In this document: positions 1 through 64,000 of the stretch, one piece after another
Numbering within the stretch: the first letter of the stretch is position 1
How the letters are laid out: the number at the start of each line of letters is the position of its first letter
From: an uncultured Chloracidobacterium sp.
Lineage (GTDB): Bacteria; Acidobacteriota; Blastocatellia; Pyrinomonadales; Pyrinomonadaceae
Assembly: GCA_964528325.1 (NCBI GenBank)
Contig: CAZGSC010000001.1
Location: 6,003 to 70,002 of the forward strand
Length of the DNA: 64,000 nt
Reading direction: 5' to 3'
Program-made: the position numbers and the translations under genes
Notes under the pieces: model-generated
Seen by the model: only the letters and a program-made list of their open reading frames with translations
Told to the model about the DNA's origin: nothing
Databases searched by the model: none

Positions 1-1039
1 ATTCCAGTCTGTTAGTCAGTTCAAAAGCTTGTTGCTTCTTGAGTTCCGGGGGACCTACGAGGTCGGTTCCAAGGGCGATTTTGGCCTTGTACTTCTTCGC
101 CAGGTTGAAGAGTACGTCCAGTCCTTCCTTGGCCTTACGCTGTTTAGCCTGCTGGTCTTCGGACCAATCCGGAGGCGGGTCAGACAGATACACGCCGGTT
201 TGAGTGCAGACATACGCGCCCTTCTTGACGAGAAGTTTTACCGTATCTTCTGTGATGATAGTTGCGTGTTCGATGGACATCGCTCCGGCTTCCAATGCCT
301 GTTGTGTGCCTGCATCGTTGTACGTGTGAACGGCCAAGTAGGTATTCCAACGCCGGGCCTCGTCTGCGGCGGCCTTGATCTCCTCAAAGGAGTATTCGAC
401 GATGTCCAGCGGGTCGTAGACGCCACTGACCGCTCCGCTGGTGTACATCTTCAGGAAATGCGCCCCTTTGCGCATTTGTAGGCGCGCCGCGCTGAGCACC
501 TCGGGTACGCCATCAGCAATAATGCTCATCCCGATCTGTTCGACATCGGTCCATGCCGGCCCTCCCAATTGGCGGGGCAATGTGTGGTTAGTCTTCACAT
601 CGGCGTGGCCGGAGGTCATGCCAAGCCCTGCACAGGAGGACCAGATACGTGGACCAACAAAGTGTCCTTCGTCGATGGCCCTTTTGGCTCCTAGCACCTG
701 GCCGGAGATGTCGCGAACGCTCGTGTATCCGCGCATCAAAGTAGCTTTGGCTTCAACAAGGACCAGAGAAGCGAGGTAATCAGGCGGAGCACTGAACATC
801 TCAGCCGGACTCACGTTCCACTGCAAGTGGGCATGGGCATCGATCAATCCCGGTGTCATTGTGCGACCTTTCGCATCAATGACCTTCGCACCGGCCGGGG
901 CTTTGATCGATTTGCCGACTTTCCCGATCTTGTTGCCTGCGATGAGCACGCTCATGCCTGCCGCCAACTTTTTGCTCTTACCGTCGAAGATGTTCGCGTT
1001 CGTTATTAGTGTTGATTGAGATGCATTCTTCGTTGTCAT
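1..1039 (-). CDS. amidohydrolase-superfamily metal-dependent hydrolase (3' end runs off the window)
   Basis: The minus-strand frame is open from the ATG at 1039-1037 to the window edge, with a GGAGAGGAG run just upstream. It is absent from the ORF track because it has no stop in the window. My translation starts MTTKNASQSTLITNANIFDGKSKKL...GRTMTPGLIDAHAHL, which carries the HxH metal-binding motif of the amidohydrolase fold. Confidence 0.8.
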   Translation of the reverse strand, partial: MTTKNASQSTLITNANIFDGKSKKLAAGMSVLIAGNKIGKVGKSIKAPAGAKVIDAKGRTMTPGLIDAHAHLQWNVSPAEMFSAPPDYLASLVLVEAKATLMRGYTSVRDISGQVLGAKRAIDEGHFVGPRIWSSCAGLGMTSGHADVKTNHTLPRQLGGPAWTDVEQIGMSIIADGVPEVLSAARLQMRKGAHFLKMYTSGAVSGVYDPLDIVEYSFEEIKAAADEARRWNTYLAVHTYNDAGTQQALEAGAMSIEHATIITEDTVKLLVKKGAYVCTQTGVYLSDPPPDWSEDQQAKQRKAKEGLDVLFNLAKKYKAKIALGTDLVGPPELKKQQAFELTNRLE

Positions 1040-1060
1040 GATCTCCTCTCCTTCGTTGTA

Positions 1061-1300
1061 TTAACCCACAACTGCTTTCATCACCCGCACCCAGTTGCCG
1101 CCCCAGATCTTGGCGATGTCCTCTTTCTTGTAGCCGCGGGCAAGCAGTGCGTCGGTCAAGTTGAACAGCGTTTTTGGGGTCTCGACGCCCTGCGGATAGA
1201 TCAACACGTCGTACGGGTAGGTCTTCTTGTCCCACGCGCCGGAATCGATCATCACCTTATAGGCCGCCTTCTGCTGCGCTTCCGCTGCCTGCAGCAACAT
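1061..1300 (-). pseudogene. C-terminal fragment of a membrane dipeptidase (peptidase M19-like), 5'-truncated
   Basis: The 79-aa ORF ends ...LTDALLARGYKKEDIAKIWGGNWVRVMKAVVG, which resembles the conserved C-terminus of renal/M19 dipeptidases (typically about 350-400 aa). The in-frame sequence upstream of 1300 hits a stop at 1385-1387 and shows no dipeptidase-like residues. Confidence 0.55.
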
Positions 1301-2493
1301 TTGTCGATCAGATCGATCAGGCGGCTCGTTATCTGCGTTCCAATAACAATCAGACCTCAGGTATTGACGGTCAGAATTGGGATGTTAGCGTTAAGTCGAT
1401 CGCCCATTACCCAACTGTCGTCTTTTCGATGAGCGAGAATCTGGATCTGACAACAGCAATAGGCCAGGCGTTCGTTGCGCAACCGGACGCCTTATTCGAT
1501 TCCATCCAGCGATTGCGCGATAAGGCAAAAGACAATGGTTCCCTGCAGACCACTCAGGAACAGACCGTCGAGGTCGAAAGAGAAAAGATCTCTATCCAGC
1601 CCGCTCAGCCACAGTACATTTATGTGCCCACCTATGACCCTCAGATCGTCTATGTACCCGTTAATTCCGGCCCTTCAACCGGTGTCGTCGTTGCACGGGC
1701 GATCACCTTTACTGCAGGCTTGTTAATAGGGGCCTGGCTGAACAATGACTGTGACTGGTATTCACATAGGGTGTTCTATCACGGTTGGCACGGCCGGGGA
1801 TGGATCGGGCGCTCAAGCGTTCACATTCATGTGCACAACAGCATATACGTTAACGCCAGGTACTCGCGTATCAATTTGAACCGGACAATAGTTAATCGCC
1901 GCGTCAACTACAACAATATTAGTCATTACAGCAGTGTCAGCCGTGATCTGAATTACAAAAACATTAAGGGGACGAGAGATATTAATCGGATCAACAACAA
2001 TAACATCAACACCAAAGACATCAATCGCAATCCCAGCACCAAAGACATCAATCGCAATCCCAGCACCAGAGACATCAATCGTAATCCCAGCACTAGGGAC
2101 ATCAATCGTAATCCCGGCAATACGGACATCAATCGCAATCCCGGCACCAGGGACATCAATCGAAATCCCGGCACCAGGGACATCAATCGAAACCCTAGTA
2201 CAAGAGAGGTTCCGAGCACCAAGAACATTCCCCGCAACCTCGATCGAAACATTAATCGGGACAACCGCGGTCTGGATAGTTACCGGGGGAAGGCGCCCAA
2301 ATCGACGACGGCGCCCACCACTAGGATGCCTTCGCCTCAACCACGGTCCGGAGCTTTTGGCGGATTCGGCAACGGAGCTCAGACCCGGTCGATGGGTGAC
2401 CGGGGCCGGACCAGCCGATCCATCTCAACGCCGACGCCGAGAAGCACTCCAAGGAGGATGCCAAGTATCAGTCCACGGCGTGGGAAAAGGTAA
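1294..2493 (+). pseudogene. DUF3300-like protein lacking its N-terminal signal peptide and first repeat (5'-truncated), with a repeat-rich C-terminus
   Basis: From about 1294 the ORF reads ATFVDQIDQAARYL...WDVSVKSIAHYPTVVFSMSENLDLTTAIGQAFVAQPDALFDSIQRLRDKAKDNGSL...YIYVPTYDPQIVYVP, matching the central and C-terminal part of DUF3300. The 46 codons from the track ATG at 1174 are antisense to the dipeptidase fragment and are not signal-peptide-like. The gene may still be translated from 1174 or 1427, so pseudogene status is uncertain. Confidence 0.55.
2011..2199 (+). repeat. seven tandem 27-bp in-frame repeats encoding T(K/R)DINRNP(S/G)
   Basis: The unit accaaagacatcaatcgcaatcccagc and near-identical variants repeat head to tail from 2011 to 2199. 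In the DUF3300-like frame they translate to TKDINRNPS, TKDINRNPS, TRDINRNPS, TRDINRNPG, NTDINRNPG, TRDINRNPG, TRDINRNPS. Confidence 0.9.
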
Positions 2494-2557
2494 GCTTCTG
2501 CCTGATAGGAGAATTAACGTGAAACATCGAGTAACAGATCTTAATAGGAAGACGGTC

Positions 2558-3478
2558 ATGCGGAGCCTGATGTTTTCCTACGTGTTGGTAATAATGGTTG
2601 CCGGTGCATTAAGGGTGCAATGCCAGCAGCTATTTGGCAGCCCGGATGACGCGGCCGAGGCCTTGATCATTGCAACGAAAGCACACGATCAAGCTGCGTT
2701 GGCAACGATCTTTGGCCCGAGACTGAAGGACCTATTATCGGGCGACAGCGTCGCGGACAAGAATGCATTCGATGACTTTGCCGCGAAGATCGAAGCGTCT
2801 GCAAAGTTCGAAACAATGAACGACAGCAAAGCCACTATACTGATCGGAGATGATGACTGGCCGTTTGCTGTCCCGATCGTAAGAGTGGGTGACAAATGGA
2901 GGTTTGATACGGATGCCGGGGTCGAAGAGGTCATAAACCGGCGTATTGGAAGGAACGAGACCGAGGCGATCTCGGTATGTCAGGTGTATGCCCTCGCTCA
3001 ATTTGAATACTTTAACGGAGAAGACCGGGACGGAGATCAGGTCGCCGAATTTGCTCAGAGAATTGCGAGTTCACCGGGCAAACACGACGGCCTGTTTTGG
3101 CCCAAGATTTTTGACGACGACGAAGAGAGCCCGCTAGGCGAATTTATTGCTGATGCTGCTGCCGAAGGTTATAAGACAAGGGCCGGAATGGTCGCTACCA
3201 AGAACCCTTTTCATGGATATCATTTTAAGATCCTATACGGCCAGGGGCCGAGTGCTCCGGGCGGGAAATTTGATTATGTGATCAATGGCAATATGATCGC
3301 AGGTTTCGCACTCGTAGCCTACCCCGCAAACTGGGGAAACTCGGGGATCATGACGTTTGTGGTAAACCAGGAAGGGCGGGTCTATCAAAAGAATCTTGGG
3401 CCGAAAACAGCATCCATTGCCCGCTCGATGATCAAATATGATCCAGACGTTTCATGGACTCTTGCTAATACGGACTGA
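2558..3478 (+). CDS. DUF2950-family secreted protein
   Basis: The start is taken at MRSLMFSYVLVIMVAGALRVQCQQ (signal-like). It is followed by FGSPDDAAEALIIATKAHDQAALATIFGP...DDWPFAVPIVRVGDKWRFD...NETEAISVCQVYALAQFEYF, typical of DUF2950. It lies directly downstream of DUF3300, its usual partner. Confidence 0.7.
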   Translation: MRSLMFSYVLVIMVAGALRVQCQQLFGSPDDAAEALIIATKAHDQAALATIFGPRLKDLLSGDSVADKNAFDDFAAKIEASAKFETMNDSKATILIGDDDWPFAVPIVRVGDKWRFDTDAGVEEVINRRIGRNETEAISVCQVYALAQFEYFNGEDRDGDQVAEFAQRIASSPGKHDGLFWPKIFDDDEESPLGEFIADAAAEGYKTRAGMVATKNPFHGYHFKILYGQGPSAPGGKFDYVINGNMIAGFALVAYPANWGNSGIMTFVVNQEGRVYQKNLGPKTASIARSMIKYDPDVSWTLANTD

Positions 3479-3503
3479 GCCTCTTTCAGGTCCTACTCTG
3501 GCG

Positions 3504-4316
3504 ATGAGTCGGTGCAGATGGACGAGAAATGAAATGGGACCGCTTACGCAAATTATTAGGCTCACCATATTTATCCTGTTTGTTGGATGTACTGCATCGT
3601 TGGCCCAGTCTTCGTCAGCGGGGCCGCAGAATGAAGTTCAGTTTCGGGGCGATCTCAGATATCTATCTGGTGACGCGAATTTTTCGGGAAATAACGATTC
3701 AGGTTCAACCATCAGCTTTGGCGCGGATTTCAACCTCGATAGGTCGGTTGGCTACGATCTGCGATACGTACGCAGGTCAAAGAATGACAGGCACAAGTTC
3801 GTCGCCCATTTTAGCAGCTCCGACTGGGGCCGCTCGGCATCTTTAAGCCGTAATTTTACATTTTTGGGACATACCTATGTCGCACACTTAGAGATCGATC
3901 TCGATGTATCGCTCAAGACATTTGGCGGCTCTTATGCTTACCGCTGGGGAAATAAGAAAGTGCGTTTTGGGCCAAAGGTCGATGCGGGGCTCGTTAATGT
4001 TGGGGTAAAGCTAACAGGTACGACTACCTCCGGATCGGCAACTGCAAAAGGCACTATTAGAAAACCGGTCGCAACCGCGGGGTACGAATTTGAGGCTAAC
4101 CCGTCGTCAAAGGTGAGTATTTTTCACGAGTTGGGCGGGATAGTGTTTCAAGGGCAGCATGTTCTCAGTGTCGAAGGTGGGATCAAGTTCTCGCCGTTTC
4201 GGTATTTCGGCATAATGGGCGGGTACACATACCAGCGATACAAACTCATGAAGGACGATTCGCTTGTGGTTATCAGACAACAAGGACCATTTGCTGGGAT
4301 AGCTATTCGTTTTTGA
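3504..4316 (+). CDS. small outer-membrane beta-barrel protein
   Basis: It has a signal-like N-terminus (MGPLTQIIRLTIFILFVGCTASLAQS; the start could be 3504 or 3534). The body has an alternating beta-strand pattern and the C-terminus ends in aromatic ...GIAIRF, as in OMP barrels. Confidence 0.55.
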   Translation: MSRCRWTRNEMGPLTQIIRLTIFILFVGCTASLAQSSSAGPQNEVQFRGDLRYLSGDANFSGNNDSGSTISFGADFNLDRSVGYDLRYVRRSKNDRHKFVAHFSSSDWGRSASLSRNFTFLGHTYVAHLEIDLDVSLKTFGGSYAYRWGNKKVRFGPKVDAGLVNVGVKLTGTTTSGSATAKGTIRKPVATAGYEFEANPSSKVSIFHELGGIVFQGQHVLSVEGGIKFSPFRYFGIMGGYTYQRYKLMKDDSLVVIRQQGPFAGIAIRF

Positions 4317-4458
4317 ACACCTTAACAGGCCAGTCGGCACCCTTGGTCAATTGGGTCGGCGCCCGCGTACTTTACTAAACAGAGAGCCGATAAGGCATGT
4401 GTCACGAAATGCGGCGTACAATAGGCAACGTGGCAATTCAAGATCGAGGACTTAGATC

Positions 4459-6681
4459 ATGACTAGGAAATTCACTTTAGTTCTTTTTATCGCATTTCTT
4501 CTCTGGTTTCCGTGCAATGCCAATACTCAGAATGATCTGCCAAAGAAACGGCCGACCGTCGGACTGGTGCTGAGCGGAGGTGGTGCCCGCGGCTTTGCTC
4601 ATGTTGGTGTCTTAAAAGTTCTCGAGGCCAATCACATACCGGTCGACTATATTGCCGGGGCAAGCATGGGTGGACTGATCGGAGCTTTATACGCGATGGG
4701 GATGAGCCCCGAGGAGATGGAGAAGTTGATCGCACGGTTAGATTGGTCGCGGCTCTTACGCCCGTTGCCTGCTGTAGACGACCTGTCCTACCGGCGAAAG
4801 GAGGACCGTCTGAACATTCCGGCACCGCTCACGCTCAAGGGACAGGGTGCTGATCTAAAGCTGCCGAACGCTCTTAATACGGGTCATGAGATTGGCCTGC
4901 TGTTTGACCGATTGACGCTCCGGTATGCATCCGTTACCAATTTTGCCGATCTTCCGATACCATTCAGTGCGGTCGGAACTGACATGCTTAGGGGAGATGC
5001 AGTTGTGCTGAACACAGGTTCACTTTCTCGTTCCTTGAGGGCAACAATGTCGATACCGGGCGTGTTCGCACCGGTCAGCGTGGACGGCAGATACCTCTCC
5101 GACGGAGGCCTCGTAAATAACATTCCTACCGATATAGTCAAAGCGATGGGAGCCGATATCGTAATCGTGGTTAACATCGAATCGCAGATTGGTGGCCGCG
5201 AAGTGCTCGATAGCCTGCCAGGCGTTTTGTCTCAAACCATAAATATCTCAACGCTGGATAATTCACGCCGAAGCCTTCGGCAGGCGGATTTCATTATTGC
5301 ACCGGAACTGGGTGGGTATACGGCTGCGGATTTTTCCAAAAGCAAGGAGATCACCGAACTGGGTGTAAAAGGAGCCGAACAGAAGATGGCACTCCTTGGT
5401 TCTATCTCGCTCAATGACGCCGACTGGGCTGAGCACCTCGCTGCGCGGAGGAGGCGGCAGCTTCCCGATGTTGCCCCTATACCCGAATTGGTCGCGGTGG
5501 TTGGCGAGAGACCCGAATCGGCCGCGATGATAAAGCGAAAACTGGGCGATAAATATGACGGTCAGCCACTCGACGACAAAAGGCAGGACGCCCTTGCTAA
5601 GGACCTGTCAGAACTTACCGGCACTGAACGGTTTGATTCGCTCGGCTATCAGGTCGAAACAAAGCAAGGACGAAAGGAACTTGTTATCGGCTCAAACAGC
5701 ATCAATGGCCGGGCGTTTAAGCAAACCCGATTAGAACTCGGAATGGACGTAAACAGTGTCACATCCGACTCCCTGAATTTTAATTTGCTCGCCCGGCTAA
5801 CGTTCTTCGATGTCGGCAAATACGGTGCGGAATGGCGGAATGATGTTCAGATCGGCTCAAATTGGCTGTTTGCAAGTGAATATTTTCGGCCGCTCGGTCG
5901 AACGCGGTTCTTTCTTGCCCCGCGCCTGTCCTATGATCGGCACCCTGTCGATATTTTTACAGACGGTGACAGGGTCGCAAGGTATACCGCTCAGGATGCA
6001 AGGATCGGCATCGATGTGGGGTACGGCTTCAGCAGCCGAAATGAAGTTAGAGTTGGCTACGCCTTCGGGTACGAGAGCGACAACCGTCAGATCGGAGATC
6101 CGGTGCTGTCGAACATGAGCGGAACCTATAGTACGGCCGGCCTTCGGTGGACATACGACAGCCTGGACAATACAGTGATTCCGACCCGAGGCGTATTGTC
6201 GCGAAATTCAATCAACTATTATTTCAGGAGTCCTGGCGCGCACGGCAACTTAACACAAGCCGAAACGCGCACGAGTGCTTTCCATTCTATCGGTGACCGA
6301 AACATAGTGTTCGGATTTGGCGGTATCGGAAGTTCTTTTGGCGACGCGGCGCCGGAGCTTCGGCAATTTGCCCTTGGTGGATTGTTCCGTGTTGGCGGTT
6401 ATGGAACTGCGGAGTTTCGCGGGAGCAATTACCTGCATGGCGGCGCCGGCATTCTGAATAGCCCGAAGGCGTTTCCGACCATTTTGGGCAAAAAGATCTA
6501 CCTTGGAGTTTGGTATGAGGGCGGCAGCATCTATCAAAAGATCAGCACCGCAAAATACCTGCAAAGCGTTTCAGGCGGATCGATATTGGATACCCCGATC
6601 GGCCCGGTCTTCGTCGGCGGCGGAGTCAACGACAACGGTAATGGCCAGTTCTATTTTTCGTTCGGCCACATTTTCAGGTAA
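4459..6681 (+). CDS. patatin-like phospholipase fused to a C-terminal Omp85/surface-antigen beta-barrel (PlpD-like, type Vd secretion architecture)
   Basis: It has a signal peptide, then GLVLSGGGARGFAHVGVLKVLE and the GASMGG serine-lipase motif, then DGGLVNN (catalytic Asp region). The C-terminal ~300 aa are beta-barrel-like and end ...GQFYFSFGHIFR. Confidence 0.8.
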   Translation: MTRKFTLVLFIAFLLWFPCNANTQNDLPKKRPTVGLVLSGGGARGFAHVGVLKVLEANHIPVDYIAGASMGGLIGALYAMGMSPEEMEKLIARLDWSRLLRPLPAVDDLSYRRKEDRLNIPAPLTLKGQGADLKLPNALNTGHEIGLLFDRLTLRYASVTNFADLPIPFSAVGTDMLRGDAVVLNTGSLSRSLRATMSIPGVFAPVSVDGRYLSDGGLVNNIPTDIVKAMGADIVIVVNIESQIGGREVLDSLPGVLSQTINISTLDNSRRSLRQADFIIAPELGGYTAADFSKSKEITELGVKGAEQKMALLGSISLNDADWAEHLAARRRRQLPDVAPIPELVAVVGERPESAAMIKRKLGDKYDGQPLDDKRQDALAKDLSELTGTERFDSLGYQVETKQGRKELVIGSNSINGRAFKQTRLELGMDVNSVTSDSLNFNLLARLTFFDVGKYGAEWRNDVQIGSNWLFASEYFRPLGRTRFFLAPRLSYDRHPVDIFTDGDRVARYTAQDARIGIDVGYGFSSRNEVRVGYAFGYESDNRQIGDPVLSNMSGTYSTAGLRWTYDSLDNTVIPTRGVLSRNSINYYFRSPGAHGNLTQAETRTSAFHSIGDRNIVFGFGGIGSSFGDAAPELRQFALGGLFRVGGYGTAEFRGSNYLHGGAGILNSPKAFPTILGKKIYLGVWYEGGSIYQKISTAKYLQSVSGGSILDTPIGPVFVGGGVNDNGNGQFYFSFGHIFR

Positions 6682-7105
6682 TCGCAACGCGACTCGTCTT
6701 TTAACGTTCAGGACTGAATTCCACCGAGTGTGCCGTTGCTGCCCTGATCGTCCAAGCAATGGCGAATTTTGGCTCGATCGCTTTGTTAGTGCTTTACGCC
6801 GTGATTTTCGCAAAGAGTCAATTTGGAGAGTCTGTTGTAAAAACGATTCTAAGGCAGTTTTTCTTAGTATTTTGTACCTCATAGTATTGTTCGCGTCCGC
6901 AATGTTGATTAGGTTGATCGCTTCTTTGTTGGATAGGCTGTGAGAGAACCCGTAAGGCCGATAAAAAATCTGCCTCACCAGAACCTTTACTCACGGACCT
7001 CCAAAGTGAAGATCGACGATAAAAAACGCTGAGCAGTTTCGCAGCCAGACAGTGTTGTTATACCGACCAGAAGAGCTGGTCATTGAGAAAAGAGAGGAAA
7101 TCCTG

Positions 7106-8689
7106 ATGAACAATCATAATCGACAAACGCATATCAAATTCGTGCTTCTACTTTTGACTTTTTTGCTATTTGTATTGATCGGGGAGGGAGTGAAAGCTCA
7201 GAGCAGTGTACCAAATCTACTTAGTTACTCTGATCTTGTAACGCTTTACGAAAATGACAACCCACCGCAGCCGCTGCAAACTAAGCTGGATAATCTACTG
7301 AACGGCGTTTTCATAGACAATACTCTCAGCCCACGCGCCGCCGTCACTGCGCGCCGATCAAAAGGCCTCAACGTGGCGATGTGGAATATCGAACGCGGCC
7401 TCGAGTTTAAGGCTCTCAAGGCCGCTCTAACGCGTGACGAAAGATTCTTTCATCACATTCCAGATGCCGAGCGCTCAAAGAAATTTATCATCAAAGATGT
7501 AATCGCTGAATTGAAGCGCTTGAGCACTGCCGATATCGTCGTTCTAAATGAGGTTGATTGGGGGCTAAAGCGTACAGATTATCGGAATGTAGCAAGGGAG
7601 TTGGCGGTTGCCGCGAAGATGAATTACGCCTACGCCGTCGAATTTGTGGAAGTCGATCCGCTAACGCTCGGTACCGAAACACTGGAAGGGGAAAACAGCC
7701 GCGACAAAGGTGAAATGGTAAAACACCTGACGGTCGACAAGTCGCGCACCCTTGGGCTTCATGGCACTGCGATCCTAAGCAGGTTTCCGCTTCGAAACGT
7801 TCGAGTTATTCGCTTTAAGAACCTGGGACACGACTGGTATGCGGATGAAAAGAAAAAAGTCTCGGCGCTCGAAAAGGGTAAGCGAAAGGGTGCTGGTCTC
7901 GTCTTTAGTGAAAAGATCCTGCGTGAGGTTCGACGCGGTGGACGCATGATGATCCTCGCTGATATTGAAGATCAACGGCTTGAAGGTGGGATATTAACGG
8001 TGGTCGCGACGCACCTTGAGCAGAAAACAAAACCCAGCGAGCGAGTCAAACAACTGGAAGAACTGCTCACAAGTATAAAAGACATCAATCACACCGTAGT
8101 GGTGGCCGGCGACATGAATACCTCCGGCACTGATTCGACCCCAACGTCGTTCGAACGCGAGGTCAAGAAGCGAATGGGAAGTAGTTCGTACTGGGTGAAC
8201 AAGGGAATCAAGTATGCCACTGGAGTTGGTTTTCTTTATGACCTCACTTTCGGTTTGATTAAGGCTCAACGGACCAAAAGCGACCCCACCGTCAAGAGCG
8301 TTCGATTTGTATCGGAAAACCCGGAAGAAAAGTTCTTTACCACATTAAAGCAATTTCGGTTTTCCGATGGTAACGCCTTCGATTTCCGGGGCGCGAAGGA
8401 CTACTCTGTCGGTGGTAGCACGGCTACCTTGTCCGATTCCAACGAGCGGGCGTCGAAAGGATTTGTTAGCACTCTCGATCTGGAAGGGAAAGTTACCATT
8501 CGCTTGAAGCTCGACTGGATTTTCGTGAGACCGCCAAGACTTACAGATCCTGTTGACCGGGCGCAACCGTATTTGATGGCACCCCAGTTTGGCCGAACAC
8601 TAAAAGCTCTGAATTTCAGTCTAAAGGATCGTATCTCGGATCACAGTCCTCTAATAGTTGAACTGCCATTTAAGGAACGCGCGCAATAA
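7106..8689 (+). CDS. secreted endonuclease/exonuclease/phosphatase (EEP) family protein
   Basis: The start is taken at MNNHNRQTHIKFVLLLLTFLLFVLIGEGVKAQS, after a GAGAGGAAA run. EEP motifs are present: NVAMWNIERG, VVLNEVDWG, VATHLE, GDMNT and a terminal SDHSPLIVEL. Confidence 0.75.
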   Translation: MNNHNRQTHIKFVLLLLTFLLFVLIGEGVKAQSSVPNLLSYSDLVTLYENDNPPQPLQTKLDNLLNGVFIDNTLSPRAAVTARRSKGLNVAMWNIERGLEFKALKAALTRDERFFHHIPDAERSKKFIIKDVIAELKRLSTADIVVLNEVDWGLKRTDYRNVARELAVAAKMNYAYAVEFVEVDPLTLGTETLEGENSRDKGEMVKHLTVDKSRTLGLHGTAILSRFPLRNVRVIRFKNLGHDWYADEKKKVSALEKGKRKGAGLVFSEKILREVRRGGRMMILADIEDQRLEGGILTVVATHLEQKTKPSERVKQLEELLTSIKDINHTVVVAGDMNTSGTDSTPTSFEREVKKRMGSSSYWVNKGIKYATGVGFLYDLTFGLIKAQRTKSDPTVKSVRFVSENPEEKFFTTLKQFRFSDGNAFDFRGAKDYSVGGSTATLSDSNERASKGFVSTLDLEGKVTIRLKLDWIFVRPPRLTDPVDRAQPYLMAPQFGRTLKALNFSLKDRISDHSPLIVELPFKERAQ

Positions 8690-9114
8690 GCTGTTGGTGA
8701 GGTCGGATCAAATGTAGATCGGGCGTCCCAGATGCTACTGAACCACTGATCCTCGCCCCGAGAGTTTACCTGACTCTTAGCTCCCGGCTACTAGATCTTG
8801 CTTGTCTGCAAAGAGTGCGATCTCGGAAACATGGTGGAGGCGATCAAGTTTGTTTGCGTGGAAAATTAGGAACACATTCCTGACGGCCGCTCACTGACTT
8901 CGATTCCGAACCTCTTTCCTCGAGCGTCAGGGTTTCGCAGCGGTTGAAATCTGACAAAAAAACGTTCTTGCCGCGCGAAAATATTTGCAACAAACCGCGG
9001 ATTTTTGCATACCTCATATCTCCCCGTTTCGCGATAAATCAGGGCGACACTCACGGCACGCGATTTGCCAATTATGCGTTCAAGAAAAAGCTACTTCGGC
9101 TCGAATGCCGGCAC

Positions 9115-9225
9115 TTCGGTGCCGTGGGCGGGTACACCTACCAGCGGTACAAACTCGTGACCGACGACTCACTCGTGGTCATCAGACAACAAAGACCAAT
9201 TATTGGAATAACCTTTAGCTTCTGA
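9115..9225 (+). pseudogene. displaced 3'-end fragment of the beta-barrel OMP gene (paralogous to 4206-4316)
   Basis: FGAVGGYTYQRYKLVTDDSLVVIRQQRPIIGITFSF* aligns with FGIMGGYTYQRYKLMKDDSLVVIRQQGPFAGIAIRF* at the end of 3504-4316. That is 26 of 36 residues by my count, and both end at a stop. Nucleotide similarity is visible. The upstream sequence is unrelated. Confidence 0.7.
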
Positions 9226-9593
9226 ACGAGTTCTTAACACACTCGCCACAACAGATCTTTCCGGGTCAGGAAAGAACGTTCACGTTTCGATAGATTTTCT
9301 CGACGCATGCATATTGCTCGTTTGCGTAGACAGCGACATTCAAGCCGCGGGCCGGGCGAATCCCTTAATTGTCTGAGGCAAATTTTGTGCAAGTTCCGCA
9401 TCTGCACAAAAATAGGTCCGAATTAGGTAATTTTTGTGCAAAGCCTCCGTATGACTCAAATACAGCAGGTTTCGTTTTACGTCGTGTGAGTGCGCCAATG
9501 GTGTGCCAACTGATAGAAACTGTTCAAATGGCGACAATCTGAAGCAATCTCGGATCTGCTGAAAATCCAAATAAATCAATCATTTACAAACTC

Positions 9594-9653
9594 GCTCAAA
9601 CTAGAGCAAAATGCTCTGTCAAGATTCGTAATCGAAAGGTCGTCGGTTCGAAT
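9594..9653 (+). pseudogene. degenerate tRNA-like remnant (D-arm plus TTCGTAA anticodon-like loop plus T-arm 5' half; tRNA-Thr(CGU)-like)
   Basis: GCTCaaactaGAGC looks like a D-arm. ATTCGTAATCGAAAGGTCGTCGGTTCGAAT closely resembles the anticodon-loop-to-T-loop portion of bacterial tRNA-Thr(CGU). Extra bases sit between the arms, and there is no complementary T-stem 3' half or acceptor stem, so it cannot fold as a tRNA. Confidence 0.35.
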
Positions 9654-9700
9654 TTGCTATATAGAAAATCGGCTAATATTGAGTAGACGTATAAGCACTC

Positions 9701-10183
9701 CTAAGTCCAATAATTGCGGTCGAGAGAACGGTAATTGATCGCTTCGCTAATATGAGTTGGCCGGATGTTCTCGCTGTTGTCGAGATCGGCTATGGTACGT
9801 GAGACTTTCAAAATGCGGTCATGCGCCCGAGCGGATAAGCCCTGACGGAGCATTGCCTTTTCGAGGAGTTCTTCGCTCTGTGTGTCGAGAGCGCAAAAAG
9901 TACGGATCTGTTTTGGCGACATCGCAGAGTTCGAGAAAACGCCGTCACCATTGAATCGTCTTAGCTGTATCTCGCGTGCCTTAACAACTCGTTCGCGGAT
10001 CACTTCCGAGCTGTCGCCTTCCGGAACTCCACGGCCTCGGAGCTCATTAAACTTAACGGCGGGAACGTCGATATGAATATCTATCCTGTCCAGTAACGGC
10101 CCCGAGATCTTGCCGACGTAGCGTTGTATCTCAGCAGGAGAACATCTACATTCCCGAGAAGAACCGAAGTAGCCACACTTACA
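9701..10183 (-). pseudogene. displaced 3'-end fragment of comM/yifB (last 160 codons plus stop)
   Basis: [50 protein letters not shown]...[13 protein letters not shown] aligns end to end with the last 160 aa of the intact comM at 36681-38243, with 10 substitutions by my count. Similarity stops abruptly 5' of TGTAAGTG and 3' of the stop codon. The 18 upstream codons in the track ORF are unrelated. Confidence 0.85.
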
Positions 10184-10191
10184 CCCCTGCG

Positions 10192-10662
10192 TTGACAAGA
10201 TGCCATTTTGGCATAATCGGCTCAAAACCACCTGCACACGTTATTACCGCAAGACCGTATCCTTATGATCCAAATACGTTAGGTGATTATTTACGGAAAC
10301 GGAGGCTTGATCTGAACCTAACTCAAAAACAACTCGCAGAAGACATATTGCACACGTCTACCTCCAACATCAGAAATTGGGAAGCAAATCGCCGTCAGGT
10401 ATCATTATGCTTCCGGCCCCAGGTTTATGAGTTTATCGGTTTTTTTCCTTGTGATGTTTCGCTCCGACTTGGACTGAGATTGAAACAACGGAGAGAAAGC
10501 CTTGGGCTTTCGATTAGGAAATTGTCTAAGATTCTTGGAGTTGATGCCTCCACAATTGAGAACTGGGAAGACGGCAAACATCAGCCATCCGCCCAAAATC
10601 TACAAACCATCGAATGTTTCCTGGGGTCGTACTTCTGGACGGGATTTGTCGAAAATCAATAA
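10192..10662 (+). CDS. XRE-family transcriptional regulator with two helix-turn-helix (HTH) domains
   Basis: It has two Cro/C1-type HTH units: LGDYLRKRRLDLNLTQKQLAEDILHTSTSNIRNWEANRRQVS and LGLRLKQRRESLGLSIRKLSKILGVDASTIENWEDGKHQPS. The start codon is uncertain. Confidence 0.65.
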   Translation: MTRCHFGIIGSKPPAHVITARPYPYDPNTLGDYLRKRRLDLNLTQKQLAEDILHTSTSNIRNWEANRRQVSLCFRPQVYEFIGFFPCDVSLRLGLRLKQRRESLGLSIRKLSKILGVDASTIENWEDGKHQPSAQNLQTIECFLGSYFWTGFVENQ

Positions 10663-10720
10663 ATGACAGGTTCCGAATTCGCCCATTCGATAGCCAGTCA
10701 TAGAATCATCAGCCGAGCAA

Positions 10721-11869
10721 TCATTTCCCGCTTGCTTGGCCGTAACTGTTGGTCGTTGGCTCGGCGGTTTCTTCGCCGACCTCGCAATAGACCTTTATCA
10801 CGCCCTTTGCGTTCGTAAGGACGTCGAATAGTTGAGCGTGGTTTTCGAGACCGGCAACCGGATGCGTCAATAGACGGGAGAGCCAATCACCGTATTCGAG
10901 AACGGCCTGTGCCATGTCCTTTGCACCGGTCTCAAAATATTCTCGATTTGCGTTGACCGTGCCGATCATTACCTTGTTGCCGAGCACAAAATCGAGATTG
11001 ATCTTGTCGGCCGGAACTTCAACCATGCGATCGCCGCCGGTTACGCTGGAAAGTACGAGAATGCCGTTTTTCGCGAGAGCCTGCATGGCGTCAAAAACGA
11101 TCGGTGAAAAGCCGGTCGCTTCAAAAATAATGTCAAACCCGCCATTTTGAGCGGCATATTGCGGCACGGTAACATCGGCCGTTGAGACATATTTCGCCCC
11201 CAACGACTCTATGAGATCCGAATTGAGGTAAGGCTTCGCCGTGCGGCCAAAGGTAACAACTTCCATACCGCGAAGCCGGAAAACGAGCGTTGCCAAAAGA
11301 CCTATAGTTCCCGCCCCCATGACGGCAGCCCGCTTTGGTTTCCAAACGCGCAGGCGACGTTGCGTCTCGAACGCCTGTGTAATTCCCTTTTGAACAACCG
11401 TCATTGGTTCGAGCAAAACGCCTACATCTTTTAGTCCGCGCGGAATTTTGACGATAAACTCTGCGTCATCAACGTAATACTCGGACAGATAACCGTGACG
11501 AAGATTGATGCCACGTTCAAAGTATGTATCGTCCGTCGTCATGTCGTTCGTGCCAATGACATCGTAGATGCTCGTGCCGGGACGGCGGACTGTCGCAACG
11601 ACATAATCTCCCTTTTTCAGTTCTGTGACATTCAGCCCGACTTCCTCGACCACGCCAAAGCCTTCGTGTCCGATCACGAGAAAGTCTTCGCCGATCGGTG
11701 CCGCACCGTACTCGGCGTTGTTGATCTCTTTGTCGGTGCCGTCAACACCTACGCGCAGAACTTTAACAAGAACACCTCGCCCGTTCGGAATTTCTCCGAT
11801 CTCCGGTTTTGGCATTTCGACAAGATGTGCCGAGTTTTTGATCCCTGGTTTAACTGCTATTGCTTTCAT
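10721..11869 (-). CDS. zinc-dependent medium-chain dehydrogenase, glucose 1-dehydrogenase-like
   Basis: MKAIAVKPG...[17 protein letters not shown]...IGHEGFGVV...[12 protein letters not shown] (Rossmann GxGxxG). The overall layout resembles archaeal-type glucose dehydrogenases of the MDR family. Confidence 0.65.
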
Positions 11870-11925
11870 AATTATTATCTTTTATATCTGTGCTTCAACT
11901 GCGTGGCTAAAACGCAACTCTTACT

Positions 11926-12894
11926 CTATGCAGCTAGTGCCTGCATCCATTCGGTTTGGACTCCCAAATTTGCCAGCGTACCGACAACTCTTTCAGGTTC
12001 ACCCCAGTCACACCAACCGACGTCGCCGACACGCATAACGAGTAGCTCGTCTGAAGAGTTTTCGAGCACTTCGCTGGAGAAATTTGTGTCTTCGATCCAA
12101 GAATAGATTGATCGGATCACGGCAGATTCCTGGCTTGTTCCAAAGAGCTTAGATGCCGCTGCAAACATGCGAAACATTTCCGGCAAACGTTTTTTAAACA
12201 TATTAAGAAAGGTCTCGGCCTTGCCGACCATCACAAAGCTGTTCCACATACATCCATCGGCCATCAGCCTTTCGGCAACTCCGTGTGTCGGCTTTTCCCA
12301 AAACCGGTTGACACGGCTGACGGACTTTGCCATGTCACCGAAGAATGAACTGGCAGGCTCGATCCAACCGTATGACGTCTCGGCCTTTTCCGGTTCTATG
12401 CCAAGCAGAACAATCGACTGTTGATTGAATCCAGCTGTTCGAAATGCCGCTTCGACGTGATCCATAAACGAAGAGTCGTTTGAAAAATAATGATCTGACG
12501 GAAAAAAAGCGACCGTTGCATCCGGCGACATTTTTGCAAGACGCATCAGGCTGTAGAGTATCGCCGGTGCGGTTCCGCGATTCTCTGGCTGGACGACCAT
12601 TTGCGAGCCCGGCACGTTCCAAAGCGGGCGCTCGTAATATCGCTCATGTTTCTGCGTCAGGCTGAAAAATGTGTTTTCCGGCCGGATACGCATAGCGGAT
12701 CGGTTTCTTGTCTTATCAAGAAGGGTTTCGTTGCCCAGTATCGGACAAAATTGTTTTGGGCGTTCGTCACCGGCTATCGCCCGCGTTAGTGAACGAAGAC
12801 GTGTTCCATCGCCGCCTGCCAAAATTATTGCGTGCCGATTGGCTTTATTTGCAGCAAATGTTTTGAAATCTCTGACTGTGGTTTTGAACTTCAT
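11926..12894 (-). CDS. sugar-phosphate nucleotidyltransferase (mannose-1-phosphate guanylyltransferase-like)
   Basis: The N-terminal signature is AIILAGGDGTRLRSLTR...ERPKQFCPILGNETLL. Confidence 0.7.
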   Translation of the reverse strand: MKFKTTVRDFKTFAANKANRHAIILAGGDGTRLRSLTRAIAGDERPKQFCPILGNETLLDKTRNRSAMRIRPENTFFSLTQKHERYYERPLWNVPGSQMVVQPENRGTAPAILYSLMRLAKMSPDATVAFFPSDHYFSNDSSFMDHVEAAFRTAGFNQQSIVLLGIEPEKAETSYGWIEPASSFFGDMAKSVSRVNRFWEKPTHGVAERLMADGCMWNSFVMVGKAETFLNMFKKRLPEMFRMFAAASKLFGTSQESAVIRSIYSWIEDTNFSSEVLENSSDELLVMRVGDVGWCDWGEPERVVGTLANLGVQTEWMQALAA

Positions 12895-13015
12895 TTTTGA
12901 TTCGCTCCCTCGCTAAACTCCATTTACTGAAGCACGTCGAGAGGCAAATATATTCCATTCAAATGTAAATTCGGAGATTCAATATTTCTGTCGGCAAAAA
13001 TACAATGACCGCCTG

Positions 13016-15655
13016 CTACTCACCGCTTTGCTGCAGTAATTTTGCGACCAATCCGGTCCATCCGGTCTGGTGACTCGCACCGACTCCCGATCCACTATCG
13101 CCATGAAAATATTCGTAAAACAAGATGTGGTCGCGGAAATGTTCGTCAGTTTGGAACTTCTCCGAATTCCCAAAAACCGGTCGTTTTCCGTCCGCATCTT
13201 TTAGAAAGATGCGTGACATTCGCCGCGACAGTTCCTGCGAAACTTCCCAAAGATTCATCATATTTCCCGACCCGGTCGGACATTCTACTTTCAGATCGTC
13301 GCCGTAGTAGTGGTGAAACTTTTGGAGCGATTCAACGAGCAGATAATTGACCGGAAACCAAATGGGTCCCCGCCAATTCGAGTTACCGCCAAATAATCCG
13401 CTCGAGGATTCACCCGGCTCGTAATCGACTCGATTCTCATCACCATTTACTCTGAGAATGTAGGGACTATCTTTGTGATACCGCGACACAGCACGAATGC
13501 CGTAAGGCGAGAGAAACTCGTTCTCATCAAGCATGACTTTTAGAACTCGTTCCAATCTCTCGCGATAGGCAACGGCCAAAAGTCTTCGCTCGCCCATTCC
13601 GGGGGTGCGCATGCATGCAACATTGCTGATCAGTCCGGGCCGGTTGTCGATAAACCACTGCATCCGACGTTTGAAATTTGGCAGCGCGTCCAAAATTTCC
13701 GGATCGATCGAGCTAACGGCAAACAGAGGAATAAGGCCGACCATCGAGCGAACTTTTAACGGCATGCTGCTCTGACCGTGAAGGTGAAGAACGTCGTAAT
13801 AAAAACCGTCCTCCTCATCCCATAGTGAGATCCCCTCATCACCGAGGTTATTCATAGCCCCCGAAATATAAAGAAAATGCTCCCAGAATTTGCTCGCCAG
13901 ATCTTCGTAAGTACTGTCTTCGGAGGCAAGTTCGAGTGCGATCGCGAGCATGTTTAGACAATACATCGCCATCCAACTCGTGCCATCGGATTGCGCCAAT
14001 TTGCCGCCTGTCGGCAGCGGCTGCGAACGGTCGAACACGCCGATGTTGTCGAGCCCGAGGAAGCCGCCTTCGAAGACATTCATTCCTTCCGAATCTTTCC
14101 TGTTTACCCACCATGTAAAATTGAGGAGCAATTTTTGGAAAACGCGCGCCAAAAATTCGCGGTCTCCGACGCCTGTTCGCTTTTTATCGATCTTATAGAC
14201 GCGCAGAGCCGCCCAAGCGTGAACCGGCGGGTTTACATCTCCGAATGCCCATTCGTAGGCCGGTATCTGCCCGTTCGGATGCATGTACCACTCGCGCAGC
14301 ATCAGCACGAGCTGTTCCTTGGCAAATTCCGCATCAACAAGTGCCAGGGGAATGCAGTGAAATGCCAGGTCCCAAGCCGCGTACCAAGGATATTCCCACT
14401 TATCAGGCATCGAGATGATGTCGGCGTTATAAAGGTGCGGCCAATCGTGATTGCGGCCGCTCTTTCTCCCATCCGGCGGAGGCGGAACCGCCGTGTCGCC
14501 ATTTAGCCAATCGCCCACGACATAATGGTAAAACTGTTTCGACCAAAGCATTCCGGCAAATGCCTGACGCTGAACATTTTTTGCGTCGTCCGAAAGTCCA
14601 TCGGGGATGATAGTTGAATAGAAATCATTCGCCTCGGCGATCCGTTGGTCAAATGTCTTATCAAAGCCCTTAAATACATTAGATGATTTTGTGAGTTCTT
14701 GATCTGACAAACGCAGCCTAATAGTCACGCTTTTGCCGGCAGCAACATTCAAAACGTATCGTGCCGCCGCCTTTGTGCCGACTTGGGCAGGATTAACGGC
14801 CTCCGAGCTTCCATTAACAACATAATTATTTATCCCATCTTTTACATACGGCGTGCGGTTTGCGGCACCGAACAGCCGTTCGGTGTTAGTATCGTTTTCG
14901 GTAAAGAGCAGTTCGTTCGGGCCATCGCAATATAACCACCGTTTACCCAGATCGCCGGATTCAAGCTCAATAACATTGTCTTTGACCTTGTGGAGTTTGC
15001 AGTTTGCAGCGTCGCCATTCCACGTCCATGTGTTGCGAAACCAAACGGTCGGAAGAACATGTATTGCCGCATCTTCGGGGCCACGATTCGCCACAGTGAT
15101 CTTTACCAAAATGTCCTCGACATCGGCTTTTGCGTATTCGACAAAAACGTCAAAATACCGGTTCTCTGAAAATAGACCTGTGTCGATCAGCTCAAATTCG
15201 CCATCAGTTTTATTTCGATCGCGATTTTCCCCGATCAATTGCTCATAAGGAAAAGCAGCCTGCGGATATTTATACAGGTACTTCATGTAGGAATGTGTCG
15301 GCGTCGAATCGAGATAGTAATAGATCTCTTTAACATCCTCGCCATGATTCCCTTCGTTGCCTGTCAGGCCGAATAGGCGCTCTTTCAAGATCGGGTCCTT
15401 TCCATTCCAGAGAGCGATCGAAAAGCAGACGTTTTGGTGGCGGTCGGAGATACCGGCAATCCCGTCCTCGTTCCAGCGATATGCCCGCGAGCGGGCGTGG
15501 TCATGAGGAAAATAGTCCCACGCGGAACCATCCGGCGAGTAATCCTCGCGAACGGTTCCCCATGCACGCTCACTAAGATACGGCCCCCAACGCTTCCAAT
15601 GTTTCTCGCGTGCGTTCGACTCGGCGAGGCGTTGCTGTTCAGCGCCTTTCTTCAC
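13016..15655 (-). CDS. GH63-like glycoside hydrolase (MGH1 / mannosylglycerate-hydrolase-like glucosidase)
   Basis: Family-typical sequence is present: [51 protein letters not shown]... and a C-terminal (alpha/alpha)6 region ...[17 protein letters not shown] place the start at the GTG (15655-15653), which overlaps the upstream gene's TGA as GTGA. The track ORF extends to 15940, but that part overlaps the YHS gene out of frame. Confidence 0.75.
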
Positions 15656-16137
15656 CCTTTGTGCTGTGGTTTTTTGGTTTGAAAGTCCTTCCAATTCTTT
15701 TCTCCGTCCTTGATAAAATTGTCCTGGTTCTTTTCCCATGCTTCTTTTGCTTCCTGGTTGTAATTTAGATATAGCTTGCGATCGACGATCTTCCACGTTT
15801 GCGGATCGCCGTCGGCGGTATAGCCATGCGAAACTGCGTACGAGCAATAGCCGCCGAATTGAGGTGCAAAGGCGGATGGATCGGCCTTGAATTTCTCTAG
15901 GTTCTCTGCCGTTGCAAAAAGCCATTTCGCGCCGTTCCATGTGTATTCGAATGCGGGACTGCCCTGTATCGCCGCCTCTTCAGCAAAGAATGCAACCGCG
16001 TCATAACCGCGAACTGCCAGCCCGCTCGGGTCAGTGTTTACCGAATCGACGCCTTCGCGACGAGAACATGCGCCTGCAAAGATCGAGACGAGAACAAGCA
16101 AAAGTATGTAAATGTATTTCATATTATTATTTTTCAA
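15652..16137 (-). CDS. YHS-domain lipoprotein
   Basis: It has a signal plus lipobox-like FAGAC, then GYDAVAFF...[30 protein letters not shown], typical of YHS-domain proteins. Confidence 0.6.
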
Positions 16138-17164
16138 TTAGTCTGACCGCATGCCCATCGGGATCACGAAACATCGCTGCATTTCGAAAACCGAGTTGGT
16201 TATTCGGAAAGGTAATGAGGCCAACTGAGATAAGGTCTGCCTTGTAATTCCTGAGGAAAGTTGCCGCGTCGTTTGCGGCAAAACTCGTTTCCCAATGCCA
16301 TAGGTCGCTGCTGCGCGTGTCGCTTGGAAAAGGTCGGCCGTCAGTGGGCGCTAGGTATTCGAGGAATTCGACCGCGATGCCATCCTCTTTCGTCCTGAGA
16401 CCGGTGATGTGCAGCTTTGCACCAAATACGTTATTGAGGTGTTCCTGTTCAGGGCCGTAGTTGTCACTTGTCCCGGCAACGGTAAGGCCTAGCGTATCGC
16501 GGTAAAATTTCAGGCTTCTTTCCGAATCACCGACGACTATCGCAGTATGATCTATACCAAGAAAGAGCTTTCCGCTTTTTGCCAGGTCGTGCCATTTCGG
16601 TAGGCCCTTTCCATCAGGAAACTGCAAGATCTCGAGGACGTGATTGTCCGGGTCTTTGAAATAAAATGCTCTTATTCCGGCCGCAGCGGTTATATACGCC
16701 GGCAAGATTTGCGGTGCGGTTGACGCGTGTCGAACCTTATTTGAACGCAAAACCTGATACGCCTTTTCCATGTCAGAGACGATGATCGCAATATGTTGAA
16801 ACCAGCGGTCATTGCTTCGCGAATCCACCGGGATCGGATGGCCCTGCGGTGTTAGATATTCCGTTAGCTCAAGCGTTTCACCGCCGAGCTTTAGATCGAC
16901 TATCCTCACGCGAGCCCCAAAGACGCCGGAGAGATGCTCGAAATCGGTGCCCCAAACCTCATTGTCCGAAACCTTTTCAAACGGCAGCACATGCGTGTAA
17001 AAGTCGATCGCTCTGTCCATGTCCGAGACGGTAAAGCCCACGGATTCAACATGAGTGACCGCCTGGCCGTTGGCTGACGACAGGAAAGCCAGCATTGCAA
17101 GCAAGACGGCTATCAGCCAGCCGAGCGGAATTTCTAAAGTTTGTTTTGTTCTAGCGTTAGTCAT
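16127..17164 (-). CDS. secreted two-domain VOC (glyoxalase/bleomycin-resistance/dioxygenase) protein
   Basis: It has a signal peptide, then two repeats of the VOC pattern (HVESVGFTVSDMDRAIDFY...; IDHTAIVVGDSERSLKFYRDTLGL...). Confidence 0.65.
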   Translation of the reverse strand: MTNARTKQTLEIPLGWLIAVLLAMLAFLSSANGQAVTHVESVGFTVSDMDRAIDFYTHVLPFEKVSDNEVWGTDFEHLSGVFGARVRIVDLKLGGETLELTEYLTPQGHPIPVDSRSNDRWFQHIAIIVSDMEKAYQVLRSNKVRHASTAPQILPAYITAAAGIRAFYFKDPDNHVLEILQFPDGKGLPKWHDLAKSGKLFLGIDHTAIVVGDSERSLKFYRDTLGLTVAGTSDNYGPEQEHLNNVFGAKLHITGLRTKEDGIAVEFLEYLAPTDGRPFPSDTRSSDLWHWETSFAANDAATFLRNYKADLISVGLITFPNNQLGFRNAAMFRDPDGHAVRLIEK

Positions 17165-17171
17165 GATCTTT

Positions 17172-18737
17172 CTAATTCATTCTTTCCAATAAATGCTTTC
17201 CGACACGCAGAGCGTTAGCCATTATTGTCAGAGCAGGGTTTACGGCCGAGCTTGACGGAAAAAAGCTGCCGTCAACGACATAAAGATTGTCTATATCGTG
17301 CGTTTTGCAGTTGACGTCGAGTACTGACGTTTTCGGATCATCGCCAAAGCGCAGCGTTCCGTTTTGATGTGCAACTCCGGCGAGCGGGATCTGCTCGGCG
17401 AGATAAAGATTGCGCGAAAATAGCCCCTGATGACATTCGCCGCCGTGAATATCGCATTTTCGCTGATTGTTCATCAGGTGCTTGAGTTTATCCTGCAGAC
17501 GTTTGTGGGCTTCCAGATTGTTTGGCGTGTATGAAAGGACGATATCGCCGTCTTTGTTAAGCGTCACGCGGTTTTCCGGACGCGGCAGATCTTCGGTCGT
17601 CAGCCAAAAATCAAGCGAGTGTTTTGCCATCTGATCAAGCGCAAAACCGGGAGCGACCGCCGGCGCACCAGCCGACAGCGTTACGCCGTCCAGTTTTCCG
17701 ACGAACGAGATATGGCCCATCGGATATGGAAAGTCTGCCGATCCGAAATAGAAGTCGTTCACACCAAGTGTCTTTTGAAAGACGGTTGGGTTCGGGCATT
17801 TTGAAACTGCTAGTAAAACTGAATTCACATGCCCCATGTAGTTTCGGCCAACTTGATCGGAACTGTTTGCTAGGCCGTTCGGATGTTTGTCATTTGCCGA
17901 ACGCAACAGAAGTGCGGCTGAGTTTATAGCCCCGGCTGAAACCACGATCAGATCTGCTGAGTATTTTTCTTTCTCACCTTCACGCTCGACGTTTACCGCC
18001 GTGATCTTTCGTCCGTTATCGTCAGTTTCGAGCTTTGTAACCATCGAATTCGTCAGCAGTGTCACGTTTGGAAAATTCAATGCCGGCTCGATGCCGCAAA
18101 CATGGGCGTCAGATTTTGCATTCAATAGGCATGGAAACCCGTCGCATGTTGCGCACCTAACGCAACTGCTTTTGCGGTCGTTCTCCTTTAACTGAATCCC
18201 CAGCGGCACATGGAACGGTTTGACACCCATCGCCGCAAAATCTTCGGCGAGATGTTGAATTCGCGGCTCATGGCTGACTGCCGGATACGGAAATTCGGAG
18301 CTCCGGTGCGGCTCGGTCGGATCTTCACCGGCTGCACCGTGAACGTGATAAAGCTCCTCGGCCTGAGTGTAAAACGGCTCAAGCTCGTCATACGAAATCG
18401 GCCAGGCAGGCGATATGCCGTCGTAATGTTTCAATTCGCCGAAATCTTCTTTTCGCATGCGGAAAAGCGCGGCTCCGTAGAATTTTGTGTTTCCGCCAAC
18501 GTTGTAATTAGTATGCGGGTGAAGCGGTTTGCCGTTCTTGTCGTACCACACTTCTTTCGTGTTGTATTTGCCCTCGACATTCACGAGGCGCGAATTCCAG
18601 TTGGCAGGCTCGCGCTTCACAAAATCGCCGCGTTCGAGAATAAGTATGTTCTTGCCTGATGGCGCCAATTTGCGTGCAAGCGTCCCGCCGCCTGCTCCGG
18701 TTCCGATAATAATTACGTCGTAATGTCCGTTCGTCAT
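17172..18737 (-). CDS. GMC-family FAD-dependent oxidoreductase
   Basis: The N-terminus is YDVIIIGTGAGGGTLARKLA (FAD ADP-binding fold). The C-terminus is GMC-like: ...NLYVVDGSFFPSSSAVNPALTIMANALRV. Confidence 0.8.
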   Translation of the reverse strand: MTNGHYDVIIIGTGAGGGTLARKLAPSGKNILILERGDFVKREPANWNSRLVNVEGKYNTKEVWYDKNGKPLHPHTNYNVGGNTKFYGAALFRMRKEDFGELKHYDGISPAWPISYDELEPFYTQAEELYHVHGAAGEDPTEPHRSSEFPYPAVSHEPRIQHLAEDFAAMGVKPFHVPLGIQLKENDRKSSCVRCATCDGFPCLLNAKSDAHVCGIEPALNFPNVTLLTNSMVTKLETDDNGRKITAVNVEREGEKEKYSADLIVVSAGAINSAALLLRSANDKHPNGLANSSDQVGRNYMGHVNSVLLAVSKCPNPTVFQKTLGVNDFYFGSADFPYPMGHISFVGKLDGVTLSAGAPAVAPGFALDQMAKHSLDFWLTTEDLPRPENRVTLNKDGDIVLSYTPNNLEAHKRLQDKLKHLMNNQRKCDIHGGECHQGLFSRNLYLAEQIPLAGVAHQNGTLRFGDDPKTSVLDVNCKTHDIDNLYVVDGSFFPSSSAVNPALTIMANALRVGKHLLERMN

Positions 18738-18748
18738 ATAAAAATTCC

Positions 18749-19591
18749 TTAAAATAGACCGGTTACCGTCGGAAAAAGATGTGCAGCTTTTGTAACCTCG
18801 ATCGTGCCGCTTCGCATTTCGTTAAACCGACAGTTAAAGATGCACCGCATTCGATTGTGATGGTGCAGCTTTGCGCAAAGCACCGATCTCGATCCGCGAA
18901 TCCGGACAAAAACCTCAGAAGCCACGAGCATAGCGATCGGCGGTGCGATGAAATAGAGCCACAGGCTCGACCATGTTCCGGCAAAAGCCGCCGACGCTAG
19001 CGAACGGGCCGGATTCATACTCATGCCGGAGACGGGCGACTCAATCGCGATAAAAAGCGCCACAAATATGCCCGCAAAATACGGCGTCAGACGTGACCAT
19101 TTTGCCGAATTACTGGTAAATAAGATCATCGTCATCATAAGAAATGAAATAATGACCTCAGCAAAAAAAGCCACGCCTACGCCGTATCTGCCCGGGACCG
19201 TAGCGACGAAATTCACCGCACTGTCCGCGAGCAAACCGCCAAAGATCAACCACGCTGCCAAAACACCGACCACGCCGCCGGCGAAATGTGAAAATATGTA
19301 AAAGGCCGCATCTGCGCGAGTGATCTTACCCAATCGCAAAAACGTCAGCGTTACCGCCGGATTAAAATGTGCTCCTGAGCGTTTCCCCCACGGCGAACAA
19401 ATGATCGCAACGGCTGTCGAACCCATCGCAAAGCCCATCATCACCATGCGGATCGTAATGCTGATCCCTATGAGCGGCGACAGTGGATGAAATAGAGCAA
19501 CGCCGAAGGCACAAGCCGACACCATAAACGTTCCGATACACCATGCTTCGATGAGGTATTCGGGCCAGTGTTGTTTTAATGTCTCGATCAT
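18749..19591 (-). CDS. MIP-family channel (aquaporin/aquaglyceroporin)
   Basis: It has two NPA boxes (SGAHFNPAVT and GMSMNPARS) and six predicted hydrophobic segments. Confidence 0.85.
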   Translation of the reverse strand: MIETLKQHWPEYLIEAWCIGTFMVSACAFGVALFHPLSPLIGISITIRMVMMGFAMGSTAVAIICSPWGKRSGAHFNPAVTLTFLRLGKITRADAAFYIFSHFAGGVVGVLAAWLIFGGLLADSAVNFVATVPGRYGVGVAFFAEVIISFLMMTMILFTSNSAKWSRLTPYFAGIFVALFIAIESPVSGMSMNPARSLASAAFAGTWSSLWLYFIAPPIAMLVASEVFVRIRGSRSVLCAKLHHHNRMRCIFNCRFNEMRSGTIEVTKAAHLFPTVTGLF

Positions 19592-19664
19592 TTCGCTCTC
19601 GCCAGTAAAAATCGTTTGGGATAGAAGTTTTATTCCCGGAAATTGTTTTCCTGCTCAAGGAGAT

Positions 19665-21113
19665 CTAAAGGATCCGCAATATCGAGTTAAATCCGCCAAA
19701 TCCGTCTTCTTCCTTAGATCCGTGGCTTGCATCCTCGATCCAACGCGTGACATCTATCAAAAACTTATAGCGATATTCACCTGCCGGCTGACAAGGGATT
19801 GCTGCCTGCCAGAGGCCGTCGTTTGTTCTGTCAAATTTAATGTCATCCTTTCGCCAGCCATTAAAATCACCGCAAAGCGCCACGCTCAAAGCCTCGTCAT
19901 CGTGATACGAAAAAACGATCTGCTTGCCTTCGATACGCGGTGGAAAGTAGCTCTCTGCGTTAAGGAAATGTTCTTCATTCCCAGCCTTTTCAACGGCAAG
20001 TCCTGAGTTCAAGACACCAAAGCCCTGCCTGATCGACGGATGGCCGCTCAATCGTTCGGCGGTCGAGATCAAAATGTTCTTTATCGCTGCGGGTGTAAGT
20101 TTCGGGTTCGCCTCAAGCATCTGCGCGGCGACTGACGCAACTATTGGAGCGGCAAACGAAGTCCCATCGACATGCTGGTAATGCGTAGCGATTATCTTCC
20201 GGTCGATAAGCTCCTGCTCTACGATCGCCCTCGCAGTCGAAATATCCGTGGACAATACATATTCCGGCAATCCCGCGTCCTGCCAGTTATCAATATAGGT
20301 CTTGCGAAATGAGTAGTCGGGCGAGTTTGCGATAAATGAAAGTATCTCTGCCTGCCGATAGTTTTTGCTGTTCGGCAGTATCGGCGCCGCGACATACATC
20401 GCCGGAGCGATGAGTTCCGGTTTGATCAAACCATCGGCGGTTACGCCAAAGCTCGAATGATAAAGGTCATAGTTATCGGTGGAAAACTGATTTTCGTCGC
20501 TATAGCCGCCTACTGTAATAACCGACGGCGCGTTTGCCGGTGGAATCGACCGCGACTCGGCTGAGTTCCCTGCCGCCACGGTAACGACAACACCTGATGC
20601 AACCAGCTCTTCCGTCAAACGGTTTACGCAGCTTTCTCGTGTAGGCAGATCAGCGTCACCACCGAGCGACATATTTAATACACGAATTCCGTATTTCTCT
20701 CGATTCGTGATCACCCATCGCAATCCTTTCTCGATCGATTCGTCGGCAATGCGGCCATTATCGGAAACTTTGACAAGAACGAGATTCGCTTCAGACGCGA
20801 GACCGCGGTAGATACCGTCGGACAGTTTTCCGTCGCCCGCACAAGAAACGACGGTCTGCGTACCATGCCAATGATGTCCCTTTGGTTCCCCGATCGGATC
20901 GAGCGATTGTTCCGCTCCGGTCACGTCATGAAATGCGACAACGCGATCGGCAAAATCCGGATGCGGGAAAAAGCCCGAATCCAAAAAAGCGATAGTCACG
21001 TCGTGGCCGGAAAATTCCCGGCTTGCATTTAATTTTTCGGCTGTGGGGATCACCGCGAAACGATTTTGAACGTGAAGGTGATCGTGTGAATAGGTGATCA
21101 TTGAATCCAGCAT
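19665..21113 (-). CDS. subtilisin-like S8 serine peptidase with a C-terminal glycogen-binding (CBM48/AMPK-beta-like) domain
   Basis: The catalytic triad contexts are present: AFLDSGF (Asp), HWHGTQ (His), GTSFAAPIVA (Ser). The C-terminus LCGDFNGWRKDDIKF...DGLWQAAIP...GEYRYKFLID resembles the E-set/CBM48 fold. No obvious signal peptide. Confidence 0.75.
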   Translation of the reverse strand: MLDSMITYSHDHLHVQNRFAVIPTAEKLNASREFSGHDVTIAFLDSGFFPHPDFADRVVAFHDVTGAEQSLDPIGEPKGHHWHGTQTVVSCAGDGKLSDGIYRGLASEANLVLVKVSDNGRIADESIEKGLRWVITNREKYGIRVLNMSLGGDADLPTRESCVNRLTEELVASGVVVTVAAGNSAESRSIPPANAPSVITVGGYSDENQFSTDNYDLYHSSFGVTADGLIKPELIAPAMYVAAPILPNSKNYRQAEILSFIANSPDYSFRKTYIDNWQDAGLPEYVLSTDISTARAIVEQELIDRKIIATHYQHVDGTSFAAPIVASVAAQMLEANPKLTPAAIKNILISTAERLSGHPSIRQGFGVLNSGLAVEKAGNEEHFLNAESYFPPRIEGKQIVFSYHDDEALSVALCGDFNGWRKDDIKFDRTNDGLWQAAIPCQPAGEYRYKFLIDVTRWIEDASHGSKEEDGFGGFNSILRIL

Positions 21114-21172
21114 ATTTTTGTCGGCGTTCGCGAACGAACCCCCGACTCGCTAAATCACACGTTTCGCCGGGA

Positions 21173-21481
21173 TTATTCCCGAAGACAAGAATTGCAGGAA
21201 GATCTCGTATCTAAATGCACGCACACGCGGCTATCATGATCACCATGAAGACGTTCTTCCTGGGTGCTCATTGCTGTGCTAATGAATTTGATTTGCTTTA
21301 GGTACTGCCGGCAGGCTTTGCACGTGATCAGGTGAATGAGTAAGACGATCTTTTCGCGGATGGAAATGCTGCGGTCTAGCGATTCACCGAGCATCGGAGT
21401 CACTTCTCTGCATACAGACAACCGTCTGGCGAACCAGTAAGTCACGGCTGATCTCAGCCTGTCAAAATGATCGTGTCCCAT
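21173..21481 (-). CDS. small zf-HC2 (ZAS-type) putative anti-sigma factor, paralog 2
   Basis: It has the HLITCKAC (H-x3-C-x2-C) motif with an upstream Cys. It is similar in length and pattern to 21542-21856. No transmembrane segment. Confidence 0.55.
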   Translation of the reverse strand: MGHDHFDRLRSAVTYWFARRLSVCREVTPMLGESLDRSISIREKIVLLIHLITCKACRQYLKQIKFISTAMSTQEERLHGDHDSRVCVHLDTRSSCNSCLRE

Positions 21482-21541
21482 AGCCGTTCGACCGCCTTTA
21501 GTGAAAGCACGGTCAAACGCTCATTTATTCCAGATCGAGGG

Positions 21542-21856
21542 TTAGATTGTGGAATTCAACAGGTTCTTGATTCGTGCCCGGGCCTCGTCGCTCAGGCGGC
21601 CGGCGAAAACATCTTCCTTAAGCTTGTCATCGAGGTCGTGAGTGGCGTGATGAAGGAACTCGGATTGCTCCAAATATCGGGCACATGGACGGCATGCGGC
21701 CAGATGAAGCCGCGTTATCAATTTTTCGCGCAAAGTTAACCTGCGGTCTAGCGATGCAGAAATGATCTGGACGATCTCTTTACACGGCGGCAGCCTGCGA
21801 TGGATCACCAATTCTATCCGCTGCCGTATCTTTTTAGTTATATTCAATTCGCCCAT
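21542..21856 (-). CDS. small zf-HC2 (ZAS-type) putative anti-sigma factor, paralog 1
   Basis: It has the HLAACRPC (H-x3-C-x2-C) motif plus PPCKE. It lies 8 nt downstream of the ECF sigma gene. Confidence 0.6.
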   Translation of the reverse strand: MGELNITKKIRQRIELVIHRRLPPCKEIVQIISASLDRRLTLREKLITRLHLAACRPCARYLEQSEFLHHATHDLDDKLKEDVFAGRLSDEARARIKNLLNSTI

Positions 21857-21863
21857 TTGATAT

Positions 21864-22529
21864 TCACTTTTCCTTCATGAACCAATTTATTTCTACACAC
21901 CTGCGCAATGACATCCGTGCCCTGTGCATCATCACCCAAAAGTTGTTTGGTGAAAGAGACAGGATCTCGCATATCTCTTCGCTGTCCAGCCCGTTCATTT
22001 CCCTGAGGCTAAAACAGTTTGCCACGCGCTCCGGCAATTTGGAAAGGCAGTTTTGCAATACGCCGAAGAATTCCGTTTGATTCAACGCCTCGTCAGGTGA
22101 CGATTTCCAGATGCGCGGGCTAAGCGTGTCGTGCCAATGATCTTTGAATTCATCCTGCCGCTCAAACAGCGGGTCAAATTCCGTAAGGTCCGTTTCCGAC
22201 GGATCGAGCGGTACTTCGCGGCTCGTTTTTCTATAATGATCGATGATCTTGTGCTTCAAAATGCCGATCAGCCATGTACGCTCTGCCGACTTTCCGGTGT
22301 AAGAAGACATCGATTGAATTGCGGACAGCAAAGTTTCCTGCACAATGTCTTCTGCGGCAGCCTCATCGCGGAGGCGAACCACTGCATACCTGAAAAGGCA
22401 ATCGCCATGGTTATCGACCCAGCCTGAGGGATCGATGGTGATGGCATCGCTCGAATCTGCGGATAGGGCTTCAGCGGTTTGCATATTCGTACCCGAAAAA
22501 GGCAATGAAACAGCTTCCGAATGCATCAT
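21864..22529 (-). CDS. ECF-type RNA polymerase sigma-70 family factor
   Basis: Region 2 (FRYAVVRLRDEAAAEDIVQETLLSA...W) and region 4 (LPERVANCFSLREMNGLDSEEICEILSLSPNNFWVMMHRARMSLR) are recognisable. Confidence 0.8.
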   Translation of the reverse strand: MMHSEAVSLPFSGTNMQTAEALSADSSDAITIDPSGWVDNHGDCLFRYAVVRLRDEAAAEDIVQETLLSAIQSMSSYTGKSAERTWLIGILKHKIIDHYRKTSREVPLDPSETDLTEFDPLFERQDEFKDHWHDTLSPRIWKSSPDEALNQTEFFGVLQNCLSKLPERVANCFSLREMNGLDSEEICEILSLSPNNFWVMMHRARMSLRRCVEINWFMKEK

Positions 22530-22530
22530 A

Positions 22531-22776
22531 TCATCCTCTGATGCCTTTTTTGATCGCGTCGATCAAAGTTTGCGGCGCCCGTTCCCTTTCGACCGCACGC
22601 TTTACTACGCGGCGGAGCCGCAGATCGCCATTTACATCATCAAAAGTTTTCAGCGGCAGTTGGGAAAAAGATCGGATATCGAACATCGGGTTTTGCCCGG
22701 CGAATCTTTGTGCATTCGCGGTCCTTTCGGAAAATTTGCTCATTTGACGGCCTCCTGGTGTCACAAACGTCTTCAT
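22531..22776 (-). CDS. hypothetical small protein, first gene of the ECF sigma operon
   Basis: This is an 81-aa ORF ending 1 nt before the sigma gene's start, on the same strand. I recognise no family. Confidence 0.35.
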   Translation of the reverse strand: MKTFVTPGGRQMSKFSERTANAQRFAGQNPMFDIRSFSQLPLKTFDDVNGDLRLRRVVKRAVERERAPQTLIDAIKKGIRG

Positions 22777-22892
22777 ACATCTTCTTTATTAAAACTGCCG
22801 CTGTTTTTATTCCAATTTAATTGTGGGATGGAATATTTTCGAGCGCTGCAGCAATAGCAAGGTACGCACCAGTCTGCGTTGAAAGCAATAAT

Positions 22893-24221
22893 ATGGATAA
22901 GAAAACTAAAATACTGATACTTGGCAGCGGTTTTGGTGGCCTGTACACCGCGCTGAATCTCGACAAGACCTTGGCTCGTGACGAGGACGTCGAGATCACG
23001 CTCGTCAACCGCGAAAACTTTTTCCTCTTTACGCCGATGCTGCACGAAGTTGCGGCGAGCGATCTCGACATCACGCACATTGTCAGCCCCGTTCGCAAAC
23101 TACTAAAGCGCGTCAAGATCTTTAACGGCAGTGTCGAGAATATAGACCTTGCTGCCAAAACCGTAAGCGTCTCGCATGGCAAGGAACACCATCATCATGA
23201 GTTGGAATACGACCATCTCGTGCTTTCGCTCGGCTCGATCACCAATTTTTACGGGAACAAGGGCCTCGAAGAGAACGCCCTGACGATGAAATCCCTCGGC
23301 GATGCGATCTATCTCAGAAATCACATGATCTCAAATCTTGAGGAGGCCGATTTCGAATGCTGTCCGAAGGTTCGCGAGCCGCTGGTGAATTTTGTCGTCG
23401 CGGGCGGCGGCTTTGCGGGCGTAGAAACGATCGCAGGGATCAATGATTTTCTGCGCGAAGCACTAAAATTTTATCCGCACCTTACCGAGGATATGCTGCG
23501 TATCGTTCTGGTTCACGCGGGGGACACGATCTTGCCGGAATTGAGCGAAAAGCTGGGCAAATACTCACAAAAGAAACTCGCTGCACGCGGCGTCGAGATA
23601 CATTTGAATACCAAAGTATCGAAGGTTGACGGCAATCTGGTCACCCTCAGCGACGGCACCGAGATCATCACGAACACAATGATCTGGACCGCGGGAACCG
23701 CGCCAAGCCCTTTGCTCGACACGCTGCCGTGCGACAAAGACCGCGGCAAGGTGTGTGCGAATGAGTTTATGGCAGTGCCCGGTTTCGAAGGCGTATGGGC
23801 CGTCGGCGACAGCGCGGCTATAGTCGATCCAAAAACAGGCAAACTTTATCCGCCGACCGCACAGCACGCGATCAGGCAAGGCAGGATACTCGCCCACAAT
23901 ATACGAGCGTCGATCCGCGGCGGCAAAATGAAACCGTTCGTTTTTGAAACAATCGGGCAGCTTGCGGCTCTCGGACGGCGAACGGGCGTTGCACAGATAT
24001 TCGGTTACAACTTCTCAGGCTTTATCGCCTGGTGGCTGTGGCGGACGATATACTTGATGAAACTGCCGCGTTTCGAAAAAAAACTAAGAGTAGCTCTCGA
24101 CTGGACGCTGGATCTGCTCTTTCAGAAAGATCCCGTGCAATTCCTGACATTGCGGTCACCGACCGTCTCAACCATGGAATCAACGGCACCTCCACGGACG
24201 TATATAGCGACCGCCAGGTAA
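22893..24221 (+). CDS. ndh: type II NADH dehydrogenase (NDH-2), copy 1
   Basis: The start is taken at MDKKTKILILGSGFGGLYTA (first dinucleotide fold). A second fold is at FVVAGGGFAGVE, followed by WAVGDSA. Confidence 0.8.
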   Translation: MDKKTKILILGSGFGGLYTALNLDKTLARDEDVEITLVNRENFFLFTPMLHEVAASDLDITHIVSPVRKLLKRVKIFNGSVENIDLAAKTVSVSHGKEHHHHELEYDHLVLSLGSITNFYGNKGLEENALTMKSLGDAIYLRNHMISNLEEADFECCPKVREPLVNFVVAGGGFAGVETIAGINDFLREALKFYPHLTEDMLRIVLVHAGDTILPELSEKLGKYSQKKLAARGVEIHLNTKVSKVDGNLVTLSDGTEIITNTMIWTAGTAPSPLLDTLPCDKDRGKVCANEFMAVPGFEGVWAVGDSAAIVDPKTGKLYPPTAQHAIRQGRILAHNIRASIRGGKMKPFVFETIGQLAALGRRTGVAQIFGYNFSGFIAWWLWRTIYLMKLPRFEKKLRVALDWTLDLLFQKDPVQFLTLRSPTVSTMESTAPPRTYIATAR

Positions 24222-24250
24222 CCCGCAGTATCAACCTCAGCCACGCCCTT

Positions 24251-24283
24251 GGGATGAAAAAGCGATTTTTCATCCCATTTTTA
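24251..24283 (+). terminator. intrinsic terminator after ndh copy 1
   Basis: The hairpin is GGGATGAAAAAgcgaTTTTTCATCCC, followed by ATTTTTATT. Confidence 0.7.
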
Positions 24284-24393
24284 TTGCCTCAAAAAAATAA
24301 TGAAAAAAAATAAAAAATATCTGTAAGGATTCCGTCGCCCAAACGACAAATGGTTGTGGCAGTTATTTTTCAAACTTTTTAAGGAGCAATACT

Positions 24394-24942
24394 ATGACCG
24401 AGATCACACCAGAAATTTTCGAAGCCGAAGCGATGCAGCATATCGACGACCTTTATCGCACGGCCAAGCGTTTGACCCGCAGCGAGACCGAAGCCGACGA
24501 CCTCGTCCAGGAAACCTACATGCAGGCATGGAAATCATTTGACCGCTATGAGATCGGTACCAATTGCCGAGCATGGCTGTACAAGATCCTTTTCAACAAG
24601 TACGATCACCATCGCCGCAAACAGTACACGCAATCGAAATACTTTCAGGAAGCGGACGAGTTCCTCTTTGATATCTCAGCCGCCGCTCCGTCGGTTCCCG
24701 AATATCTGACCGACCGCGAAGTCATCTCGGCCCTCGACAAGCTGCCCGAACATTACCGTTCCGTTGTCCTGCTCGCCGACGTTCACGAATTTGACTACAA
24801 GGAGATCGCTCAGATCCTCGAAATCCCTATGGGCACCGTTATGTCGCGTCTAAACCGCGCCAGGACACAGCTCAAAAAGTCTCTTGCCGGAGTCGCCCGT
24901 TCATACGGCATCAGATCCGCAAATCTCGCAGTAACCGCATAA
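24394..24942 (+). CDS. ECF-type sigma-70 family factor with no adjacent anti-sigma gene
   Basis: Recognisable motifs are DDLVQETYMQAWKSFDRY and LPEHYRSVVLLADVHEFDYKEIAQILEIPMGTVMSRLNRAR. Confidence 0.8.
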   Translation: MTEITPEIFEAEAMQHIDDLYRTAKRLTRSETEADDLVQETYMQAWKSFDRYEIGTNCRAWLYKILFNKYDHHRRKQYTQSKYFQEADEFLFDISAAAPSVPEYLTDREVISALDKLPEHYRSVVLLADVHEFDYKEIAQILEIPMGTVMSRLNRARTQLKKSLAGVARSYGIRSANLAVTA

Positions 24943-24988
24943 TACCCGCATTTATCCTTTCATCCTCCTCCTCAAAGAGACTTACAAG

Positions 24989-25027
24989 CGCTGGGATCTG
25001 ATGATCCCGGCGTTATTTTTTTTGTTT
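24989..25027. terminator. intrinsic terminator between convergent genes
   Basis: The hairpin is CGCTGGGATCtgatGATCCCGGCG, followed by TTATTTTTTTTGTTTTG. It lies between the sigma gene (+) and the sigma54 activator gene (-). Confidence 0.65.
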
Positions 25028-25074
25028 TGCATCTGAAAGGTCAAAATAATGGGCGCTGATTTTTTGTCATCCGG

Positions 25075-26682
25075 CTAAGGCCGCAGCGGAATATTCATTG
25101 ACTTGATTCGTGAAATTAGGGTTGTTGGCTTGATACCGAGAAGCTGGGCGGCTCCGTTTGAGCCATAGATCTTGTAGTTGGTTTCACGTAAGGCCCCGAT
25201 AAGATTCTCGCGTTCCATCTCCTTTAGTTCGGCGTAGTTTCTTATCCTCACGCTCGCTTTTTCAGTTTCGGCGTCTGGAAGACTATCTACTTTAAGTAGC
25301 CGGTCTATAATTTGCGGCAACGTGAAATTCAAATGGCCGCTTTGAGCCATGATTACCGCTCGCTCGATAACATTTTGCAGTTCGCGGACATTGCCCGGGA
25401 AAGAATAGCCTTGAAGAACCTTTATGTCATCGCGGGATAGCTTTAGCGATGCCTTCTGAGTTCTAACCGCCAGAGTATCGAGAAAGTGCCGGGCCAACGG
25501 TTCGATGTCTTCGGGCCGATCGCGCAGAGGGGGCAAATGGATAGGAAAAACGCTTATGCGATAGAAAAGGTCTTGCCGGAAATGTCCCTTTTCCACCTCT
25601 GTCCAGAGATCGCGATTGGTAGCGGCGATGACACGGACATTGACAGTACGGGTACGGTCCTCACCAACGCGTTCGAATTGCCTTTCCTGAAGTACTCGCA
25701 GCAGCTTTCCCTGTAACGCGAGTGGAAGTTCGCCGATCTCATCGAGAAAGATCGTGCCGCCGTCAGCAAGCTGAAATCGCCCGACGCGGTCTTTGAAAGC
25801 ACCGGTAAAAGCTCCTTTTACGTGCCCAAAAAACTCGCTTTCGAAAAGCTCCGTAGAGATCGCGGCACAATTTACGCGAACGAGTGGTTTGTCACGTCGT
25901 GGTCCCGCTTCGTGCAGTGCGCGGGCGACCATTTCCTTTCCCGTCCCGCTCTCACCTGTTAATAGGACGGTCGCTTCGGAAGATCCGACAAGTTGGATCT
26001 GCTGGACGATCTTTGCCCATACCGGACTCTCACCAATTAGGAATTTGTGCCGGGTGGTTTCGTTGATCTCTTCGCGAAGGTATTCGTTCTCATCTTTCAA
26101 CTGACTGCGGAGCTTGTCGATCTCTTCGAATGCCCGCGCATTTGCGATAGCGATCGAGGCCTGCTCCGCAAAGACGCGCAGCCACTCAAAACTCTCTTGA
26201 CTAATATTTTTTCGCGAAAAGACGGCGACGACGCCTAGTAGATCGTTCTTAAATTTGAGTGGGTGCGCGGCAAAGCCCTCGATCTTTTCAGCTACGACCC
26301 AATCTTGATCTGCGATCCACGAGTTTTTCTGTACGCTCAAATTGTCAAGCAGGATCGATTTGCCGCTCTCCGCGACATGCCCTACCTTTCGCACACCGAT
26401 CGGAAATCGCTGAAATCTGCCGCTGATATTCGACCATACGTTTTTGCCGGCAAGATCTCTACCGGCACTCGCGGTAAGGTGGAGGCAGCGATCCTGATTT
26501 GGACAGATCGGCCGCATGACACACGACTCGCAAATATCGCCCTTTTCGATCAGCCAGATCCGTGCCAACGCTACTCCGTCATGTTCAAACATCTGCGAAA
26601 CGATAGCTTTCAGAGTTTCCTCGACCGGGCTATTTCGGACGATCAACTCGTTGATTGAATCGAATGCGATCTCTGATCTCAT
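25075..26682 (-). CDS. sigma54-dependent transcriptional activator (GAF sensor, AAA+ domain, Fis-type HTH)
   Basis: AAA+ motifs are present: VLLTGESGTGKE (Walker A), the sigma54-contact loop ESEFFGHVKGAFTGA, and GTIFLDEIGE (Walker B). The C-terminal HTH is AAQLLGIKPTTLISRIK. The N-terminal ~190 aa are GAF-like. Confidence 0.85.
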   Translation of the reverse strand: MRSEIAFDSINELIVRNSPVEETLKAIVSQMFEHDGVALARIWLIEKGDICESCVMRPICPNQDRCLHLTASAGRDLAGKNVWSNISGRFQRFPIGVRKVGHVAESGKSILLDNLSVQKNSWIADQDWVVAEKIEGFAAHPLKFKNDLLGVVAVFSRKNISQESFEWLRVFAEQASIAIANARAFEEIDKLRSQLKDENEYLREEINETTRHKFLIGESPVWAKIVQQIQLVGSSEATVLLTGESGTGKEMVARALHEAGPRRDKPLVRVNCAAISTELFESEFFGHVKGAFTGAFKDRVGRFQLADGGTIFLDEIGELPLALQGKLLRVLQERQFERVGEDRTRTVNVRVIAATNRDLWTEVEKGHFRQDLFYRISVFPIHLPPLRDRPEDIEPLARHFLDTLAVRTQKASLKLSRDDIKVLQGYSFPGNVRELQNVIERAVIMAQSGHLNFTLPQIIDRLLKVDSLPDAETEKASVRIRNYAELKEMERENLIGALRETNYKIYGSNGAAQLLGIKPTTLISRIKSMNIPLRP

Positions 26683-26716
26683 AGTCCACCCGTCTTAACT
26701 TTACCTCAAAATGTTA

Positions 26717-26776
26717 TTACAACGATATTTCGTTGTCGTTACAACGATATTTCATTGTATCACGATATATCGTTGA
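26717..26776. promoter_or_regulatory. three inverted-repeat sites, probable UAS for the adjacent sigma54 activator
   Basis: Two sites are TTACAACGATATTTCGTTGT (26717-26736) and TTACAACGATATTTCATTGT (26739-26758). Each contains ACAACGA-N4-TC(G/A)TTGT. The third is TCACGATATATCGTTGA (26760-26776). They lie about 70-125 bp upstream of the -24/-12 element. Confidence 0.6.
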
Positions 26777-26841
26777 CAACCGAAATAAATAATTTCGCCA
26801 TTAGCTATTTAGAATCAATGGTTTATGGATTTTTCGATCTC

Positions 26842-26857
26842 TGGCACGCGTTATGCA
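26842..26857 (+). promoter_or_regulatory. sigma54 (-24/-12) promoter
   Basis: TGGCACgcgttATGCA matches TGGCAC-N5-TTGCW at all but one position. It lies about 60 nt upstream of the ATG at 26917. Confidence 0.65.
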
Positions 26858-26916
26858 CTAATAGACGGCGTGAGAAAGCAGTATAACCAATAGTTCGAAA
26901 AAAGGAGATAAAAAAA

Positions 26917-27474
26917 ATGCAGAAAATTACAGCGATCAATCATGAAACAGCAGAAGGAAAAGCGAAAGAACTTCTTGACGGAGTTAAAGCAAAGATCGGG
27001 TTCGCACCGAACATGATGAAGACAATGGCCCAGTCACCAAAAGTGTTGGAAGCCTACCTAACGCTTAGCGGCACACTCGGAACGACACTCAACGCAAAGC
27101 TGCGGGAAGAGATCGCATTGACCACCGCCGAGATCAATGGCTGCGGTTATTGTGCGGCTGCCCATTCGGCGATCGGAAAAATGTCGGGGCTTGATGATGC
27201 GGCGATCGCAAACGCCCGCCGGGCTTCGTCGGACGATGCCAAGACAGATGCTGCGTTGAAATTTGCAGCCGCTCTGGTCCTGAGCCGGGGTAAAGTGTCC
27301 GAAGATGATCTAAAAGCAGTTCGGACGGCAGGATTTACGGATGGCGAGGTCAGCGAGATCGTCGCTCATGTTGCGTTAAATATCTTTACCAACTACTTTA
27401 ACGAAACTGCCGGGACAGAAGTTGATTTCCCGGCTATCGAATTCCCGCTTGCAAGCCGTGCCGCTAGTGCATAA
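26917..27474 (+). CDS. carboxymuconolactone decarboxylase / AhpD-like family protein
   Basis: It has the CxxC-containing motif EINGCGYCAAAH and an AGGAGA Shine-Dalgarno-like element upstream. Confidence 0.75.
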   Translation: MQKITAINHETAEGKAKELLDGVKAKIGFAPNMMKTMAQSPKVLEAYLTLSGTLGTTLNAKLREEIALTTAEINGCGYCAAAHSAIGKMSGLDDAAIANARRASSDDAKTDAALKFAAALVLSRGKVSEDDLKAVRTAGFTDGEVSEIVAHVALNIFTNYFNETAGTEVDFPAIEFPLASRAASA

Positions 27475-27480
27475 ATACTG

Positions 27481-27521
27481 AGGCTGCGGATCGGTTATCA
27501 ACCTTTCCGCAGCCTTTTTTT
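27481..27521 (+). terminator. intrinsic terminator-like hairpin between the AhpD-like gene and the next gene
   Basis: The hairpin is AGGCTGCGGAtcggttatcaaccttTCCGCAGCCT, followed by TTTTTT. The next gene's GGAGGG element and start follow within about 14 nt. Confidence 0.6.
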
Positions 27522-27534
27522 GGAGGGACTTGAA

Positions 27535-28152
27535 ATGTCGCATAAATTTTTTGACCTAACATTCACGCCGAGCGTTAAGGCAGCACAGGAACATTACGGA
27601 ACGCGCAAAAACTATACCCGCTTTGAGGGTGGCGAGCCGGATTTTCATGGGCTTTCGGATGCGGAGAATGACTTCATTGAAGCCCGCGACGGCTTTTATA
27701 TCGCAACAGTGAATGAGGACGGACAGCCTTATATCCAGTTTCGCGGCGGCCCGAGAGGATTTCTAAAGGTTCTGGACGAACGCACACTTGGCTACGCCGA
27801 TTTTCGCGGCAACTTGCAATACATCAGTGTTGGAAATCTGGCTGCAAATGATAAGGCGGCGCTTTTTCTGATGGACTATGCGAACAAAGCTCGTCTAAAG
27901 ATCCTCGTTCGTGTTGAGGTCAAAGACGCAAAAGACGCTCCTGAAAGAATAACGGAATTAACGATGCCCGGATACAAGGCAAAGATCGAGCGTGCGATGA
28001 TCTTGCACGTCGAGGCGTTTGACTGGAACTGTCCGCAACATATTACACCGCGTTACACAATGGATGAGATCCGCATAATGACCGCGCCGCTTTACGAACA
28101 GATCGAGAAACTGGAAAAGGAGATCTCGGTACTAACGAGTAATAAGAAATGA
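27535..28152 (+). CDS. pyridoxamine 5'-phosphate oxidase-related FMN-binding protein
   Basis: The start is taken at MSHKFFD, after GGAGGG. The sequence ...FIEARDGFYIATVNEDGQPYIQFRGGPRGFLKVLD...LGYADFRGN is typical of the PNPOx-like split-barrel family. Confidence 0.6.
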   Translation: MSHKFFDLTFTPSVKAAQEHYGTRKNYTRFEGGEPDFHGLSDAENDFIEARDGFYIATVNEDGQPYIQFRGGPRGFLKVLDERTLGYADFRGNLQYISVGNLAANDKAALFLMDYANKARLKILVRVEVKDAKDAPERITELTMPGYKAKIERAMILHVEAFDWNCPQHITPRYTMDEIRIMTAPLYEQIEKLEKEISVLTSNKK

Positions 28153-28167
28153 AATGGCTGCTGCCGG

Positions 28168-28791
28168 TTAATTATTATTGTAGAGCAAATCTGCTGCCGC
28201 TAAAGGATCATCGATAGCAAAATGAAGACGTTGGGCAGGAAAGTATATGTTCTCGTAGGCATCGATAGTCTGTTGCCGACCGAGGCCTTCCTGAGACCGA
28301 TCGATGCCCCGGTTTAACGATGTTTCAAAGCCGCATTCGACCCATACGCAGAGATCGAAATGTTTCACATAGCTGCGTTTAAATAGAAAGATACCTTCGA
28401 GCAAAATGATGTCGATGTTTTCGTAAGCATAGCGATGCTTATGGAATTCAGTTGATGTTTCATGAACGTGATCAGCTGTGAGATCAACTCTGCGGTCGTG
28501 TTTTAAGGGAAGGACAAGATCACGGAACATCTCATCGAATCTGATGGCGTTTTCGTAGAAATGCTTGCCCGGCTGTATGCTGCTGAATCGAACATCGGGC
28601 AAATTGAGCCAGCCATCGGCATTTATCAGGGCTAAATTGAAGTTTGCGGATAATGATTCCGCGAGTCTCGACGAAATATAGCCTTTGCCACATGCGTCAA
28701 TGCCGGAAATGCCGACGAGCAAACTTTGCTCTGCCGGCATCTCATTTCGCATTTTCAAAATGCGTTGTTTTGCTATGTCAAGGTCGGTCAT
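28168..28791 (-). CDS. P-loop kinase of the uridine kinase / phosphoribulokinase family
   Basis: It has a Walker A-like VGISGIDACGKGY. The start is taken at MTDLDIAK (28791), which overlaps the upstream stop as ATGA. Confidence 0.55.
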   Translation of the reverse strand: MTDLDIAKQRILKMRNEMPAEQSLLVGISGIDACGKGYISSRLAESLSANFNLALINADGWLNLPDVRFSSIQPGKHFYENAIRFDEMFRDLVLPLKHDRRVDLTADHVHETSTEFHKHRYAYENIDIILLEGIFLFKRSYVKHFDLCVWVECGFETSLNRGIDRSQEGLGRQQTIDAYENIYFPAQRLHFAIDDPLAAADLLYNNN

Positions 28792-30395
28792 TTTACATTC
28801 GGCCGAACGCCGGCGATGTTCAATCGTATTCGATATAGTCCGGTTCGGGCACACAAGTAAAGCGTCTTGCCGTCGTCGTCACCCCATGCCATGTTGTGGA
28901 CATGCTGCGGCGTGCGGATCGTGCCTAGGTGCTTGCCTTCGGGCGACAGAATTTGCAGGCCGCCTGGAGCGGAAACATAAACGTTGCCTGCCGTATCGAC
29001 CTTGATCCCGTCAAGAGCGTCTTCGCCGGGAAACGCGGTAAAGTCAAAGAACAGCTTGCCGTTCTTTAGTGTTCCGTCCGGCTGGACCTCGTAGCGCTTG
29101 ACCACCTTGTTTTTCTCGTCCCAGTTGCCGACGTAGAGATACTTTTCGTCGGGCGAAAATGCAATACCGTTCGGGCCGGTGAACTCTTTGGTCAGCAATT
29201 GGAGCTTTCCTTTGTATAAGGAATAGACGCCTGAGAACGGCAGCTCTTTGCGTTTGTCGTCAAAAAACTTTGGCAATCCAAATGGCGGATCGGTAAAGAA
29301 AAGTGTGCCGTCGGAGCGGTAAACGAGATCGTTCGGACTGTTGAGCCGCTTGCCTTCAAATTTGTCGGCGAGAACAGTTTCGCTGCCGTCTTTTTCGAGA
29401 CGAACAACGCGGTGATTGCCGTGTTGGTTGATTACGAGATCACCCTGCGGATCGAGTGTCAGACCGTTTGAACCAGGCTGGCCGTATTCGGCGATATCAG
29501 AGCCGCTATAGCCGCTCGGCGTGCGGAAAACGCTAAGTTTACCGTCGTTTGAATATTTGTAAATGATGTTCGAGTTCGGATCGCTAAAGAGCAAACCGTC
29601 GCCGACCCAGATCGGCCCTTCGGTAAATTTGAAGCCTTCGGCGAGTTTGAAAACCTTTGGGTTTGGGCCGACGATCTTGTTGATAGCTTCGTCCCTGCGA
29701 TCGACCTCGACATTGACCTCGCTTGGCGTGATCGCGAGCGGGCCGGCTTCGCCTTTGTAAAATTCAAGCTTTGCTTCGCGAACCCAGATGAAGTTGGTCG
29801 GCGGATTTGAGATCGGGCCGTTGATGCCAAATATCGCAAGCTGGATCTTCTGCCCCGGCTTTACATCACGGCCGATAACAAGACGATTCGGCGCGTTCCA
29901 ACCCGCGATAACGGAGCCGCCTTTTTGTCCGAGAAAGCGGGCGATCTCGCCGTTGACCCAAATCTCGGCGTAATCGTCGAGTGCGGTCTGAAATACGACC
30001 GTGGAGCCAACGGTTGAGAAGCCATCGACAAATTCGGGAATTGTTAGATTGACCCGATACCAATTGAACGAGAGCTTGCCGTTACCGCGACGTTTGGCAA
30101 GGTCAGTTGGTGCGACAACTAGCCAGTTGGCATCGTTAAAATCCGCAGCACCGGCATGCGGCGTGTAATCATAGGTTTTAACAGCCGGTCCGCTCGGCTG
30201 ATCGTCGGCACCGGCGGAGTTGAACTGGGCCTCGACAATGCGCGTGTCGCTGTATTTCCATTGGCCGTTGACGGCTTTGACACCATCGATAGTGGCAAGA
30301 TCGATCGATGCCGCGGGCTTGCCGCTCGGCACGTCCTGGGCGATCAAATGAGCCGCTAAAAGTATTGTAAATATGAGTGCGTTAAGAAATTTCAT
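28788..30395 (-). CDS. secreted SMP-30/gluconolactonase/LRE-family beta-propeller with an N-terminal jelly-roll-like domain
   Basis: It has a signal peptide (MKFLNALIFTILLAAHLIAQD). The C-terminal half has repeated propeller motifs (TEGPIWV..., NGLTLDPQGDLVI, PNDLVYRSDGTLFFTDP, GPNGIAFSPDEKYLYV, DGIKVDTAGNVYV). Confidence 0.7.
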   Translation of the reverse strand: MKFLNALIFTILLAAHLIAQDVPSGKPAASIDLATIDGVKAVNGQWKYSDTRIVEAQFNSAGADDQPSGPAVKTYDYTPHAGAADFNDANWLVVAPTDLAKRRGNGKLSFNWYRVNLTIPEFVDGFSTVGSTVVFQTALDDYAEIWVNGEIARFLGQKGGSVIAGWNAPNRLVIGRDVKPGQKIQLAIFGINGPISNPPTNFIWVREAKLEFYKGEAGPLAITPSEVNVEVDRRDEAINKIVGPNPKVFKLAEGFKFTEGPIWVGDGLLFSDPNSNIIYKYSNDGKLSVFRTPSGYSGSDIAEYGQPGSNGLTLDPQGDLVINQHGNHRVVRLEKDGSETVLADKFEGKRLNSPNDLVYRSDGTLFFTDPPFGLPKFFDDKRKELPFSGVYSLYKGKLQLLTKEFTGPNGIAFSPDEKYLYVGNWDEKNKVVKRYEVQPDGTLKNGKLFFDFTAFPGEDALDGIKVDTAGNVYVSAPGGLQILSPEGKHLGTIRTPQHVHNMAWGDDDGKTLYLCARTGLYRIRLNIAGVRPNVK

Positions 30396-30500
30396 GATGC
30401 TTAGACTCCCGAATCTTATTTACGAAAGGCCGCCGAGAACGCAGAGTTGTATGAAATAGTAAGTTGCCCTCTGTGTGCCTCGCGGCCTTGCGTTGAATTG

Positions 30501-31370
30501 CTAACGAACCTTGACGACGTAATACAGGAACGCGCCGTCAACTTTTTTGAACCAATGCGGCGTGCCTTTTGGCACGATGACGACGTCGCCTTTTTTGAGC
30601 TGGCGCGTCTCGCCGCCGTCTATCATCGAACCGCGAAATTCATTTGCCGCGATCATTTTGGGATCGACAGACTTGCCGCCGGTGATAAACGTCGCCGTGC
30701 CGTCGAGGACATAGATAATGTCGGTGTCGAGTTCGTGGACCTCGCTCATGCCCGCCTTTTCGCGGCGGCTGGCGTGGACCATGTAGTTCTCGCCGTTGGA
30801 ACCGTCTTCGAGCACCGCTCCTTTTGAAAAGGCGTCGGAAACGGTCTTGCTGTCAAAAAAAGTGACTGGCAGCATTTTGGCATTGCTCAAGGCTTCGGCT
30901 CCGGCTGTGGCGAGTTCCTCGTCCTGCACTGCCGACATCGCACCGGAAACACCGACGCCGCCGATAAGCTGGCCGTCAACCATGATCGGCACACCGCCCT
31001 GCAGCGGCGTAAAATCCGGCAGAGCGACCATCGCCGTGCGGCCGTTCTTGATAACGTCCTCAAAGAATTTGGTCGGACGTTTGAACATAACGGCGGTCTT
31101 TGCCTTGCCGATCGATATGTTCGCACCGGCGCTGAATGTTCCGTCGAGCCGTTCCAACGCGACGAGGTTTCCGCCGTCGTCAACAACGGCGATCACTCCG
31201 CCGGGCGCGTTATTCTTTCTCGCATATTCCTTTGCCGCAGCGATCGCGGTCCGAGCGCCTTCAAGGGTGATCGATTTTTTTTCTGTTGTTTGCGCATTAG
31301 TTGCGAACGCCAATAGAAGCAGCGACGCAGTAATAAATCCGGTATTCTTAAAAATGCTTTTCATAATCAT
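30501..31370 (-). CDS. secreted GlcG/HbpS-like (DUF336) domain fused to a cupin domain
   Basis: It has a signal peptide. The DUF336 pattern is ITLEGARTAIAAAKEYARKNNAPGGVIAVVDDGGNLVALERLDG...ISIGKAKTA...GGVPI. The C-terminal cupin-like sequence is HELDTDIIYVLDGTATFITGG...GDVVIVPKGTPHWF. Confidence 0.6.
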   Translation of the reverse strand: MIMKSIFKNTGFITASLLLLAFATNAQTTEKKSITLEGARTAIAAAKEYARKNNAPGGVIAVVDDGGNLVALERLDGTFSAGANISIGKAKTAVMFKRPTKFFEDVIKNGRTAMVALPDFTPLQGGVPIMVDGQLIGGVGVSGAMSAVQDEELATAGAEALSNAKMLPVTFFDSKTVSDAFSKGAVLEDGSNGENYMVHASRREKAGMSEVHELDTDIIYVLDGTATFITGGKSVDPKMIAANEFRGSMIDGGETRQLKKGDVVIVPKGTPHWFKKVDGAFLYYVVKVR

Positions 31371-31418
31371 TCCTTTTGCGGGCGACCGTGACCGCCCGTT
31401 TATCTTTTTGTAACTTTC

Positions 31419-32153
31419 TTAATTTGATTTCGCCGTGATGGTGATACACAACACCTCTTTGGTTTCCGGGTAAGTAAAGCCGTCCTTTACAAAATGAACA
31501 ACCCCATTCTCAGCTGCCCCCGTGTTCTTTGCACTTTGACGCGGCGCTTGTTCGCTGCCGATCCCGGGGGCCTGGTTGACTTCCGTTCCGGCATCCCAGA
31601 GCTGAAAATCGCCCGTGATGTCACCGCTGACAGGGTTGCCCTTTGCGTCAAACAACGCGAGCGCGGTTGCCGGTGCGTAAAACAGGTCGTTCGATTGGCC
31701 GTACATTGCTATGAGATCCAGCTTCATGCCCTTGGTTGCCGTGAACGTAAATTCAAATGCACCGCCGGGCAGAATAGGCGACGGCATATCGGCACCGACC
31801 GGCTTGTTGAAGATGCCCATATTTGCGCTGCCGATAACCGTCAGCAGATCCGCGGCAAACAACTCCGGATTGCCATCCTCAGCCTGTGCTTCGAGAGCCG
31901 CTGATGCTTTTTTGCCTTCATTAAAGAAGTCCGAATTTTTGCCTGTAATCACATAAATGCCCGGCGACACTGCAAATGGGTATTTCGTTCCGTCCTGAGC
32001 GGTGAGGCCATCTTTATCCGAAATATTTTCGACGCGAACGGTAAATGTCGCTTGCCTTTTTCCATTGCTGCTAAATGCAAATGTGCTCGTTTGCACGCTC
32101 ACGACCAAGGCCGTGGCGATTGTCATTGCTGTTATTAATTTTTGTTTCAACAT
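31419..32153 (-). CDS. secreted spondin_N-like domain protein
   Basis: It has a signal peptide (MLKQKLITAMTIATALVVSVQTSTFA). FTVRVENIS...PFAVSPGIYVITG...FNEGKKAS...LEAQAEDGNP is reminiscent of bacterial spondin-N proteins. Confidence 0.45.
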   Translation of the reverse strand: MLKQKLITAMTIATALVVSVQTSTFAFSSNGKRQATFTVRVENISDKDGLTAQDGTKYPFAVSPGIYVITGKNSDFFNEGKKASAALEAQAEDGNPELFAADLLTVIGSANMGIFNKPVGADMPSPILPGGAFEFTFTATKGMKLDLIAMYGQSNDLFYAPATALALFDAKGNPVSGDITGDFQLWDAGTEVNQAPGIGSEQAPRQSAKNTGAAENGVVHFVKDGFTYPETKEVLCITITAKSN

Positions 32154-32325
32154 ATAAATTCTCTCCGTAAATGTTCGATTGGTTTCACGCAAGCCGCACT
32201 TCGTATGGCCGCGTTTCAGCTTCGTAAATCCCAGAGTGCCGCCGTCTTATTCCAAAAAGAATCTTTGGAATAATCCGACCCTAGTGCGGAATTTCAAAAG
32301 CGGAGACCAGTATTTCCAAAAGCCT

Positions 32326-32865
32326 ATGAATGAGGATCTAGAAATTGAAGACTCACTTGAGTCTGCGGAAGATGTGCTGCTTAAAACACTCATCGACGAA
32401 CTGGAGCGCAGCGTGCAGATCATCGACGCTGTCGACGACATTTCGTTTTGCAGGATCGCAAACAACACCGGAGGTATTGGTGCCCAGTTCCGGCACAATC
32501 TGGATTTTGTCGGCAGCCTCTTAAAAGGCATCGACATTGGCCGGATCGATTACAACGATCGGGAGCGGGATGAACGGGTCGAGACAGATCGGCAATACGC
32601 TGCGAGACGATTCACAGACGCAATAGAACGGCTGAGCGGATTGAGTCCGAGGATCATGGCAAAGAGTGTGCTCATTCGTTCAGAGATCGATAACGACACG
32701 TGGCTGTCGTCGAGCGTCGCACGCGAGGTCGAATTTGTTCACAGCCACACAGTTCATCATCATGCGTTGATTGGTGAAAAGTTGGCCGGTTTTGGAATCA
32801 AGGTCACTGAGAATTTTGGCGTTGCTCCGTCAACACTCGAATATTGGAAAAAGAAGGCTGCGTAA
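32326..32865 (+). CDS. DinB-like (four-helix, His-rich) family protein
   Basis: The start is taken at MNEDLEIED. The motifs FRHNLDF and HSHTVHHHALI resemble DinB/DinB_2 metal-binding histidines. Confidence 0.4.
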   Translation: MNEDLEIEDSLESAEDVLLKTLIDELERSVQIIDAVDDISFCRIANNTGGIGAQFRHNLDFVGSLLKGIDIGRIDYNDRERDERVETDRQYAARRFTDAIERLSGLSPRIMAKSVLIRSEIDNDTWLSSSVAREVEFVHSHTVHHHALIGEKLAGFGIKVTENFGVAPSTLEYWKKKAA

Positions 32866-32888
32866 GCAGTCGCATTTAGGGGGAAATT

Positions 32889-33302
32889 ATGTCATCAAAA
32901 TTAAACATTATTAGCTGGATCTGCCGCATCATCGTGGCAGTCATATTATTTCAAACGCTGTTTTTCAAATTTACCGGAGCCGAGGAATCGAAATACATAT
33001 TCTCGACGCTGATGGGGCCGGAACTTGAAGCATATGGACGCATTGGTTCGGGCGTCGTTGAACTTTTTGCCGTCATTCTTTTGCTCATTCCGGGCAAGGC
33101 GTGGCTTGGTGCATTTGTCGCGCTGGGCACGATCTCGGGAGCGATCATGAGTCATCTGACGATGCTCGGCATTGTTGTTAAAGATGACGGCGGGCTGCTT
33201 TTCGGTTTGGCGGTCACGGTTTTTGTCTTAAGCGCGGTCGTTCTGCTGATCCATCGCCGTGATTTGCCGATCCTTGGCCGATTCTTAACTGTCCAACTCT
33301 AA
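32889..33302 (+). CDS. DoxX-like small membrane protein
   Basis: It is 137 aa with four hydrophobic segments. The N-terminus is ...AVILFQTLFFKFTGAEES. Confidence 0.5.
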   Translation: MSSKLNIISWICRIIVAVILFQTLFFKFTGAEESKYIFSTLMGPELEAYGRIGSGVVELFAVILLLIPGKAWLGAFVALGTISGAIMSHLTMLGIVVKDDGGLLFGLAVTVFVLSAVVLLIHRRDLPILGRFLTVQL

Positions 33303-33316
33303 CCGGCACAACACAC

Positions 33317-34981
33317 ATGCCCGACTTTTTACAAACCTTTCAACAAAGCGTTCCGGAATTATCCGCGGCCGCTTTGTTCTTTCTGTTCTTCTTTGGCACG
33401 TTTGTCAGCGAAGATGCTGCGTGTCTCGCCGCAGGAGCGACAGCGGCAAACGGCAGTATTGGATTTGCATCTGCATTAACGGCGTGTTTTCTCGGCATTT
33501 TTGCGGGTGATCTTTTGCTGTATGCGGCCGGCCGTGTGTTTGGAGATAGGATCTTCGAAAACCGTCTCGTGCAGCGGTTCGTTTCGGATGAGACAAAAAC
33601 AAAAGCCTCAGTATGGCTCGATAAGAACGGAGCTACGGCTGTGTTTCTTTCGCGTTTTGTGACTGGCCTGAGACTTCCCACATATCTCGCGGCCGGCGCA
33701 CTGCAGACCGATCTTAGAAAATTTGTGCTTTATTTCCTGCTCGCTTCCGCAATCTGGACGCCGATACTCGTTGGAGCGGCAACATTTACGCAACTTGGCA
33801 TTTTCCGACAGCACGCGATCGCTGGATTGATCATTATCGCTCTGGTCATTCGGCTGGCACTCAAATATTCATCACGAAAAAACCGTCGATTGCTCGTTGG
33901 GCGAATAAAGCGGATCGTGAATTGGGAATTCTGGCCGATACAGCTCTTTTACGCACCTGTAGTTCTATACGTGATCGGTCTCGCGTTCAACCACCGCAGC
34001 CTGACTGCCTTTACAGCGGTCAATCCCGTAATGCCGGCCGGCGGATTTAAGGGAGAATCGAAAAATGACATATACGAGCTGTTAAAAAAATCTGATGTTG
34101 CTCAGCCTTTTATGTTACGGCACAAACTATTCAGCTTAACTGAACCTGTTGCGGAAAAGGTGCTTCAGGCGCAACGTCTCATTGACGAACATCATTTGAA
34201 CTTTCCGCTGGTGCTCAAACCCGATGCCGGAGAACGCGGCAAGGACGTTCGTTTTGTCGGCTCATTCAACGAACTGGAAAGCGAGATCGCAGTGGCTAAA
34301 ACCGACCTCATTCTGCAAGAAAGTGTGTCTGGTGAAGAGATCAGCATTTTTTATTATCGTTACCCTGGTGATGTAAATGGCCAAATCTTTTCGATCACCG
34401 AAAAGGATTTTCCGTCTGTTGTTGGGGACGGACGCTCAACGTTGGAGGAGCTTATCCTGAACGACCAGCGTGCGGTATGTGTTGCCGAAAAATACTTCGA
34501 ACAAAATCGCGAACGGCTCGATAAGATTCCTGCCGCGGGCGAAGACGTGCAACTGATCGGCATCGGAACACATTCGCTCGGAGCTATATTTCTCGACGGT
34601 GACTGGCTAAAAACTGGCGCTCTGGAATCGAAGATCAATGACATTTGTCGCGGATCAGACGGATTTTATTTCGGACGCTTCGATATTCGGGCACCCACAT
34701 TTGCTGATATTCAACGGGGTGAGAATTTTAAGATCATCGAACTAAACGGCGTCACAAGTGAATCGACCAACATCTACGACCCGCGATATTCACTTTTTGA
34801 CGCATATCGGATTTTGTTTCGTCAGTGGCGAATAGCGTTTGAGATCGGTGCCGAAAACATTAAACTTGGAGCCAGTAGGACGAGCATTTTGGATCTTGCG
34901 AAACTGACTTTTGGGCTGGACATAGCGATGAAAAGACCAATCTCGATCGCAAATTTGAAACAGACAGACCAATGTGCGTGA
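33317..34981 (+). CDS. DedA/SNARE-associated membrane domain fused to a C-terminal ATP-grasp ligase domain
   Basis: The N-terminal ~200 aa are DedA-like (FFFGTFVSEDAACLAAG...GDLLLYAAGRVFG...FLSRFVTGLRLP). The C-terminal ~300 aa are ATP-grasp-like (FPLVLKPDAGERGKDV...LQESVSGEEISIFY...FKIIELNGVTSEST). Confidence 0.65.
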   Translation: MPDFLQTFQQSVPELSAAALFFLFFFGTFVSEDAACLAAGATAANGSIGFASALTACFLGIFAGDLLLYAAGRVFGDRIFENRLVQRFVSDETKTKASVWLDKNGATAVFLSRFVTGLRLPTYLAAGALQTDLRKFVLYFLLASAIWTPILVGAATFTQLGIFRQHAIAGLIIIALVIRLALKYSSRKNRRLLVGRIKRIVNWEFWPIQLFYAPVVLYVIGLAFNHRSLTAFTAVNPVMPAGGFKGESKNDIYELLKKSDVAQPFMLRHKLFSLTEPVAEKVLQAQRLIDEHHLNFPLVLKPDAGERGKDVRFVGSFNELESEIAVAKTDLILQESVSGEEISIFYYRYPGDVNGQIFSITEKDFPSVVGDGRSTLEELILNDQRAVCVAEKYFEQNRERLDKIPAAGEDVQLIGIGTHSLGAIFLDGDWLKTGALESKINDICRGSDGFYFGRFDIRAPTFADIQRGENFKIIELNGVTSESTNIYDPRYSLFDAYRILFRQWRIAFEIGAENIKLGASRTSILDLAKLTFGLDIAMKRPISIANLKQTDQCA

Positions 34982-35697
34982 TATATTTGGCTTTCAGCCA
35001 ACATCCGGATCATCCGCTGATATTACTTGCCAACCGGGACGAGTTTTATGACCGGCCATCGCAGGCCGCGAGGTTTTGGGATGATCTTCCGAACATATAC
35101 GGCGGACGTGATCTGGTTGGCGGCGGCACATGGCTAGGCGTCACCAAAGGCGGCAGGTTTGCAGCGGTGACTAATTATCGCGATCCGTCGGCTCCGATCG
35201 GTATACGATCGCGCGGCAATTTAGTCGCTGATTTTCTCAAATCCAACGAGCGAGCAAACCATTATTTAGGGCAAGTAAAAACCGTATCGAACGAATATTC
35301 AGGCTTTAACCTGATCGCCGGCGAACTTTCCAGCGGCAGGCATGAACTTTTTTATTACTCAAATCGCGGAAATGATGTCCAAGAACTCGGTCCCGGGATA
35401 TATGGCCTGAGCAATCATCTCCTCGATACTCCTTGGCCAAAAGTCGCGAAAGGTAAGGTCCAATTCGCCAACCTACTAAGCAATGGCCATTTTTCTCCGG
35501 AGGAATTGTTCGAAATTCTCGCCGACGAATCTCTCGCCGACGACAAAAATCTGCCCTCAACGGGCGTACCTTATGAGACAGAGAAAGCTATCTCCGCAGT
35601 ATTTATCAAAACACCCGGCTACGGCACCCGTTGCTCGACTATACTGACTTTCGATAATAATTTTGATTGGAAATTCGAGGAGCGGGTATTTGTTTGA
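34972..35697 (+). CDS. NRDE-family (TANGO2/DUF833) protein
   Basis: It starts MCVIYLAF...LILLANRDEFYDRP (NRDE motif) and continues GGTWLGV, FAAVTNYR. It overlaps the upstream gene by 10 nt. Confidence 0.75.
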   Translation: MCVIYLAFSQHPDHPLILLANRDEFYDRPSQAARFWDDLPNIYGGRDLVGGGTWLGVTKGGRFAAVTNYRDPSAPIGIRSRGNLVADFLKSNERANHYLGQVKTVSNEYSGFNLIAGELSSGRHELFYYSNRGNDVQELGPGIYGLSNHLLDTPWPKVAKGKVQFANLLSNGHFSPEELFEILADESLADDKNLPSTGVPYETEKAISAVFIKTPGYGTRCSTILTFDNNFDWKFEERVFV

Positions 35698-35699
35698 GG

Positions 35700-36518
35700 T
35701 CAGGAAAACATCCGTCGGTATTTTTCGTTCATCCTTCGCACGTCAAACACCACAAAAAAATCGATTGTACCAAATTGGCGGTCGATCATTGGCGGGCTGC
35801 AGACTCGGGCTCCGAGACGGAGATACATATTGAAAAGAGCAGGCAGGTCAACATCGTTCTCGTCCGCTGTATCAGTCACACATAGACCATTACGAAGTGG
35901 CTTGACCGTCAATTGTTCGTGAAAATATCCTTCACGGGAAAGTTGGCGAAATGCCTTTCTGCCTGTCTCAGGATTTGCGTCAAAGATCGAGCAGCAGCCA
36001 AAAAAATATCGTTTGCCGGTGTGTTCAAGATACGCCAGAAGGCCCTTCCATAATAGAAAAAGCACTTTCGTGTTTCGGTGGTCTTTTGAAATACAGGCCC
36101 GGCCGATCTCAATGCCGTGCCGCAGCACGTCCTTCGGTAAGTCTTCGATCGTAAACTCGCTCGCTGAGTAAAAGCCGCTTATGGAGCCCGCGGATTCGAG
36201 TGTGTTCAGGCGATATGTGCCTACAGTCAAACCGGTGTCACGATCGATCACGATCAAATGCCGACATTTGAAATCGTAGGCGTCGAATTCCAGCCGAGAG
36301 TCGGTGGGCTGCGCCGTTTCACCGCCAAGCTCAACAGTGAATACTTCATGGCGAAGCCTAAGCGCCGTGGCCACTTCGCCTGCATTTCTTGCAAGACGGA
36401 CTTCATACCGCCCCGATTCGATCAAAGGAAAATCGTCCGCAACACGTTCAACAGAAACGCGCGGTCGGTGTTTGAAAACTGGTTTGGTTGATACGCGGAT
36501 CTTACCTAGAGCTTGCAT
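35700..36518 (-). CDS. GNAT-type N-acyltransferase (OlsB / hemolysin-like N-acyl amino acid synthase family)
   Basis: LRHEVFTVELG...DAYDFKCRHLIVIDRDTGLTVGTYRL...GIEIGRACISKDHRN...LWKGLLAYL is typical of the Acetyltransf_5 family. Confidence 0.6.
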   Translation of the reverse strand: MQALGKIRVSTKPVFKHRPRVSVERVADDFPLIESGRYEVRLARNAGEVATALRLRHEVFTVELGGETAQPTDSRLEFDAYDFKCRHLIVIDRDTGLTVGTYRLNTLESAGSISGFYSASEFTIEDLPKDVLRHGIEIGRACISKDHRNTKVLFLLWKGLLAYLEHTGKRYFFGCCSIFDANPETGRKAFRQLSREGYFHEQLTVKPLRNGLCVTDTADENDVDLPALFNMYLRLGARVCSPPMIDRQFGTIDFFVVFDVRRMNEKYRRMFS

Positions 36519-36680
36519 AGAAATTCAACGATACGCATTGGTGATCGTAGCCCAGTTAGTAGATTTAAGTTTCACACTCACTGCCTCGTTGGTTGTATCC
36601 CTAGTCACGAGAAAACTATTCCGCAAAAAACGATCACTCCGTTGCAAATGTTACATATGAACGCCGATTTGAGAATGTAG

Positions 36681-38243
36681 CTAAGTCCAATAGTTTCGGT
36701 CGAGCGAGCGGTAATTGATGGCCTCGCTAATATGGTTGGGCTGGATGTTTTCGCTGCCGTCCAGATCGGCGATGGTGCGTGAGACCTTTAAGATGCGATC
36801 ATGTGCCCGCGCGGATAAACCCTGACGGAGCATTGCCTTTTCAAGCAACTCTTCGCTCTGCGAGTCAAGAGCGCAGAATGTGCGGATCTGTTTAGGAGAC
36901 ATTGCCGAGTTTGAAAAAACTCCGCCGGAACTGAATCGTCTTAGCTGTATTTCGCGTGCTTTGACAACTCGTTCGCGGATCACTTCCGAGCGATCGCCCT
37001 CCGGCACACCGCGGCCACGAAGTTCATTGAACTTAACGGCGGGTACGTCGATGTGAATATCTATTCTGTCCAATAGCGGTCCCGAGATCTTGCCGACATA
37101 TCGCTGTATCTCAGAGGGCGAGCATTTACATTCGCGGGATGAGCCGAAGTAGCCGCACTTACAAGGATTCATAGAGGCTACGAGTGTAAAGTTCGCCGGA
37201 AAGGTCAACGAAGTTGCAGCACGAGAGATCGTGACCGTCTTGTCTTCCATCGGCTGGCGCAAAACCTCGAGAACGCTGCGGTCAAATTCCGGTAATTCGT
37301 CGAGAAACAAGACCCCGAGATGTGAGAGAGAAACTTCACCCGGTTTAGGTATCGAGCCGCCGCCGATCAGTCCTGCCTGCGAAACGGTATGATGCGGCGA
37401 TTTAAATGGCCGCTCAATGATCAAACCTGCTTTACCAGTTAGGCCTGCGACAGAGTGGATCTTAGTTATCTCTATTGCCTCTTCAAATTCCAGGGGCGGC
37501 AGAATGGTCGGCAAACGCTTGGCAAGCATCGTCTTGCCCGAACCCGGCGGGCCGATAAACAGGATGTTGTGGCCGCCCGCGCTGGCGACCTCGAGAGCCC
37601 GTTTAGCGGTCTGCTGGCCGCGCACCTCGTTAAGATCCACACGATATTTGTTCTCGCGGGAACTCAAATCCGAAATATCGAGCCTCAGCGGCCTGACGGC
37701 AGTTTCGCGTCCTGTTTGCAGGTCTTGCGACAGTTCTGCCGCTGTGCGGAGATCTTTGACCGGAAAGACATTGATGCCGTTGACGACTGCTGCTTCGGTC
37801 GCATTTTCGTCTGGAAGCAGCAGGTTTTTAACGCCGGCCTCACGAGCTTTTAGAGCGATGGATAAGGCTCCGCGAACAGGCCTCACTCGTCCGTCGAGCG
37901 ACAATTCGCCTACGCTCATCGTTTGCTGCATACTGTCGATCCCAAGATCGCCCGCCGCACCAAGAATCGCCAAAGCAATGGGCAGATCGAAGGCCGCTCC
38001 CTCTTTGCGGACGTCGGCCGGAGCAAGGTTGACGGTGATCTTTTGGATCGGGAAAAAGTAGCGGCTGTTCGTGATCGCTGCGCGGATGCGCTCGCGCGAC
38101 TCGCGGATAGCAGTATCCGGCAAACCGACTACGGTAAAGTTTGGAGACTGGTCGTTCTCAGCGCTCGGACGCAGGGCAACCTCGATGTCCACAACCAGAG
38201 CATCGATGCCGTACACGGTCGCCGATTGCGAGAGGAAAAGCAT
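36681..38243 (-). CDS. comM: YifB/ComM Mg-chelatase-like AAA+ ATPase, full length
   Basis: It is 520 aa. It has an N-terminal Lon-protease-like ChlI domain, the Walker [19 protein letters not shown], and the C-terminal ...[15 protein letters not shown] typical of the family. Confidence 0.85.
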
Positions 38244-38742
38244 AGACTAATTCGATATTTGAAAAAAGATTATTTGCAGTCTAGCATCGTAATTTTCAAA
38301 TGTCGATATATTGTCGTCGTTAACTTTTTCCGCTCATCCCGACCTTTCGTGTCCCAAGCTGTCTCACTGCCCGAGCGAAACGCGCAACTTACTGTTTTTA
38401 TTAGAGTTGCGACGTTTTTGGCCCTCCGTTTCGCGTTTTTTGAGAAAAAATAACACATTGTGTCACACAATTTGCAATTGTTGTAAGTAATGCACTTACT
38501 TGTTTCACTTGTTCGCGGCACAGCGATCTTCGCTGAGACAAGCTTTCCACCAAAACAACGATACCCAGTCGCTACCGCGCCTGGGTTCTGACACCTTCAT
38601 TTTCAACTTTCCACTATTCACTACATTCGTCCCGCACCAACCTAACGCACTTTAGAACAAATTGGAATACTAACCTTCTCGATATGACGCAATTTTCTCG
38701 ATTTGACGTAACTTTCCGACTTTGGCAGCCGGCCCATTTTCA

Positions 38743-38770
38743 TTGACTTACGAGCAAAAGGGGATATAAT
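38743..38770 (+). promoter_or_regulatory. sigma70-type promoter candidate for the giant surface-protein gene
   Basis: TTGACT (38743-38748), a 16-nt spacer, then TATAAT (38765-38770). It lies about 140 nt upstream of the ATG at 38909. Confidence 0.5.
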
Positions 38771-38908
38771 GCTCGGCAACTCTCAGATGTATTTGTGAGG
38801 CAAAAAAAGACGGATTTTTTGTATTTCTGGCAATATTTCACCAGTTCTTACGCATAAACAAATGAAAAGGCAAAAGGCAGAATTATTACGATCCGGCGGA
38901 GCGATGTT

Positions 38909-41900
38909 ATGCGAGAAATGAGATATGCGATAGGTTTGGCGGCTGCGGCAGTTATTGTAGTTATGGCTCTTAATGTTCTGATCCGTAAGGTTGAAGGGCA
39001 AACAGTGATCAGCCCGGCTGATAACACTTCAAATATTGAGTCAAACGAGCGAACACCGACGCCGAGCGGTGAAATACCGGACGAATATCCGGAACAGAAT
39101 TCCCTTTTCCCAGTTGTCGGCCAAGCAGATACCGAGAATCCAATTTCACCGCTCTCAGAGGTAAAGCTGGCTGCTTCGGACGGAGCCGCAAACCATCGAT
39201 TCAGCGAATCGATTGCGATCTACGGGGATACAATCGTTGTCGGAGCGCCTGGCTCTTCGGTTGGTGGCGTGAACCAAGGTGCTGCGTATGTTTACGTCCG
39301 TGACGGATCGAATTGGGTGTTACAGCAGAAACTGACCGCCTCAGACGGGGCGGTGGGCGATAGGTTTGGCACGGCGGTCGCCATTTTCGGTGACACTGTG
39401 ATAGTTGGTGCGCCCTTTGATGACGTTGGTTCCACGTCTACCAACCACGGATCGGCGTACGTCTTTGTGCGAAATGGGACAAACTGGACCGAGGTACAAC
39501 ACCTGATACCGAGCAACAGCCAGCTAGACGCCCATTTTGGTTTCTCGGTTGCGTTGTATGGCGACAAGATGGTGATCGGTGCTCCAAGGCACATCCAGAC
39601 CATTATCAATCCGCAGAGGCGAACGGGCGTAGCATACTCGTTCATTAAGAGCGGTGCGAGTTGGGTCGAACAGCAGATTTTAACGCCGAGTGATTCAACG
39701 CTCGATAACGAGCGATTCGGGGATCGAGTCACCATGTCCTCAGATACTGTCGTCGTCAGCTCACCTGAGAAAAGTATAAATGGAAATATCATACAGGGCA
39801 TCGTGTCGGTTTTTGTTTCAAACGGAGGCTCGTGGACAGAACAGGCTGTCTTGACCGCAAATGACGCCCGGAACTTTGGTAGAGGTATTACGATAACGGG
39901 CGATGTCCTGATCGTTGGTGCTCCCACTTCCACGGCCCAATTCAGCAACCAGGGAGCCGCCTATGTTTTTGCCCGCACTGGCACGAGTTGGGCGCAGCAG
40001 CAGAAACTTACAGCGAGCGACGCCCTGGCAAGCGCCGGTTTCGGGTACGCCGTGTCGATGATTGGAAACACCGTTGTTATTGGAGCATGGACGATGAACA
40101 TCGGAGCCAACAACCTTCAGGGAGCGGCTTACATTTTCAGAGACAATGGTGTTTCCTGGACTCAGCAAACGCGAGTGACTGCCGCGGACGGTGCTGCGAG
40201 TGACCGGTTTGGCTCCTCTGTAGGCCTCACTGACAGCTGGGTTGTAATTGGGGCGGTTGAGGATGACATCGGTGCGAACGGCAACCAGGGCTCGGCATAC
40301 GTTTTTAACCGATGCGAGATCGGCGCACGCGGGGAATCGGCCGCAGGCGCACAGTGCGAGTCTGAGATCATCGTTAATACTACTGGCGACGAGCCTGATG
40401 AGGATACTAGCGATACTGAGTGTGATGTCGATGAAGCATCGAGCGGACTACAGTGCACCCTGCGCGCCGCCATACGGGTCGCCAACGACCTGGCCGGCCC
40501 TGACACGATCAAGTTCAACATCCCCGGCAGCGGCGTCCAAACGATCGCACCCGCAACCGCTCTGCCCAATATCACCTCAAAGGTCACCATCGACGGGACC
40601 TCACAGCCGGGCTATTCCGCCTCACCGTTGATCGAGATTCAAGGCTCTCTAGCAGGGAACGGCGTGAACGGGCTCGTCTTCTTGGGAGCAAGCAACCAGT
40701 CCACCGTCAAGGCCTTGACGATCAATCGTTTCGAGCAAGCAGGCGTGTTATTCCAAAGCTCGGAAAATCGCATCGAAAATTCTTGGATCGGGCTGAGTGC
40801 TGACGGCTTGTCTGCCGGGTCACCTGTCCAAGGGGCTGGTGTCCGGATTCTCAGTGCAGACAATCATGTCGGCGGGGCCAGAAATGGCGCTGCCGCAAAT
40901 AACCTGATCGCGGGCAACGCTGTCGCACAGGTTTTTTTGGAGACACTAAATGCAACGAGGAACAAGATCAAAGGAAACAATATTGGTCTAAACGTCAGCG
41001 GCATCCCTCCAGAAGGTAATTTCTTGACGGGGGTTCTTTTGCTGCAAGCCGGTTCGAACAACACGATCGGAGGAAATACCGCTGCGGATATAAACATAAT
41101 TACAGCGGATGCCACTGGGATTTCTATCGATAATACTGAGGCCTTCGACAATCAAAACACCATCGCTGGAAATCGAATACTCGGCTGCGGCACGGGCGTG
41201 TCGATAGTCAATTCTGGCGGCAACACAATCGGCGGCGATTTTGGTGCAGGCAGTAACCATATCGGAGGTAACTCAAGTTTCGGAATTACGATCGATGACA
41301 CTGTTGACGAAGCGTTAGCTTTCTTGGTCGATGAGAACAAGGTGTTTGGAAACCTCATAGGCATTTCGCCCGAGTATCAGATGTTCGGTAACGGTACGGG
41401 AGTCGGAATAATTAAAGGAACCAATAATTCAATAGGAAGCGGTCAGCCGCAACATCGCAATATTATTAGTGAGAATTCAAGTGCGGGCGTCGGGTTGAAC
41501 CCCGGTGCGAAATTGAATTTGGTGCTGGGAAACTATGTCGGTACTAATGCCGATGGGACTTCGGAAAGCGGAAACGGATCCGGCGTGATGATTCGAGGAA
41601 ATCAAAACACCGTTGCCGGTAATTTGATCTCGGGTAATCAATACGGAGTCAGTGTCCAAAGTTTCGAAACGAATCCCGCACCGCTCGGTAACACAGTTCA
41701 GAGCAATCGTATAGGGCTTGCAGCGTCTGGTGACGAGGAGATTTCAAATCAAATTGGAGTTTTTCTTCTCGAAGGAAAAACGATAGTTACTGGAAACACG
41801 ATTTCGGGAAATACAGCCGAGGGAATTCTTATTCTAAGCAACGAAAATACTATAACAAGCAATATGATCGGCACGGACGTGACCGGCAATTCTGCGGTGG

Positions 41901-44041
41901 GCAATGGCGATGGCGGAGTTCGCATTGCGGGTACACTCAATACGGTTATCGGCAATACGATTTCCGGCAATAAAAATGGAGTTAACATAACCCGGGCTAT
42001 TCCGAACGAACCGATTCCAACCAATAATGTTGTACAAGGTAACTTCATCGGAACTAATGCAACGGGTACTGCTCCTGTTCCAAATACCGAAAATGGAGTC
42101 GAGGTTGGTAACAATGCGATCGACAACAAGATCGGCGGTCTCACATCAGGCGCGGGAAATATTATTTCCGGTAATGGCATGGCGGGAATTTTGGTCCAAC
42201 ACTTAGGGGGTGGCGGTGCTATAGCGCCGTTTGAGACCAAAATACAAGGAAACTCCATCGGCACAGATCCCTCCGGCACCGCTGCGATACCTAACACCGG
42301 ATCTGGTGTTTATATAAGAGGTGGCATTTCGACGCGGGTCGGTGGCACTGGGAGTGATATGCCCGCAGCTCGCAATATCATTTCAGGCAATGGAGGCGAC
42401 GGCATACGAATCGCCGACAACGGTATCGTGAATCGGATCACAGGCAATTACATAGGTGTCGCAGCCGACGGCGTGAGCGCGTTGGGCAACACCGGAAACG
42501 GCGTAACCATTGCGAGTGGCTCGGCGAGCAACATCATCGGCGGCCCAGAAACGAACGCTGGCAACACGATCGCATTCAACGCTAATGGGGTAGTTCTCTC
42601 GCCCGATGCCGGTGCGGGCAATCTCATCGACCCCAATCGCATTTTCGCTAATGCACTCTTAGGGATTGATCTTGGCGGTGATGGTGTTACTCCTAATGAT
42701 CCGGCGGATGCGGATGTCGGGCCGAACAAGCTGCAGAACTATCCAACGTTTGTCTTCTCGATCAGCGGCGGCAATTTGATCGTCAACTACAAGGTAGATT
42801 CGGCACCGGAGAATTCTGCGTATGGCACGAATGGAATTTATGTTGAATTCTTCGAGGCGGATTCTACCGGGGCCGGACGAGATTTCCTTGGGTCGGATTC
42901 TTATCTGCTCAGCGATTATTCGAGCGGCAGCCCGGGTTCAAGAAAGAAGAATCTCGGTAACGCGGCGGCACTTGGGTTTGCGGAGGGTGACACAATGACC
43001 GCCACGGCGACCGACGCCGACGGCAACTCGTCGGAGTTTACACCACCGGTCAGCAGCGCGCCGTCGTTCATCAGCGGGACAGTCACTTACGCCAACGCGA
43101 TCCCTGCCTCGACGCGATTTGTCTCAAATGTATTGATAAGTGGTGCGGGTTCGCAAAATGTTTCGACGACGACTGCGGCTCCGGGTGCAATTGCAGGTCA
43201 GTATACTTTGATGGGCTTCGGTTCGGGTTCTTACAGCGTTTCGCCTTCAAAAACTGGCGGCGTGAACAACATCACCTCGTTTGACGCAGCGAGGATCTCA
43301 CAGCACGTTGCCGGGCCGCCGAATCCGCAATTGACCGGAAATCAACTTATTGTGGCTGATGTCAGCGGAAACACGTCGGTGACTTCGTTCGATGCGGCGA
43401 TGATCGCAAAGTTCGTGGCCGGGCCTCCGTATGCCTCACCAGGCATTGGCTCGACCGCGACCTGGAGATTTACTCCTGCGAACAGGAATTATGCGTCGGT
43501 CACGAGCAGCATTTCCGGTGAAGATTATTCGGCGCTACTAATGGGTGAGGTCTCGGGGAATTGGAACAATACAGGTACAAGGCCCGCGGGAAGAGTGGAA
43601 AGTGGAAAGTTGAAAGTGGACCGTGAAGACGGCGGACCGGAGAGAGGTATTGCGGTCGCGCTGCCGACGCTTGTTGCTTCTTCTGATAAAGAGATCCTTG
43701 TTCCTGTAAATGTTCAAGGCATCGCGAACAAGGGCGTGATCTCATATGAGTTCGATCTCAGGTATGATGCTTCGGTGATACAGCCGCTGGTTGATCCGGT
43801 TGATGTAAAAGACACAGCGAGCCGAGGGCTTTCGGTTGTGACAAATGCGGCCGAGCCGGGGCTTTTACGAGTTGTGGTTTACGGAGCCTTTCCAATAGAC
43901 GAGAACGGCGTGATGTTGAATCTCAGATTCACGGCGGTCGGAGGAGCGGGTTCGGTTTCACCGATCTTGTTCGAGCGAATAATGTTCAATGAGGGCGAGC
44001 CGCGAGTTAGTATTGCAGACGGAAAAGTTGAATTGTTCTAA
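38909..44041 (+). CDS. giant (1710 aa) surface protein with a 7-blade FG-GAP-like propeller, a CSLREA-type motif, a long right-handed beta-helix, dockerin-like repeats and a C-terminal cohesin-like domain
   Basis: The N-terminus is hydrophobic. Seven units of about 55 aa follow the pattern KLTASDGAxxDRFGxxVAIxGDTxVVGAPxDD...GSAYVF.R.G..W. Then come CTLRAAIRVAN...IKFNIPG, dozens of N.I.GN beta-helix turns, and NDPADADVGPNKLQNYP. ITSFDAARISQHVAG and ADVSGNTSVTSFDAAMIAKFVAG are dockerin-like. ISYEFDLRYDASVIQP...MLNLRFTAVG is cohesin-like. Confidence 0.8.
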   Translation: MREMRYAIGLAAAAVIVVMALNVLIRKVEGQTVISPADNTSNIESNERTPTPSGEIPDEYPEQNSLFPVVGQADTENPISPLSEVKLAASDGAANHRFSESIAIYGDTIVVGAPGSSVGGVNQGAAYVYVRDGSNWVLQQKLTASDGAVGDRFGTAVAIFGDTVIVGAPFDDVGSTSTNHGSAYVFVRNGTNWTEVQHLIPSNSQLDAHFGFSVALYGDKMVIGAPRHIQTIINPQRRTGVAYSFIKSGASWVEQQILTPSDSTLDNERFGDRVTMSSDTVVVSSPEKSINGNIIQGIVSVFVSNGGSWTEQAVLTANDARNFGRGITITGDVLIVGAPTSTAQFSNQGAAYVFARTGTSWAQQQKLTASDALASAGFGYAVSMIGNTVVIGAWTMNIGANNLQGAAYIFRDNGVSWTQQTRVTAADGAASDRFGSSVGLTDSWVVIGAVEDDIGANGNQGSAYVFNRCEIGARGESAAGAQCESEIIVNTTGDEPDEDTSDTECDVDEASSGLQCTLRAAIRVANDLAGPDTIKFNIPGSGVQTIAPATALPNITSKVTIDGTSQPGYSASPLIEIQGSLAGNGVNGLVFLGASNQSTVKALTINRFEQAGVLFQSSENRIENSWIGLSADGLSAGSPVQGAGVRILSADNHVGGARNGAAANNLIAGNAVAQVFLETLNATRNKIKGNNIGLNVSGIPPEGNFLTGVLLLQAGSNNTIGGNTAADINIITADATGISIDNTEAFDNQNTIAGNRILGCGTGVSIVNSGGNTIGGDFGAGSNHIGGNSSFGITIDDTVDEALAFLVDENKVFGNLIGISPEYQMFGNGTGVGIIKGTNNSIGSGQPQHRNIISENSSAGVGLNPGAKLNLVLGNYVGTNADGTSESGNGSGVMIRGNQNTVAGNLISGNQYGVSVQSFETNPAPLGNTVQSNRIGLAASGDEEISNQIGVFLLEGKTIVTGNTISGNTAEGILILSNENTITSNMIGTDVTGNSAVGNGDGGVRIAGTLNTVIGNTISGNKNGVNITRAIPNEPIPTNNVVQGNFIGTNATGTAPVPNTENGVEVGNNAIDNKIGGLTSGAGNIISGNGMAGILVQHLGGGGAIAPFETKIQGNSIGTDPSGTAAIPNTGSGVYIRGGISTRVGGTGSDMPAARNIISGNGGDGIRIADNGIVNRITGNYIGVAADGVSALGNTGNGVTIASGSASNIIGGPETNAGNTIAFNANGVVLSPDAGAGNLIDPNRIFANALLGIDLGGDGVTPNDPADADVGPNKLQNYPTFVFSISGGNLIVNYKVDSAPENSAYGTNGIYVEFFEADSTGAGRDFLGSDSYLLSDYSSGSPGSRKKNLGNAAALGFAEGDTMTATATDADGNSSEFTPPVSSAPSFISGTVTYANAIPASTRFVSNVLISGAGSQNVSTTTAAPGAIAGQYTLMGFGSGSYSVSPSKTGGVNNITSFDAARISQHVAGPPNPQLTGNQLIVADVSGNTSVTSFDAAMIAKFVAGPPYASPGIGSTATWRFTPANRNYASVTSSISGEDYSALLMGEVSGNWNNTGTRPAGRVESGKLKVDREDGGPERGIAVALPTLVASSDKEILVPVNVQGIANKGVISYEFDLRYDASVIQPLVDPVDVKDTASRGLSVVTNAAEPGLLRVVVYGAFPIDENGVMLNLRFTAVGGAGSVSPILFERIMFNEGEPRVSIADGKVELF

Positions 44042-44245
44042 TCCAAAATGCGTAAGAGCCTGCGGCTGACAGTTTCTCGTCACCACCTTTGCTAAATGGC
44101 TCAGTGGATTGATCGCTCTGCTCTGAGGTCTATAACCTTACGGGGGCTTGCCTCGTATTGTTTTGAGTATTCTGTCCTTTATTTATACAATTAGGTTTAT
44201 GGAATTAGCGATGATCGGCCAGCCGGCCGACAAAGCGAGGAATCG

Positions 44246-44860
44246 ATGAGAGAATTTTTTAAAGGCCTGATATTGTTTGTAGTTTTTTGCATTACTTTTT
44301 CATCTCTGACGGCTTGTAGCGGGACGCAAGCGGGAAATGCGAGTTCCGCAAACAGCTTGGCAAAAGGCAACTCACAGACGTCCGGCAATAAGGGTGCAGA
44401 TTATCCTCCAGTGGTTTCAGGTATTTCGGAGGGCGTAATTCACCTTTTGGATGGCACCAAAACAAAGCTCTCAGATCACAAGGGCAAGGTGGTCGTACTC
44501 AATCTATGGGGTATTTGGTGCGGCCCGTGCCGCGACGAGATGCCGCATCTTGCCGCTATGCAAAAGCAGTATGCGGATAAAGGATTTGAGGTGATCGGCC
44601 TGAATGTAGGTGACCACGAAGGCAACGCTGAGCCAGTTGAGAATATCAAGCGATTTGCAGAACAGTCGAAGATCGACTACACGCTTGCTCGGATCGAGAG
44701 CCCGATGATCAATCAGTTTTATCTACTTTCAAAACAGCAGTCCGTGCCGCAAACCATACTCGTTGACCGCGAAGGCCGTTTGCGTGGACTTTTTGTCGGC
44801 GGCGGTCCGCGTGTCTATAACGAACTGCAGCAGACTCTCGATAGAACTATGAACGAGTAA
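44246..44860 (+). CDS. TlpA-family thiol:disulfide oxidoreductase lipoprotein
   Basis: It has the lipobox LTAC and the thioredoxin motif WGIWCGPCRDEMP. Confidence 0.8.
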   Translation: MREFFKGLILFVVFCITFSSLTACSGTQAGNASSANSLAKGNSQTSGNKGADYPPVVSGISEGVIHLLDGTKTKLSDHKGKVVVLNLWGIWCGPCRDEMPHLAAMQKQYADKGFEVIGLNVGDHEGNAEPVENIKRFAEQSKIDYTLARIESPMINQFYLLSKQQSVPQTILVDREGRLRGLFVGGGPRVYNELQQTLDRTMNE

Positions 44861-45782
44861 CATCGCCAACCTTCGGCTCGACCAGCAAAGTCTTAAAGCT
44901 GGACAAACTCACCAATCCCGGCGCCGAGCGGCGCGGTTTATTTACAAATTTTTTTTGGGTGTAATTTACAGCGGCTTTTGTCTGTTTGCTTCCGCCACTG
45001 TAAAAGGCGGCAAGCTGCGCGGCCTCGACAAGTGTGCGGTTCGGGATCTCTTTCCGATTAGGATTTCTAATGACAACGTGTGAGCCGGGATAATCGGCAG
45101 CGTGCATCCACAGGTCGAGGGAACGCGCGATCCGAAATGTCAGGTAGTCATTGTCCGCCGCTTTCTTGCCCACAAGTATCTCGAAGCCATCCGATGACAT
45201 AAATCGTCTAGCCCCTTTGAACACAGCTTCTTGTTTTTTCTTACGCCCGATTGGCGCAGCTTTTTGCGTCGGCGTTATCAGCGTTGATAGGAATTCCAGG
45301 TCACCGGCTTCGATGGCTGCGTCTATTTGCCGCAATGCGGTTTCGGCAAGTTCTATCGCCGCTTTGGTATTTTCGATCCGCTCATCGATAATGCGCTGGC
45401 CGTTTCGCGCTTTTGCATACCGTCGAAAGTAGCTTTCCGCAACCTCGCTGAGCGAAGCATTTTCGTCGCCTTCTATCTCACGCGTCGGTGCAGCCTCATC
45501 AAAATAGTCCGTAACAAGAATATGGTTCGCATTTCGTGTGGCGGTGCCGACATTTGCAAGCAGCAGATCACCGTAACGTTTCCATTTTTCCGGGTCGCCG
45601 TGTTTTTCGAGATCACTTTGGAGGTTATCGATCAACTTTCGATGTCTTGCCAGCGAGGCTGCAACCTTTCGCCGCGCCGCGGCCACAGCTCGCTCAAAGG
45701 CCGCTTCCCTTTCGAGTTCTTTCGCAGATCTTATTGGCAGCTCGGCGTTCATTCGATTAATTGTAGCGAGAATCGGCGACAA
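44847..45782 (-). CDS. NFACT-R (DUF814) domain protein, an RqcH/FbpA-like C-terminal half without the NFACT-N domain
   Basis: It has a coiled-coil-like N-terminus, then FMSSDGFEILVGKKAADNDYLTFRIARSLDLWMHAADYPGSHVVIRNP (DUF814). Only 90 nt separate its start from the upstream gene. Confidence 0.65.
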   Translation of the reverse strand: MSPILATINRMNAELPIRSAKELEREAAFERAVAAARRKVAASLARHRKLIDNLQSDLEKHGDPEKWKRYGDLLLANVGTATRNANHILVTDYFDEAAPTREIEGDENASLSEVAESYFRRYAKARNGQRIIDERIENTKAAIELAETALRQIDAAIEAGDLEFLSTLITPTQKAAPIGRKKKQEAVFKGARRFMSSDGFEILVGKKAADNDYLTFRIARSLDLWMHAADYPGSHVVIRNPNRKEIPNRTLVEAAQLAAFYSGGSKQTKAAVNYTQKKFVNKPRRSAPGLVSLSSFKTLLVEPKVGDVTRS

Positions 45783-45800
45783 TGCAGAAGCCGACGCAAT

Positions 45801-45842
45801 AGTAAGGGCGTTCCACTCGGTATTGAGTGTAACGCCCTTACT
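45801..45842. other. 12-bp perfect-stem hairpin between the RDD gene and the NFACT-R gene
   Basis: AGTAAGGGCGTT, an 18-nt loop, then AACGCCCTTACT. There is no U-tract on either strand, so it is not a canonical terminator. Confidence 0.5.
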
Positions 45843-45872
45843 AAGGTGCGACTTCCGGATATCAAGATGATT

Positions 45873-47177
45873 CTAAAATTCTCGGACTAAGATCGTGCCT
45901 GACAAAAGGTCGTGGAGTGCACGCCGTTCTTCATTGAAAAGGACTGTTAAGAACGGGGCTCCCGCGAAAACGACCGTAGCGAGGAACACGGAGGAATTAA
46001 CAGCCGCCTGACGCATTGTTGGGTATTCATTTTCTATGGCATCGACTAGTTCGAGCTGAAACAGCCGCATTCCCATCGTTTTGCCAAAAAAGCCGAGGCA
46101 AGCTGTCAAATAAATAAACATGACGATCGCCCAAGTCCCTGCAAATGTGAGGAAACTGCCTGCCGTGAACCAATTTCCGCTGGTAAATGCCAGCGGCGAT
46201 AGCATGAGCATCGTTGTAAATCCGCCGATGATAAAGTCAAACAGGCCGGCCCCGAACCGCATTGAGAACGGCGCCAGATCTTCAATATCGTCCACGTCAA
46301 GAGCCGAATTATCAGGTTCGTCGATCTCAAAATTTTCCGCCGTGATATGTATTCGTGTGCTCTCTGGAAATTGAATGGCCTGTTGGCCGCTTTCTATTTT
46401 TTCGACGCGTGCGATCACCGGTTTTTCAGCCAGTGCATCAGGCTCAGTTGGCAATTCGATCTGCGGAAGTTTATTCGTATCGCGTTTTTCGGCTGCCGGC
46501 ACAGACGGGCTGACGAGCTTGGGTTTTTGTAATGCCGGAAACTTTGCAGGGGCGATCCCAAAGACGAACGTAGGGTTATTGCCGCTCGGTGAAATAACTC
46601 CAAACGGGCGCGCAGGAGCTTTTTGCACGGGCGATGCGGATTTGATCGTTTTAGCCGGTGCTTCAAAAAAGTTATCTCGAGATTCGTTGATCCGCCGCAT
46701 CGCGCTTGCAACTCGCGGGTCACCTATCTTCTGGCTCGTTTCCATCTCGGGCTGTCTTGTCGGCTCAGTTTTCAGCGCCAAGTTTCCGTGATTTGCAGAC
46801 TGCATTTCCGATTGAGATGCTGCTGTTACAGCCGCATCCGCTCGTCCGCCCTTTCGCTGCTGAACCGCATTCTGCAGTTGAATTCGCCAATCCGGCAACG
46901 CCGAACTTTTGTTCTGAAATTCCACCAGTGTCTGACTGGTTTTATGTGTGACAAGGTTTGCAGTAGCCGTCCTTTTTTTAACAACTGGCGGCGGCAAAGC
47001 CTGACTCGCAGAGGCTGGCTGCGGCGTCGACTTGGCTTTGGGTTGTTTTGGAACGAGGCGGCCGCTTGTTATTTTTGACTCTAGTTCTTCCCTGACCGAA
47101 TCATTCATCATGGCGCCGCATGCTGGGCAAATTGAGAGTGTTGGGGCTAGACTCCGTTGGCATACCGGGCAGTTCAT
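45873..47177 (-). CDS. RDD-family membrane protein with an N-terminal zinc ribbon
   Basis: It starts MNCPVCQRSL...CPACGAMM, followed by a long low-complexity linker. The C-terminal RDD-type transmembrane domain ends ...RRALHDLLSGTILV. Confidence 0.65.
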   Translation of the reverse strand: MNCPVCQRSLAPTLSICPACGAMMNDSVREELESKITSGRLVPKQPKAKSTPQPASASQALPPPVVKKRTATANLVTHKTSQTLVEFQNKSSALPDWRIQLQNAVQQRKGGRADAAVTAASQSEMQSANHGNLALKTEPTRQPEMETSQKIGDPRVASAMRRINESRDNFFEAPAKTIKSASPVQKAPARPFGVISPSGNNPTFVFGIAPAKFPALQKPKLVSPSVPAAEKRDTNKLPQIELPTEPDALAEKPVIARVEKIESGQQAIQFPESTRIHITAENFEIDEPDNSALDVDDIEDLAPFSMRFGAGLFDFIIGGFTTMLMLSPLAFTSGNWFTAGSFLTFAGTWAIVMFIYLTACLGFFGKTMGMRLFQLELVDAIENEYPTMRQAAVNSSVFLATVVFAGAPFLTVLFNEERRALHDLLSGTILVREF

Positions 47178-47364
47178 AGGCTTTAGGCAGGATACTTATA
47201 GTTTAAAATTTTACGCAGAGAGTTTCCAAAAACTAAGTGATAGTATCAGGATTTACTTTAACTGGTCAACTCTAAAGCGCAGAAAACTTTAAATCTTTCG
47301 ACCTTTTATTGATGGCTATATTTTCGATATGCACACGTTTAACCACTTTAAGGAAGTGGCGCGA

Positions 47365-47739
47365 TCAAAGAGGTTGGCGTCCCGCAAAACCTGCATCTAT
47401 TTCGTGCCACCATCTGACCTCATTGCCCTCACCTAACTGCCAACAAAGCAGGACAACGCGATCGCCGCGCATACTGGGAAAATCGATCAAACCGCGAGTA
47501 TGGTCCTTTATTTCAATGCCAGGGCCATGCAGGTCAGTCGTCAATTTCCCGATCTTGTAGAGCGTGTTCACATACCCAGTGCCGCCTTCCATGCCGCCAC
47601 CGAAATTTGATGCACCTGCCGCCGCCCGCGCAGCATCGCGTAAAGCTTCGACGCTGGCATAAAGGCTACGGATCGATTCCAGCTTTGGAATTATAGTAGG
47701 CAGCAATGCGCTGGCTTCGGAAATCGTAAAAAGTTTCAT
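47365..47739 (-). CDS. DUF2203-family protein
   Basis: MKLFTISEASALLPTI...GIEIKDHTRGLIDFPSMRGDRVVLLCWQLGE..VRWWHEIDAGFAGRQPL is typical of DUF2203. Confidence 0.65.
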   Translation of the reverse strand: MKLFTISEASALLPTIIPKLESIRSLYASVEALRDAARAAAGASNFGGGMEGGTGYVNTLYKIGKLTTDLHGPGIEIKDHTRGLIDFPSMRGDRVVLLCWQLGEGNEVRWWHEIDAGFAGRQPL

Positions 47740-48407
47740 CTCTCGTTTCTGATAGACACAAAATCTGCGATGTTTTCTGATTCGGCTTCGTCAAAGCCGC
47801 TTTCGAAGTTTGCCGGAGAGCCCGCCGGAACGAAAGAAGGAATTTCGTAGCCACCGGGCTGCGTAACATCCTTTCGAATTAGATCGGCTATGTCGCCTAG
47901 GTCGATAAAAAAATCACCCACGTCGATCAGTCGCGGCGCCGTGTTTGAGCGAAACCCGGCGATCTCAACGCGGCAGCCTTTGTAAGCGACGGCGTTGATC
48001 GCGTAAACAAAATCTTCGTCACCCGAAACGAGAACGGCCGTATCATATCTCCCGGCGAGACTAAGCATATCGACTGCTATCTCGACGTCGAGATTGGCCT
48101 TTCGCGTGCCGTCGTAAAATGTCTTCAGCTCTTTCTGAACGACGCGGAAACCGTTCCGTCTCATCCACAAAAGAAATCCCTGCTGGCGTTCTGCACCCAC
48201 ATCGACGCCTGTGTAGAAAAATGCTCGCAGAAGGCGCCCGTCGCCCAAAAGCACGCGCAGCAGTTTGTTGTAATCAATGTCTATATTATGAAAGCGGGCC
48301 GCATGAAAAAGATTGTTGCCGTCAATAAAAACGGCGACGCGGCCACGATGCCCAAGCTGCCAGGACGTACCTGGAGTCGTATCGAACTGCATTTCGTTGT
48401 ACCTCAA
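47736..48407 (-). CDS. NYN-domain (LabA/DUF88-like) putative RNase
   Basis: RVAVFIDGNNLFHAAR...DYNKLL...RAFFYTG...VVQKELK...KANLDVEIAVDM...DTAVLVSGDEDF. It overlaps the DUF2203 start by 4 nt. Confidence 0.7.
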   Translation of the reverse strand: MRYNEMQFDTTPGTSWQLGHRGRVAVFIDGNNLFHAARFHNIDIDYNKLLRVLLGDGRLLRAFFYTGVDVGAERQQGFLLWMRRNGFRVVQKELKTFYDGTRKANLDVEIAVDMLSLAGRYDTAVLVSGDEDFVYAINAVAYKGCRVEIAGFRSNTAPRLIDVGDFFIDLGDIADLIRKDVTQPGGYEIPSFVPAGSPANFESGFDEAESENIADFVSIRNER

Positions 48408-48667
48408 AACAGCGAGAATTAACGGCCTGTTGTCGATAGTGCGAATGCGTAGAGCGGCAGCTTGAGTGAATGTTTTACAAAATCAGAGTCTGATCTTTTG
48501 TATTGCCTGTATTGAAAATATTAATAAATACTTTAAATCTATCTTTACATCACAGCTAAGTCCGACATTTGCGCTTATTCGAAACGAGCCTGTTCTTAGT
48601 TTGCCTATCGCTTTTCCAACGGTCAAGCATTTTGGAAGGCAAAGTGTTAAAATCGGTGCGTCGCTCT

Positions 48668-49681
48668 ATGGCCGTTGATCCCGAAAAGCAAGAGAAATCT
48701 GCAACCACATTCGATCCCGAATTTCAGACGGAGAATATTGCATTTGATCCGAAAGAGATGCTTGCTTGCGACGGCTGCGGGCGGACAAATCCGCCAAATC
48801 GTCTAAACTGCATTTACTGCGGAAGCGAACTCAATATACAAGTCGATGACGCCGCCTCGATCAAGACAAATCGCAGAACACTCGAACTGTGGGAACGCGG
48901 CTTTAATGTAATAGTTCGCGAAAACACAGCCGAACGGTCCTCGGTCGACAAGATCGCCGATCTTTTGTCGATGGATCCCGCTGACGTCTCGATGATCCTT
49001 ACCGTGGGCATGCCTTTGCCGCTTGCGCGAGTCGAAAACGAAAAGGAAGCAGCTCTCATAGTCAACGCGATGGCTCCGCTTGGCCTTAGTTGTTCGGTGT
49101 TGCCTGACGTCGACCTTTCGGCTGACAAATTTCCTGCCAGGCTGAGCAAGATCGACGATCTTGCCGACAAATTTGCATTAAAGGATTTTAATACGGGCAA
49201 TGTTACAGAGATAGCGAAAGAAGACATAGTATTGATCGTGCCCGGCATCCTCACTTCCGGCAAAGTCGACTCGCTCGAAAAGAAGCGACGCGGAAAGGAA
49301 ACAAAGATCCTCGACGAAACTACGACCGCAGAAGACGAAGCGATCCTCGACATATATGCTCGAAGCGATTCGAACGGTTTCCGCGTTCGTTTGGCCGGAT
49401 TTGATTTTTCATGTCTGGGCGAAGATAAAGGGTTGCTTGCCGCTAAAAATCTTTCAACGCTGGTGCATTTTCTGAAAGAGCGATCTCCAAATGCAAAACT
49501 AATAACTAATTATTCGACGATCAAACAAGCTCTAAACATCGTCTGGGAAATCGAATCTCGAAAGGATTCAAAAGGACTTCAGCGAATAGGATTTGGCAAG
49601 ACTGAGTTCGGAGTGGTCGCCTCGACAAACAACCTGAACCAGTTCACTAAATTTTCACGCCTGCAATGGCACCTTCTATGA
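48668..49681 (+). CDS. hypothetical protein with an N-terminal zinc ribbon
   Basis: The start is taken at MAVDPEKQ. It has CDGCGRTNPPNRLNCIYCGS. I recognise no family for the rest. It overlaps rlmB by 16 nt. Confidence 0.5.
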   Translation: MAVDPEKQEKSATTFDPEFQTENIAFDPKEMLACDGCGRTNPPNRLNCIYCGSELNIQVDDAASIKTNRRTLELWERGFNVIVRENTAERSSVDKIADLLSMDPADVSMILTVGMPLPLARVENEKEAALIVNAMAPLGLSCSVLPDVDLSADKFPARLSKIDDLADKFALKDFNTGNVTEIAKEDIVLIVPGILTSGKVDSLEKKRRGKETKILDETTTAEDEAILDIYARSDSNGFRVRLAGFDFSCLGEDKGLLAAKNLSTLVHFLKERSPNAKLITNYSTIKQALNIVWEIESRKDSKGLQRIGFGKTEFGVVASTNNLNQFTKFSRLQWHLL

Positions 49682-50502
49682 AACACAAGCAACCGATATC
49701 AAGAGATAAGCGACGCAGGAATGTTCGCAGCCCGGAGCGCGAAACCTCGCCACTGACAACACAAAACTCTAATATCATTTTCGGCCTGCTGCCTGTGCTT
49801 GAAGCCCTGCGAGCGGACAATCGACGTATCGACAAGGTCTTTCTTGCCGACGGAGCAAAAGAAAAACGTTTGGCTGAGATCGTTGAGCTGTGCCGTTCAC
49901 GGTCGATTTCGTTTGCTTGGGTCCCGCGCGAAACTTTTGCAAAACATCTGGAATCGGGAATAAATCACCAAGGCGTAATGGCGTTTACCGCAGCATCAGG
50001 TTATGTCGAAACGGACGATATTCTGGAAAATGCGGGAGAAACACCGCTCATCTTGCTTCTCGACGGTGTCGAGGATCCGCGAAATTTTGGCGCCATTATA
50101 CGCGTCGCGGAATGCGCGGCTGTTGACGGCATCATCATTCCCGAACGCCGTGCCGTCGGCCTGACCGACACGGTCGCAAAATCCTCAGCCGGTGCGGTCG
50201 AATATGTAAAGGTCGCCAAGACGGTAAATCTGAACCGCTTTATCGAGAAATTGAAAGAGCAAAACATCTGGGTCGTCGGCACAAGCATGGACGCCGAAAT
50301 GGAATACTCGGATTGGGACTGGACGCGGCCAAGTGCTCTGGTGCTGGGCGGCGAGGGCAGCGGGCTTCATAGGCTTGTCGCTGAGAATTGCGACGTCTTG
50401 GTAAAAATACCGATGTATGGAAAAATAGATTCCTTGAACGTATCCGTCGCCGCCGGCGTAATACTTTTCGAAGCAAGAAGGCAGCGAGCAAAGGACGACT
50501 AA
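49666..50502 (+). CDS. rlmB: SpoU/TrmH-family 23S rRNA 2'-O-methyltransferase (RlmB-like)
   Basis: It has an N-terminal substrate-binding region IFGLLPVLEALRA. The SpoU motifs are LLLDGVEDPRNFGAIIRVA, LVLGGEGSGL and SLNVSVAAGVILFE. Confidence 0.7.
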   Translation: MAPSMKHKQPISRDKRRRNVRSPERETSPLTTQNSNIIFGLLPVLEALRADNRRIDKVFLADGAKEKRLAEIVELCRSRSISFAWVPRETFAKHLESGINHQGVMAFTAASGYVETDDILENAGETPLILLLDGVEDPRNFGAIIRVAECAAVDGIIIPERRAVGLTDTVAKSSAGAVEYVKVAKTVNLNRFIEKLKEQNIWVVGTSMDAEMEYSDWDWTRPSALVLGGEGSGLHRLVAENCDVLVKIPMYGKIDSLNVSVAAGVILFEARRQRAKDD

Positions 50503-50507
50503 AAAAT

Positions 50508-51026
50508 ATGTTTTGCCCAAAATGCGGTGGACAAAATCCTGAGACAGGAAAATTCTGCAGAAGCTGTGGAACCGATCTTGGCAATGTATCGAGTGCTTTG
50601 TCCGCACCGCAGCAGCCGCAGCGGCTCGTCAATCACAAAGGCAAGCCTGTCCATTGGGAAGGTGCTATCACAAAGCTCTGCACGGGCCTCGCATTCCTCA
50701 TAATCTCGATCGTTCTCGCGTTTTCAAGCATGGGCCGAGGCTGGTGGTTTTGGATGCTCATACCCGCATTTGGCTCATTGGGAACAGGCATTGCCCAATA
50801 TATGCAGCTTCGTCGTGCTGAAAAAGGACAGCCGGTTTACATGCCTACTGGCAATGTGATCGCTTCCCAGTCGAATACCGCCTTGCCACAGCCGCAGACT
50901 GAATGGGCCGCTCCCGAATCGCGCTACAAGACCGGCGATCTCGTCCCTCCGAGCGTTACGGAGAATACGACCCGCCATCTCGAGATCGACAGCGAAGGCC
51001 AAACGATGACTCTTCCCAAAAAGTAA
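50508..51026 (+). CDS. zinc-ribbon membrane protein
   Basis: It starts MFCPKCGGQNPETGKFCRSCG, followed by two hydrophobic segments. Confidence 0.55.
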   Translation: MFCPKCGGQNPETGKFCRSCGTDLGNVSSALSAPQQPQRLVNHKGKPVHWEGAITKLCTGLAFLIISIVLAFSSMGRGWWFWMLIPAFGSLGTGIAQYMQLRRAEKGQPVYMPTGNVIASQSNTALPQPQTEWAAPESRYKTGDLVPPSVTENTTRHLEIDSEGQTMTLPKK

Positions 51027-51127
51027 GTGTTTTATTGTGTTTCATGTTCCGTTCCACCCTTAGTGGAACAAATGGAACAAGGTGGAACAAGATCAGAACA
51101 TTTTGAACACCTGAGAATTAACTTCCC

Positions 51128-53266
51128 TCACCGCCGCACGATAACGCGGGCGTTGGCCGAATTTCCATTTACATCGTAAACCCTTATCGTGACCGCGTAT
51201 TCGCCGGCCGTTTTGAGCGGCACACTGAGCGTGTAGCTTTCGAGCGGGCTGTCAGAAATACCGTCGTCGGCATAAACCGAGATCCATTCGCCGCCATTAA
51301 TGCTGAATTCGGCACGCGTCAAATAACTTGCTGCATCCTCTACCGAAAACGTTACTTTGGCCCGGTCGCCTGATATCACTGGCTCGCCTTTAGATTCAAC
51401 TTTTGGGGGCGTGTTGTCGATATCGATTGGTTCGGTCAATTTTTCACCTGACAGTGCGAGGGCTAACGGATTTGACGGCGTATCTTTGGCCACAACCCTA
51501 AAAATGTATCTACCATCAGCGAGTGACTGGCCGTCGATGGCAAGAAAATTGTCAGTCATTTCGCCACGAAGCAGTTTGAAGTTCGCGTCACCAACTTCCT
51601 TGTAATAGACGTCGTAAATGACCTTGTCGCCATTGCGGTCCTCCGCTGTCCATTGCAGCGAGGTTGCTCCACGCTGATAAACGCGGCGCGGCGGAACGTT
51701 CGTGTTCGGTATGCCGAACGCCGCCGGATCGAGCCCATTGATCTCGATATTAGGATCGATCTGCATCGGCGGATTAGCAGCAAGGCCGACGTTTGTCGGC
51801 AGAACCTGGATCGACAAAACTTCAGGAGCAATGTTGCGGGCAATGAATGACAAATTGACCTCGCTTAGCAACGCCGCAGATGTCGAACCCTTAAGAGCGG
51901 CACGCCATTGGAAATACCTCGCCTTCGGACTTGCGACCTGGCCGCCTTTTGGATCGGTAAGCGCGGTGCTCCACGCACTCCATGTTTCATCCGGCTTTTC
52001 TGTGTTGCCGGTTCGAGTTTGGATCGATACGCTTCCCGCTGCGCTCCACCATATTCGACCCCACGTTGCTGTATTTTTTGCATCAAGCACAGCGGAATCA
52101 TATATTCCTTCAGCGACAGTGTCCGGGCCGAAACGGAACAGCGAACCTTGATTGCTGGATGTTGCGATCAGACTGTTCCCTGCTGATAGCAGTGTCGATA
52201 TCTGATTCGCATCCGTCTGCAGCACGAGCGTGTCACGTGCATCATTGCCGATATTGTAAATGCGGCCTTTGTCAGAAGTTCCGAGTAAAACACCGTTACC
52301 CGTTTGATGAGCGTACAATGAAAATCCTGTAACCGTTGTCGAAGCCCACAAAATATCCGTGTTGCCGTCAGGCAGGATACGATAAACGGCAGATCGTACG
52401 CCAGACAGATCGTATCGGCTTTTAGCGGGCGGTTCGGGAATTGTAGAAGCTGGCTTGTCAGCGGAAACAGTTTTATTTTCAGGCGTCGACACCGGCACAA
52501 TATCGCTCTTTGCGGATGCCGATTCGCCAAGTGCGAGCACATACACCGAACCGTCCGGGCCGATCGAAATGTCGTGAATTTCACGCAGCGAAGAGTCGAG
52601 CAAACCGAATGGTTTGTCATCAGGTCCGAAACGCATCACCAATCCGTTCGAGTCCGTTCCCGCATATAGATTTCCCTGTTTATCGGTTGCGAGCGAAATG
52701 ATATGCGTCTCACTGGTGTCGAACATTAGCGAAGATTCCGGCGTCGCATTTGCCGACTTTACTTTATATAGCTTTCCGCCGTCGCCGGTCGCGACTGCGA
52801 GGCTGCCGTCAGGCAATACGGCGAGCGACCATATGTATTTTTCCTTCGGAGCGAAATATACCTCCGGTTTGCCGCTCGAGTCGATCTTGTAAACTTTGCC
52901 GTCGGGTGAGGTCCCGGCAAATAATTCCCCGCCGTTGCCTATCGTAAGCGAAGTAACATTCATTTCGGCAAGATCGGCGAACAGCGCACCCTTTCCATTT
53001 GCGTCAACCTTAAATACCTTGCCGTCGCCGCCGGTGCCTAAGAAAACTGTGCCTTTTGCATCGACTGTACTCGACCAGATGTAAGACTGTTCGGTCTTAA
53101 AAACTTCAGTCAGTTTTGGAGCAAGCGTGATCGTGCCGTCGGAAGTGATGGAAACGCCGCGAGCGTCGCCCTTGAGAACCTCGGCACGCGAATTTACCGA
53201 CCAGATCGATGGCCCGGCGGCATATGCATTTAGACTGAGTAAGAACAGAATTAGAAACGTTTTCAT
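51128..53266 (-). CDS. secreted beta-propeller repeat protein with C-terminal Ig/Fn3-like domains
   Basis: It has a signal peptide (MKTFLILFLLSLNAYA). The G(T/S/N)LF(L/A)GT..DGKV(F/Y)K(V/I)D..GK motif repeats about six times. The C-terminus has beta-sandwich-like segments. Confidence 0.6.
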   Translation of the reverse strand: MKTFLILFLLSLNAYAAGPSIWSVNSRAEVLKGDARGVSITSDGTITLAPKLTEVFKTEQSYIWSSTVDAKGTVFLGTGGDGKVFKVDANGKGALFADLAEMNVTSLTIGNGGELFAGTSPDGKVYKIDSSGKPEVYFAPKEKYIWSLAVLPDGSLAVATGDGGKLYKVKSANATPESSLMFDTSETHIISLATDKQGNLYAGTDSNGLVMRFGPDDKPFGLLDSSLREIHDISIGPDGSVYVLALGESASAKSDIVPVSTPENKTVSADKPASTIPEPPAKSRYDLSGVRSAVYRILPDGNTDILWASTTVTGFSLYAHQTGNGVLLGTSDKGRIYNIGNDARDTLVLQTDANQISTLLSAGNSLIATSSNQGSLFRFGPDTVAEGIYDSAVLDAKNTATWGRIWWSAAGSVSIQTRTGNTEKPDETWSAWSTALTDPKGGQVASPKARYFQWRAALKGSTSAALLSEVNLSFIARNIAPEVLSIQVLPTNVGLAANPPMQIDPNIEINGLDPAAFGIPNTNVPPRRVYQRGATSLQWTAEDRNGDKVIYDVYYKEVGDANFKLLRGEMTDNFLAIDGQSLADGRYIFRVVAKDTPSNPLALALSGEKLTEPIDIDNTPPKVESKGEPVISGDRAKVTFSVEDAASYLTRAEFSINGGEWISVYADDGISDSPLESYTLSVPLKTAGEYAVTIRVYDVNGNSANARVIVRR

Positions 53267-53303
53267 TGAATGAAGAATATCAGAGGAATCGTCACGCTGA
53301 CAG

Positions 53304-54632
53304 TCAGTTTTTAACTTTTTCTACCACTTTGGCACTTGTGAGATCTACAGCCGGCTTAGGCATTTCACCCGCATCGCCGGTAATGAGTCTGGCGCTGCGT
53401 TCGCGTGTGAGATACGCCCAAAACCATTCGACGAGCACCGCAAGCCGATTGCGAAAGCCGATGAGAAAAAACACGTGAAGGAACAGCCACATCATCCAGG
53501 CGATAAGACCTTTGAATTTCATTCCTGCGAGTTGGGCAATAGCCTTCTTGCGGCCGATGGTCGCCATTGTGCCTTTGTCGCGGTAAACGAAATTCTCACG
53601 CGGCTTTCCTTTCAATTCGGCAAGGATGTTGTCGGCCGTCGCCCTTCCCATCTGCATCGCGGCAGGGCTGACGCCGGGAACAGGCTCGCCATTTTCCTGC
53701 AAGAGAAATGCCATGTCGCCGATGACAAAAATATTCGGAAAACCTTTTAACGAAAGATCCTTCTCGACGAGAACTCGTCCGGCTTTGTCGATCTCAGCAC
53801 CGAGCTCTTTGCCAAGCGGAGATGCCGCAACTCCCGTCGCCCACAGAACTACATCACAGTCGATCCAATGATTGCCGACCTTCACACGGCCCGGCTCGAC
53901 GTCAGCAACAAAGCTGTTGAGATGCACTTCGACGCCGAGCGATTCGAGCTGCTGTTTTGCGCTGTCGGAAAGATGTGTGCCGAAAGTGCCGAGTATCTTG
54001 TCCGAGCCTTCGAAAAGCATCACCTTTGCGGTTCGCGTATCGATGGCCTTAAAATCTTTCGCCAGAGCCTTTCGCGCGATGTCGGCTATCGCACCGGCGA
54101 GCTCAACGCCGGTCGGGCCGCCGCCGACAACTACAAAATTCAATTGCTTTTGTTTGCCGGTAAGATATGCATCGCGTTCGGCGGTCTCGAATGCGACAAG
54201 GATGCGTCGGCGCATTTCGACGGCATCTTCGATCGTCTTTAATCCCGGAGCATCATATTCCCACTCATCATGCCCAAAATACGAATGGCGAGCGCCACCC
54301 GCAACGATCAAATAGTCATATGAGATCTGAGAACCGTCTGCCAGCGTGACGAGGTTGTTTTCTTTATCGAAACCTACAACCTCGCCAAGAAGAACCTCGA
54401 TATTATCTGCCTTGTGCAGAATGCGGCGTATCGGCTGTGCGATCTCGCCCGGCGACAAGACGGCCGTCGCAACTTGATAAAGCAGTGGCTGGAAAACATG
54501 ATGATTCTTGCGGTCGATGAGAGTAACATCAACCGGCTTTTCAGCAAGCGATTTTGCCGCCCACAACCCGCCAAAGCCGCCGCCAATGATCACAATGTTG
54601 GGCCGGTCATTCACAGCGTCAATTCCCGACAT
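53304..54632 (-). CDS. ndh: type II NADH dehydrogenase (NDH-2), copy 2
   Basis: It has NIVIIGGGFGGLWAAKSL, a second fold VVVGGGPTGVELAGA, and IFVIGDMA. Confidence 0.8.
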   Translation of the reverse strand: MSGIDAVNDRPNIVIIGGGFGGLWAAKSLAEKPVDVTLIDRKNHHVFQPLLYQVATAVLSPGEIAQPIRRILHKADNIEVLLGEVVGFDKENNLVTLADGSQISYDYLIVAGGARHSYFGHDEWEYDAPGLKTIEDAVEMRRRILVAFETAERDAYLTGKQKQLNFVVVGGGPTGVELAGAIADIARKALAKDFKAIDTRTAKVMLFEGSDKILGTFGTHLSDSAKQQLESLGVEVHLNSFVADVEPGRVKVGNHWIDCDVVLWATGVAASPLGKELGAEIDKAGRVLVEKDLSLKGFPNIFVIGDMAFLLQENGEPVPGVSPAAMQMGRATADNILAELKGKPRENFVYRDKGTMATIGRKKAIAQLAGMKFKGLIAWMMWLFLHVFFLIGFRNRLAVLVEWFWAYLTRERSARLITGDAGEMPKPAVDLTSAKVVEKVKN

Positions 54633-55638
54633 ATTTTGCGTAAAGTGAACGTGCAGCTGAAATGTCGTCTGTTCCTTTCACAATGGCCCTGCCGTCACGA
54701 AATACGGTAATTTCATTTTCACCGGACATAAATCTCAACAGATATTCGTTTTGCTTTACATCAGTCACAAAATTTATACGTTTTGCGAGTGACACAAGAT
54801 CGATCTTTGTTTGCGCAGGCGGAGCGATCTGAACTGCATTCCGTCCACATAAAACCGCAGCGAATTCTTGAGCCTCGGCATCAAGGAATTCAAAGATCTT
54901 CTGGCCGCAGCATTTGCAATCAGGATTTGGCTCACCGAGTTTGATGCGCTGACGGTCGTTTGCCCAAACATCGAACTGCATCAGCGAACGGTGCAGCGAA
55001 TCATTGTCGCCAACAAGTATCTTCAGAGCCTCGGCAACTTGGGCTGCGGAAACAGTCGCGATGATCGGCATTATTACACCCGCCGTGTCGCATGTCGGGG
55101 CCGAGCCGGCGTCGGGCATCTCATCGAAAATACACCGCAGGCAAGGCGTCTCGCCGGGGATGATCGTCATTGTCGTTCCGTAGCTCGACACGGCTGCACC
55201 ATAGATCCACGTTTTGCCATGCATTACACAGGCATCATTTAGAAGATAACGAACCTGAAAATTATCGGTACCGTCGAGTATTAGATCGCAGTCATCAATG
55301 AGCGATTCGACATTTGAGTGATTTACATCGGCGATGATCGCTTCGACATCAATTTCAGAATTGATCTCGGCGATACGCGCCTTTGCGGCGATGGCTTTTG
55401 GCAATCGTTCGGCTGCATCGCTTTCCTTAAACAAGATCTGCCTTTGCAGATTTGTGAACTCGACAAAATCGCGATCAACGATACGCAACTTTCCGATGCC
55501 GGCGCGTGCGAGCATCTCTGCATGTGCTGCACCGAGCGCTCCGCAGCCAACCAGCAGAACACGAGAATTTAATAGTTTCGTCTGACCGTATTTACCGATC
55601 TCGCGAAACAATATTTGGCGGCTGTAACGCTCGTTCAT
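54619..55638 (-). CDS. ThiF/MoeB-family E1-like adenylyltransferase
   Basis: MNERYSRQILF...VLLVGCGALGAAHAEMLARAGIG.LRIVDRDFVEFTNLQRQ, followed by CxxC pairs (CLRC, CKCC). The length and C-terminal domain resemble Bacillus-type MoeB. Confidence 0.7.
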   Translation of the reverse strand: MNERYSRQILFREIGKYGQTKLLNSRVLLVGCGALGAAHAEMLARAGIGKLRIVDRDFVEFTNLQRQILFKESDAAERLPKAIAAKARIAEINSEIDVEAIIADVNHSNVESLIDDCDLILDGTDNFQVRYLLNDACVMHGKTWIYGAAVSSYGTTMTIIPGETPCLRCIFDEMPDAGSAPTCDTAGVIMPIIATVSAAQVAEALKILVGDNDSLHRSLMQFDVWANDRQRIKLGEPNPDCKCCGQKIFEFLDAEAQEFAAVLCGRNAVQIAPPAQTKIDLVSLAKRINFVTDVKQNEYLLRFMSGENEITVFRDGRAIVKGTDDISAARSLYAKYVGN

Positions 55639-56357
55639 AGATCGAACAATTTGTTCAAGAAGCCCTCAAGTCCAGTTGCGTCTTTCCCGTCAGCCAAGTC
55701 AGCCGTGCCCCATTTCGCATCGAAGGCTGCTTGTTTGCGCTGCTCGTCACGCAAACGGCTGCGTTCACCCTCGATCTCCATTCGGTCACGTTGACGAGCG
55801 ATGTCCATTCCGCCTTTTTGGATGAACTCGATGATCCTAGGCAATTCGTCAGCGTCAAACCAAACACCGTGCTGCTTGCATGTATCGATGATCACACCGG
55901 AAGCGCGGGCAAAATTACTGCGGTTCATAAGCTGTTTGCATTTAGGGCAAGGAACGTAGCTGATCTTTGAAAGCGGCTCGGCGTTAAGTTCGCGCGTTCC
56001 GATGAAACCGAGAACGGCAGATTGCTTTTCTCTGTCGGCACAGACATTCTGAAACGTCTCAACATCGGCCCACATTCCACTGCATTTCTTGCACTCGTTG
56101 AGCGTAGTATCGCCGATCTTTAAGAGGTCGAGCCGCAAACGGCACCGCGGACACTCGCCAAGATCGTCAATATCTGCGACTTCCGTCTGTACCGCCTTTG
56201 CCCCGCAATGCCCGCAAAATTGACTGCCGACAAACATCAACCCAAAACACGACGGACACGCCATCGTTTTTAGCCGCGTTTTGCAAAATTCACACTGCGT
56301 ACTGTCGCTCGCAACGCCGGCACCGCAATTTGGACAATTTAACGCTTCCGCTGTCAT
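55635..56357 (-). CDS. multi-zinc-ribbon protein (two simple ribbons plus two zf-TFIIB-type ribbons)
   Basis: The ribbons are CPNCG...CEFC, CPSC...CGHCG, CPRC...CKKCSGMWAD and CPKC...CKQHGVWFDADEL. Confidence 0.6.
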   Translation of the reverse strand: MTAEALNCPNCGAGVASDSTQCEFCKTRLKTMACPSCFGLMFVGSQFCGHCGAKAVQTEVADIDDLGECPRCRLRLDLLKIGDTTLNECKKCSGMWADVETFQNVCADREKQSAVLGFIGTRELNAEPLSKISYVPCPKCKQLMNRSNFARASGVIIDTCKQHGVWFDADELPRIIEFIQKGGMDIARQRDRMEIEGERSRLRDEQRKQAAFDAKWGTADLADGKDATGLEGFLNKLFDL

Positions 56358-57877
56358 TCTTTTGTTCGACCTATTTTGTTCCGCATGGCAGCTCTCATTT
56401 TTTCCATCGATGCAGTTTGTCCTGTCCAGATCTCAAATTGCTTCGCACCCTGATGAAGCAACATCTCAAATCCGTCAAAAGCAGGAACATTTGCTTTTTT
56501 TGCCTCGCTAATTATCGGTGTGTCAGTCGAACTCGTCACAAGATCGTACACACATTTTACACCTTCGAGCTGATCGGCTGTAAAAAGTGATTCATTTTCA
56601 AGCGGGCCTTTCATACCGATCGGCGTTGCGTTAACAACGATGTCAAAATTTTCGAGCTTTGATCTTCGGCTTTTGATCTTAGAGATTTCAGACATTTCAA
56701 CATCAAACTCGTCGGCAAATCCTTGCGCCTTTTTTGTGTCTCGAGCAAAAACCGTTACCTCTGTGTCCCGGCCTTTCAATGCAAAAACACAAGCTCTTGC
56801 CGCACCACCAGTGCCAAACACAGCGGCTCGGGCACCACGTAAATCACCAAATCGTTCGATCAACGGCGTCACGAAGCCGTCCGCATCAGTGTTGTATCCG
56901 GTTAATTTGCCATCAACGATGCTGACCGTATTGACGGCTCCGATCTTTTCGGCGGTCGGATCGATGGTGTCGAGATGCTTGATGATCATCTGCTTGTGCG
57001 GCATTGTAACAGCAAATCCGCTGAAATTGAGTTCGACTTCACGCGTGTCGGCCTTCACCATTCGCCGGACAAATGCGTCAAGATCTTTGACTTGTAAAGG
57101 TACAAAAACAGCATTGACGCCTTGCTCTACAAATGCCGCGTTGTGCATATATGGCGAGAGCGAGGCCGAAACAGGATCGCCCATTACGCCGTAGATCTGT
57201 GTGCCGAGATCAAGTTCTTTAACACGAAATACTTCGGTCAAATCCTTCGCTGTGATCTGGCCGGGAGCGGTTTCATCTCCATCTGCGAGCGCACCATACG
57301 TCAAAAATGCACCGTGTGCGAGTCCCAAGATCCGCGTCCACTTCCCTTCCTCGCCCATCGCTATCGGAATGAGACTTCTTCCGCCGGTTCTTGCCCGTTC
57401 GAGCAGTTTCCAGACCGGGATCGAGTCCGTGATATCGTTCGCTTGGACAGCGATCTTTATCACATCGGCGTCGGTGGTAAACAAGTTCTCAAAAACAGCT
57501 TCGAGTTCTGCGGGAACGCCGTTCAGATCGTGAAATGAAGCTATCCGCTTGTTCCAATTTTTGGCAAAAGGAGAAACATCCTCCTCGACATCGGCCGCAT
57601 AAAATCGCGGACGCGCTTTTTGCCAAAACACTTTTCGCTGATCAAATGTCGCAGAGTTTTTCGCACCCTGCTCAGCCGAGCGAAATGTCGCGATCAATGG
57701 TTTCGAAACCTGACAAGTTTCCAACAGATCAAATGTTGTTTCGATCTCATCTTCTGAACACAAACAGTCAAACCGCACCTCGATCACGTCGGCTAATTCC
57801 TCCGCCTGCTTGATCTTCGAGATCATTTCATCGGCGGTCGCGGCGCAGACCGAGACGCAGACTTTTCCGTTATTCAC
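56354..57877 (-). CDS. aroDE: bifunctional 3-dehydroquinate dehydratase (type I) / shikimate dehydrogenase fusion
   Basis: The N-terminal half is AroD-like (VCVSV...ADVIEVRFD...). The C-terminal half is AroE-like (YGVMGDPVSASLSPYMHNAAF, AVTMPHK, GAVNT, GYNTD, AVFGTGGAARA). Confidence 0.75.
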   Translation of the reverse strand: MNNGKVCVSVCAATADEMISKIKQAEELADVIEVRFDCLCSEDEIETTFDLLETCQVSKPLIATFRSAEQGAKNSATFDQRKVFWQKARPRFYAADVEEDVSPFAKNWNKRIASFHDLNGVPAELEAVFENLFTTDADVIKIAVQANDITDSIPVWKLLERARTGGRSLIPIAMGEEGKWTRILGLAHGAFLTYGALADGDETAPGQITAKDLTEVFRVKELDLGTQIYGVMGDPVSASLSPYMHNAAFVEQGVNAVFVPLQVKDLDAFVRRMVKADTREVELNFSGFAVTMPHKQMIIKHLDTIDPTAEKIGAVNTVSIVDGKLTGYNTDADGFVTPLIERFGDLRGARAAVFGTGGAARACVFALKGRDTEVTVFARDTKKAQGFADEFDVEMSEISKIKSRRSKLENFDIVVNATPIGMKGPLENESLFTADQLEGVKCVYDLVTSSTDTPIISEAKKANVPAFDGFEMLLHQGAKQFEIWTGQTASMEKMRAAMRNKIGRTKE

Positions 57878-58691
57878 TGCTGGAATCCTTTAAATTAACA
57901 ACAACGCTGCCGGCAGTGACGAGGCACGTCACAACGCCGATCGCAGCCGCAACAACTATCGCTGTGTTGCCGCCTTGTTTCACGGCGATCGCCGTCAACG
58001 CCCATGCCACCGCTAGCGGGTAAAAATAATTTGTTAATTTTGATCGAACCAAGATCGTGAGAGCGGCGGCACAAATTATCAGCACAACGCCAAGAGCGTT
58101 CCATGCAAAGGTTGAAAATTCCACCCCCTCATATTTCAGAAAGATAACAAAATTCACGAGCGACGCCGCCGTGACCCATCCTGCGTATATACCAAAAGGA
58201 ACCTTTGTAAACAGCGCCCCGCCCGAGGCCTCAGACCGTCTAAATAAGATCAGCATCAAGAACAGTGTGACCAGTAGTGTAAAGATAAAAACGACACAGA
58301 CACCGATCTGATCACGATGCCAAAAATAGATCCAGCCGCAATTCAGCAGGCAGCTAAAAATATATAGGGATCTGATGGCTCGAAATCGGACCAAATTCGC
58401 GCCCGCGAGCTGATAGATACTAAATGCGGCCATCCCAAGATAGATCAAACTCCAGATCGAGAATGCATAGCCCGCAGGTGTCAAAATGGTCGGATATTTG
58501 TCCGAAATGACGTCAGGCGTGACATAATTAACTCGTCCCGTTGCGGCAAGGACGTTAAAGAATATAGTGCCAATTGTGGCAACTATCACTAGTATTGCCC
58601 GCATCCGATCTCGGGAATTCGCTGCTGCTGTCATGCTTTCAATTATCTCATTTAACCGAAAAATCATCGCCTCAAGGATTGTAGAATTCAC
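57870..58691 (-). CDS. polytopic membrane protein (possibly TspO/MBR-related)
   Basis: It has about eight hydrophobic segments. LTPAGYAFSIWSLIYLGM and the Trp-rich loops are reminiscent of TspO-like proteins. The family call is weak. Confidence 0.4.
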   Translation of the reverse strand: MNSTILEAMIFRLNEIIESMTAAANSRDRMRAILVIVATIGTIFFNVLAATGRVNYVTPDVISDKYPTILTPAGYAFSIWSLIYLGMAAFSIYQLAGANLVRFRAIRSLYIFSCLLNCGWIYFWHRDQIGVCVVFIFTLLVTLFLMLILFRRSEASGGALFTKVPFGIYAGWVTAASLVNFVIFLKYEGVEFSTFAWNALGVVLIICAAALTILVRSKLTNYFYPLAVAWALTAIAVKQGGNTAIVVAAAIGVVTCLVTAGSVVVNLKDSSSE

Positions 58692-58880
58692 GATTTCGTA
58701 TGAAAATAACGGAAAACGTAGATTTTTAAGATCAGGCTTGGACAGTAGAATTTATTTTCCAACCAATATATGGGCAAACACGTCAAATGACAGGTTGTGG
58801 CATCGTGATTGCCTAGAAAAAGAACGGATCGACTTTCCCTCTCTCCCGAACGTGAGAATTGCGAAAGAGGCGGAAAAAAG

Positions 58881-59102
58881 ATGAGAGTTTTACAGAAAAT
58901 ATTATTTAGCTTTGTGATGGTAGCTGGCCTGGCCATCGCAGTTTCAGCTCAAAAGGATGAGCAGAAGAAACCACCGCCCAAGCAAACACCGCCTGTAATC
59001 ACACCGGCACCGACAAAACCGCCGAAAAAAGACGATAAATCAAAGAGATCGTCTGCGGACCTCATCATTGCATCCAAAGAGACATTTGACGCTATTGCTT
59101 AG
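58881..59102 (+). CDS. small secreted Pro/Lys-rich protein
   Basis: It starts MRVLQKILFSFVMVAGLAIAVSAQ (signal), followed by a KKPPPKQTPPVITPAPTKPPKK low-complexity region and a strong terminator. Confidence 0.45.
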   Translation: MRVLQKILFSFVMVAGLAIAVSAQKDEQKKPPPKQTPPVITPAPTKPPKKDDKSKRSSADLIIASKETFDAIA

Positions 59103-59132
59103 CTAAAATTCTAAGTTATCGAGTGAACTAAA

Positions 59133-59166
59133 AAGGCAAGGTCATAAAATGACCTTGCCTTTTTTG
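59133..59166 (+). terminator. intrinsic terminator
   Basis: The hairpin is AAGGCAAGGTCATaaaATGACCTTGCCTT, followed by TTTTT. Confidence 0.8.
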
Positions 59167-59182
59167 ACTTTACAGCATCCAT

Positions 59183-59257
59183 TGGTGCCGTCTACAAGAC
59201 TTGAACTTGTGACCTATCGCGTGTGAAGCGAGTGCTCTACCACTGAGCTAAGACGGC
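59183..59257 (-). tRNA. tRNA-Val(CAC): tRNA-Val (anticodon CAC), CCA encoded
   Basis: The reverse complement is GCCGTCTTAGCTCAGTGGTAGAGCACTCGCTTCACACGCGATAGGTCACAAGTTCAAGTCTTGTAGACGGCACCA. It folds by hand into a cloverleaf: acceptor GCCGTCT/AGACGGC, D-arm GCTC/GAGC, anticodon loop TTCACAC, T-arm ACAAG/CTTGT with TTCAAGT. Confidence 0.9.
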
Positions 59258-59286
59258 AAATTGTTGAAACACCTTAGATAAATCTA

Positions 59287-59766
59287 TTAGATCGATGGAT
59301 CGTCAGCTTTTGCCGGACGATTTTCGTCGGTTCCCTTTATTGTGCTCAGCGACGAGTCCGTGTAAAAATGCCGCGTGCCGGTTGAGGTCATCCCTTCGGA
59401 AACCTGTGGATCAGCCGTGACTGTATAAAACGAAGGAGTGCTCGCTGAAGCCGGCGTAACGGTCAGTGTAAAGACGTATCCGTTCTTTACCGGCCGTTCC
59501 CCCTTGAATGCCTCGTCAAGGCCCACTTTTGCGACCAGTTCGTCAAAAGTCGCAAAATTTCCTTTGTTTCGCGAGGCGTATTGAGCCTCAAACTTTCGAA
59601 TATTATCGATCATCTGCGCAGCAGTGGTTTCGTTTCCGGACCTGATAACTGCCTGCCATGCAATGCTGCCGACACCGATCAGCAATCCGATGATCGCAAT
59701 TACGATCATTAGCTCGATAAGGTTAAATCCTCTTTGATCCTTAAGGCGTTGTCTCAAATTGTTCAT
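59287..59766 (-). CDS. prepilin-type N-terminal cleavage/methylation domain protein (type IV pilin / pseudopilin)
   Basis: It has RGFNLIELMIVIAIIGLLIGV, the class III signal sequence. Confidence 0.8.
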   Translation of the reverse strand: MNNLRQRLKDQRGFNLIELMIVIAIIGLLIGVGSIAWQAVIRSGNETTAAQMIDNIRKFEAQYASRNKGNFATFDELVAKVGLDEAFKGERPVKNGYVFTLTVTPASASTPSFYTVTADPQVSEGMTSTGTRHFYTDSSLSTIKGTDENRPAKADDPSI

Positions 59767-60004
59767 AAAAATAGTATTTTCCTTTTCGCTTTCTTCACGA
59801 AAAAGGGCGTGTTTAGTTTCAAAAGTTTAATTTGTTTTCGCCGGAATATCAATTATTGCTTTGATTCCTTGCTGTAACACTCGTTTATGCTGCGTGATCG
59901 GCCTAAAAGGCGGGACTCTAAACAACGTGCAACTTTTTGATGCGACGGTGGTTAATAATCGGGTAGAATACTATTTTAGGTGAATTTTCGCCTATTGGAG
60001 CCTA

Positions 60005-61003
60005 ATGCGAGATTGGATAGTAGCGGAAACAACAGGCGAAGGCACAAGAAGAGCCTTGAATTTTGATGCTTTGGCCAAAATAGTCGATCTTCAATCGGCT
60101 GTCGAGCGTGTCATAAGGGGCAAATCGGAAACGGTAAAGTTCGCTCTTATCGCCCTGCTGGCAAAAGGCCATTTGCTGATCGAAGACGTTCCAGGCATCG
60201 GTAAAACAACACTTGCCAATGCTCTGGCCCGTGCCCTGGAATTGTCGTTTCAGCGTATCCAGTTCACGTCCGACCTCATGCCGTCGGACGTCATCGGCCT
60301 TTCAGTTTTTAATCAAAAAAGCGGCGACTTCGAATGGAAGGCCGGTCCGATATTTTCGAATATCGTGCTTGCTGACGAGATAAACCGTTCAACACCAAAG
60401 ACGCAGTCGGCTCTGCTTGAGGCGATGGCTGAAGAACAAGTTACGGTCGAAGGCGTTTCACGCCGGCTGCCAATGCCTTTTATTGTGGTCGCCACTCAGA
60501 ACCCGTCTGAGCATCATGGAACGTATCCGCTGCCTGAATCACAGCTTGACCGTTTTATGTTGCGGCTTCATATGGGATATCCCAATATCGATGAAGAGCG
60601 TCGCATACTGCGAGATCGTGCAGGTGTCGACCCGCTGGACCACGTCGAGCCGGTAATGACGCAGGCCGATGTCATTGAGCTGCAGGAATTGGTTTCGGCG
60701 GTGCGATTTGATGAATCTTTGCTCGACTATTTGCTTCAGATCGTCGATACCACCAGAAAGTCTGAGGCTTTGGAACTTGGCATTAGCCCGCGCGGCACTC
60801 TTGCTCTCTTTCGCTCTGCACAAGCTCTGGCTGTCATCGAAGGTCGTGATTTTTGCATCGCCGATGACATAAAGCGACTTGTCATCCCGTGCTTCGGACA
60901 TCGAATTATTATCAATTCACGTAGCGGAGTTTTACGCCAGCGTACACGCGAGGCCGAACGCATTTTGCAGGAAATACTTCAAAAGATCAGTGTGCCGGTT
61001 TAA
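60005..61003 (+). CDS. MoxR-family AAA+ ATPase
   Basis: It has GHLLIEDVPGIGKTTLANALA (Walker A), NIVLADEINR (Walker B) and VVATQNP. Confidence 0.85.
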   Translation: MRDWIVAETTGEGTRRALNFDALAKIVDLQSAVERVIRGKSETVKFALIALLAKGHLLIEDVPGIGKTTLANALARALELSFQRIQFTSDLMPSDVIGLSVFNQKSGDFEWKAGPIFSNIVLADEINRSTPKTQSALLEAMAEEQVTVEGVSRRLPMPFIVVATQNPSEHHGTYPLPESQLDRFMLRLHMGYPNIDEERRILRDRAGVDPLDHVEPVMTQADVIELQELVSAVRFDESLLDYLLQIVDTTRKSEALELGISPRGTLALFRSAQALAVIEGRDFCIADDIKRLVIPCFGHRIIINSRSGVLRQRTREAERILQEILQKISVPV

Positions 61004-61024
61004 AGTGTTAAGTTCATTGAGTGG

Positions 61025-62521
61025 TTGAGTTCATTGAGGAAAAACTTGCCTCACTCAACGAACTCACCAGACTCGATAAACTCAATGAACTTGCGATCCA
61101 TCAGTCAGCTTTTCAGTCTTCGCGACCTCAGGAACGGGGCACTTGGGCTTCTTGTTGTATTCGGCGGCATCGGCCTATCGATCCTTACTCTCTACGCACA
61201 TCAAACCGGCAACATCAGGCTCGCGGGTATTTCCGCCGGCATCTCGCTCGTCTTCGTTCTGCTAATTCTTATCTTTGTCGTGCCTCCGCTTGCTCGTAAT
61301 GCGGGCCGTGAAGCGTCGCAAATGAACTTGCCTTTCGAATTTACGACCGGTGGAGCCGTAATGCTGGTTCTGGTGCTGATAGTAGGTTTTTCAGCATGGA
61401 ATACGGGCAACAATTTGCTCTTCATCGTTTTGTCCTTCCTAATAGCAACGCTGATCGTCGGTTTTTTTGCAGGGAACATCTGCCTAAAGAAACTAGATGT
61501 AAAAATGCGATTTCCCGATACGATCTTTGCGGGCGAGGCAACACCTATTCTCGTCAGCATCAATAATCGAAAACGCATCTTTCCCGCATTTTCCGTTGTC
61601 GCCAAAGTGCGGGGACAGGAACGCGAACGTTCGATCGCGGATGACGATCTGAAAGCAATTTTGCCGCGATGGATCTCCGAATGGCTTGGCCGAGCCAGTA
61701 TTGTCCGCCGCACATTGGATCATTTCGTATATATCGGCCCGCAAAAAACGGTCGAATCAAAAGCAAAACACACCTTTCCGCATCGCGGACGCCTTATCAT
61801 CAAAGATTTCGAACTCTCGACAAAATTTCCATTCGGATTTTTTAATCACCGACGACGGCTTCCGGCACGAGAAACTGAGCTGATCGTTTTTCCGCATCCG
61901 ATGCCGATCAGTTATGACGTTCCGGACATACCGCTCGTCACGGGAAGATTCACCGCGAACAAACGAGGTGTCGGCGAGGACCTGCTTGCATTGCGCGATT
62001 ACAGGCCAAACGATGACCTGCGGCATATCGACTGGAAAGCAACGGCAAGGGCGAGAGTCTTGACCATTCGCGAATTTGCCGCTGAAGACGACAAACTCGT
62101 GACCGTTATCCTGGATGACCGGATGCCAAAAACAGATGGGAAAATGCTCACGCTTCGCGAAAAGCTCGAAGCTGAACAACGCGGCGAAGGCGTCGTCGTT
62201 TCCGAGCAATTTGAAAGAGGCGTTCGACTCGCCGCCGCGATCTTAAGCCGATCTGCCGACGAAAATGCATCGATACGCCTTATTATTGGTACGGATGCCG
62301 GAGAATTTGGAACAGGGCGCGGACATCTTCACGACTGTTTTAAACGGCTGGCCGTTACGGAACCTGTATTTTTCGATGCCCCTGCGTCCGCTTCGGTTCA
62401 GGATGACCTGCAGCGCTTATTAAATGAAAGGAGTGACAACCATCAATACTTCATCACCGCAAATGGTGTCGGATCGAATTTGCTCGATGGCGTCCAGCAA
62501 TTAAGGGTAATTGAATTTTGA
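61025..62521 (+). CDS. DUF58-family protein with an N-terminal membrane region
   Basis: It has about four hydrophobic segments, then GEDLLALRDYRPNDDLRHIDWKATAR (the DUF58 signature). The start could be 61088. Confidence 0.75.
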   Translation: MSSLRKNLPHSTNSPDSINSMNLRSISQLFSLRDLRNGALGLLVVFGGIGLSILTLYAHQTGNIRLAGISAGISLVFVLLILIFVVPPLARNAGREASQMNLPFEFTTGGAVMLVLVLIVGFSAWNTGNNLLFIVLSFLIATLIVGFFAGNICLKKLDVKMRFPDTIFAGEATPILVSINNRKRIFPAFSVVAKVRGQERERSIADDDLKAILPRWISEWLGRASIVRRTLDHFVYIGPQKTVESKAKHTFPHRGRLIIKDFELSTKFPFGFFNHRRRLPARETELIVFPHPMPISYDVPDIPLVTGRFTANKRGVGEDLLALRDYRPNDDLRHIDWKATARARVLTIREFAAEDDKLVTVILDDRMPKTDGKMLTLREKLEAEQRGEGVVVSEQFERGVRLAAAILSRSADENASIRLIIGTDAGEFGTGRGHLHDCFKRLAVTEPVFFDAPASASVQDDLQRLLNERSDNHQYFITANGVGSNLLDGVQQLRVIEF

Positions 62522-62538
62522 CCGTTAACCGCTGCGTT

Positions 62539-62871
62539 TCACTGATCGGACAGCCACCTTCCGGTTCTGGCATGAAACTGATCCGACATCGACGGGACAT
62601 CGTCCGTCGCTTCGTCCCTTGTGATCCGCTCGACACGCCACATCGGAAAGAAATTGTCTGACATCTGCAAATGAGCTTCACCCGCGCTTATCGATTTGCA
62701 CCAATCGTCAAAGTATCCTAACTCGATCGAGCGGATAGAAATGCCCGCCGGATCTATCTCATCAACGATGCCCAGCAGCTTTTCGCGCGGGCTGTGCAGG
62801 ATAGCTATCACGATCTCTCCGGTTTCAATTTTCATAGGCAAATTGTCGCCGATTCCCTGCTTCTTTCGCAA
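62539..62871 (-). CDS. hypothetical protein
   Basis: This is a 110-aa ORF, possibly starting at MKIETGE. Its codon usage looks like that of its neighbours. I recognise no family. Confidence 0.35.
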   Translation of the reverse strand: MRKKQGIGDNLPMKIETGEIVIAILHSPREKLLGIVDEIDPAGISIRSIELGYFDDWCKSISAGEAHLQMSDNFFPMWRVERITRDEATDDVPSMSDQFHARTGRWLSDQ

Positions 62872-62955
62872 TTTCGATATGAAATTTGCCTTCTTTTTCT
62901 TTGCCGCGATTTTATTCTAAACTTGAGGTAGAAAAGGCTAGTTTCAGATCGCGTC

Positions 62956-64000
62956 ATGCATATCTCAAAGATCGAGCTTGAGAATATCAAGTCTCACGTC
63001 TCATCCAAATTTGAATTTTCACGCGGCACGACCGCCATTACAGGCGAGAATGGCGCTGGTAAGACTACGATCATCGAGGCTGTCGCGTGGGTGCTTTTTG
63101 ATCTGCTCGAATACAAGAAAGAGGATTTTGTACGGCGTGGTGCCAAGAAAGGCTCCGTAAGGATCACATTTGAAAGCAGCCTCGACGAACGCGAATACAT
63201 TGTCTATCGCGACAGCGGTGCCGGCTATCATGTTACCGATCCGCGACTTAATACACGCATCGCGGATAAAAAGGATGAGGTTTTTCGTTTTCTCTGGCAG
63301 CATCTCGGCCTCGAACCGGGCACCGATCTCAAATCGATGTTCCGGCAGGCGATCGGTGTCCCGCAGGGCACATTTACCGCTATCTTTCTTGAAGGGGCAA
63401 CTGAGCGAAAATCAGCTTTCGACCGACTGCTAAAGGTCGAAGAGTATCGTCAGGCGGCGGAAAAGCTGCGTGACACTTCACGGTTTCTGGATCACAGTGT
63501 TGTACGTATTCGAGAAAGCATCGCACGAGCAGAAGGCGAACTTTCCCGCTCGGACACAGTAACAGCTGAACACAATAAGATAAAAGAACATATCAACCGG
63601 CTGATCGGTGAGATCGAAAAGGTCACTGCTGAATTGGCCGACAGACGATCAAAAGTAAAGCTGTATGACGAACAGGAGAAGCAGTTAACGTATCTCAGAT
63701 CAACTCTTGAACGCAGCCGCACGGACAAAGAAAAAGTAGAGATCATCGTCCAGCAAGCTGAAGCAGCCCTTGCTCGTGCAGCCGATGCGGCTGCTAAGGT
63801 CGCTGACAGTCGTTCGCGCCATGAACAGCATCTGATCGCGCTCGGCAAGATCGTCGAACTTGAACGCGAACGAAAGCATCGCGATCAATTGAACTCGGAA
63901 CTCGCCAAAACCGATGCCGCGATCGTAAATGTCAAAGCTGAGCACCGAAGACACGAACAGGAATTAAAAAAAATAGCTGATGCTCGCCGCGAGATCGAAG
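62956..64000 (+). CDS. SbcC/Rad50-family SMC-like AAA ATPase (5' part; continues beyond the window)
   Basis: The frame is open from the ATG at 62956 to the window end and is not in the ORF track. It starts MHISKIELENIKSHVSSKFEFSRGTTAITGENGAGKTTIIEAV (Walker A), followed by long heptad-rich coiled-coil sequence. Confidence 0.75.
   Translation, partial: MHISKIELENIKSHVSSKFEFSRGTTAITGENGAGKTTIIEAVAWVLFDLLEYKKEDFVRRGAKKGSVRITFESSLDEREYIVYRDSGAGYHVTDPRLNTRIADKKDEVFRFLWQHLGLEPGTDLKSMFRQAIGVPQGTFTAIFLEGATERKSAFDRLLKVEEYRQAAEKLRDTSRFLDHSVVRIRESIARAEGELSRSDTVTAEHNKIKEHINRLIGEIEKVTAELADRRSKVKLYDEQEKQLTYLRSTLERSRTDKEKVEIIVQQAEAALARAADAAAKVADSRSRHEQHLIALGKIVELERERKHRDQLNSELAKTDAAIVNVKAEHRRHEQELKKIADARREIE

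Follow-up and report, generated by a model that had tools for sequence, protein, structure and literature searches.

The segment from 9106 to 10183 of the window (the whole 64-kb stretch of DNA that was analysed) is, on balance, probably a former chromosomal junction between a beta-barrel OMP gene and comM, flanked by two insertions that each replaced the tail of the gene they entered, the comM event belonging to a recurrent site-specific class. The original prediction had read the segment as a 3′-3′ junction predating insertion, and this part stood, supported by the order and orientation of the gene ends in cis, the undecayed comM fragment and the hairpin following each tail. Its further elements, namely OMP-comM adjacency in relatives and a tRNA-like element, were not borne out. 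The features of the locus are as follows.

3504-4316, plus strand: intact beta-barrel OMP gene; homologues carry PF13505, with a weak TIGR04219 match
about 4197/4216-4316, plus strand: putative replacement OMP tail, the last ~36-40 codons of the intact gene
4319-9105: putative inserted block 1, with a patatin-Omp85 gene, an EEP-family gene and 416 bp of non-coding DNA
4459-6681, plus strand: patatin-Omp85 gene (Pfam)
7052-8689, plus strand: endonuclease/exonuclease/phosphatase (EEP)-family gene (Pfam)
9106-9225, plus strand: putative displaced OMP 3′ end, ~40 codons, blastn core 9125-9227, decaying
9226-9700: putative old convergent intergenic spacer, GC 0.43
9256-9275 and 9596-9612: the two spacer hairpins, one following each tail
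9384-9391 (plus), 9403-9410 (minus) and 9433-9440 (plus): spacer copies of TTTGTGCA
9701-10183, minus strand: putative displaced comM 3′ end (Tf), 160 codons plus stop, intact ORF
10184-37163: putative inserted block 2 as a whole, 27 kb including the replacement comM tail
10184-10662, plus strand: end of block 2, an 8-nt conserved linker CCCCTGCG plus the tandem-HTH gene, GC 0.44
10192-10662, plus strand: tandem-HTH gene (2 x HTH_3, Xre-type), with a TTG start 9 nt from the comM breakpoint
10663-36680: cargo of block 2, about 22 metabolic and regulatory genes
36681-37163, minus strand: putative replacement comM 3′ end (Ti), joined in frame with the resident 5′ portion at 37164-38243

Self-blastn of the window aligned 9701-10183 with 36681-37163 over 483 bp, ungapped, at 84.1% nucleotide identity (E 6e-149) and 94% amino acid identity. 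The alignment began exactly at the stop codon, and the minus-strand fragment duplicates the final 160 codons of the complete comM gene (36681-38243). A second alignment joined 9125-9227 to 4216-4318 over 103 bp at 80.6% identity (E 3e-20); here the plus-strand fragment (9106/9125-9225) corresponds to the last ~36-40 codons of the OMP gene at 3504-4316, and protein similarity reached to about 9106 (RHFGAVGGYTYQ versus RYFGIMGGYTYQ). The boundaries of both duplicates were sharp, and the fragments lay in cis, oriented as their intact genes. Direct repeats of target-gene 3′ ends bracketed both blocks (483 bp at 84% and ~103-120 bp at 81%), and the order along the window, A-a'-[block 1]-a-spacer-c-[block 2]-c'-C, is the one that two insertions predict. 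The claims that the two tails converge across a 475-bp spacer (9226-9700) and that the intact copies stand about 32 kb apart were confirmed, the former by self-blastn and the latter by the gene ends at 4316 and 36681 (32.4 kb).

The intact genes were also identified correctly at first reading, as a full-length YifB/ComM and a member of a small beta-barrel OMP family. The fused comM encodes a full-length ComM of 520 aa, which scored 611 bits against TIGR00368 (cutoff 362) and carries PF13541, PF01078 and PF13335 (Lon-like N-domain, AAA+ Mg_chelatase and Mg_chelatase_C). The full-length ComM proteins P0294-P0301 are 90-92% identical to it. All four junctions were reproduced by contigs of other assemblies at 99.9-100% identity. 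Contig L094 (ENA ERZ15185498, 4.3 kb) covers 7998-12293 and with it both outer boundaries of the segment, L082 and L083 cover the OMP gene through patatin and confirm that junction, and L081 covers comM and the genes downstream, confirming the replacement-tail junction. The 1.07-kb segment is not an assembly artefact.

Tf begins at Cys361, in the CxCGYFG zinc-ribbon motif of ComM. Between Ti and Tf there were 77 differences, distributed 8/7/62 over the three codon positions, with dS 1.08, dN 0.036, dN/dS 0.034 and neither indels nor stop codons; the longest identical runs were about 17-28 nt. A relative-rate count of derived amino acid changes was symmetric (4 versus 5). By these substitution patterns the comM fragment is free of decay, and both tails are read as having diverged as parts of working genes. 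Ti and Tf were mutual closest relatives, every other tail being equidistant from both. Nucleotide, third-position and amino acid identities (16 relatives; 120 full-length ComM) did not discriminate which comM tail is native, and GC3 was equally uninformative; that Tf is the native tail is our reading of the direction of the event.

The displaced OMP end presented a different picture. Its dN/dS was 0.20, and the family-invariant residues G-P-F and R-F were changed to R-P-I and S-F, while the intact OMP C-terminus retains the invariant GPF...RF motif. These residue losses fit an older displaced end. The OMP protein had no exact database record, and its homologues were at most 50% identical and lay in unrelated contexts.

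The TTGTGCA-repeat hairpin described earlier in the spacer proved real: TTTGTGCA occurs four times in 64 kb, three of them within 57 bp (9384-9440), with the middle copy reversed. The degenerate tRNA-like sequence found no such support. ARAGORN reported none and Rfam returned no match at E<=10 across 8690-10260, which ruled out a tRNA remnant in the spacer, as it did in locus L112, which was checked too. The feature amounts to a T-loop-like GGTTCGAAT motif within 9606-9652, a 48-nt element also conserved in L112, where it follows another comM tail. A homologue of the whole spacer was found in none of the fetched loci except the same-strain contig L094.

The junction between the HTH gene and the comM tail was not confined to this locus. 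It was present in eight DNA loci (the window, L095, L096, L097, L098, L113, L114 and L104), all sharing the layout ...CxCGY(antisense)-YYCCYGCG-TTG(HTH start), with the comM breakpoint directly 5′ to the codon for the first Cys in the CxCGYFG motif. Truncated ComM ORFs, falling into eighteen distinct clusters at 90% identity, likewise shared a non-comM N-terminus, ..GIL(S/A)T(Q/R)xC.CGYF, the HTH gene start read in antisense. A palindrome, ATGCCATTTTGGCAT, overlaps that start. The exact breakpoint and the same small HTH gene recur in many uncultured Acidobacteria with no recombinase alongside. Every HTH-linked tail available as DNA was uninterrupted (10/10). Three contigs, JADJTD010000001.1 (4.15 Mb), Ga0136617_10000004 (121 kb) and JBJXHF010000009.1 (85 kb), have an intact comM besides the HTH-tail junction.

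Across these loci the HTH gene and the tail differed in their divergence. Relative to the window, L095 was 86% identical in the tail and 44% in the HTH gene, and L097 was 79% and 63% identical, respectively; L104 was the sole locus in which a fully aligned comM tail was only ~51% identical to that of the window. Such differing histories fit independent integrations better than a single inherited scar. The HTH gene and tail were conserved as a 930-bp block in L096 and L114 (79-81% nucleotide identity), and the fragments of the window and L096 were 78% identical in nucleotides and 89% in amino acids. The L114 contig, the closest Tf relative, ends 84 bp past the stop codon. Sliding identity along the HTH-tail block against six loci gave no mosaic signal. 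In all-against-all comparisons the HTH gene was the sole gene common to the element-side flanks, and a host AMP-binding gene was the sole gene common to the tail-side flanks.

Other truncations of comM were also found, with breakpoints at residue 474 in L006 and residue 373 in L112; L112 additionally has a convergent FG-GAP tail fragment. Because these other comM breakpoints and the FG-GAP and OMP cases exist, tail duplication in this clade appears to be gene-agnostic. In L112 the 48-nt element that follows Tf comes after a differently truncated tail whose coding part is nearer Ti, a mosaicism that, as we read it, the simple two-insertion model does not predict. A decayed, frameshifted comM tail of another class was seen in P0107, and a separate acidobacterial class of comM fragments, with a breakpoint at residue ~295, coincides with a Tn7-like end in an A. 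baumannii contig.

OMP-comM adjacency in relatives, by which the original prediction was to be judged, was seen in 0 of 13 related Pyrinomonadaceae/'Chloracidobacterium' genomes, nor did any context of an OMP homologue show it. Nor was an uninserted OMP-spacer-comM locus found in the relatives' genomes or the contexts of OMP homologues. In nine of the 13 relatives comM is followed by a co-directional AMP-binding gene, and because of this arrangement the OMP-comM adjacency would be at most lineage-specific. The AMP-binding gene followed an intact comM in L001-L004, L008, L009 and L011 and a truncated tail in L095 and L098; in L011 the two genes are directly adjacent, which at family level represents the empty state. 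Judged by this synteny, the tail side of the comM junction is host DNA.

The cargo of block 2 includes genes for ADH, NTP-transferase, GH63, glyoxalase, GMC oxidoreductase, aquaporin, subtilase, NDH-2 and gluconolactonase, two ECF sigma factors with anti-sigma factors, a sigma-54 activator, a spondin-domain protein, DedA/VTT, TANGO2 and GNAT, among others. GC was 0.50-0.53 throughout both blocks, GC and GC3 equalled those of the flanks, and the genes appeared clade-typical and chromosomal. The only compositional outlier in block 2 was the HTH gene (GC 0.44); the interval 9106-10662 had a GC of 0.47 against 0.50-0.52 around it. The roughly 32 kb between the intact copies had been called accessory. 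Because the blocks are compositionally native and free of mobility genes, only the structure points to that status, and the claim was weakened accordingly. The HTH protein had no exact database record. Its NCBIfam match to the VC1465 family was sub-threshold (36 bits, cutoff 70) and no better than its matches to generic Xre-family models. The tandem-HTH family has 863 representatives at E<1e-10; of the top 150, four were C-terminal fusions to large serine recombinases, the recombinase part comprising Resolvase, Recombinase and Zn_ribbon_recom.

Neither block, nor the rest of the window, was found to encode an integrase, transposase or serine recombinase. This result covers Pfam, PHROGs and NCBIfam searches of all large ORFs from 1 to 44 kb and of six ORFs from 45 to 63 kb, inspection of the gaps, and tblastn of four large-serine-recombinase catalytic domains, run against every locus as well as the window. 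In L095, L098, L101 and L113 the 10 kb next to the HTH end were equally free of such genes. An integrase beside the junction was ruled out, since the candidate ORFs are an alcohol dehydrogenase (10721-11869), the EEP gene (7052-8689) and patatin-Omp85 (4459-6681). Self-blastn and inspection of the sequence revealed no terminal inverted repeats, dyad symmetry or terminal repeats at the putative att sites. Tn7-like traits were likewise absent: there were no Pfam matches to TnsA/B/C or TniQ and no inverted repeat at the ends, and comM is intact. With regard to a prophage origin, the HTH gene and comM tail had no confirmed IMG/VR match, and no viral contig carried the HTH gene or a close tail. Of the GenBank 'phage' matches to the comM tail, the two checked (H1 and H6) were chromosomal, L116 holding a full-length comM and L115 being A. 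baumannii chromosome; plasmid-collection matches were, by the match table, mostly megabase chromosome-like records or annotated full YifB genes.

We propose the following sequence of events. The OMP gene and comM would once have been convergent neighbours on the chromosome, and DNA blocks (4.3-9.1 kb and 10.2-37.2 kb) would have entered each gene near its 3′ end, each carrying its own copy of the gene 3′ end on the side facing the gene's 5′ part. Both genes would remain intact because each block brings a replacement 3′ end, and the original 3′ ends would be displaced to the opposite end of each block, coming to lie on either side of the old, hairpin-bearing spacer and facing one another. In the comM event, an attP composed of HTH end, core and element-borne comM tail may have recombined site-specifically with a conserved comM site, through a recombinase that would not be, or would no longer be, encoded in block 2. 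Because an integrase is absent from the 27-kb block and from every homologous flank, we infer this chemistry; the most concrete candidate for the enzyme is a large serine recombinase that acts together with the HTH protein. The OMP event (block 4319-9105) is predicted to have had the same architecture and to be older. More speculatively, the tandem-HTH gene might mark undescribed, widespread comM-targeting islands with a site at the zinc-ribbon codons, a replacement C-terminus of 160 codons, by which the competence helicase would keep its function, and no recombinase of their own, the enzyme being provided in trans (a large serine recombinase brought in by the HTH protein, for instance) or by the host. 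We regard this possibility as tentative and rather doubtful.

Among the alternatives, Campbell-type homologous integration fares best, although it is unlikely. Here, circularised DNA that came from a sister species and bore part of a comM or OMP 3′ end would have entered by RecA recombination in the tail and duplicated it; the HTH-tail join would be internal to the element and spread by descent, and each host would refresh the tail. The absence of a recombinase gene from the window and all loci searched, compositionally native blocks with donor tails 84% identical in nucleotides from a sister lineage, the other known breakpoints (474 in L006, 373 in L112, the FG-GAP tail of L112 and the OMP tail) and the mosaic of Ti-like and Tf-like segments in L112 all favour it. 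However, the breakpoint is nucleotide-exact in L095, L097, L098, L113 and L104, the HTH genes of which are only 39-63% identical, and the HTH and tail phylogenies conflict. RecA-dependent recombination would moreover be inefficient with a tail as foreign as the ~51%-identical one of L104, and even Ti and Tf share identical runs of only 17-28 nt at most.

It is considerably less likely that selection maintains the HTH gene with the truncated ComM C-terminal ORF as a module of two genes, such as a regulator plus a stand-alone zinc-ribbon/lid-domain protein, so that the pair would be more than a scar. In keeping with such a module, all ten HTH-linked tails are open with an in-frame start 5-50 codons upstream, tails are called as genes of 165-217 aa in many assemblies, Tf has no excess of derived changes, the pair is kept as a single block in L096 and L114, and dN/dS between the fragments of different genomes is low (window versus L096). 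Low dN/dS would be expected equally if the tails had worked as gene ends until recently, however, and the tails follow each host's resident comM (84-94% identity) and do not group as a paralogous clade of their own. The fragments also hold comM's own chromosomal position beside the AMP-binding gene, and the tail in P0107, though of another class, did decay.

The original prediction had offered, besides insertion of two blocks, the capture of a small piece. Such a piece (OMP tail, spacer, comM tail and HTH gene), joined illegitimately into a native 31-kb interval between the OMP gene and comM, would account for the lower GC of 9106-10662 and of the HTH gene and for the native appearance of the 31 kb around it. 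It would require two illegitimate joins and the coincidence that both tails landed between their own intact genes in the correct order and orientation. The insertion of two blocks is favoured over this improbable capture by the recurrence of the HTH-tail junction at native comM loci (L095, L098). Finally, a chimera produced when two co-occurring strains were assembled or binned together, although the source is probably metagenome-derived and matching ENA contigs have ~1x coverage by their names, can be dismissed as highly improbable, because the joins at 9105/9106 and 10183/10184 lack homology and leave an assembler nothing to mis-join, and because L094, an independent SPAdes contig, reproduces both junctions and the HTH-tail join recurs in many unrelated assemblies.

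Insertion with tail replacement, as proposed here, has relatives among known systems. SCCmec integrates at rlmH. SGI1-type islands integrate at the 3′ end of trmE (PMC8409611). The present locus resembles these and other 3′-end-targeting islands and prophages (tRNA/tmRNA) in its intact target, the imperfect direct repeat bracketing the insert and the exact recurrent breakpoint; an empty comM site is seen at family level, in L011, but no empty OMP-spacer-comM site was found for the lineage of the window. It differs from them in the unusual length of the repeat (160 codons), the compositionally native cargo, the lack of an integrase or excisionase either within the insert or close to its conserved end, and the tandem-HTH gene at that end. 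Elements that integrate by large serine recombinases also enter genes, as A118 does in comK and SPbeta in spsM. They are similar in their sharp breakpoint, an attP/attB identity of only a few bases and the targeting of a conserved coding motif, and in other proteins the tandem-HTH module forms fusions with large serine recombinases; none is encoded, however, in the window or the fetched HTH-type loci, and the known examples split the gene, whereas here 160 codons are replaced. IMEX, which use host XerCD and the HTH activator XafT (VC1465 family), are alike in having no recombinase of their own and a small HTH protein at the end; the target here is a comM coding motif instead of a dif site, and no dif-like sequence was evident.

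The product of comM is a helicase that drives branch migration in natural transformation. In Acinetobacter comM is disrupted by Tn7-like transposons of the AbaR/Tn6022 type, and integrase-bearing elements occupy it in Aggregatibacter, Mannheimia, Francisella and Pseudomonas (Croucher et al. 2016, PMC4774983). These elements share their target with the present one, and even in distant hosts they insert at conserved, orthologous points of comM. Unlike AbaR/Tn6022, the present element has no Tns genes, TGT...ACA ends or integrase. Those elements divide comM in two and are presumed to block transformation, whereas here the element-borne tail would rebuild the gene, and because of this transformation need not be lost. 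Tail-displacement scars are of a known kind, and the HTH-marked comM variant that keeps its gene intact and has no integrase appears to be undescribed; a limited check of the literature found no description of a tail-replacing or HTH-marked comM class.

These observations bear on the annotation of comM and on its role as a target. Many short 'ATP-binding / Mg-chelatase family' ORFs in soil MAGs would be displaced comM ends. Known comM-targeting elements are thought to shut transformation down, and the inserted DNA described here would have the opposite outcome, repairing its own target. If integration is site-specific, it would involve an unrecognised recombinase-target pair that reads a near-universal coding motif, of interest for mobile elements and possibly as an integration tool. 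If it proceeds by homologous recombination, conserved gene ends would serve as docking arms through which sister species swap tens of kilobases of normal chromosomal gene content. If the tandem-HTH gene does mark a family of islands, the 3′ third of comM would be a modular docking site for the exchange of cargo among related Acidobacteria.

Comparison of the window with itself returned two duplications, one between 9701-10183 and 36681-37163 (483 bp, ungapped, 84.1% identity, E 6e-149) and one between 9125-9227 and 4216-4318 (103 bp, 80.6% identity, E 3e-20). Beyond these it returned only short repeats at ~2.0-2.2 kb, where imperfect direct repeats of ~83 bp (86% identity, 108-bp offset, 2017-2207) lie inside a DUF3300 gene (1174-2493). 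The positions given in the original prediction for the fragments and the intact genes were right, and the region is laid out as follows.

3504-4316, +, intact outer-membrane protein (OMP) gene; database homologues are ~260-aa beta-barrel outer-membrane proteins (PF13505)
4319-9105, block 1, a proposed insert containing a patatin-Omp85 protein and an EEP-family enzyme
9125-9227 (blastn-type match), +, displaced OMP tail, a copy of the last ~36-40 codons of the OMP gene
9701-10183, -, displaced comM tail (Tf), a copy of the last 160 codons of comM plus the stop
10184-36680, block 2, a proposed insert with the HTH-gene end first, then ~22 metabolic and regulatory genes
10192-10662, HTH gene at the start of block 2, encoding a 156-aa protein with two HTH_3 domains
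36681-38243, -, intact comM, encoding full-length YifB/ComM (Lon-like, AAA+ Mg-chelatase and Mg_chelatase_C domains; TIGR00368, 611 bits)

The comM and OMP fragments converge across a spacer (9226-9700), and the ends of the intact genes are 32.4 kb apart. Contigs of other assemblies matched the window at 99.9-100%. One 4.3-kb contig (L094, ENA ERZ15185498) covered 7998-12293 and thereby both outer ends of the segment comprising the two tails and the spacer (9106-10183); three others (L082, L083 and L084) covered the intact OMP gene and the patatin gene after it, and a further one (L081) covered 33366-46628 with intact comM and the downstream genes. No sequence similarity was found across either outer join (~9105/9106 and 10183/10184), so that an assembler mis-join at these points has no basis. 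The segment is not an assembly artefact. L094 (582-591) differed from the window (11679-11712) by a short replacement or indel in the 5′ part of an alcohol-dehydrogenase (ADH) gene (10721-11869); either the strains vary here or the assemblies differ locally.

The spacer had been predicted to hold a tRNA-like remnant, yet no tRNA or tRNA fragment was detected in it. The T-loop-like motif behind that prediction sits inside a conserved 48-nt element that follows a comM tail in each of two genomes, at 9606-9652 (-) in the window and at 10550-10596 in L112, a locus of another Chloracidobacterium assembly (38/47 bases identical ungapped; 87.5% by blastn). After this element, which may be a terminator or 3′-UTR element, comes a hairpin (AGAGCA-TTT-TGCTCT, 9596-9612) with a compensated counterpart in L112, and after the OMP tail another one (9256-9275). 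Three copies of TTTGTGCA, of only 4 in the whole 64-kb window, occur at 9384-9440; within these 57 bp the three TTTTGTGCA(A) copies, two direct and one inverted, may form a regulator binding array. All this is what an ordinary convergent intergenic region would show, and it favours reading the segment as an intact old junction.

The two comM tails, Ti (36681-37163, in the intact gene) and Tf, differed at 77 positions, distributed 8/7/62 by codon position, with dN 0.036, dS 1.08 and dN/dS 0.034, and with no indels or stops. When polarised against 16 relatives, the derived amino-acid changes numbered 4 in Ti and 5 in Tf. Given the third-position bias, the low dN/dS and the balanced derived changes, the tails evolved apart while still part of working genes, one in each of two sister lineages. 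The substitution pattern, with relatives as outgroup, gave no measurable decay of Tf since it was cut off, and comparisons with relatives do not tell which comM tail is the native one. The OMP fragment differed from the intact OMP tail at 10/36 residues (dN/dS 0.20), and its C-terminal strand has changed from the family-invariant GPF...RF, which the intact gene retains, to RPI...SF. It is decaying, and is probably older than the comM fragment.

The source organism belongs to the Pyrinomonadaceae/'Chloracidobacterium' group of the Acidobacteriota. ComM identity was 79-85% in the best species-representative genomes and up to 92% in metagenomic proteins. Relatives keep the gene order on the 5′ side of comM (redoxin, NFACT and RDD-family genes), and the 3′ side varies. 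The predicted adjacency of OMP and comM was not borne out on the 3′ side of comM in any of the related genomes compared; OMP homologues were rare (18 matches, ≤50% identity excluding the gene itself) and stood in unrelated contexts. A 609-aa AMP-binding (acyl-CoA-synthetase-like) gene was found co-directional with comM and downstream of it in nine loci, abutting comM in L011 and with variable genes intervening over 0.8-5.8 kb in L001-L004, L008 and L009. Since the AMP-binding gene followed comM in nine loci and OMP in none, the ancestral neighbour of comM at the family level is the former, not OMP. In L001 the 0.8-kb gap is occupied by a small antitoxin/toxin-like pair (11726-12342; 89 aa and 116 aa, PemK/MazF-like by eye), another sign of small insertions accumulating at the comM 3′ side. 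On the other side, comM is separated from the redoxin gene by a 1710-aa FG-GAP/NosD/cohesin/dockerin gene (38909-44041, +); the two are directly adjacent in L004, L009 and L012. C-terminal fragments or homologues of this protein adjoin comM tails in L112 and L114, and giant FG-GAP-type genes seem to move around the comM locus too.

With the 160-aa fragment as query, many short ComM C-terminal ORFs were retrieved, and 18 distinct clusters shared a non-ComM N-terminus, ..(N/D)GIL(S/A)T(Q/R)xC.CGYF, which is the antisense reading of the HTH gene start. One and the same DNA junction was present in eight loci: the window, two NCBI MAGs (L095, L113), four metagenome-collection contigs (L096, L097, L098, L104) and a JGI contig (L114). 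It reads antisense of ...GYxCxC, then YYCCYGCG, then TTG, the first codon of the HTH homologue, and from the HTH start to the first Cys codon there were always 9 nt. All 10 HTH-linked tails seen as DNA, including the more distant L101 and L105 with less clear junctions, were uninterrupted. On the HTH side the loci have only the HTH gene in common, with neighbours that include FG-GAP, RHS and toxin genes, ankyrin proteins and a TnpB, and on the tail side the AMP-binding gene, the native neighbour of comM, occurs in L095 and L098; the tail side is therefore best read as host DNA and the HTH side as inserted DNA. Identity to the window was 86% for the tail and 44% for the HTH gene in L095, and 79% and 63% in L097, a discordance that argues for separate insertions rather than one inherited scar. 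The first codons of the HTH gene overlap a perfect palindrome (ATGCCA-TTT-TGGCAT, 10200-10214), which may be an auto-operator and which L096 shares but L095, L097 and L098 lack.

An exhaustive search returned 863 representatives of the tandem-HTH family at E<1e-10, many with an M/L-P-F-C-H start and some with up to 10 HTH repeats. Among upstream-extended HTH ORFs, the extra peptide fitted the predicted antisense of C-x-C-G in 11 of 24 evaluable cases. Four of the 150 top representatives (P0170, P0179, P0283, P0287) were large serine recombinases (Resolvase and Recombinase, with or without Zn_ribbon_recom) carrying C-terminal HTH_3 repeat arrays like those of the 10192-10662 protein. These fusions are the only lead, an indirect one, to an enzyme for the comM insertion, and no recombinase of this type was found in any fetched HTH-type locus.

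Displaced tails with other breakpoints also occur in the clade. In L006 (9375-10767) the comM tail comprises 47 residues and begins at residue 474, a third kind of breakpoint; it lies 1.1 kb downstream of intact comM with one unannotated ORF between. L112 (9980-10843), on a 4.15-Mb Chloracidobacterium sp. MAG contig (JADJTD010000001.1) shared with L095, has a comM tail from residue 373 and then a convergent 50-residue C-terminal fragment of an FG-GAP/cohesin protein, and is read as a second fossil 3′-3′ junction, in another genome. It lies 53 kb upstream of the L095 HTH/comM-tail junction, a layout that suggests tandem islands at comM. Its coding part is nearer Ti (87% nt) and is combined with the 48-nt element of the window's spacer, which shows mosaicism among tails. 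Seven clusters of truncated ComM ORFs (P0050, P0071, P0072, P0074, P0079, P0083, P0084) broke at residue ~295 (..SYSF(A/T)PTSGG/SIPKPGEV), the residue at which comM homology begins in an A. baumannii contig (L115, 1-120), right after a Tn7-like end (reverse complement of TGTCATTTACAGC...). This suggests that Tn6022-like comM-targeting transposons occur in Acidobacteria too.

The arrangement A-a'-[block 1]-a-spacer-c-[block 2]-c'-C would be the outcome of two insertions, each bringing a replacement 3′ end. For the comM event, site-specific recombination is favoured, since divergent hosts share one fixed breakpoint and the HTH gene and the tail have conflicting histories. A serious rival is RecA-dependent, Campbell-type integration of circularised sister-species DNA at comM, for which two observations speak. 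No recombinase was found: no ORF of block 1 or block 2, nor any of six large ORFs from 45-63 kb, matched an integrase, transposase, resolvase or phage function, and large-serine-recombinase catalytic domains used as tblastn queries matched nowhere in the window. The cargo is also compositionally native, GC and GC3 being uniform across the window (0.50-0.53) except in the HTH gene (0.44) and the spacer (0.43). Of the two origins offered in the original prediction, the insertion of two blocks around an old junction fits the architecture; the capture of a small foreign piece is disfavoured, as it would take two illegitimate joins as well as a chance fit in order and orientation, and clashes with the HTH/tail junction at native comM loci elsewhere.

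A limited literature search found no description of a comM-rebuilding, tandem-HTH-marked, integrase-free class of insertion. Mobile elements that target comM and disrupt it are already known (PMC4774983), whereas the class described here would rebuild the gene. Given the varied breakpoints of the displaced tails, the 3′ half of comM is therefore a multi-site hotspot.

Follow-up and report, generated by a model that had tools for sequence, protein, structure and literature searches.

The stretch from position 10184 to 37163 of a 64,000-nt window (the whole stretch of DNA analyzed here), in a soil Acidobacteriota genome, is probably a discrete, non-autonomous integrative unit that recombines site-specifically with comM without breaking the gene and relies on a recombinase gene located elsewhere. 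It would consist of 26.5 kb of cargo and a comM 3′ end of its own, 483 nt long. On integration, the crossover in comM would fall in the first bases of codon 361 (TG/YAAGTG, within the conserved CKCGYFG motif; slashes mark the proposed crossover) and place the unit's 3′ end on the host's comM 5′ part, so that the gene stays intact, and the earlier comM 3′ end would be left orphaned at the unit's other end. Joining of the end of the interval to the unit's own comM end (Ri) would result from the reverse reaction or from a further integration. The catalyst would be encoded by a related autonomous element or the host genome. The parts, in window coordinates, are as follows.

1 to 9700: left flank B, with a DUF3300 protein, a patatin-Omp85 fusion and an EEP-family hydrolase
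9701 to 10183, minus strand: Ro, the orphan comM 3′ end (codons 361 to 520 plus stop); open frame, dN/dS 0.03
10176 to 10183, minus strand: putative right recombination boundary (attR side), ...CAACGCAGGGG/TGTAAGTGT..., from the alignment
10184 to 36680: interval I, the cargo; 26.5 kb, about 26 ORFs (Pfam, NCBIfam, PHROGs)
10192 to 10662, plus strand: g11, XRE-type regulator with a tandem helix-turn-helix (Pfam HTH_3, two stretches)
35700 to 36518, minus strand: g35, OlsB-like N-acyltransferase, first cargo gene (Pfam Acetyltransf_5)
36681 to 37163, minus strand: Ri, the comM 3′-end copy completing the intact gene (alignment and counting)
36681 to 38243, minus strand: intact comM, 520 aa, a YifB/ComM AAA+ ATPase; equals P0001
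37156 to 37163, minus strand: putative left recombination boundary (attL side), ...ATGAATCCT/TGTAAGTGC..., at the Cys361 codon in a conserved motif; a similarity boundary

Two copies of the last 160 codons and the stop of comM, Ri and Ro, lie in direct orientation. Alignment of 9651 to 10283 with 36631 to 37263 (both minus strand) and direct counting gave 77 differences in 483 nt (84.1% identity), spread 8/7/62 over codon positions 1/2/3; 10 of the 160 amino acids differ, and dS is 1.08, dN 0.036 and dN/dS 0.034 (Nei-Gojobori). The similar region has an abrupt start, TGTAAGTG (ComM residue 361; codons CKCG), and extends to the TAG stop; the flanking sequences on both sides are unrelated. The longest exact match between the copies is 28 nt, and only 8 nt are shared at the boundary. 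The orphan's frame is open, with two in-frame stops 20 codons upstream, which makes it a true fragment; R373, N496 and R501 are derived residues specific to it. No further degenerate comM pieces were found elsewhere in the window. The functional 5′ part of comM has a dN/dS of 0.029 and a dS of 1.32 against its closest relative, and the match of the repeat to these values points to two functional histories joined recently, supporting the view that both copies are orthologous versions shaped by purifying selection. A first-pass annotation of this DNA had described the same two minus-strand copies, the 10 protein differences, the excess of third-position changes, the stop-free orphan frame and the abrupt limits, and had proposed recently joined orthologs; our recount and the rates bear this out.

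Pfam identifies the intact gene as ComM (Mg_chelatase 3e-96, ChlI, Mg_chelatase_C), and the protein is 79 to 93% identical to its relatives. By the topology, codons 1 to 360 (segment A) would be host-side and codons 361 to 520 unit-supplied, which would make Ri the element's replacement end and Ro the displaced former end, either host-native or left by an older resident unit. The boundary at codon 361 falls in the most conserved peptide of ComM (picked as such for locus finding), and att sites usually lie in strongly conserved sequence.

The junctions recur in independent assemblies. Ri is contiguous with the interval at 99.9 to 100% identity in six contigs from several samples (L165 to L170). 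The exact g35 protein (P0241), which starts 162 nt past the comM stop, was found in 9 contigs from at least 8 samples and is preceded by Ri in those same six, which are all that reach far enough upstream. At the other end, the interval's XRE side is fused at one identical nucleotide to three comM 3′ ends. In the window, this is Ro, a junction (10183/10184) seen in this contig only. Contig L174 (Logan SRR29927283) equals window positions 14052 to 10184 with 1 mismatch in 3,869 nt, after which, from the same base onward, comes a third comM 3′ end with an open frame, Ro′, and then a flank unrelated to the window. Ro′ matches Ro at 378 and Ri at 377 of 483 nt (∼78%), and its differences from Ro fall 15/10/80 over the codon positions. 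Contig L176 (ENA ERZ25038124) equals window positions 12185 to 10184 at 100% and continues directly with 102 nt of 100% Ri, against 17 mismatches to Ro over the same 102 nt; its coverage is 1.1x, and these 102 nt are all of the repeat that it covers. The interval end ...CGCAGGGG thus joins TGCAAGTGTGGA in L174 (...GGGG/TGCAAGTGTGGA...) and TGTAAGTGCGGC in L176 (...GGGG/TGTAAGTGCGGC...). In L176 the junction is circular (attP-like) or tandem, and the sequence switches no more than 8 nt from the boundary. L174 could instead reflect insertion of a second unit into the same host, at its right-hand site.

The three comM ends at the interval edge diverge from nt 3 or nt 9 onward; sequence divergence is 0.03% up to the boundary and >10% immediately beyond it. 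A point against the unit is that Ro and Ro′ are somewhat more alike over their first 113 nt. Contig L167, from the same sample as L174, stops exactly at 37163, as expected from an assembly-graph fork at that base. With its sharp ends at one base and its different partners in other metagenomes, the interval behaves as a site-specific mobile unit, and we infer that the reaction is enzymatic. The recurring junctions at one base support the earlier proposal of a comM-targeting element of about 27 kb with a replacement 3′ end. The idea that the island is immobilized is unlikely, as a near-identical interval (1 mismatch in 3.9 kb) is found with different junction partners.

The cargo is not typical foreign DNA. 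The interval holds about 26 ORFs, where 28 genes had been called at first pass: the tandem-HTH XRE regulator, a Zn-ADH, a nucleotidyltransferase, a GH63-like hydrolase, a glyoxalase, a GMC oxidoreductase, an MIP channel, a subtilase, two ECF sigma factors with zf-HC2 anti-sigmas, an NDH-2, a sigma54 activator, CMD, PNPOx, a uridine-kinase-like protein, an SMP-30/gluconolactonase, an HbpS-cupin, a spondin-domain protein, a MauE-like protein, a DedA/VTT fusion, TANGO2 and the OlsB-like acyltransferase (g35; 1e-42 to NCBIfam OlsB models, below cut-off), with several small ORFs lacking a family assignment (e.g., g22 and g31). This block is found across the Acidobacteriota, away from comM, at 45 to 88% amino acid identity; its gene order is kept in seven loci (L094, L096, L103, L104, L121, L158 and L173) without comM alongside, and g30 and g31 are conserved members of it in distant genomes. 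Its composition is that of the flanks, most like the flank upstream of comM, with the left flank slightly farther from both (0.274 versus 0.23). Such conserved, flank-like cargo is unusual for a mobile island and counts against the unit as we describe it.

In the close relatives, the region upstream of comM is syntenic, the region downstream is different in every one, and the interval block is not adjacent to comM in any relative examined. An empty site, with the comM 5′ part followed by Ro and the left flank, had been suggested as a check, and none was found in any collection searched. Left flank B (1 to 9700) contains no recombinase and no additional comM piece; its last ∼1 kb (8690 to 9700) holds only weak TTG-start ORFs.

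In agreement with the first-pass annotation, which reported no integrase in the island, no integrase or transposase and no tyrosine, serine or DDE recombinase was detectable in the 64 kb by Pfam, NCBIfam, PHROGs or catalytic-motif scans, and neither a cognate recombinase nor an autonomous partner element came to light. Without a recombinase of its own, the unit would be non-autonomous, with catalysis in trans. The missing empty site and the hypothetical nature of this catalyst also count against the unit.

It is possible, if rather unlikely, that the same site-specific system works with the roles reversed: comM and the interval would be stable, and modules made of a comM 3′ end plus cargo would insert, by accretion, where the interval ends. 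Ro with flank B, Ro′ with its own flank and a second copy of Ri plus interval would then be alternative downstream modules. The window, L165 and L168, the three contigs that cover the junction of the comM 5′ part with Ri, indeed show it unchanged, each of the three contigs informative for the other end has a different junction, and the conserved chromosomal cargo is closer in composition to the comM-upstream flank than the left flank is. However, in a Campbell-type topology the inserted segment is the one between the intact gene and the orphan, the block is not beside comM in the relatives, and the L176 junction would need the interval itself to be duplicated or circularized.

A history with no dedicated recombinase is improbable. 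A comM 3′ part and its downstream genes would have been imported once from a related lineage, through homology-facilitated illegitimate recombination anchored in the conserved comM core or a single Campbell-type crossover of a circularized fragment, with later variants arising by ordinary recombination or gene conversion. The lack of a recombinase fits this, as do cargo that looks like the native neighborhood of a close relative, with host-like composition, and the hypervariable region downstream of comM. Homologous-recombination mosaics also exist in comM of the same clade (P0044/P0120, with breaks near nt 865 to 935), and relative L006 has a second comM orphan that starts at codon 474, not 361, which is either a truncated remnant or a sign that the insertion site is not unique. 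However, illegitimate joins should not repeat at one nucleotide, as they do here for three comM ends; a crossover or conversion would keep the 5′ part of the orphan, and the observed switch lies 2 to 8 nt from the homology edge, with the jump in divergence exactly there.

We also doubt that the unit has a catalyst of its own unseen by the profile libraries, or that g11 redirects a host recombinase (e.g., of the Xer type) to the comM site in an IMEX-like manner. Either would account for site-specific behavior without a recognizable recombinase, and the small ORFs without a family offer candidates for the former. The g11 ORF starts 8 nt from the right boundary, reads into the unit and has a sub-threshold match to the VC1465 Xer-activation-factor family. 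However, that match (36 bits against a cut-off of 70) covers the generic HTH part, ordinary XRE families score higher (DicA-like, 1e-15 in NCBIfam), PHROGs groups g11 with repressors, g30 and g31 belong to the chromosomal block in distant genomes, and no dif-like dyad was evident by eye at the junction.

Finally, a chimeric assembly of co-occurring related strains, in the window contig or in L174 and L176, is very improbable: although every sequence is a metagenome assembly, the window's interval/orphan junction has no independent replicate and L176 is thinly covered, the exact matches between Ri and Ro are too short for a k-mer chimera at the boundary, three assemblies from different pipelines and samples have the junction at the same base, and one other sample, SRR14092369, contains both window flanks (B in L180, the comM-upstream flank in L190) at 100% identity.

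How does the proposed non-autonomous unit compare with known systems? Integrase-bearing mobile elements have been described in comM of Aggregatibacter, Mannheimia, Francisella, Pseudomonas syringae and Acinetobacter, at an orthologous, conserved insertion position across divergent hosts; they carry a tyrosine integrase (CF65_00446-like) and are said to disrupt comM and block transformation (Croucher et al. 2016, PMC4774983). The target gene is shared, but here comM is intact and there is no integrase. The AbaR parallel drawn at first pass is only superficial: the AbaR (Tn6019-Tn6022) resistance islands of Acinetobacter baumannii are also large islands within comM, but they are Tn7-like, with transposition genes, terminal inverted repeats and a 5-bp target duplication, and inactivate comM, whereas the 27-kb unit has none of these transposon features and leaves the gene whole.

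Orphan 3′ modules also follow an intact gene in direct orientation at rhs and cdiA loci, where successive acquisitions displace the C-terminal part. Those orphans, however, are different toxin tips with immunity genes and core parts of variable length, whereas the comM ends are orthologous (89 to 94% at the amino acid level) and start at one exact base. Like our unit, IMEX elements and the gonococcal genetic island integrate without an integrase of their own; they use host XerCD at dif, and a small HTH protein (XafT/VC1465) can activate the host recombinase. Their sites are at dif rather than in a gene, no dif-like site was recognized here, and the likeness of g11 to VC1465 is sub-threshold and generic.

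There is also a structural likeness to e14 and phage 21 of Escherichia coli, which reportedly insert in the 3′-terminal part of icd. There too, insertion lies within a protein-coding gene, the element brings a different 3′ end, changed at many synonymous sites, that keeps the gene functional, and the former end is orphaned at the far end in direct orientation. Those elements are phage-derived, encode an integrase beside att and duplicate 165 bp; ours has no phage genes or integrase and duplicates 483 bp. In Streptococcus thermophilus, ICESt1, ICESt3 and the cis-mobilizable elements (CIMEs) occupy the 3′ end of fda, with att sites in the housekeeping-gene end on both sides, as here. The differences are that we found no autonomous partner or cognate integrase, and that our cargo, in another phylum, is not a decayed ICE but a conserved chromosomal block. 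CIMEs lack recombination and transfer genes, use a recombinase in trans and form tandem arrays by accretion. The comM unit may be analogous to such CIMEs beside their ICEs, and tandem accretion of this kind would also explain the junction of the interval end with Ri.

The 3′ end of comM occurs twice on the minus strand of the window, as the first-pass annotation had claimed and as our alignment confirms. One copy (Ri) completes an intact gene, which encodes a full YifB/ComM of 520 aa with all domains present, and the other (Ro) is an orphan. The segment under study lies between these two direct repeats, which have the same orientation, and comM itself is left intact.

Features of the comM region
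9701-10183, minus strand: orphan comM 3′ end (Ro)
10184-36680: interval, the cargo, with ~26 ORFs of metabolic, envelope and regulatory function
10192-10662, plus strand: g11, a tandem-HTH XRE regulator
36681-37163, minus strand: comM 3′ end completing the intact gene (Ri)
10184-37163: interval plus Ri, the proposed unit

Ri and Ro align without gaps over 483 nt, from TGTAAGTG (Cys361-Lys-Cys-Gly) to the stop codon, and the flanks are unrelated on either side. The alignment holds 77 differences, distributed over codon positions 1, 2 and 3 as 8, 7 and 62, and the proteins differ by 10 amino-acid changes in 160. Codon-aware analysis gave a dS of 1.08 and a dN of 0.036; the resulting dN/dS of 0.034, together with the preponderance of third-position differences (62 of 77), bears out the earlier view that these are two orthologous versions kept under purifying selection and joined recently. 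The orphan's frame is open, with two in-frame stops 20 codons upstream. The longest run shared by Ri and Ro within the repeat is 28 nt, and only 8 nt are common at the boundary. No further degenerate comM fragments were found in the window. The genome belongs to the Acidobacteriota, Blastocatellia/Pyrinomonadaceae group; the closest ComM proteins are 79-85% identical among species-representative genomes, and the best matches in a large protein collection reach 92-93%.

The ends of the interval can be followed into independent assemblies. The protein of g35, an OlsB-like acyltransferase gene that is the first cargo gene after the comM stop, has exact matches in 9 contigs from at least 8 samples, and that of g12, near the other interval end, in 3 further contigs (L174, L175 and L176).

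Contigs compared with the window at the interval ends
L165/L181: window 33366-46628, 99.9% identical; covers comM 5′ part, Ri and interval
L168: window 34798-37804, 100% identical; covers comM 5′ part, Ri and interval
L166, L169, L170: Ri and interval
L167 (SRR29927283_44839): window 30751-37163, 100% identical; ends precisely where the repeat begins
L174 (Logan SRR29927283): window 14052-10184, 1 mismatch in 3,869 nt; then a third comM 3′ end (Ro′) from the identical base
L175: window 12495-10188; stops 4 nt before the boundary
L176 (ENA ERZ25038124): window 12185-10184, 100% identical; then 102 nt 100% identical to Ri

One interval end is joined at a single nucleotide (...CGCAGGGG, then TGY...) to Ro in the window, to Ro′ in L174 and to Ri in L176. 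The same end (...CAACGCAGGGG) is thus fused to three comM 3′ ends, of which Ro′ departs from the others at nt 3 and Ri from Ro at nt 9; within a few bases, divergence rises from ~0.03% (interval) to over 10% (repeat). The 102-nt stretch of L176 has 17 mismatches to Ro; its junction lies on a short contig of 1.1x coverage, and a tandem copy would yield an identical junction. The junction of the interval end with Ro is present in the window contig only, with no replicate among the assemblies compared. L167 and L174 come from one sample, and the end of L167 at 37163 suggests an assembly-graph fork at the recombination site, which would give such a stop.

Ro′ also has an open frame. It is identical to Ro at 378 and to Ri at 377 of 483 nt, its differences from Ro fall 15/10/80 by codon position, and dN/dS is ~0.04; beyond it, L174 continues for 958 nt unrelated to the window, coding for an F5/8 type C domain protein. 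Ro and Ro′ are 10.6% divergent over the first 113 nt and 25% over the remainder (p ~0.03), and are nowhere near identical. Identity among the three versions is 78-84%, and dS ranges over 1.1-2.1; between the comM 5′ part and its closest known relative dS is 1.3, so that the recombination partners would be about as distant as different species of the clade. Since relaxed constraint is seen in neither orphan, displacement of the orphan ends is probably recent.

The simplest reading of these junctions is that site-specific recombination would have occurred at the start of codon 361, which lies in the most conserved peptide of ComM. With a Campbell-type integration topology, 10184-37163 (the interval together with Ri) would be the inserted unit, and the former comM end that it displaced would be Ro. 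The L176 junction would then be the product of an excised circle or of a tandem second copy, and L174 would show either that Ri-interval unit in another host or an additional unit that inserted at the site on the right. L167 breaks at the repeat start, so the comM 5′ part in SRR29927283 is unlinked to Ri, and both L174 alternatives fit. The first-pass annotation had drawn an island with these limits; the limits stand, with sharp ends and three partners at one base, and its count of 28 genes is revised to ~26 ORFs.

Homology-facilitated illegitimate recombination was prompted as an explanation by a second orphan with a different boundary. A contig from a relative (L006:7815-10634, JANLTF010000557.1) carries an intact comM; downstream of it, past a single peptidase C39-like ORF, lies a 141-nt comM 3′ fragment in direct orientation. 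The fragment spans codons 474-520, reaches the stop and is ~78% identical to the comM end of the same contig, and some of its substitutions are radical (ILKVSR to ILWVSK); after it, 133 nt of the contig remain. Displaced comM ends are thus a repeated occurrence in this clade, in L006 as in the window. The start of the L006 fragment at codon 474 may reflect a deletion remnant, or it may mean that not all events take place at codon 361. We downgraded homology-facilitated joining because the junctions of L174 and L176 lie at one and the same base. Homologous recombination is disfavoured, as a crossover or conversion tract cannot switch within 2-8 nt of the homology edge; illegitimate joining is disfavoured because repeated use of a single base would not be expected of it. 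A chimeric assembly needs shared k-mers, and with only those 8 nt in common at the boundary it too is disfavoured.

Two other patterns in ComM were considered as signs of 3′-end swapping and set aside. Discordance between N- and C-terminal identities mostly reflects uneven conservation, with residues 220-400 near-invariant and residues 400-470 variable. A mosaic pair of comM genes (P0044 and P0120; L177:265-1827 and L179:867-2432) is ~70-80% identical in DNA to about nt 865-935 and near-identical from there through the stop into the downstream flank; with a break at nt 865-935 and identity past the stop, this is plain homologous recombination.

If recombination was site-specific, what catalyzed it? 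No integrase, transposase, serine recombinase, conjugation, replication or phage families were found in the 64 kb (Pfam on all ORFs; NCBIfam and PHROGs on ORFs lacking assignment), and a six-frame scan of the window returned no tyrosine- or serine-recombinase catalytic motifs; the absence of an integrase that had been reported from the sequence alone is thereby confirmed. No element-encoded integrase adjoins the att site, no integrase that could mark a cognate autonomous element lies beside comM in 15 relatives or in the window, and the interval holds no phage structural, packaging or lysis genes (Pfam, PHROGs). Viral contigs with a related comM 3′ piece were likewise not found in a viral-contig scan queried with the orphan. 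The unit ends have no terminal repeats, inverted ones included. Xer-exploiting elements (IMEX) integrate at the chromosomal dif site by way of a dif-like attP; here the insertion target is comM codon 361, and no dif-like dyad was seen by eye at the junction. Promoter and terminator scans were at chance level, and the sole tRNA/Rfam landmark in the window, tRNA-Val at 59183-59257, is distant from the unit.

The interval fits the CIME feature of being att-flanked without recombination and transfer genes, and the most economical explanation is that the unit would be non-autonomous and CIME-like, acted on by a recombinase whose gene lies elsewhere. The catalyst may instead be novel or co-opted. 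At the ends, g11 alone is a DNA-binding candidate, with an ORF that begins 8 nt from the crossover. It scores 36 bits against NF040522, the VC1465 Xer-activation-factor family (cut-off 70), matching the N-terminal generic HTH only, and ordinary XRE families score higher; g11 as a recombinase recruiter is a lead only. We consider it rather unlikely that a ~27-kb housekeeping-type segment moves precisely in and out of a conserved comM codon without a known cis recombinase, whether because g11 recruits a host enzyme to a site other than dif or because an unrecognised recombinase family is at work. If true, the 3′ end of comM would serve generally as a docking site in this soil clade, at which large ordinary chromosomal blocks are exchanged between species while comM function is kept.

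The cargo has no features of a classical compositional genomic island. GC is 0.503 in the interval and 0.511 and 0.504 in the flanks, GC3 is alike, and a tetranucleotide permutation test of interval versus flanks gave p = 0.80; the compositional contrast between 10184-36680 and its surroundings that the first-pass annotation had proposed to look for is thus absent. The gene order of the cargo, traced by a metagenome scan with g35, is also conserved in many Acidobacteriota contigs (L094, L096, L103, L104, L121 and L158, with sizes including 229 kb and 1 Mb), as g35-g34-g33-g32-g31-g30-g29-g28-(g27)-g24-g23 or g35...g21-g18-g17-g16-g15, with order and orientation as in the window and 45-88% amino acid identity. 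An order kept across Acidobacteriota argues against a patchy accessory island. The nearest carrier, L173, has a g35 that is 87% identical and DNA 78-84% identical over window 28211-36630. comM lies beside the block in none of these contigs, and the gene 5′ of g35 is different in each. By this comparison of gene orders, the interval is a widely conserved block that is located inside comM in this species.

The members of the block (10721-36518) include the OlsB-like acyltransferase, TANGO2, a DedA/VTT fusion, a MauE-like protein, a spondin-domain protein, HbpS-cupin and SMP-30, as well as ECF sigma factors with zf-HC2 anti-sigmas, a subtilase, MIP, a GMC oxidoreductase and a glyoxalase. Its start is g35 in every genome, L173 included, and the upstream gene varies. 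The genes of the block may form a functional supercluster, for membrane lipids or envelope stress; alternatively, the block could be a mobile unit of its own that recurs. In L173:10001-20819 (ERZ25039524 contig_10322), homology to the window begins ~40 nt past the stop of an upstream VWA-domain gene; in the window it begins ~50 nt past the comM stop. Conceivably, the block in L173 has docked at some other gene's 3′ end. Separately, the window holds two NDH-2 type NADH dehydrogenase paralogues, at 22821-24221 (plus strand) in the interval and at 53304-54632 (minus strand) in the right flank, ~27-31% identical as judged from cross-hits in related loci.

An empty site, with comM carrying a Ro-type end and followed by the left flank (1-9700), had also been suggested as a check. 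It was not found in 80 genome loci, the best 120 ComM matches, the contexts of homologues of the left-flank gene g7 or exact-protein look-ups, and the collections hold no conspecific genome without the unit. No g7 homologue exceeds 72% identity, and none adjoins comM; gene order around comM and around g7 is too fluid. Upstream of comM, the order g39-g45 is common to the window and its relatives. Downstream, every relative differs (e.g., acyl-CoA synthetase, ABC transporters, glycogen-debranching enzyme, a polysaccharide cluster, GerE regulators), and no recombinase, interval genes or left-flank genes were found there in the relatives examined. Nor does phylogeny single out a native 3′ end, as the first reading had hoped: Ri and Ro are mutually closest (150 of 160 residues) and about equally distant from the database relatives (141-145 of 160; at most 145 with any of 119 other ComM proteins), each with its own derived residues. 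In a discontinuity test at codon 361, comM DNA identity over all pairs of 18 relatives was 65-83%.

Two further observations concern the surroundings of the unit. Between comM and g39 the window has an extra gene, g38 (38909-44041, plus strand), for a 1710-aa FG-GAP/NosD/dockerin/cohesin protein that is absent from this position in L004, L009, L012 and L026. Four Logan contigs from four samples (L184, L185, L186 and L189) all start at window 43949, within the g38 3′ end, which suggests a structural variant there. On the other side, the ~1 kb from an EEP-family gene to the orphan stop (8690-9700) is an unusually long, apparently non-coding stretch adjoining the orphan, with weak TTG-start ORFs only and no Pfam, NCBIfam, PHROGs or Rfam match.

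To our knowledge, almost nothing is known of the mobile DNA of uncultured soil Acidobacteriota. With 26 kb of conserved metabolic, envelope and regulatory genes of host-like composition, this cargo would be missed by island finders that use integrases or composition. If such units are common, they could provide a route for core-like gene blocks between species.

Integrative elements restoring the 3′ end of the gene that they enter are well established, and such elements carry an integrase. The architecture of the unit matches that of e14/phage 21 at icd and of ICESt3 and the CIMEs at fda. comM is a transformation gene, and the AbaR islands are Tn7-like. One report has AbaR islands targeting comM (PMC11441513), and another describes comM as host to integrase-bearing elements in several Gammaproteobacteria, with the gene disrupted (PMC4774983). 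An AbaR-type Tn7-like transposon does not account for the unit, which has no transposase family and no inverted repeats at its ends, carries a 483-nt divergent duplication rather than a short identical one, and leaves comM intact. In our literature search, we found no report of comM 3′-end replacement elements. Unlike the gammaproteobacterial elements, the unit belongs to another phylum, keeps comM intact by means of a 483-nt replacement end and has no recombinase, and unlike the known comM elements in general, its cargo is a conserved chromosomal block.
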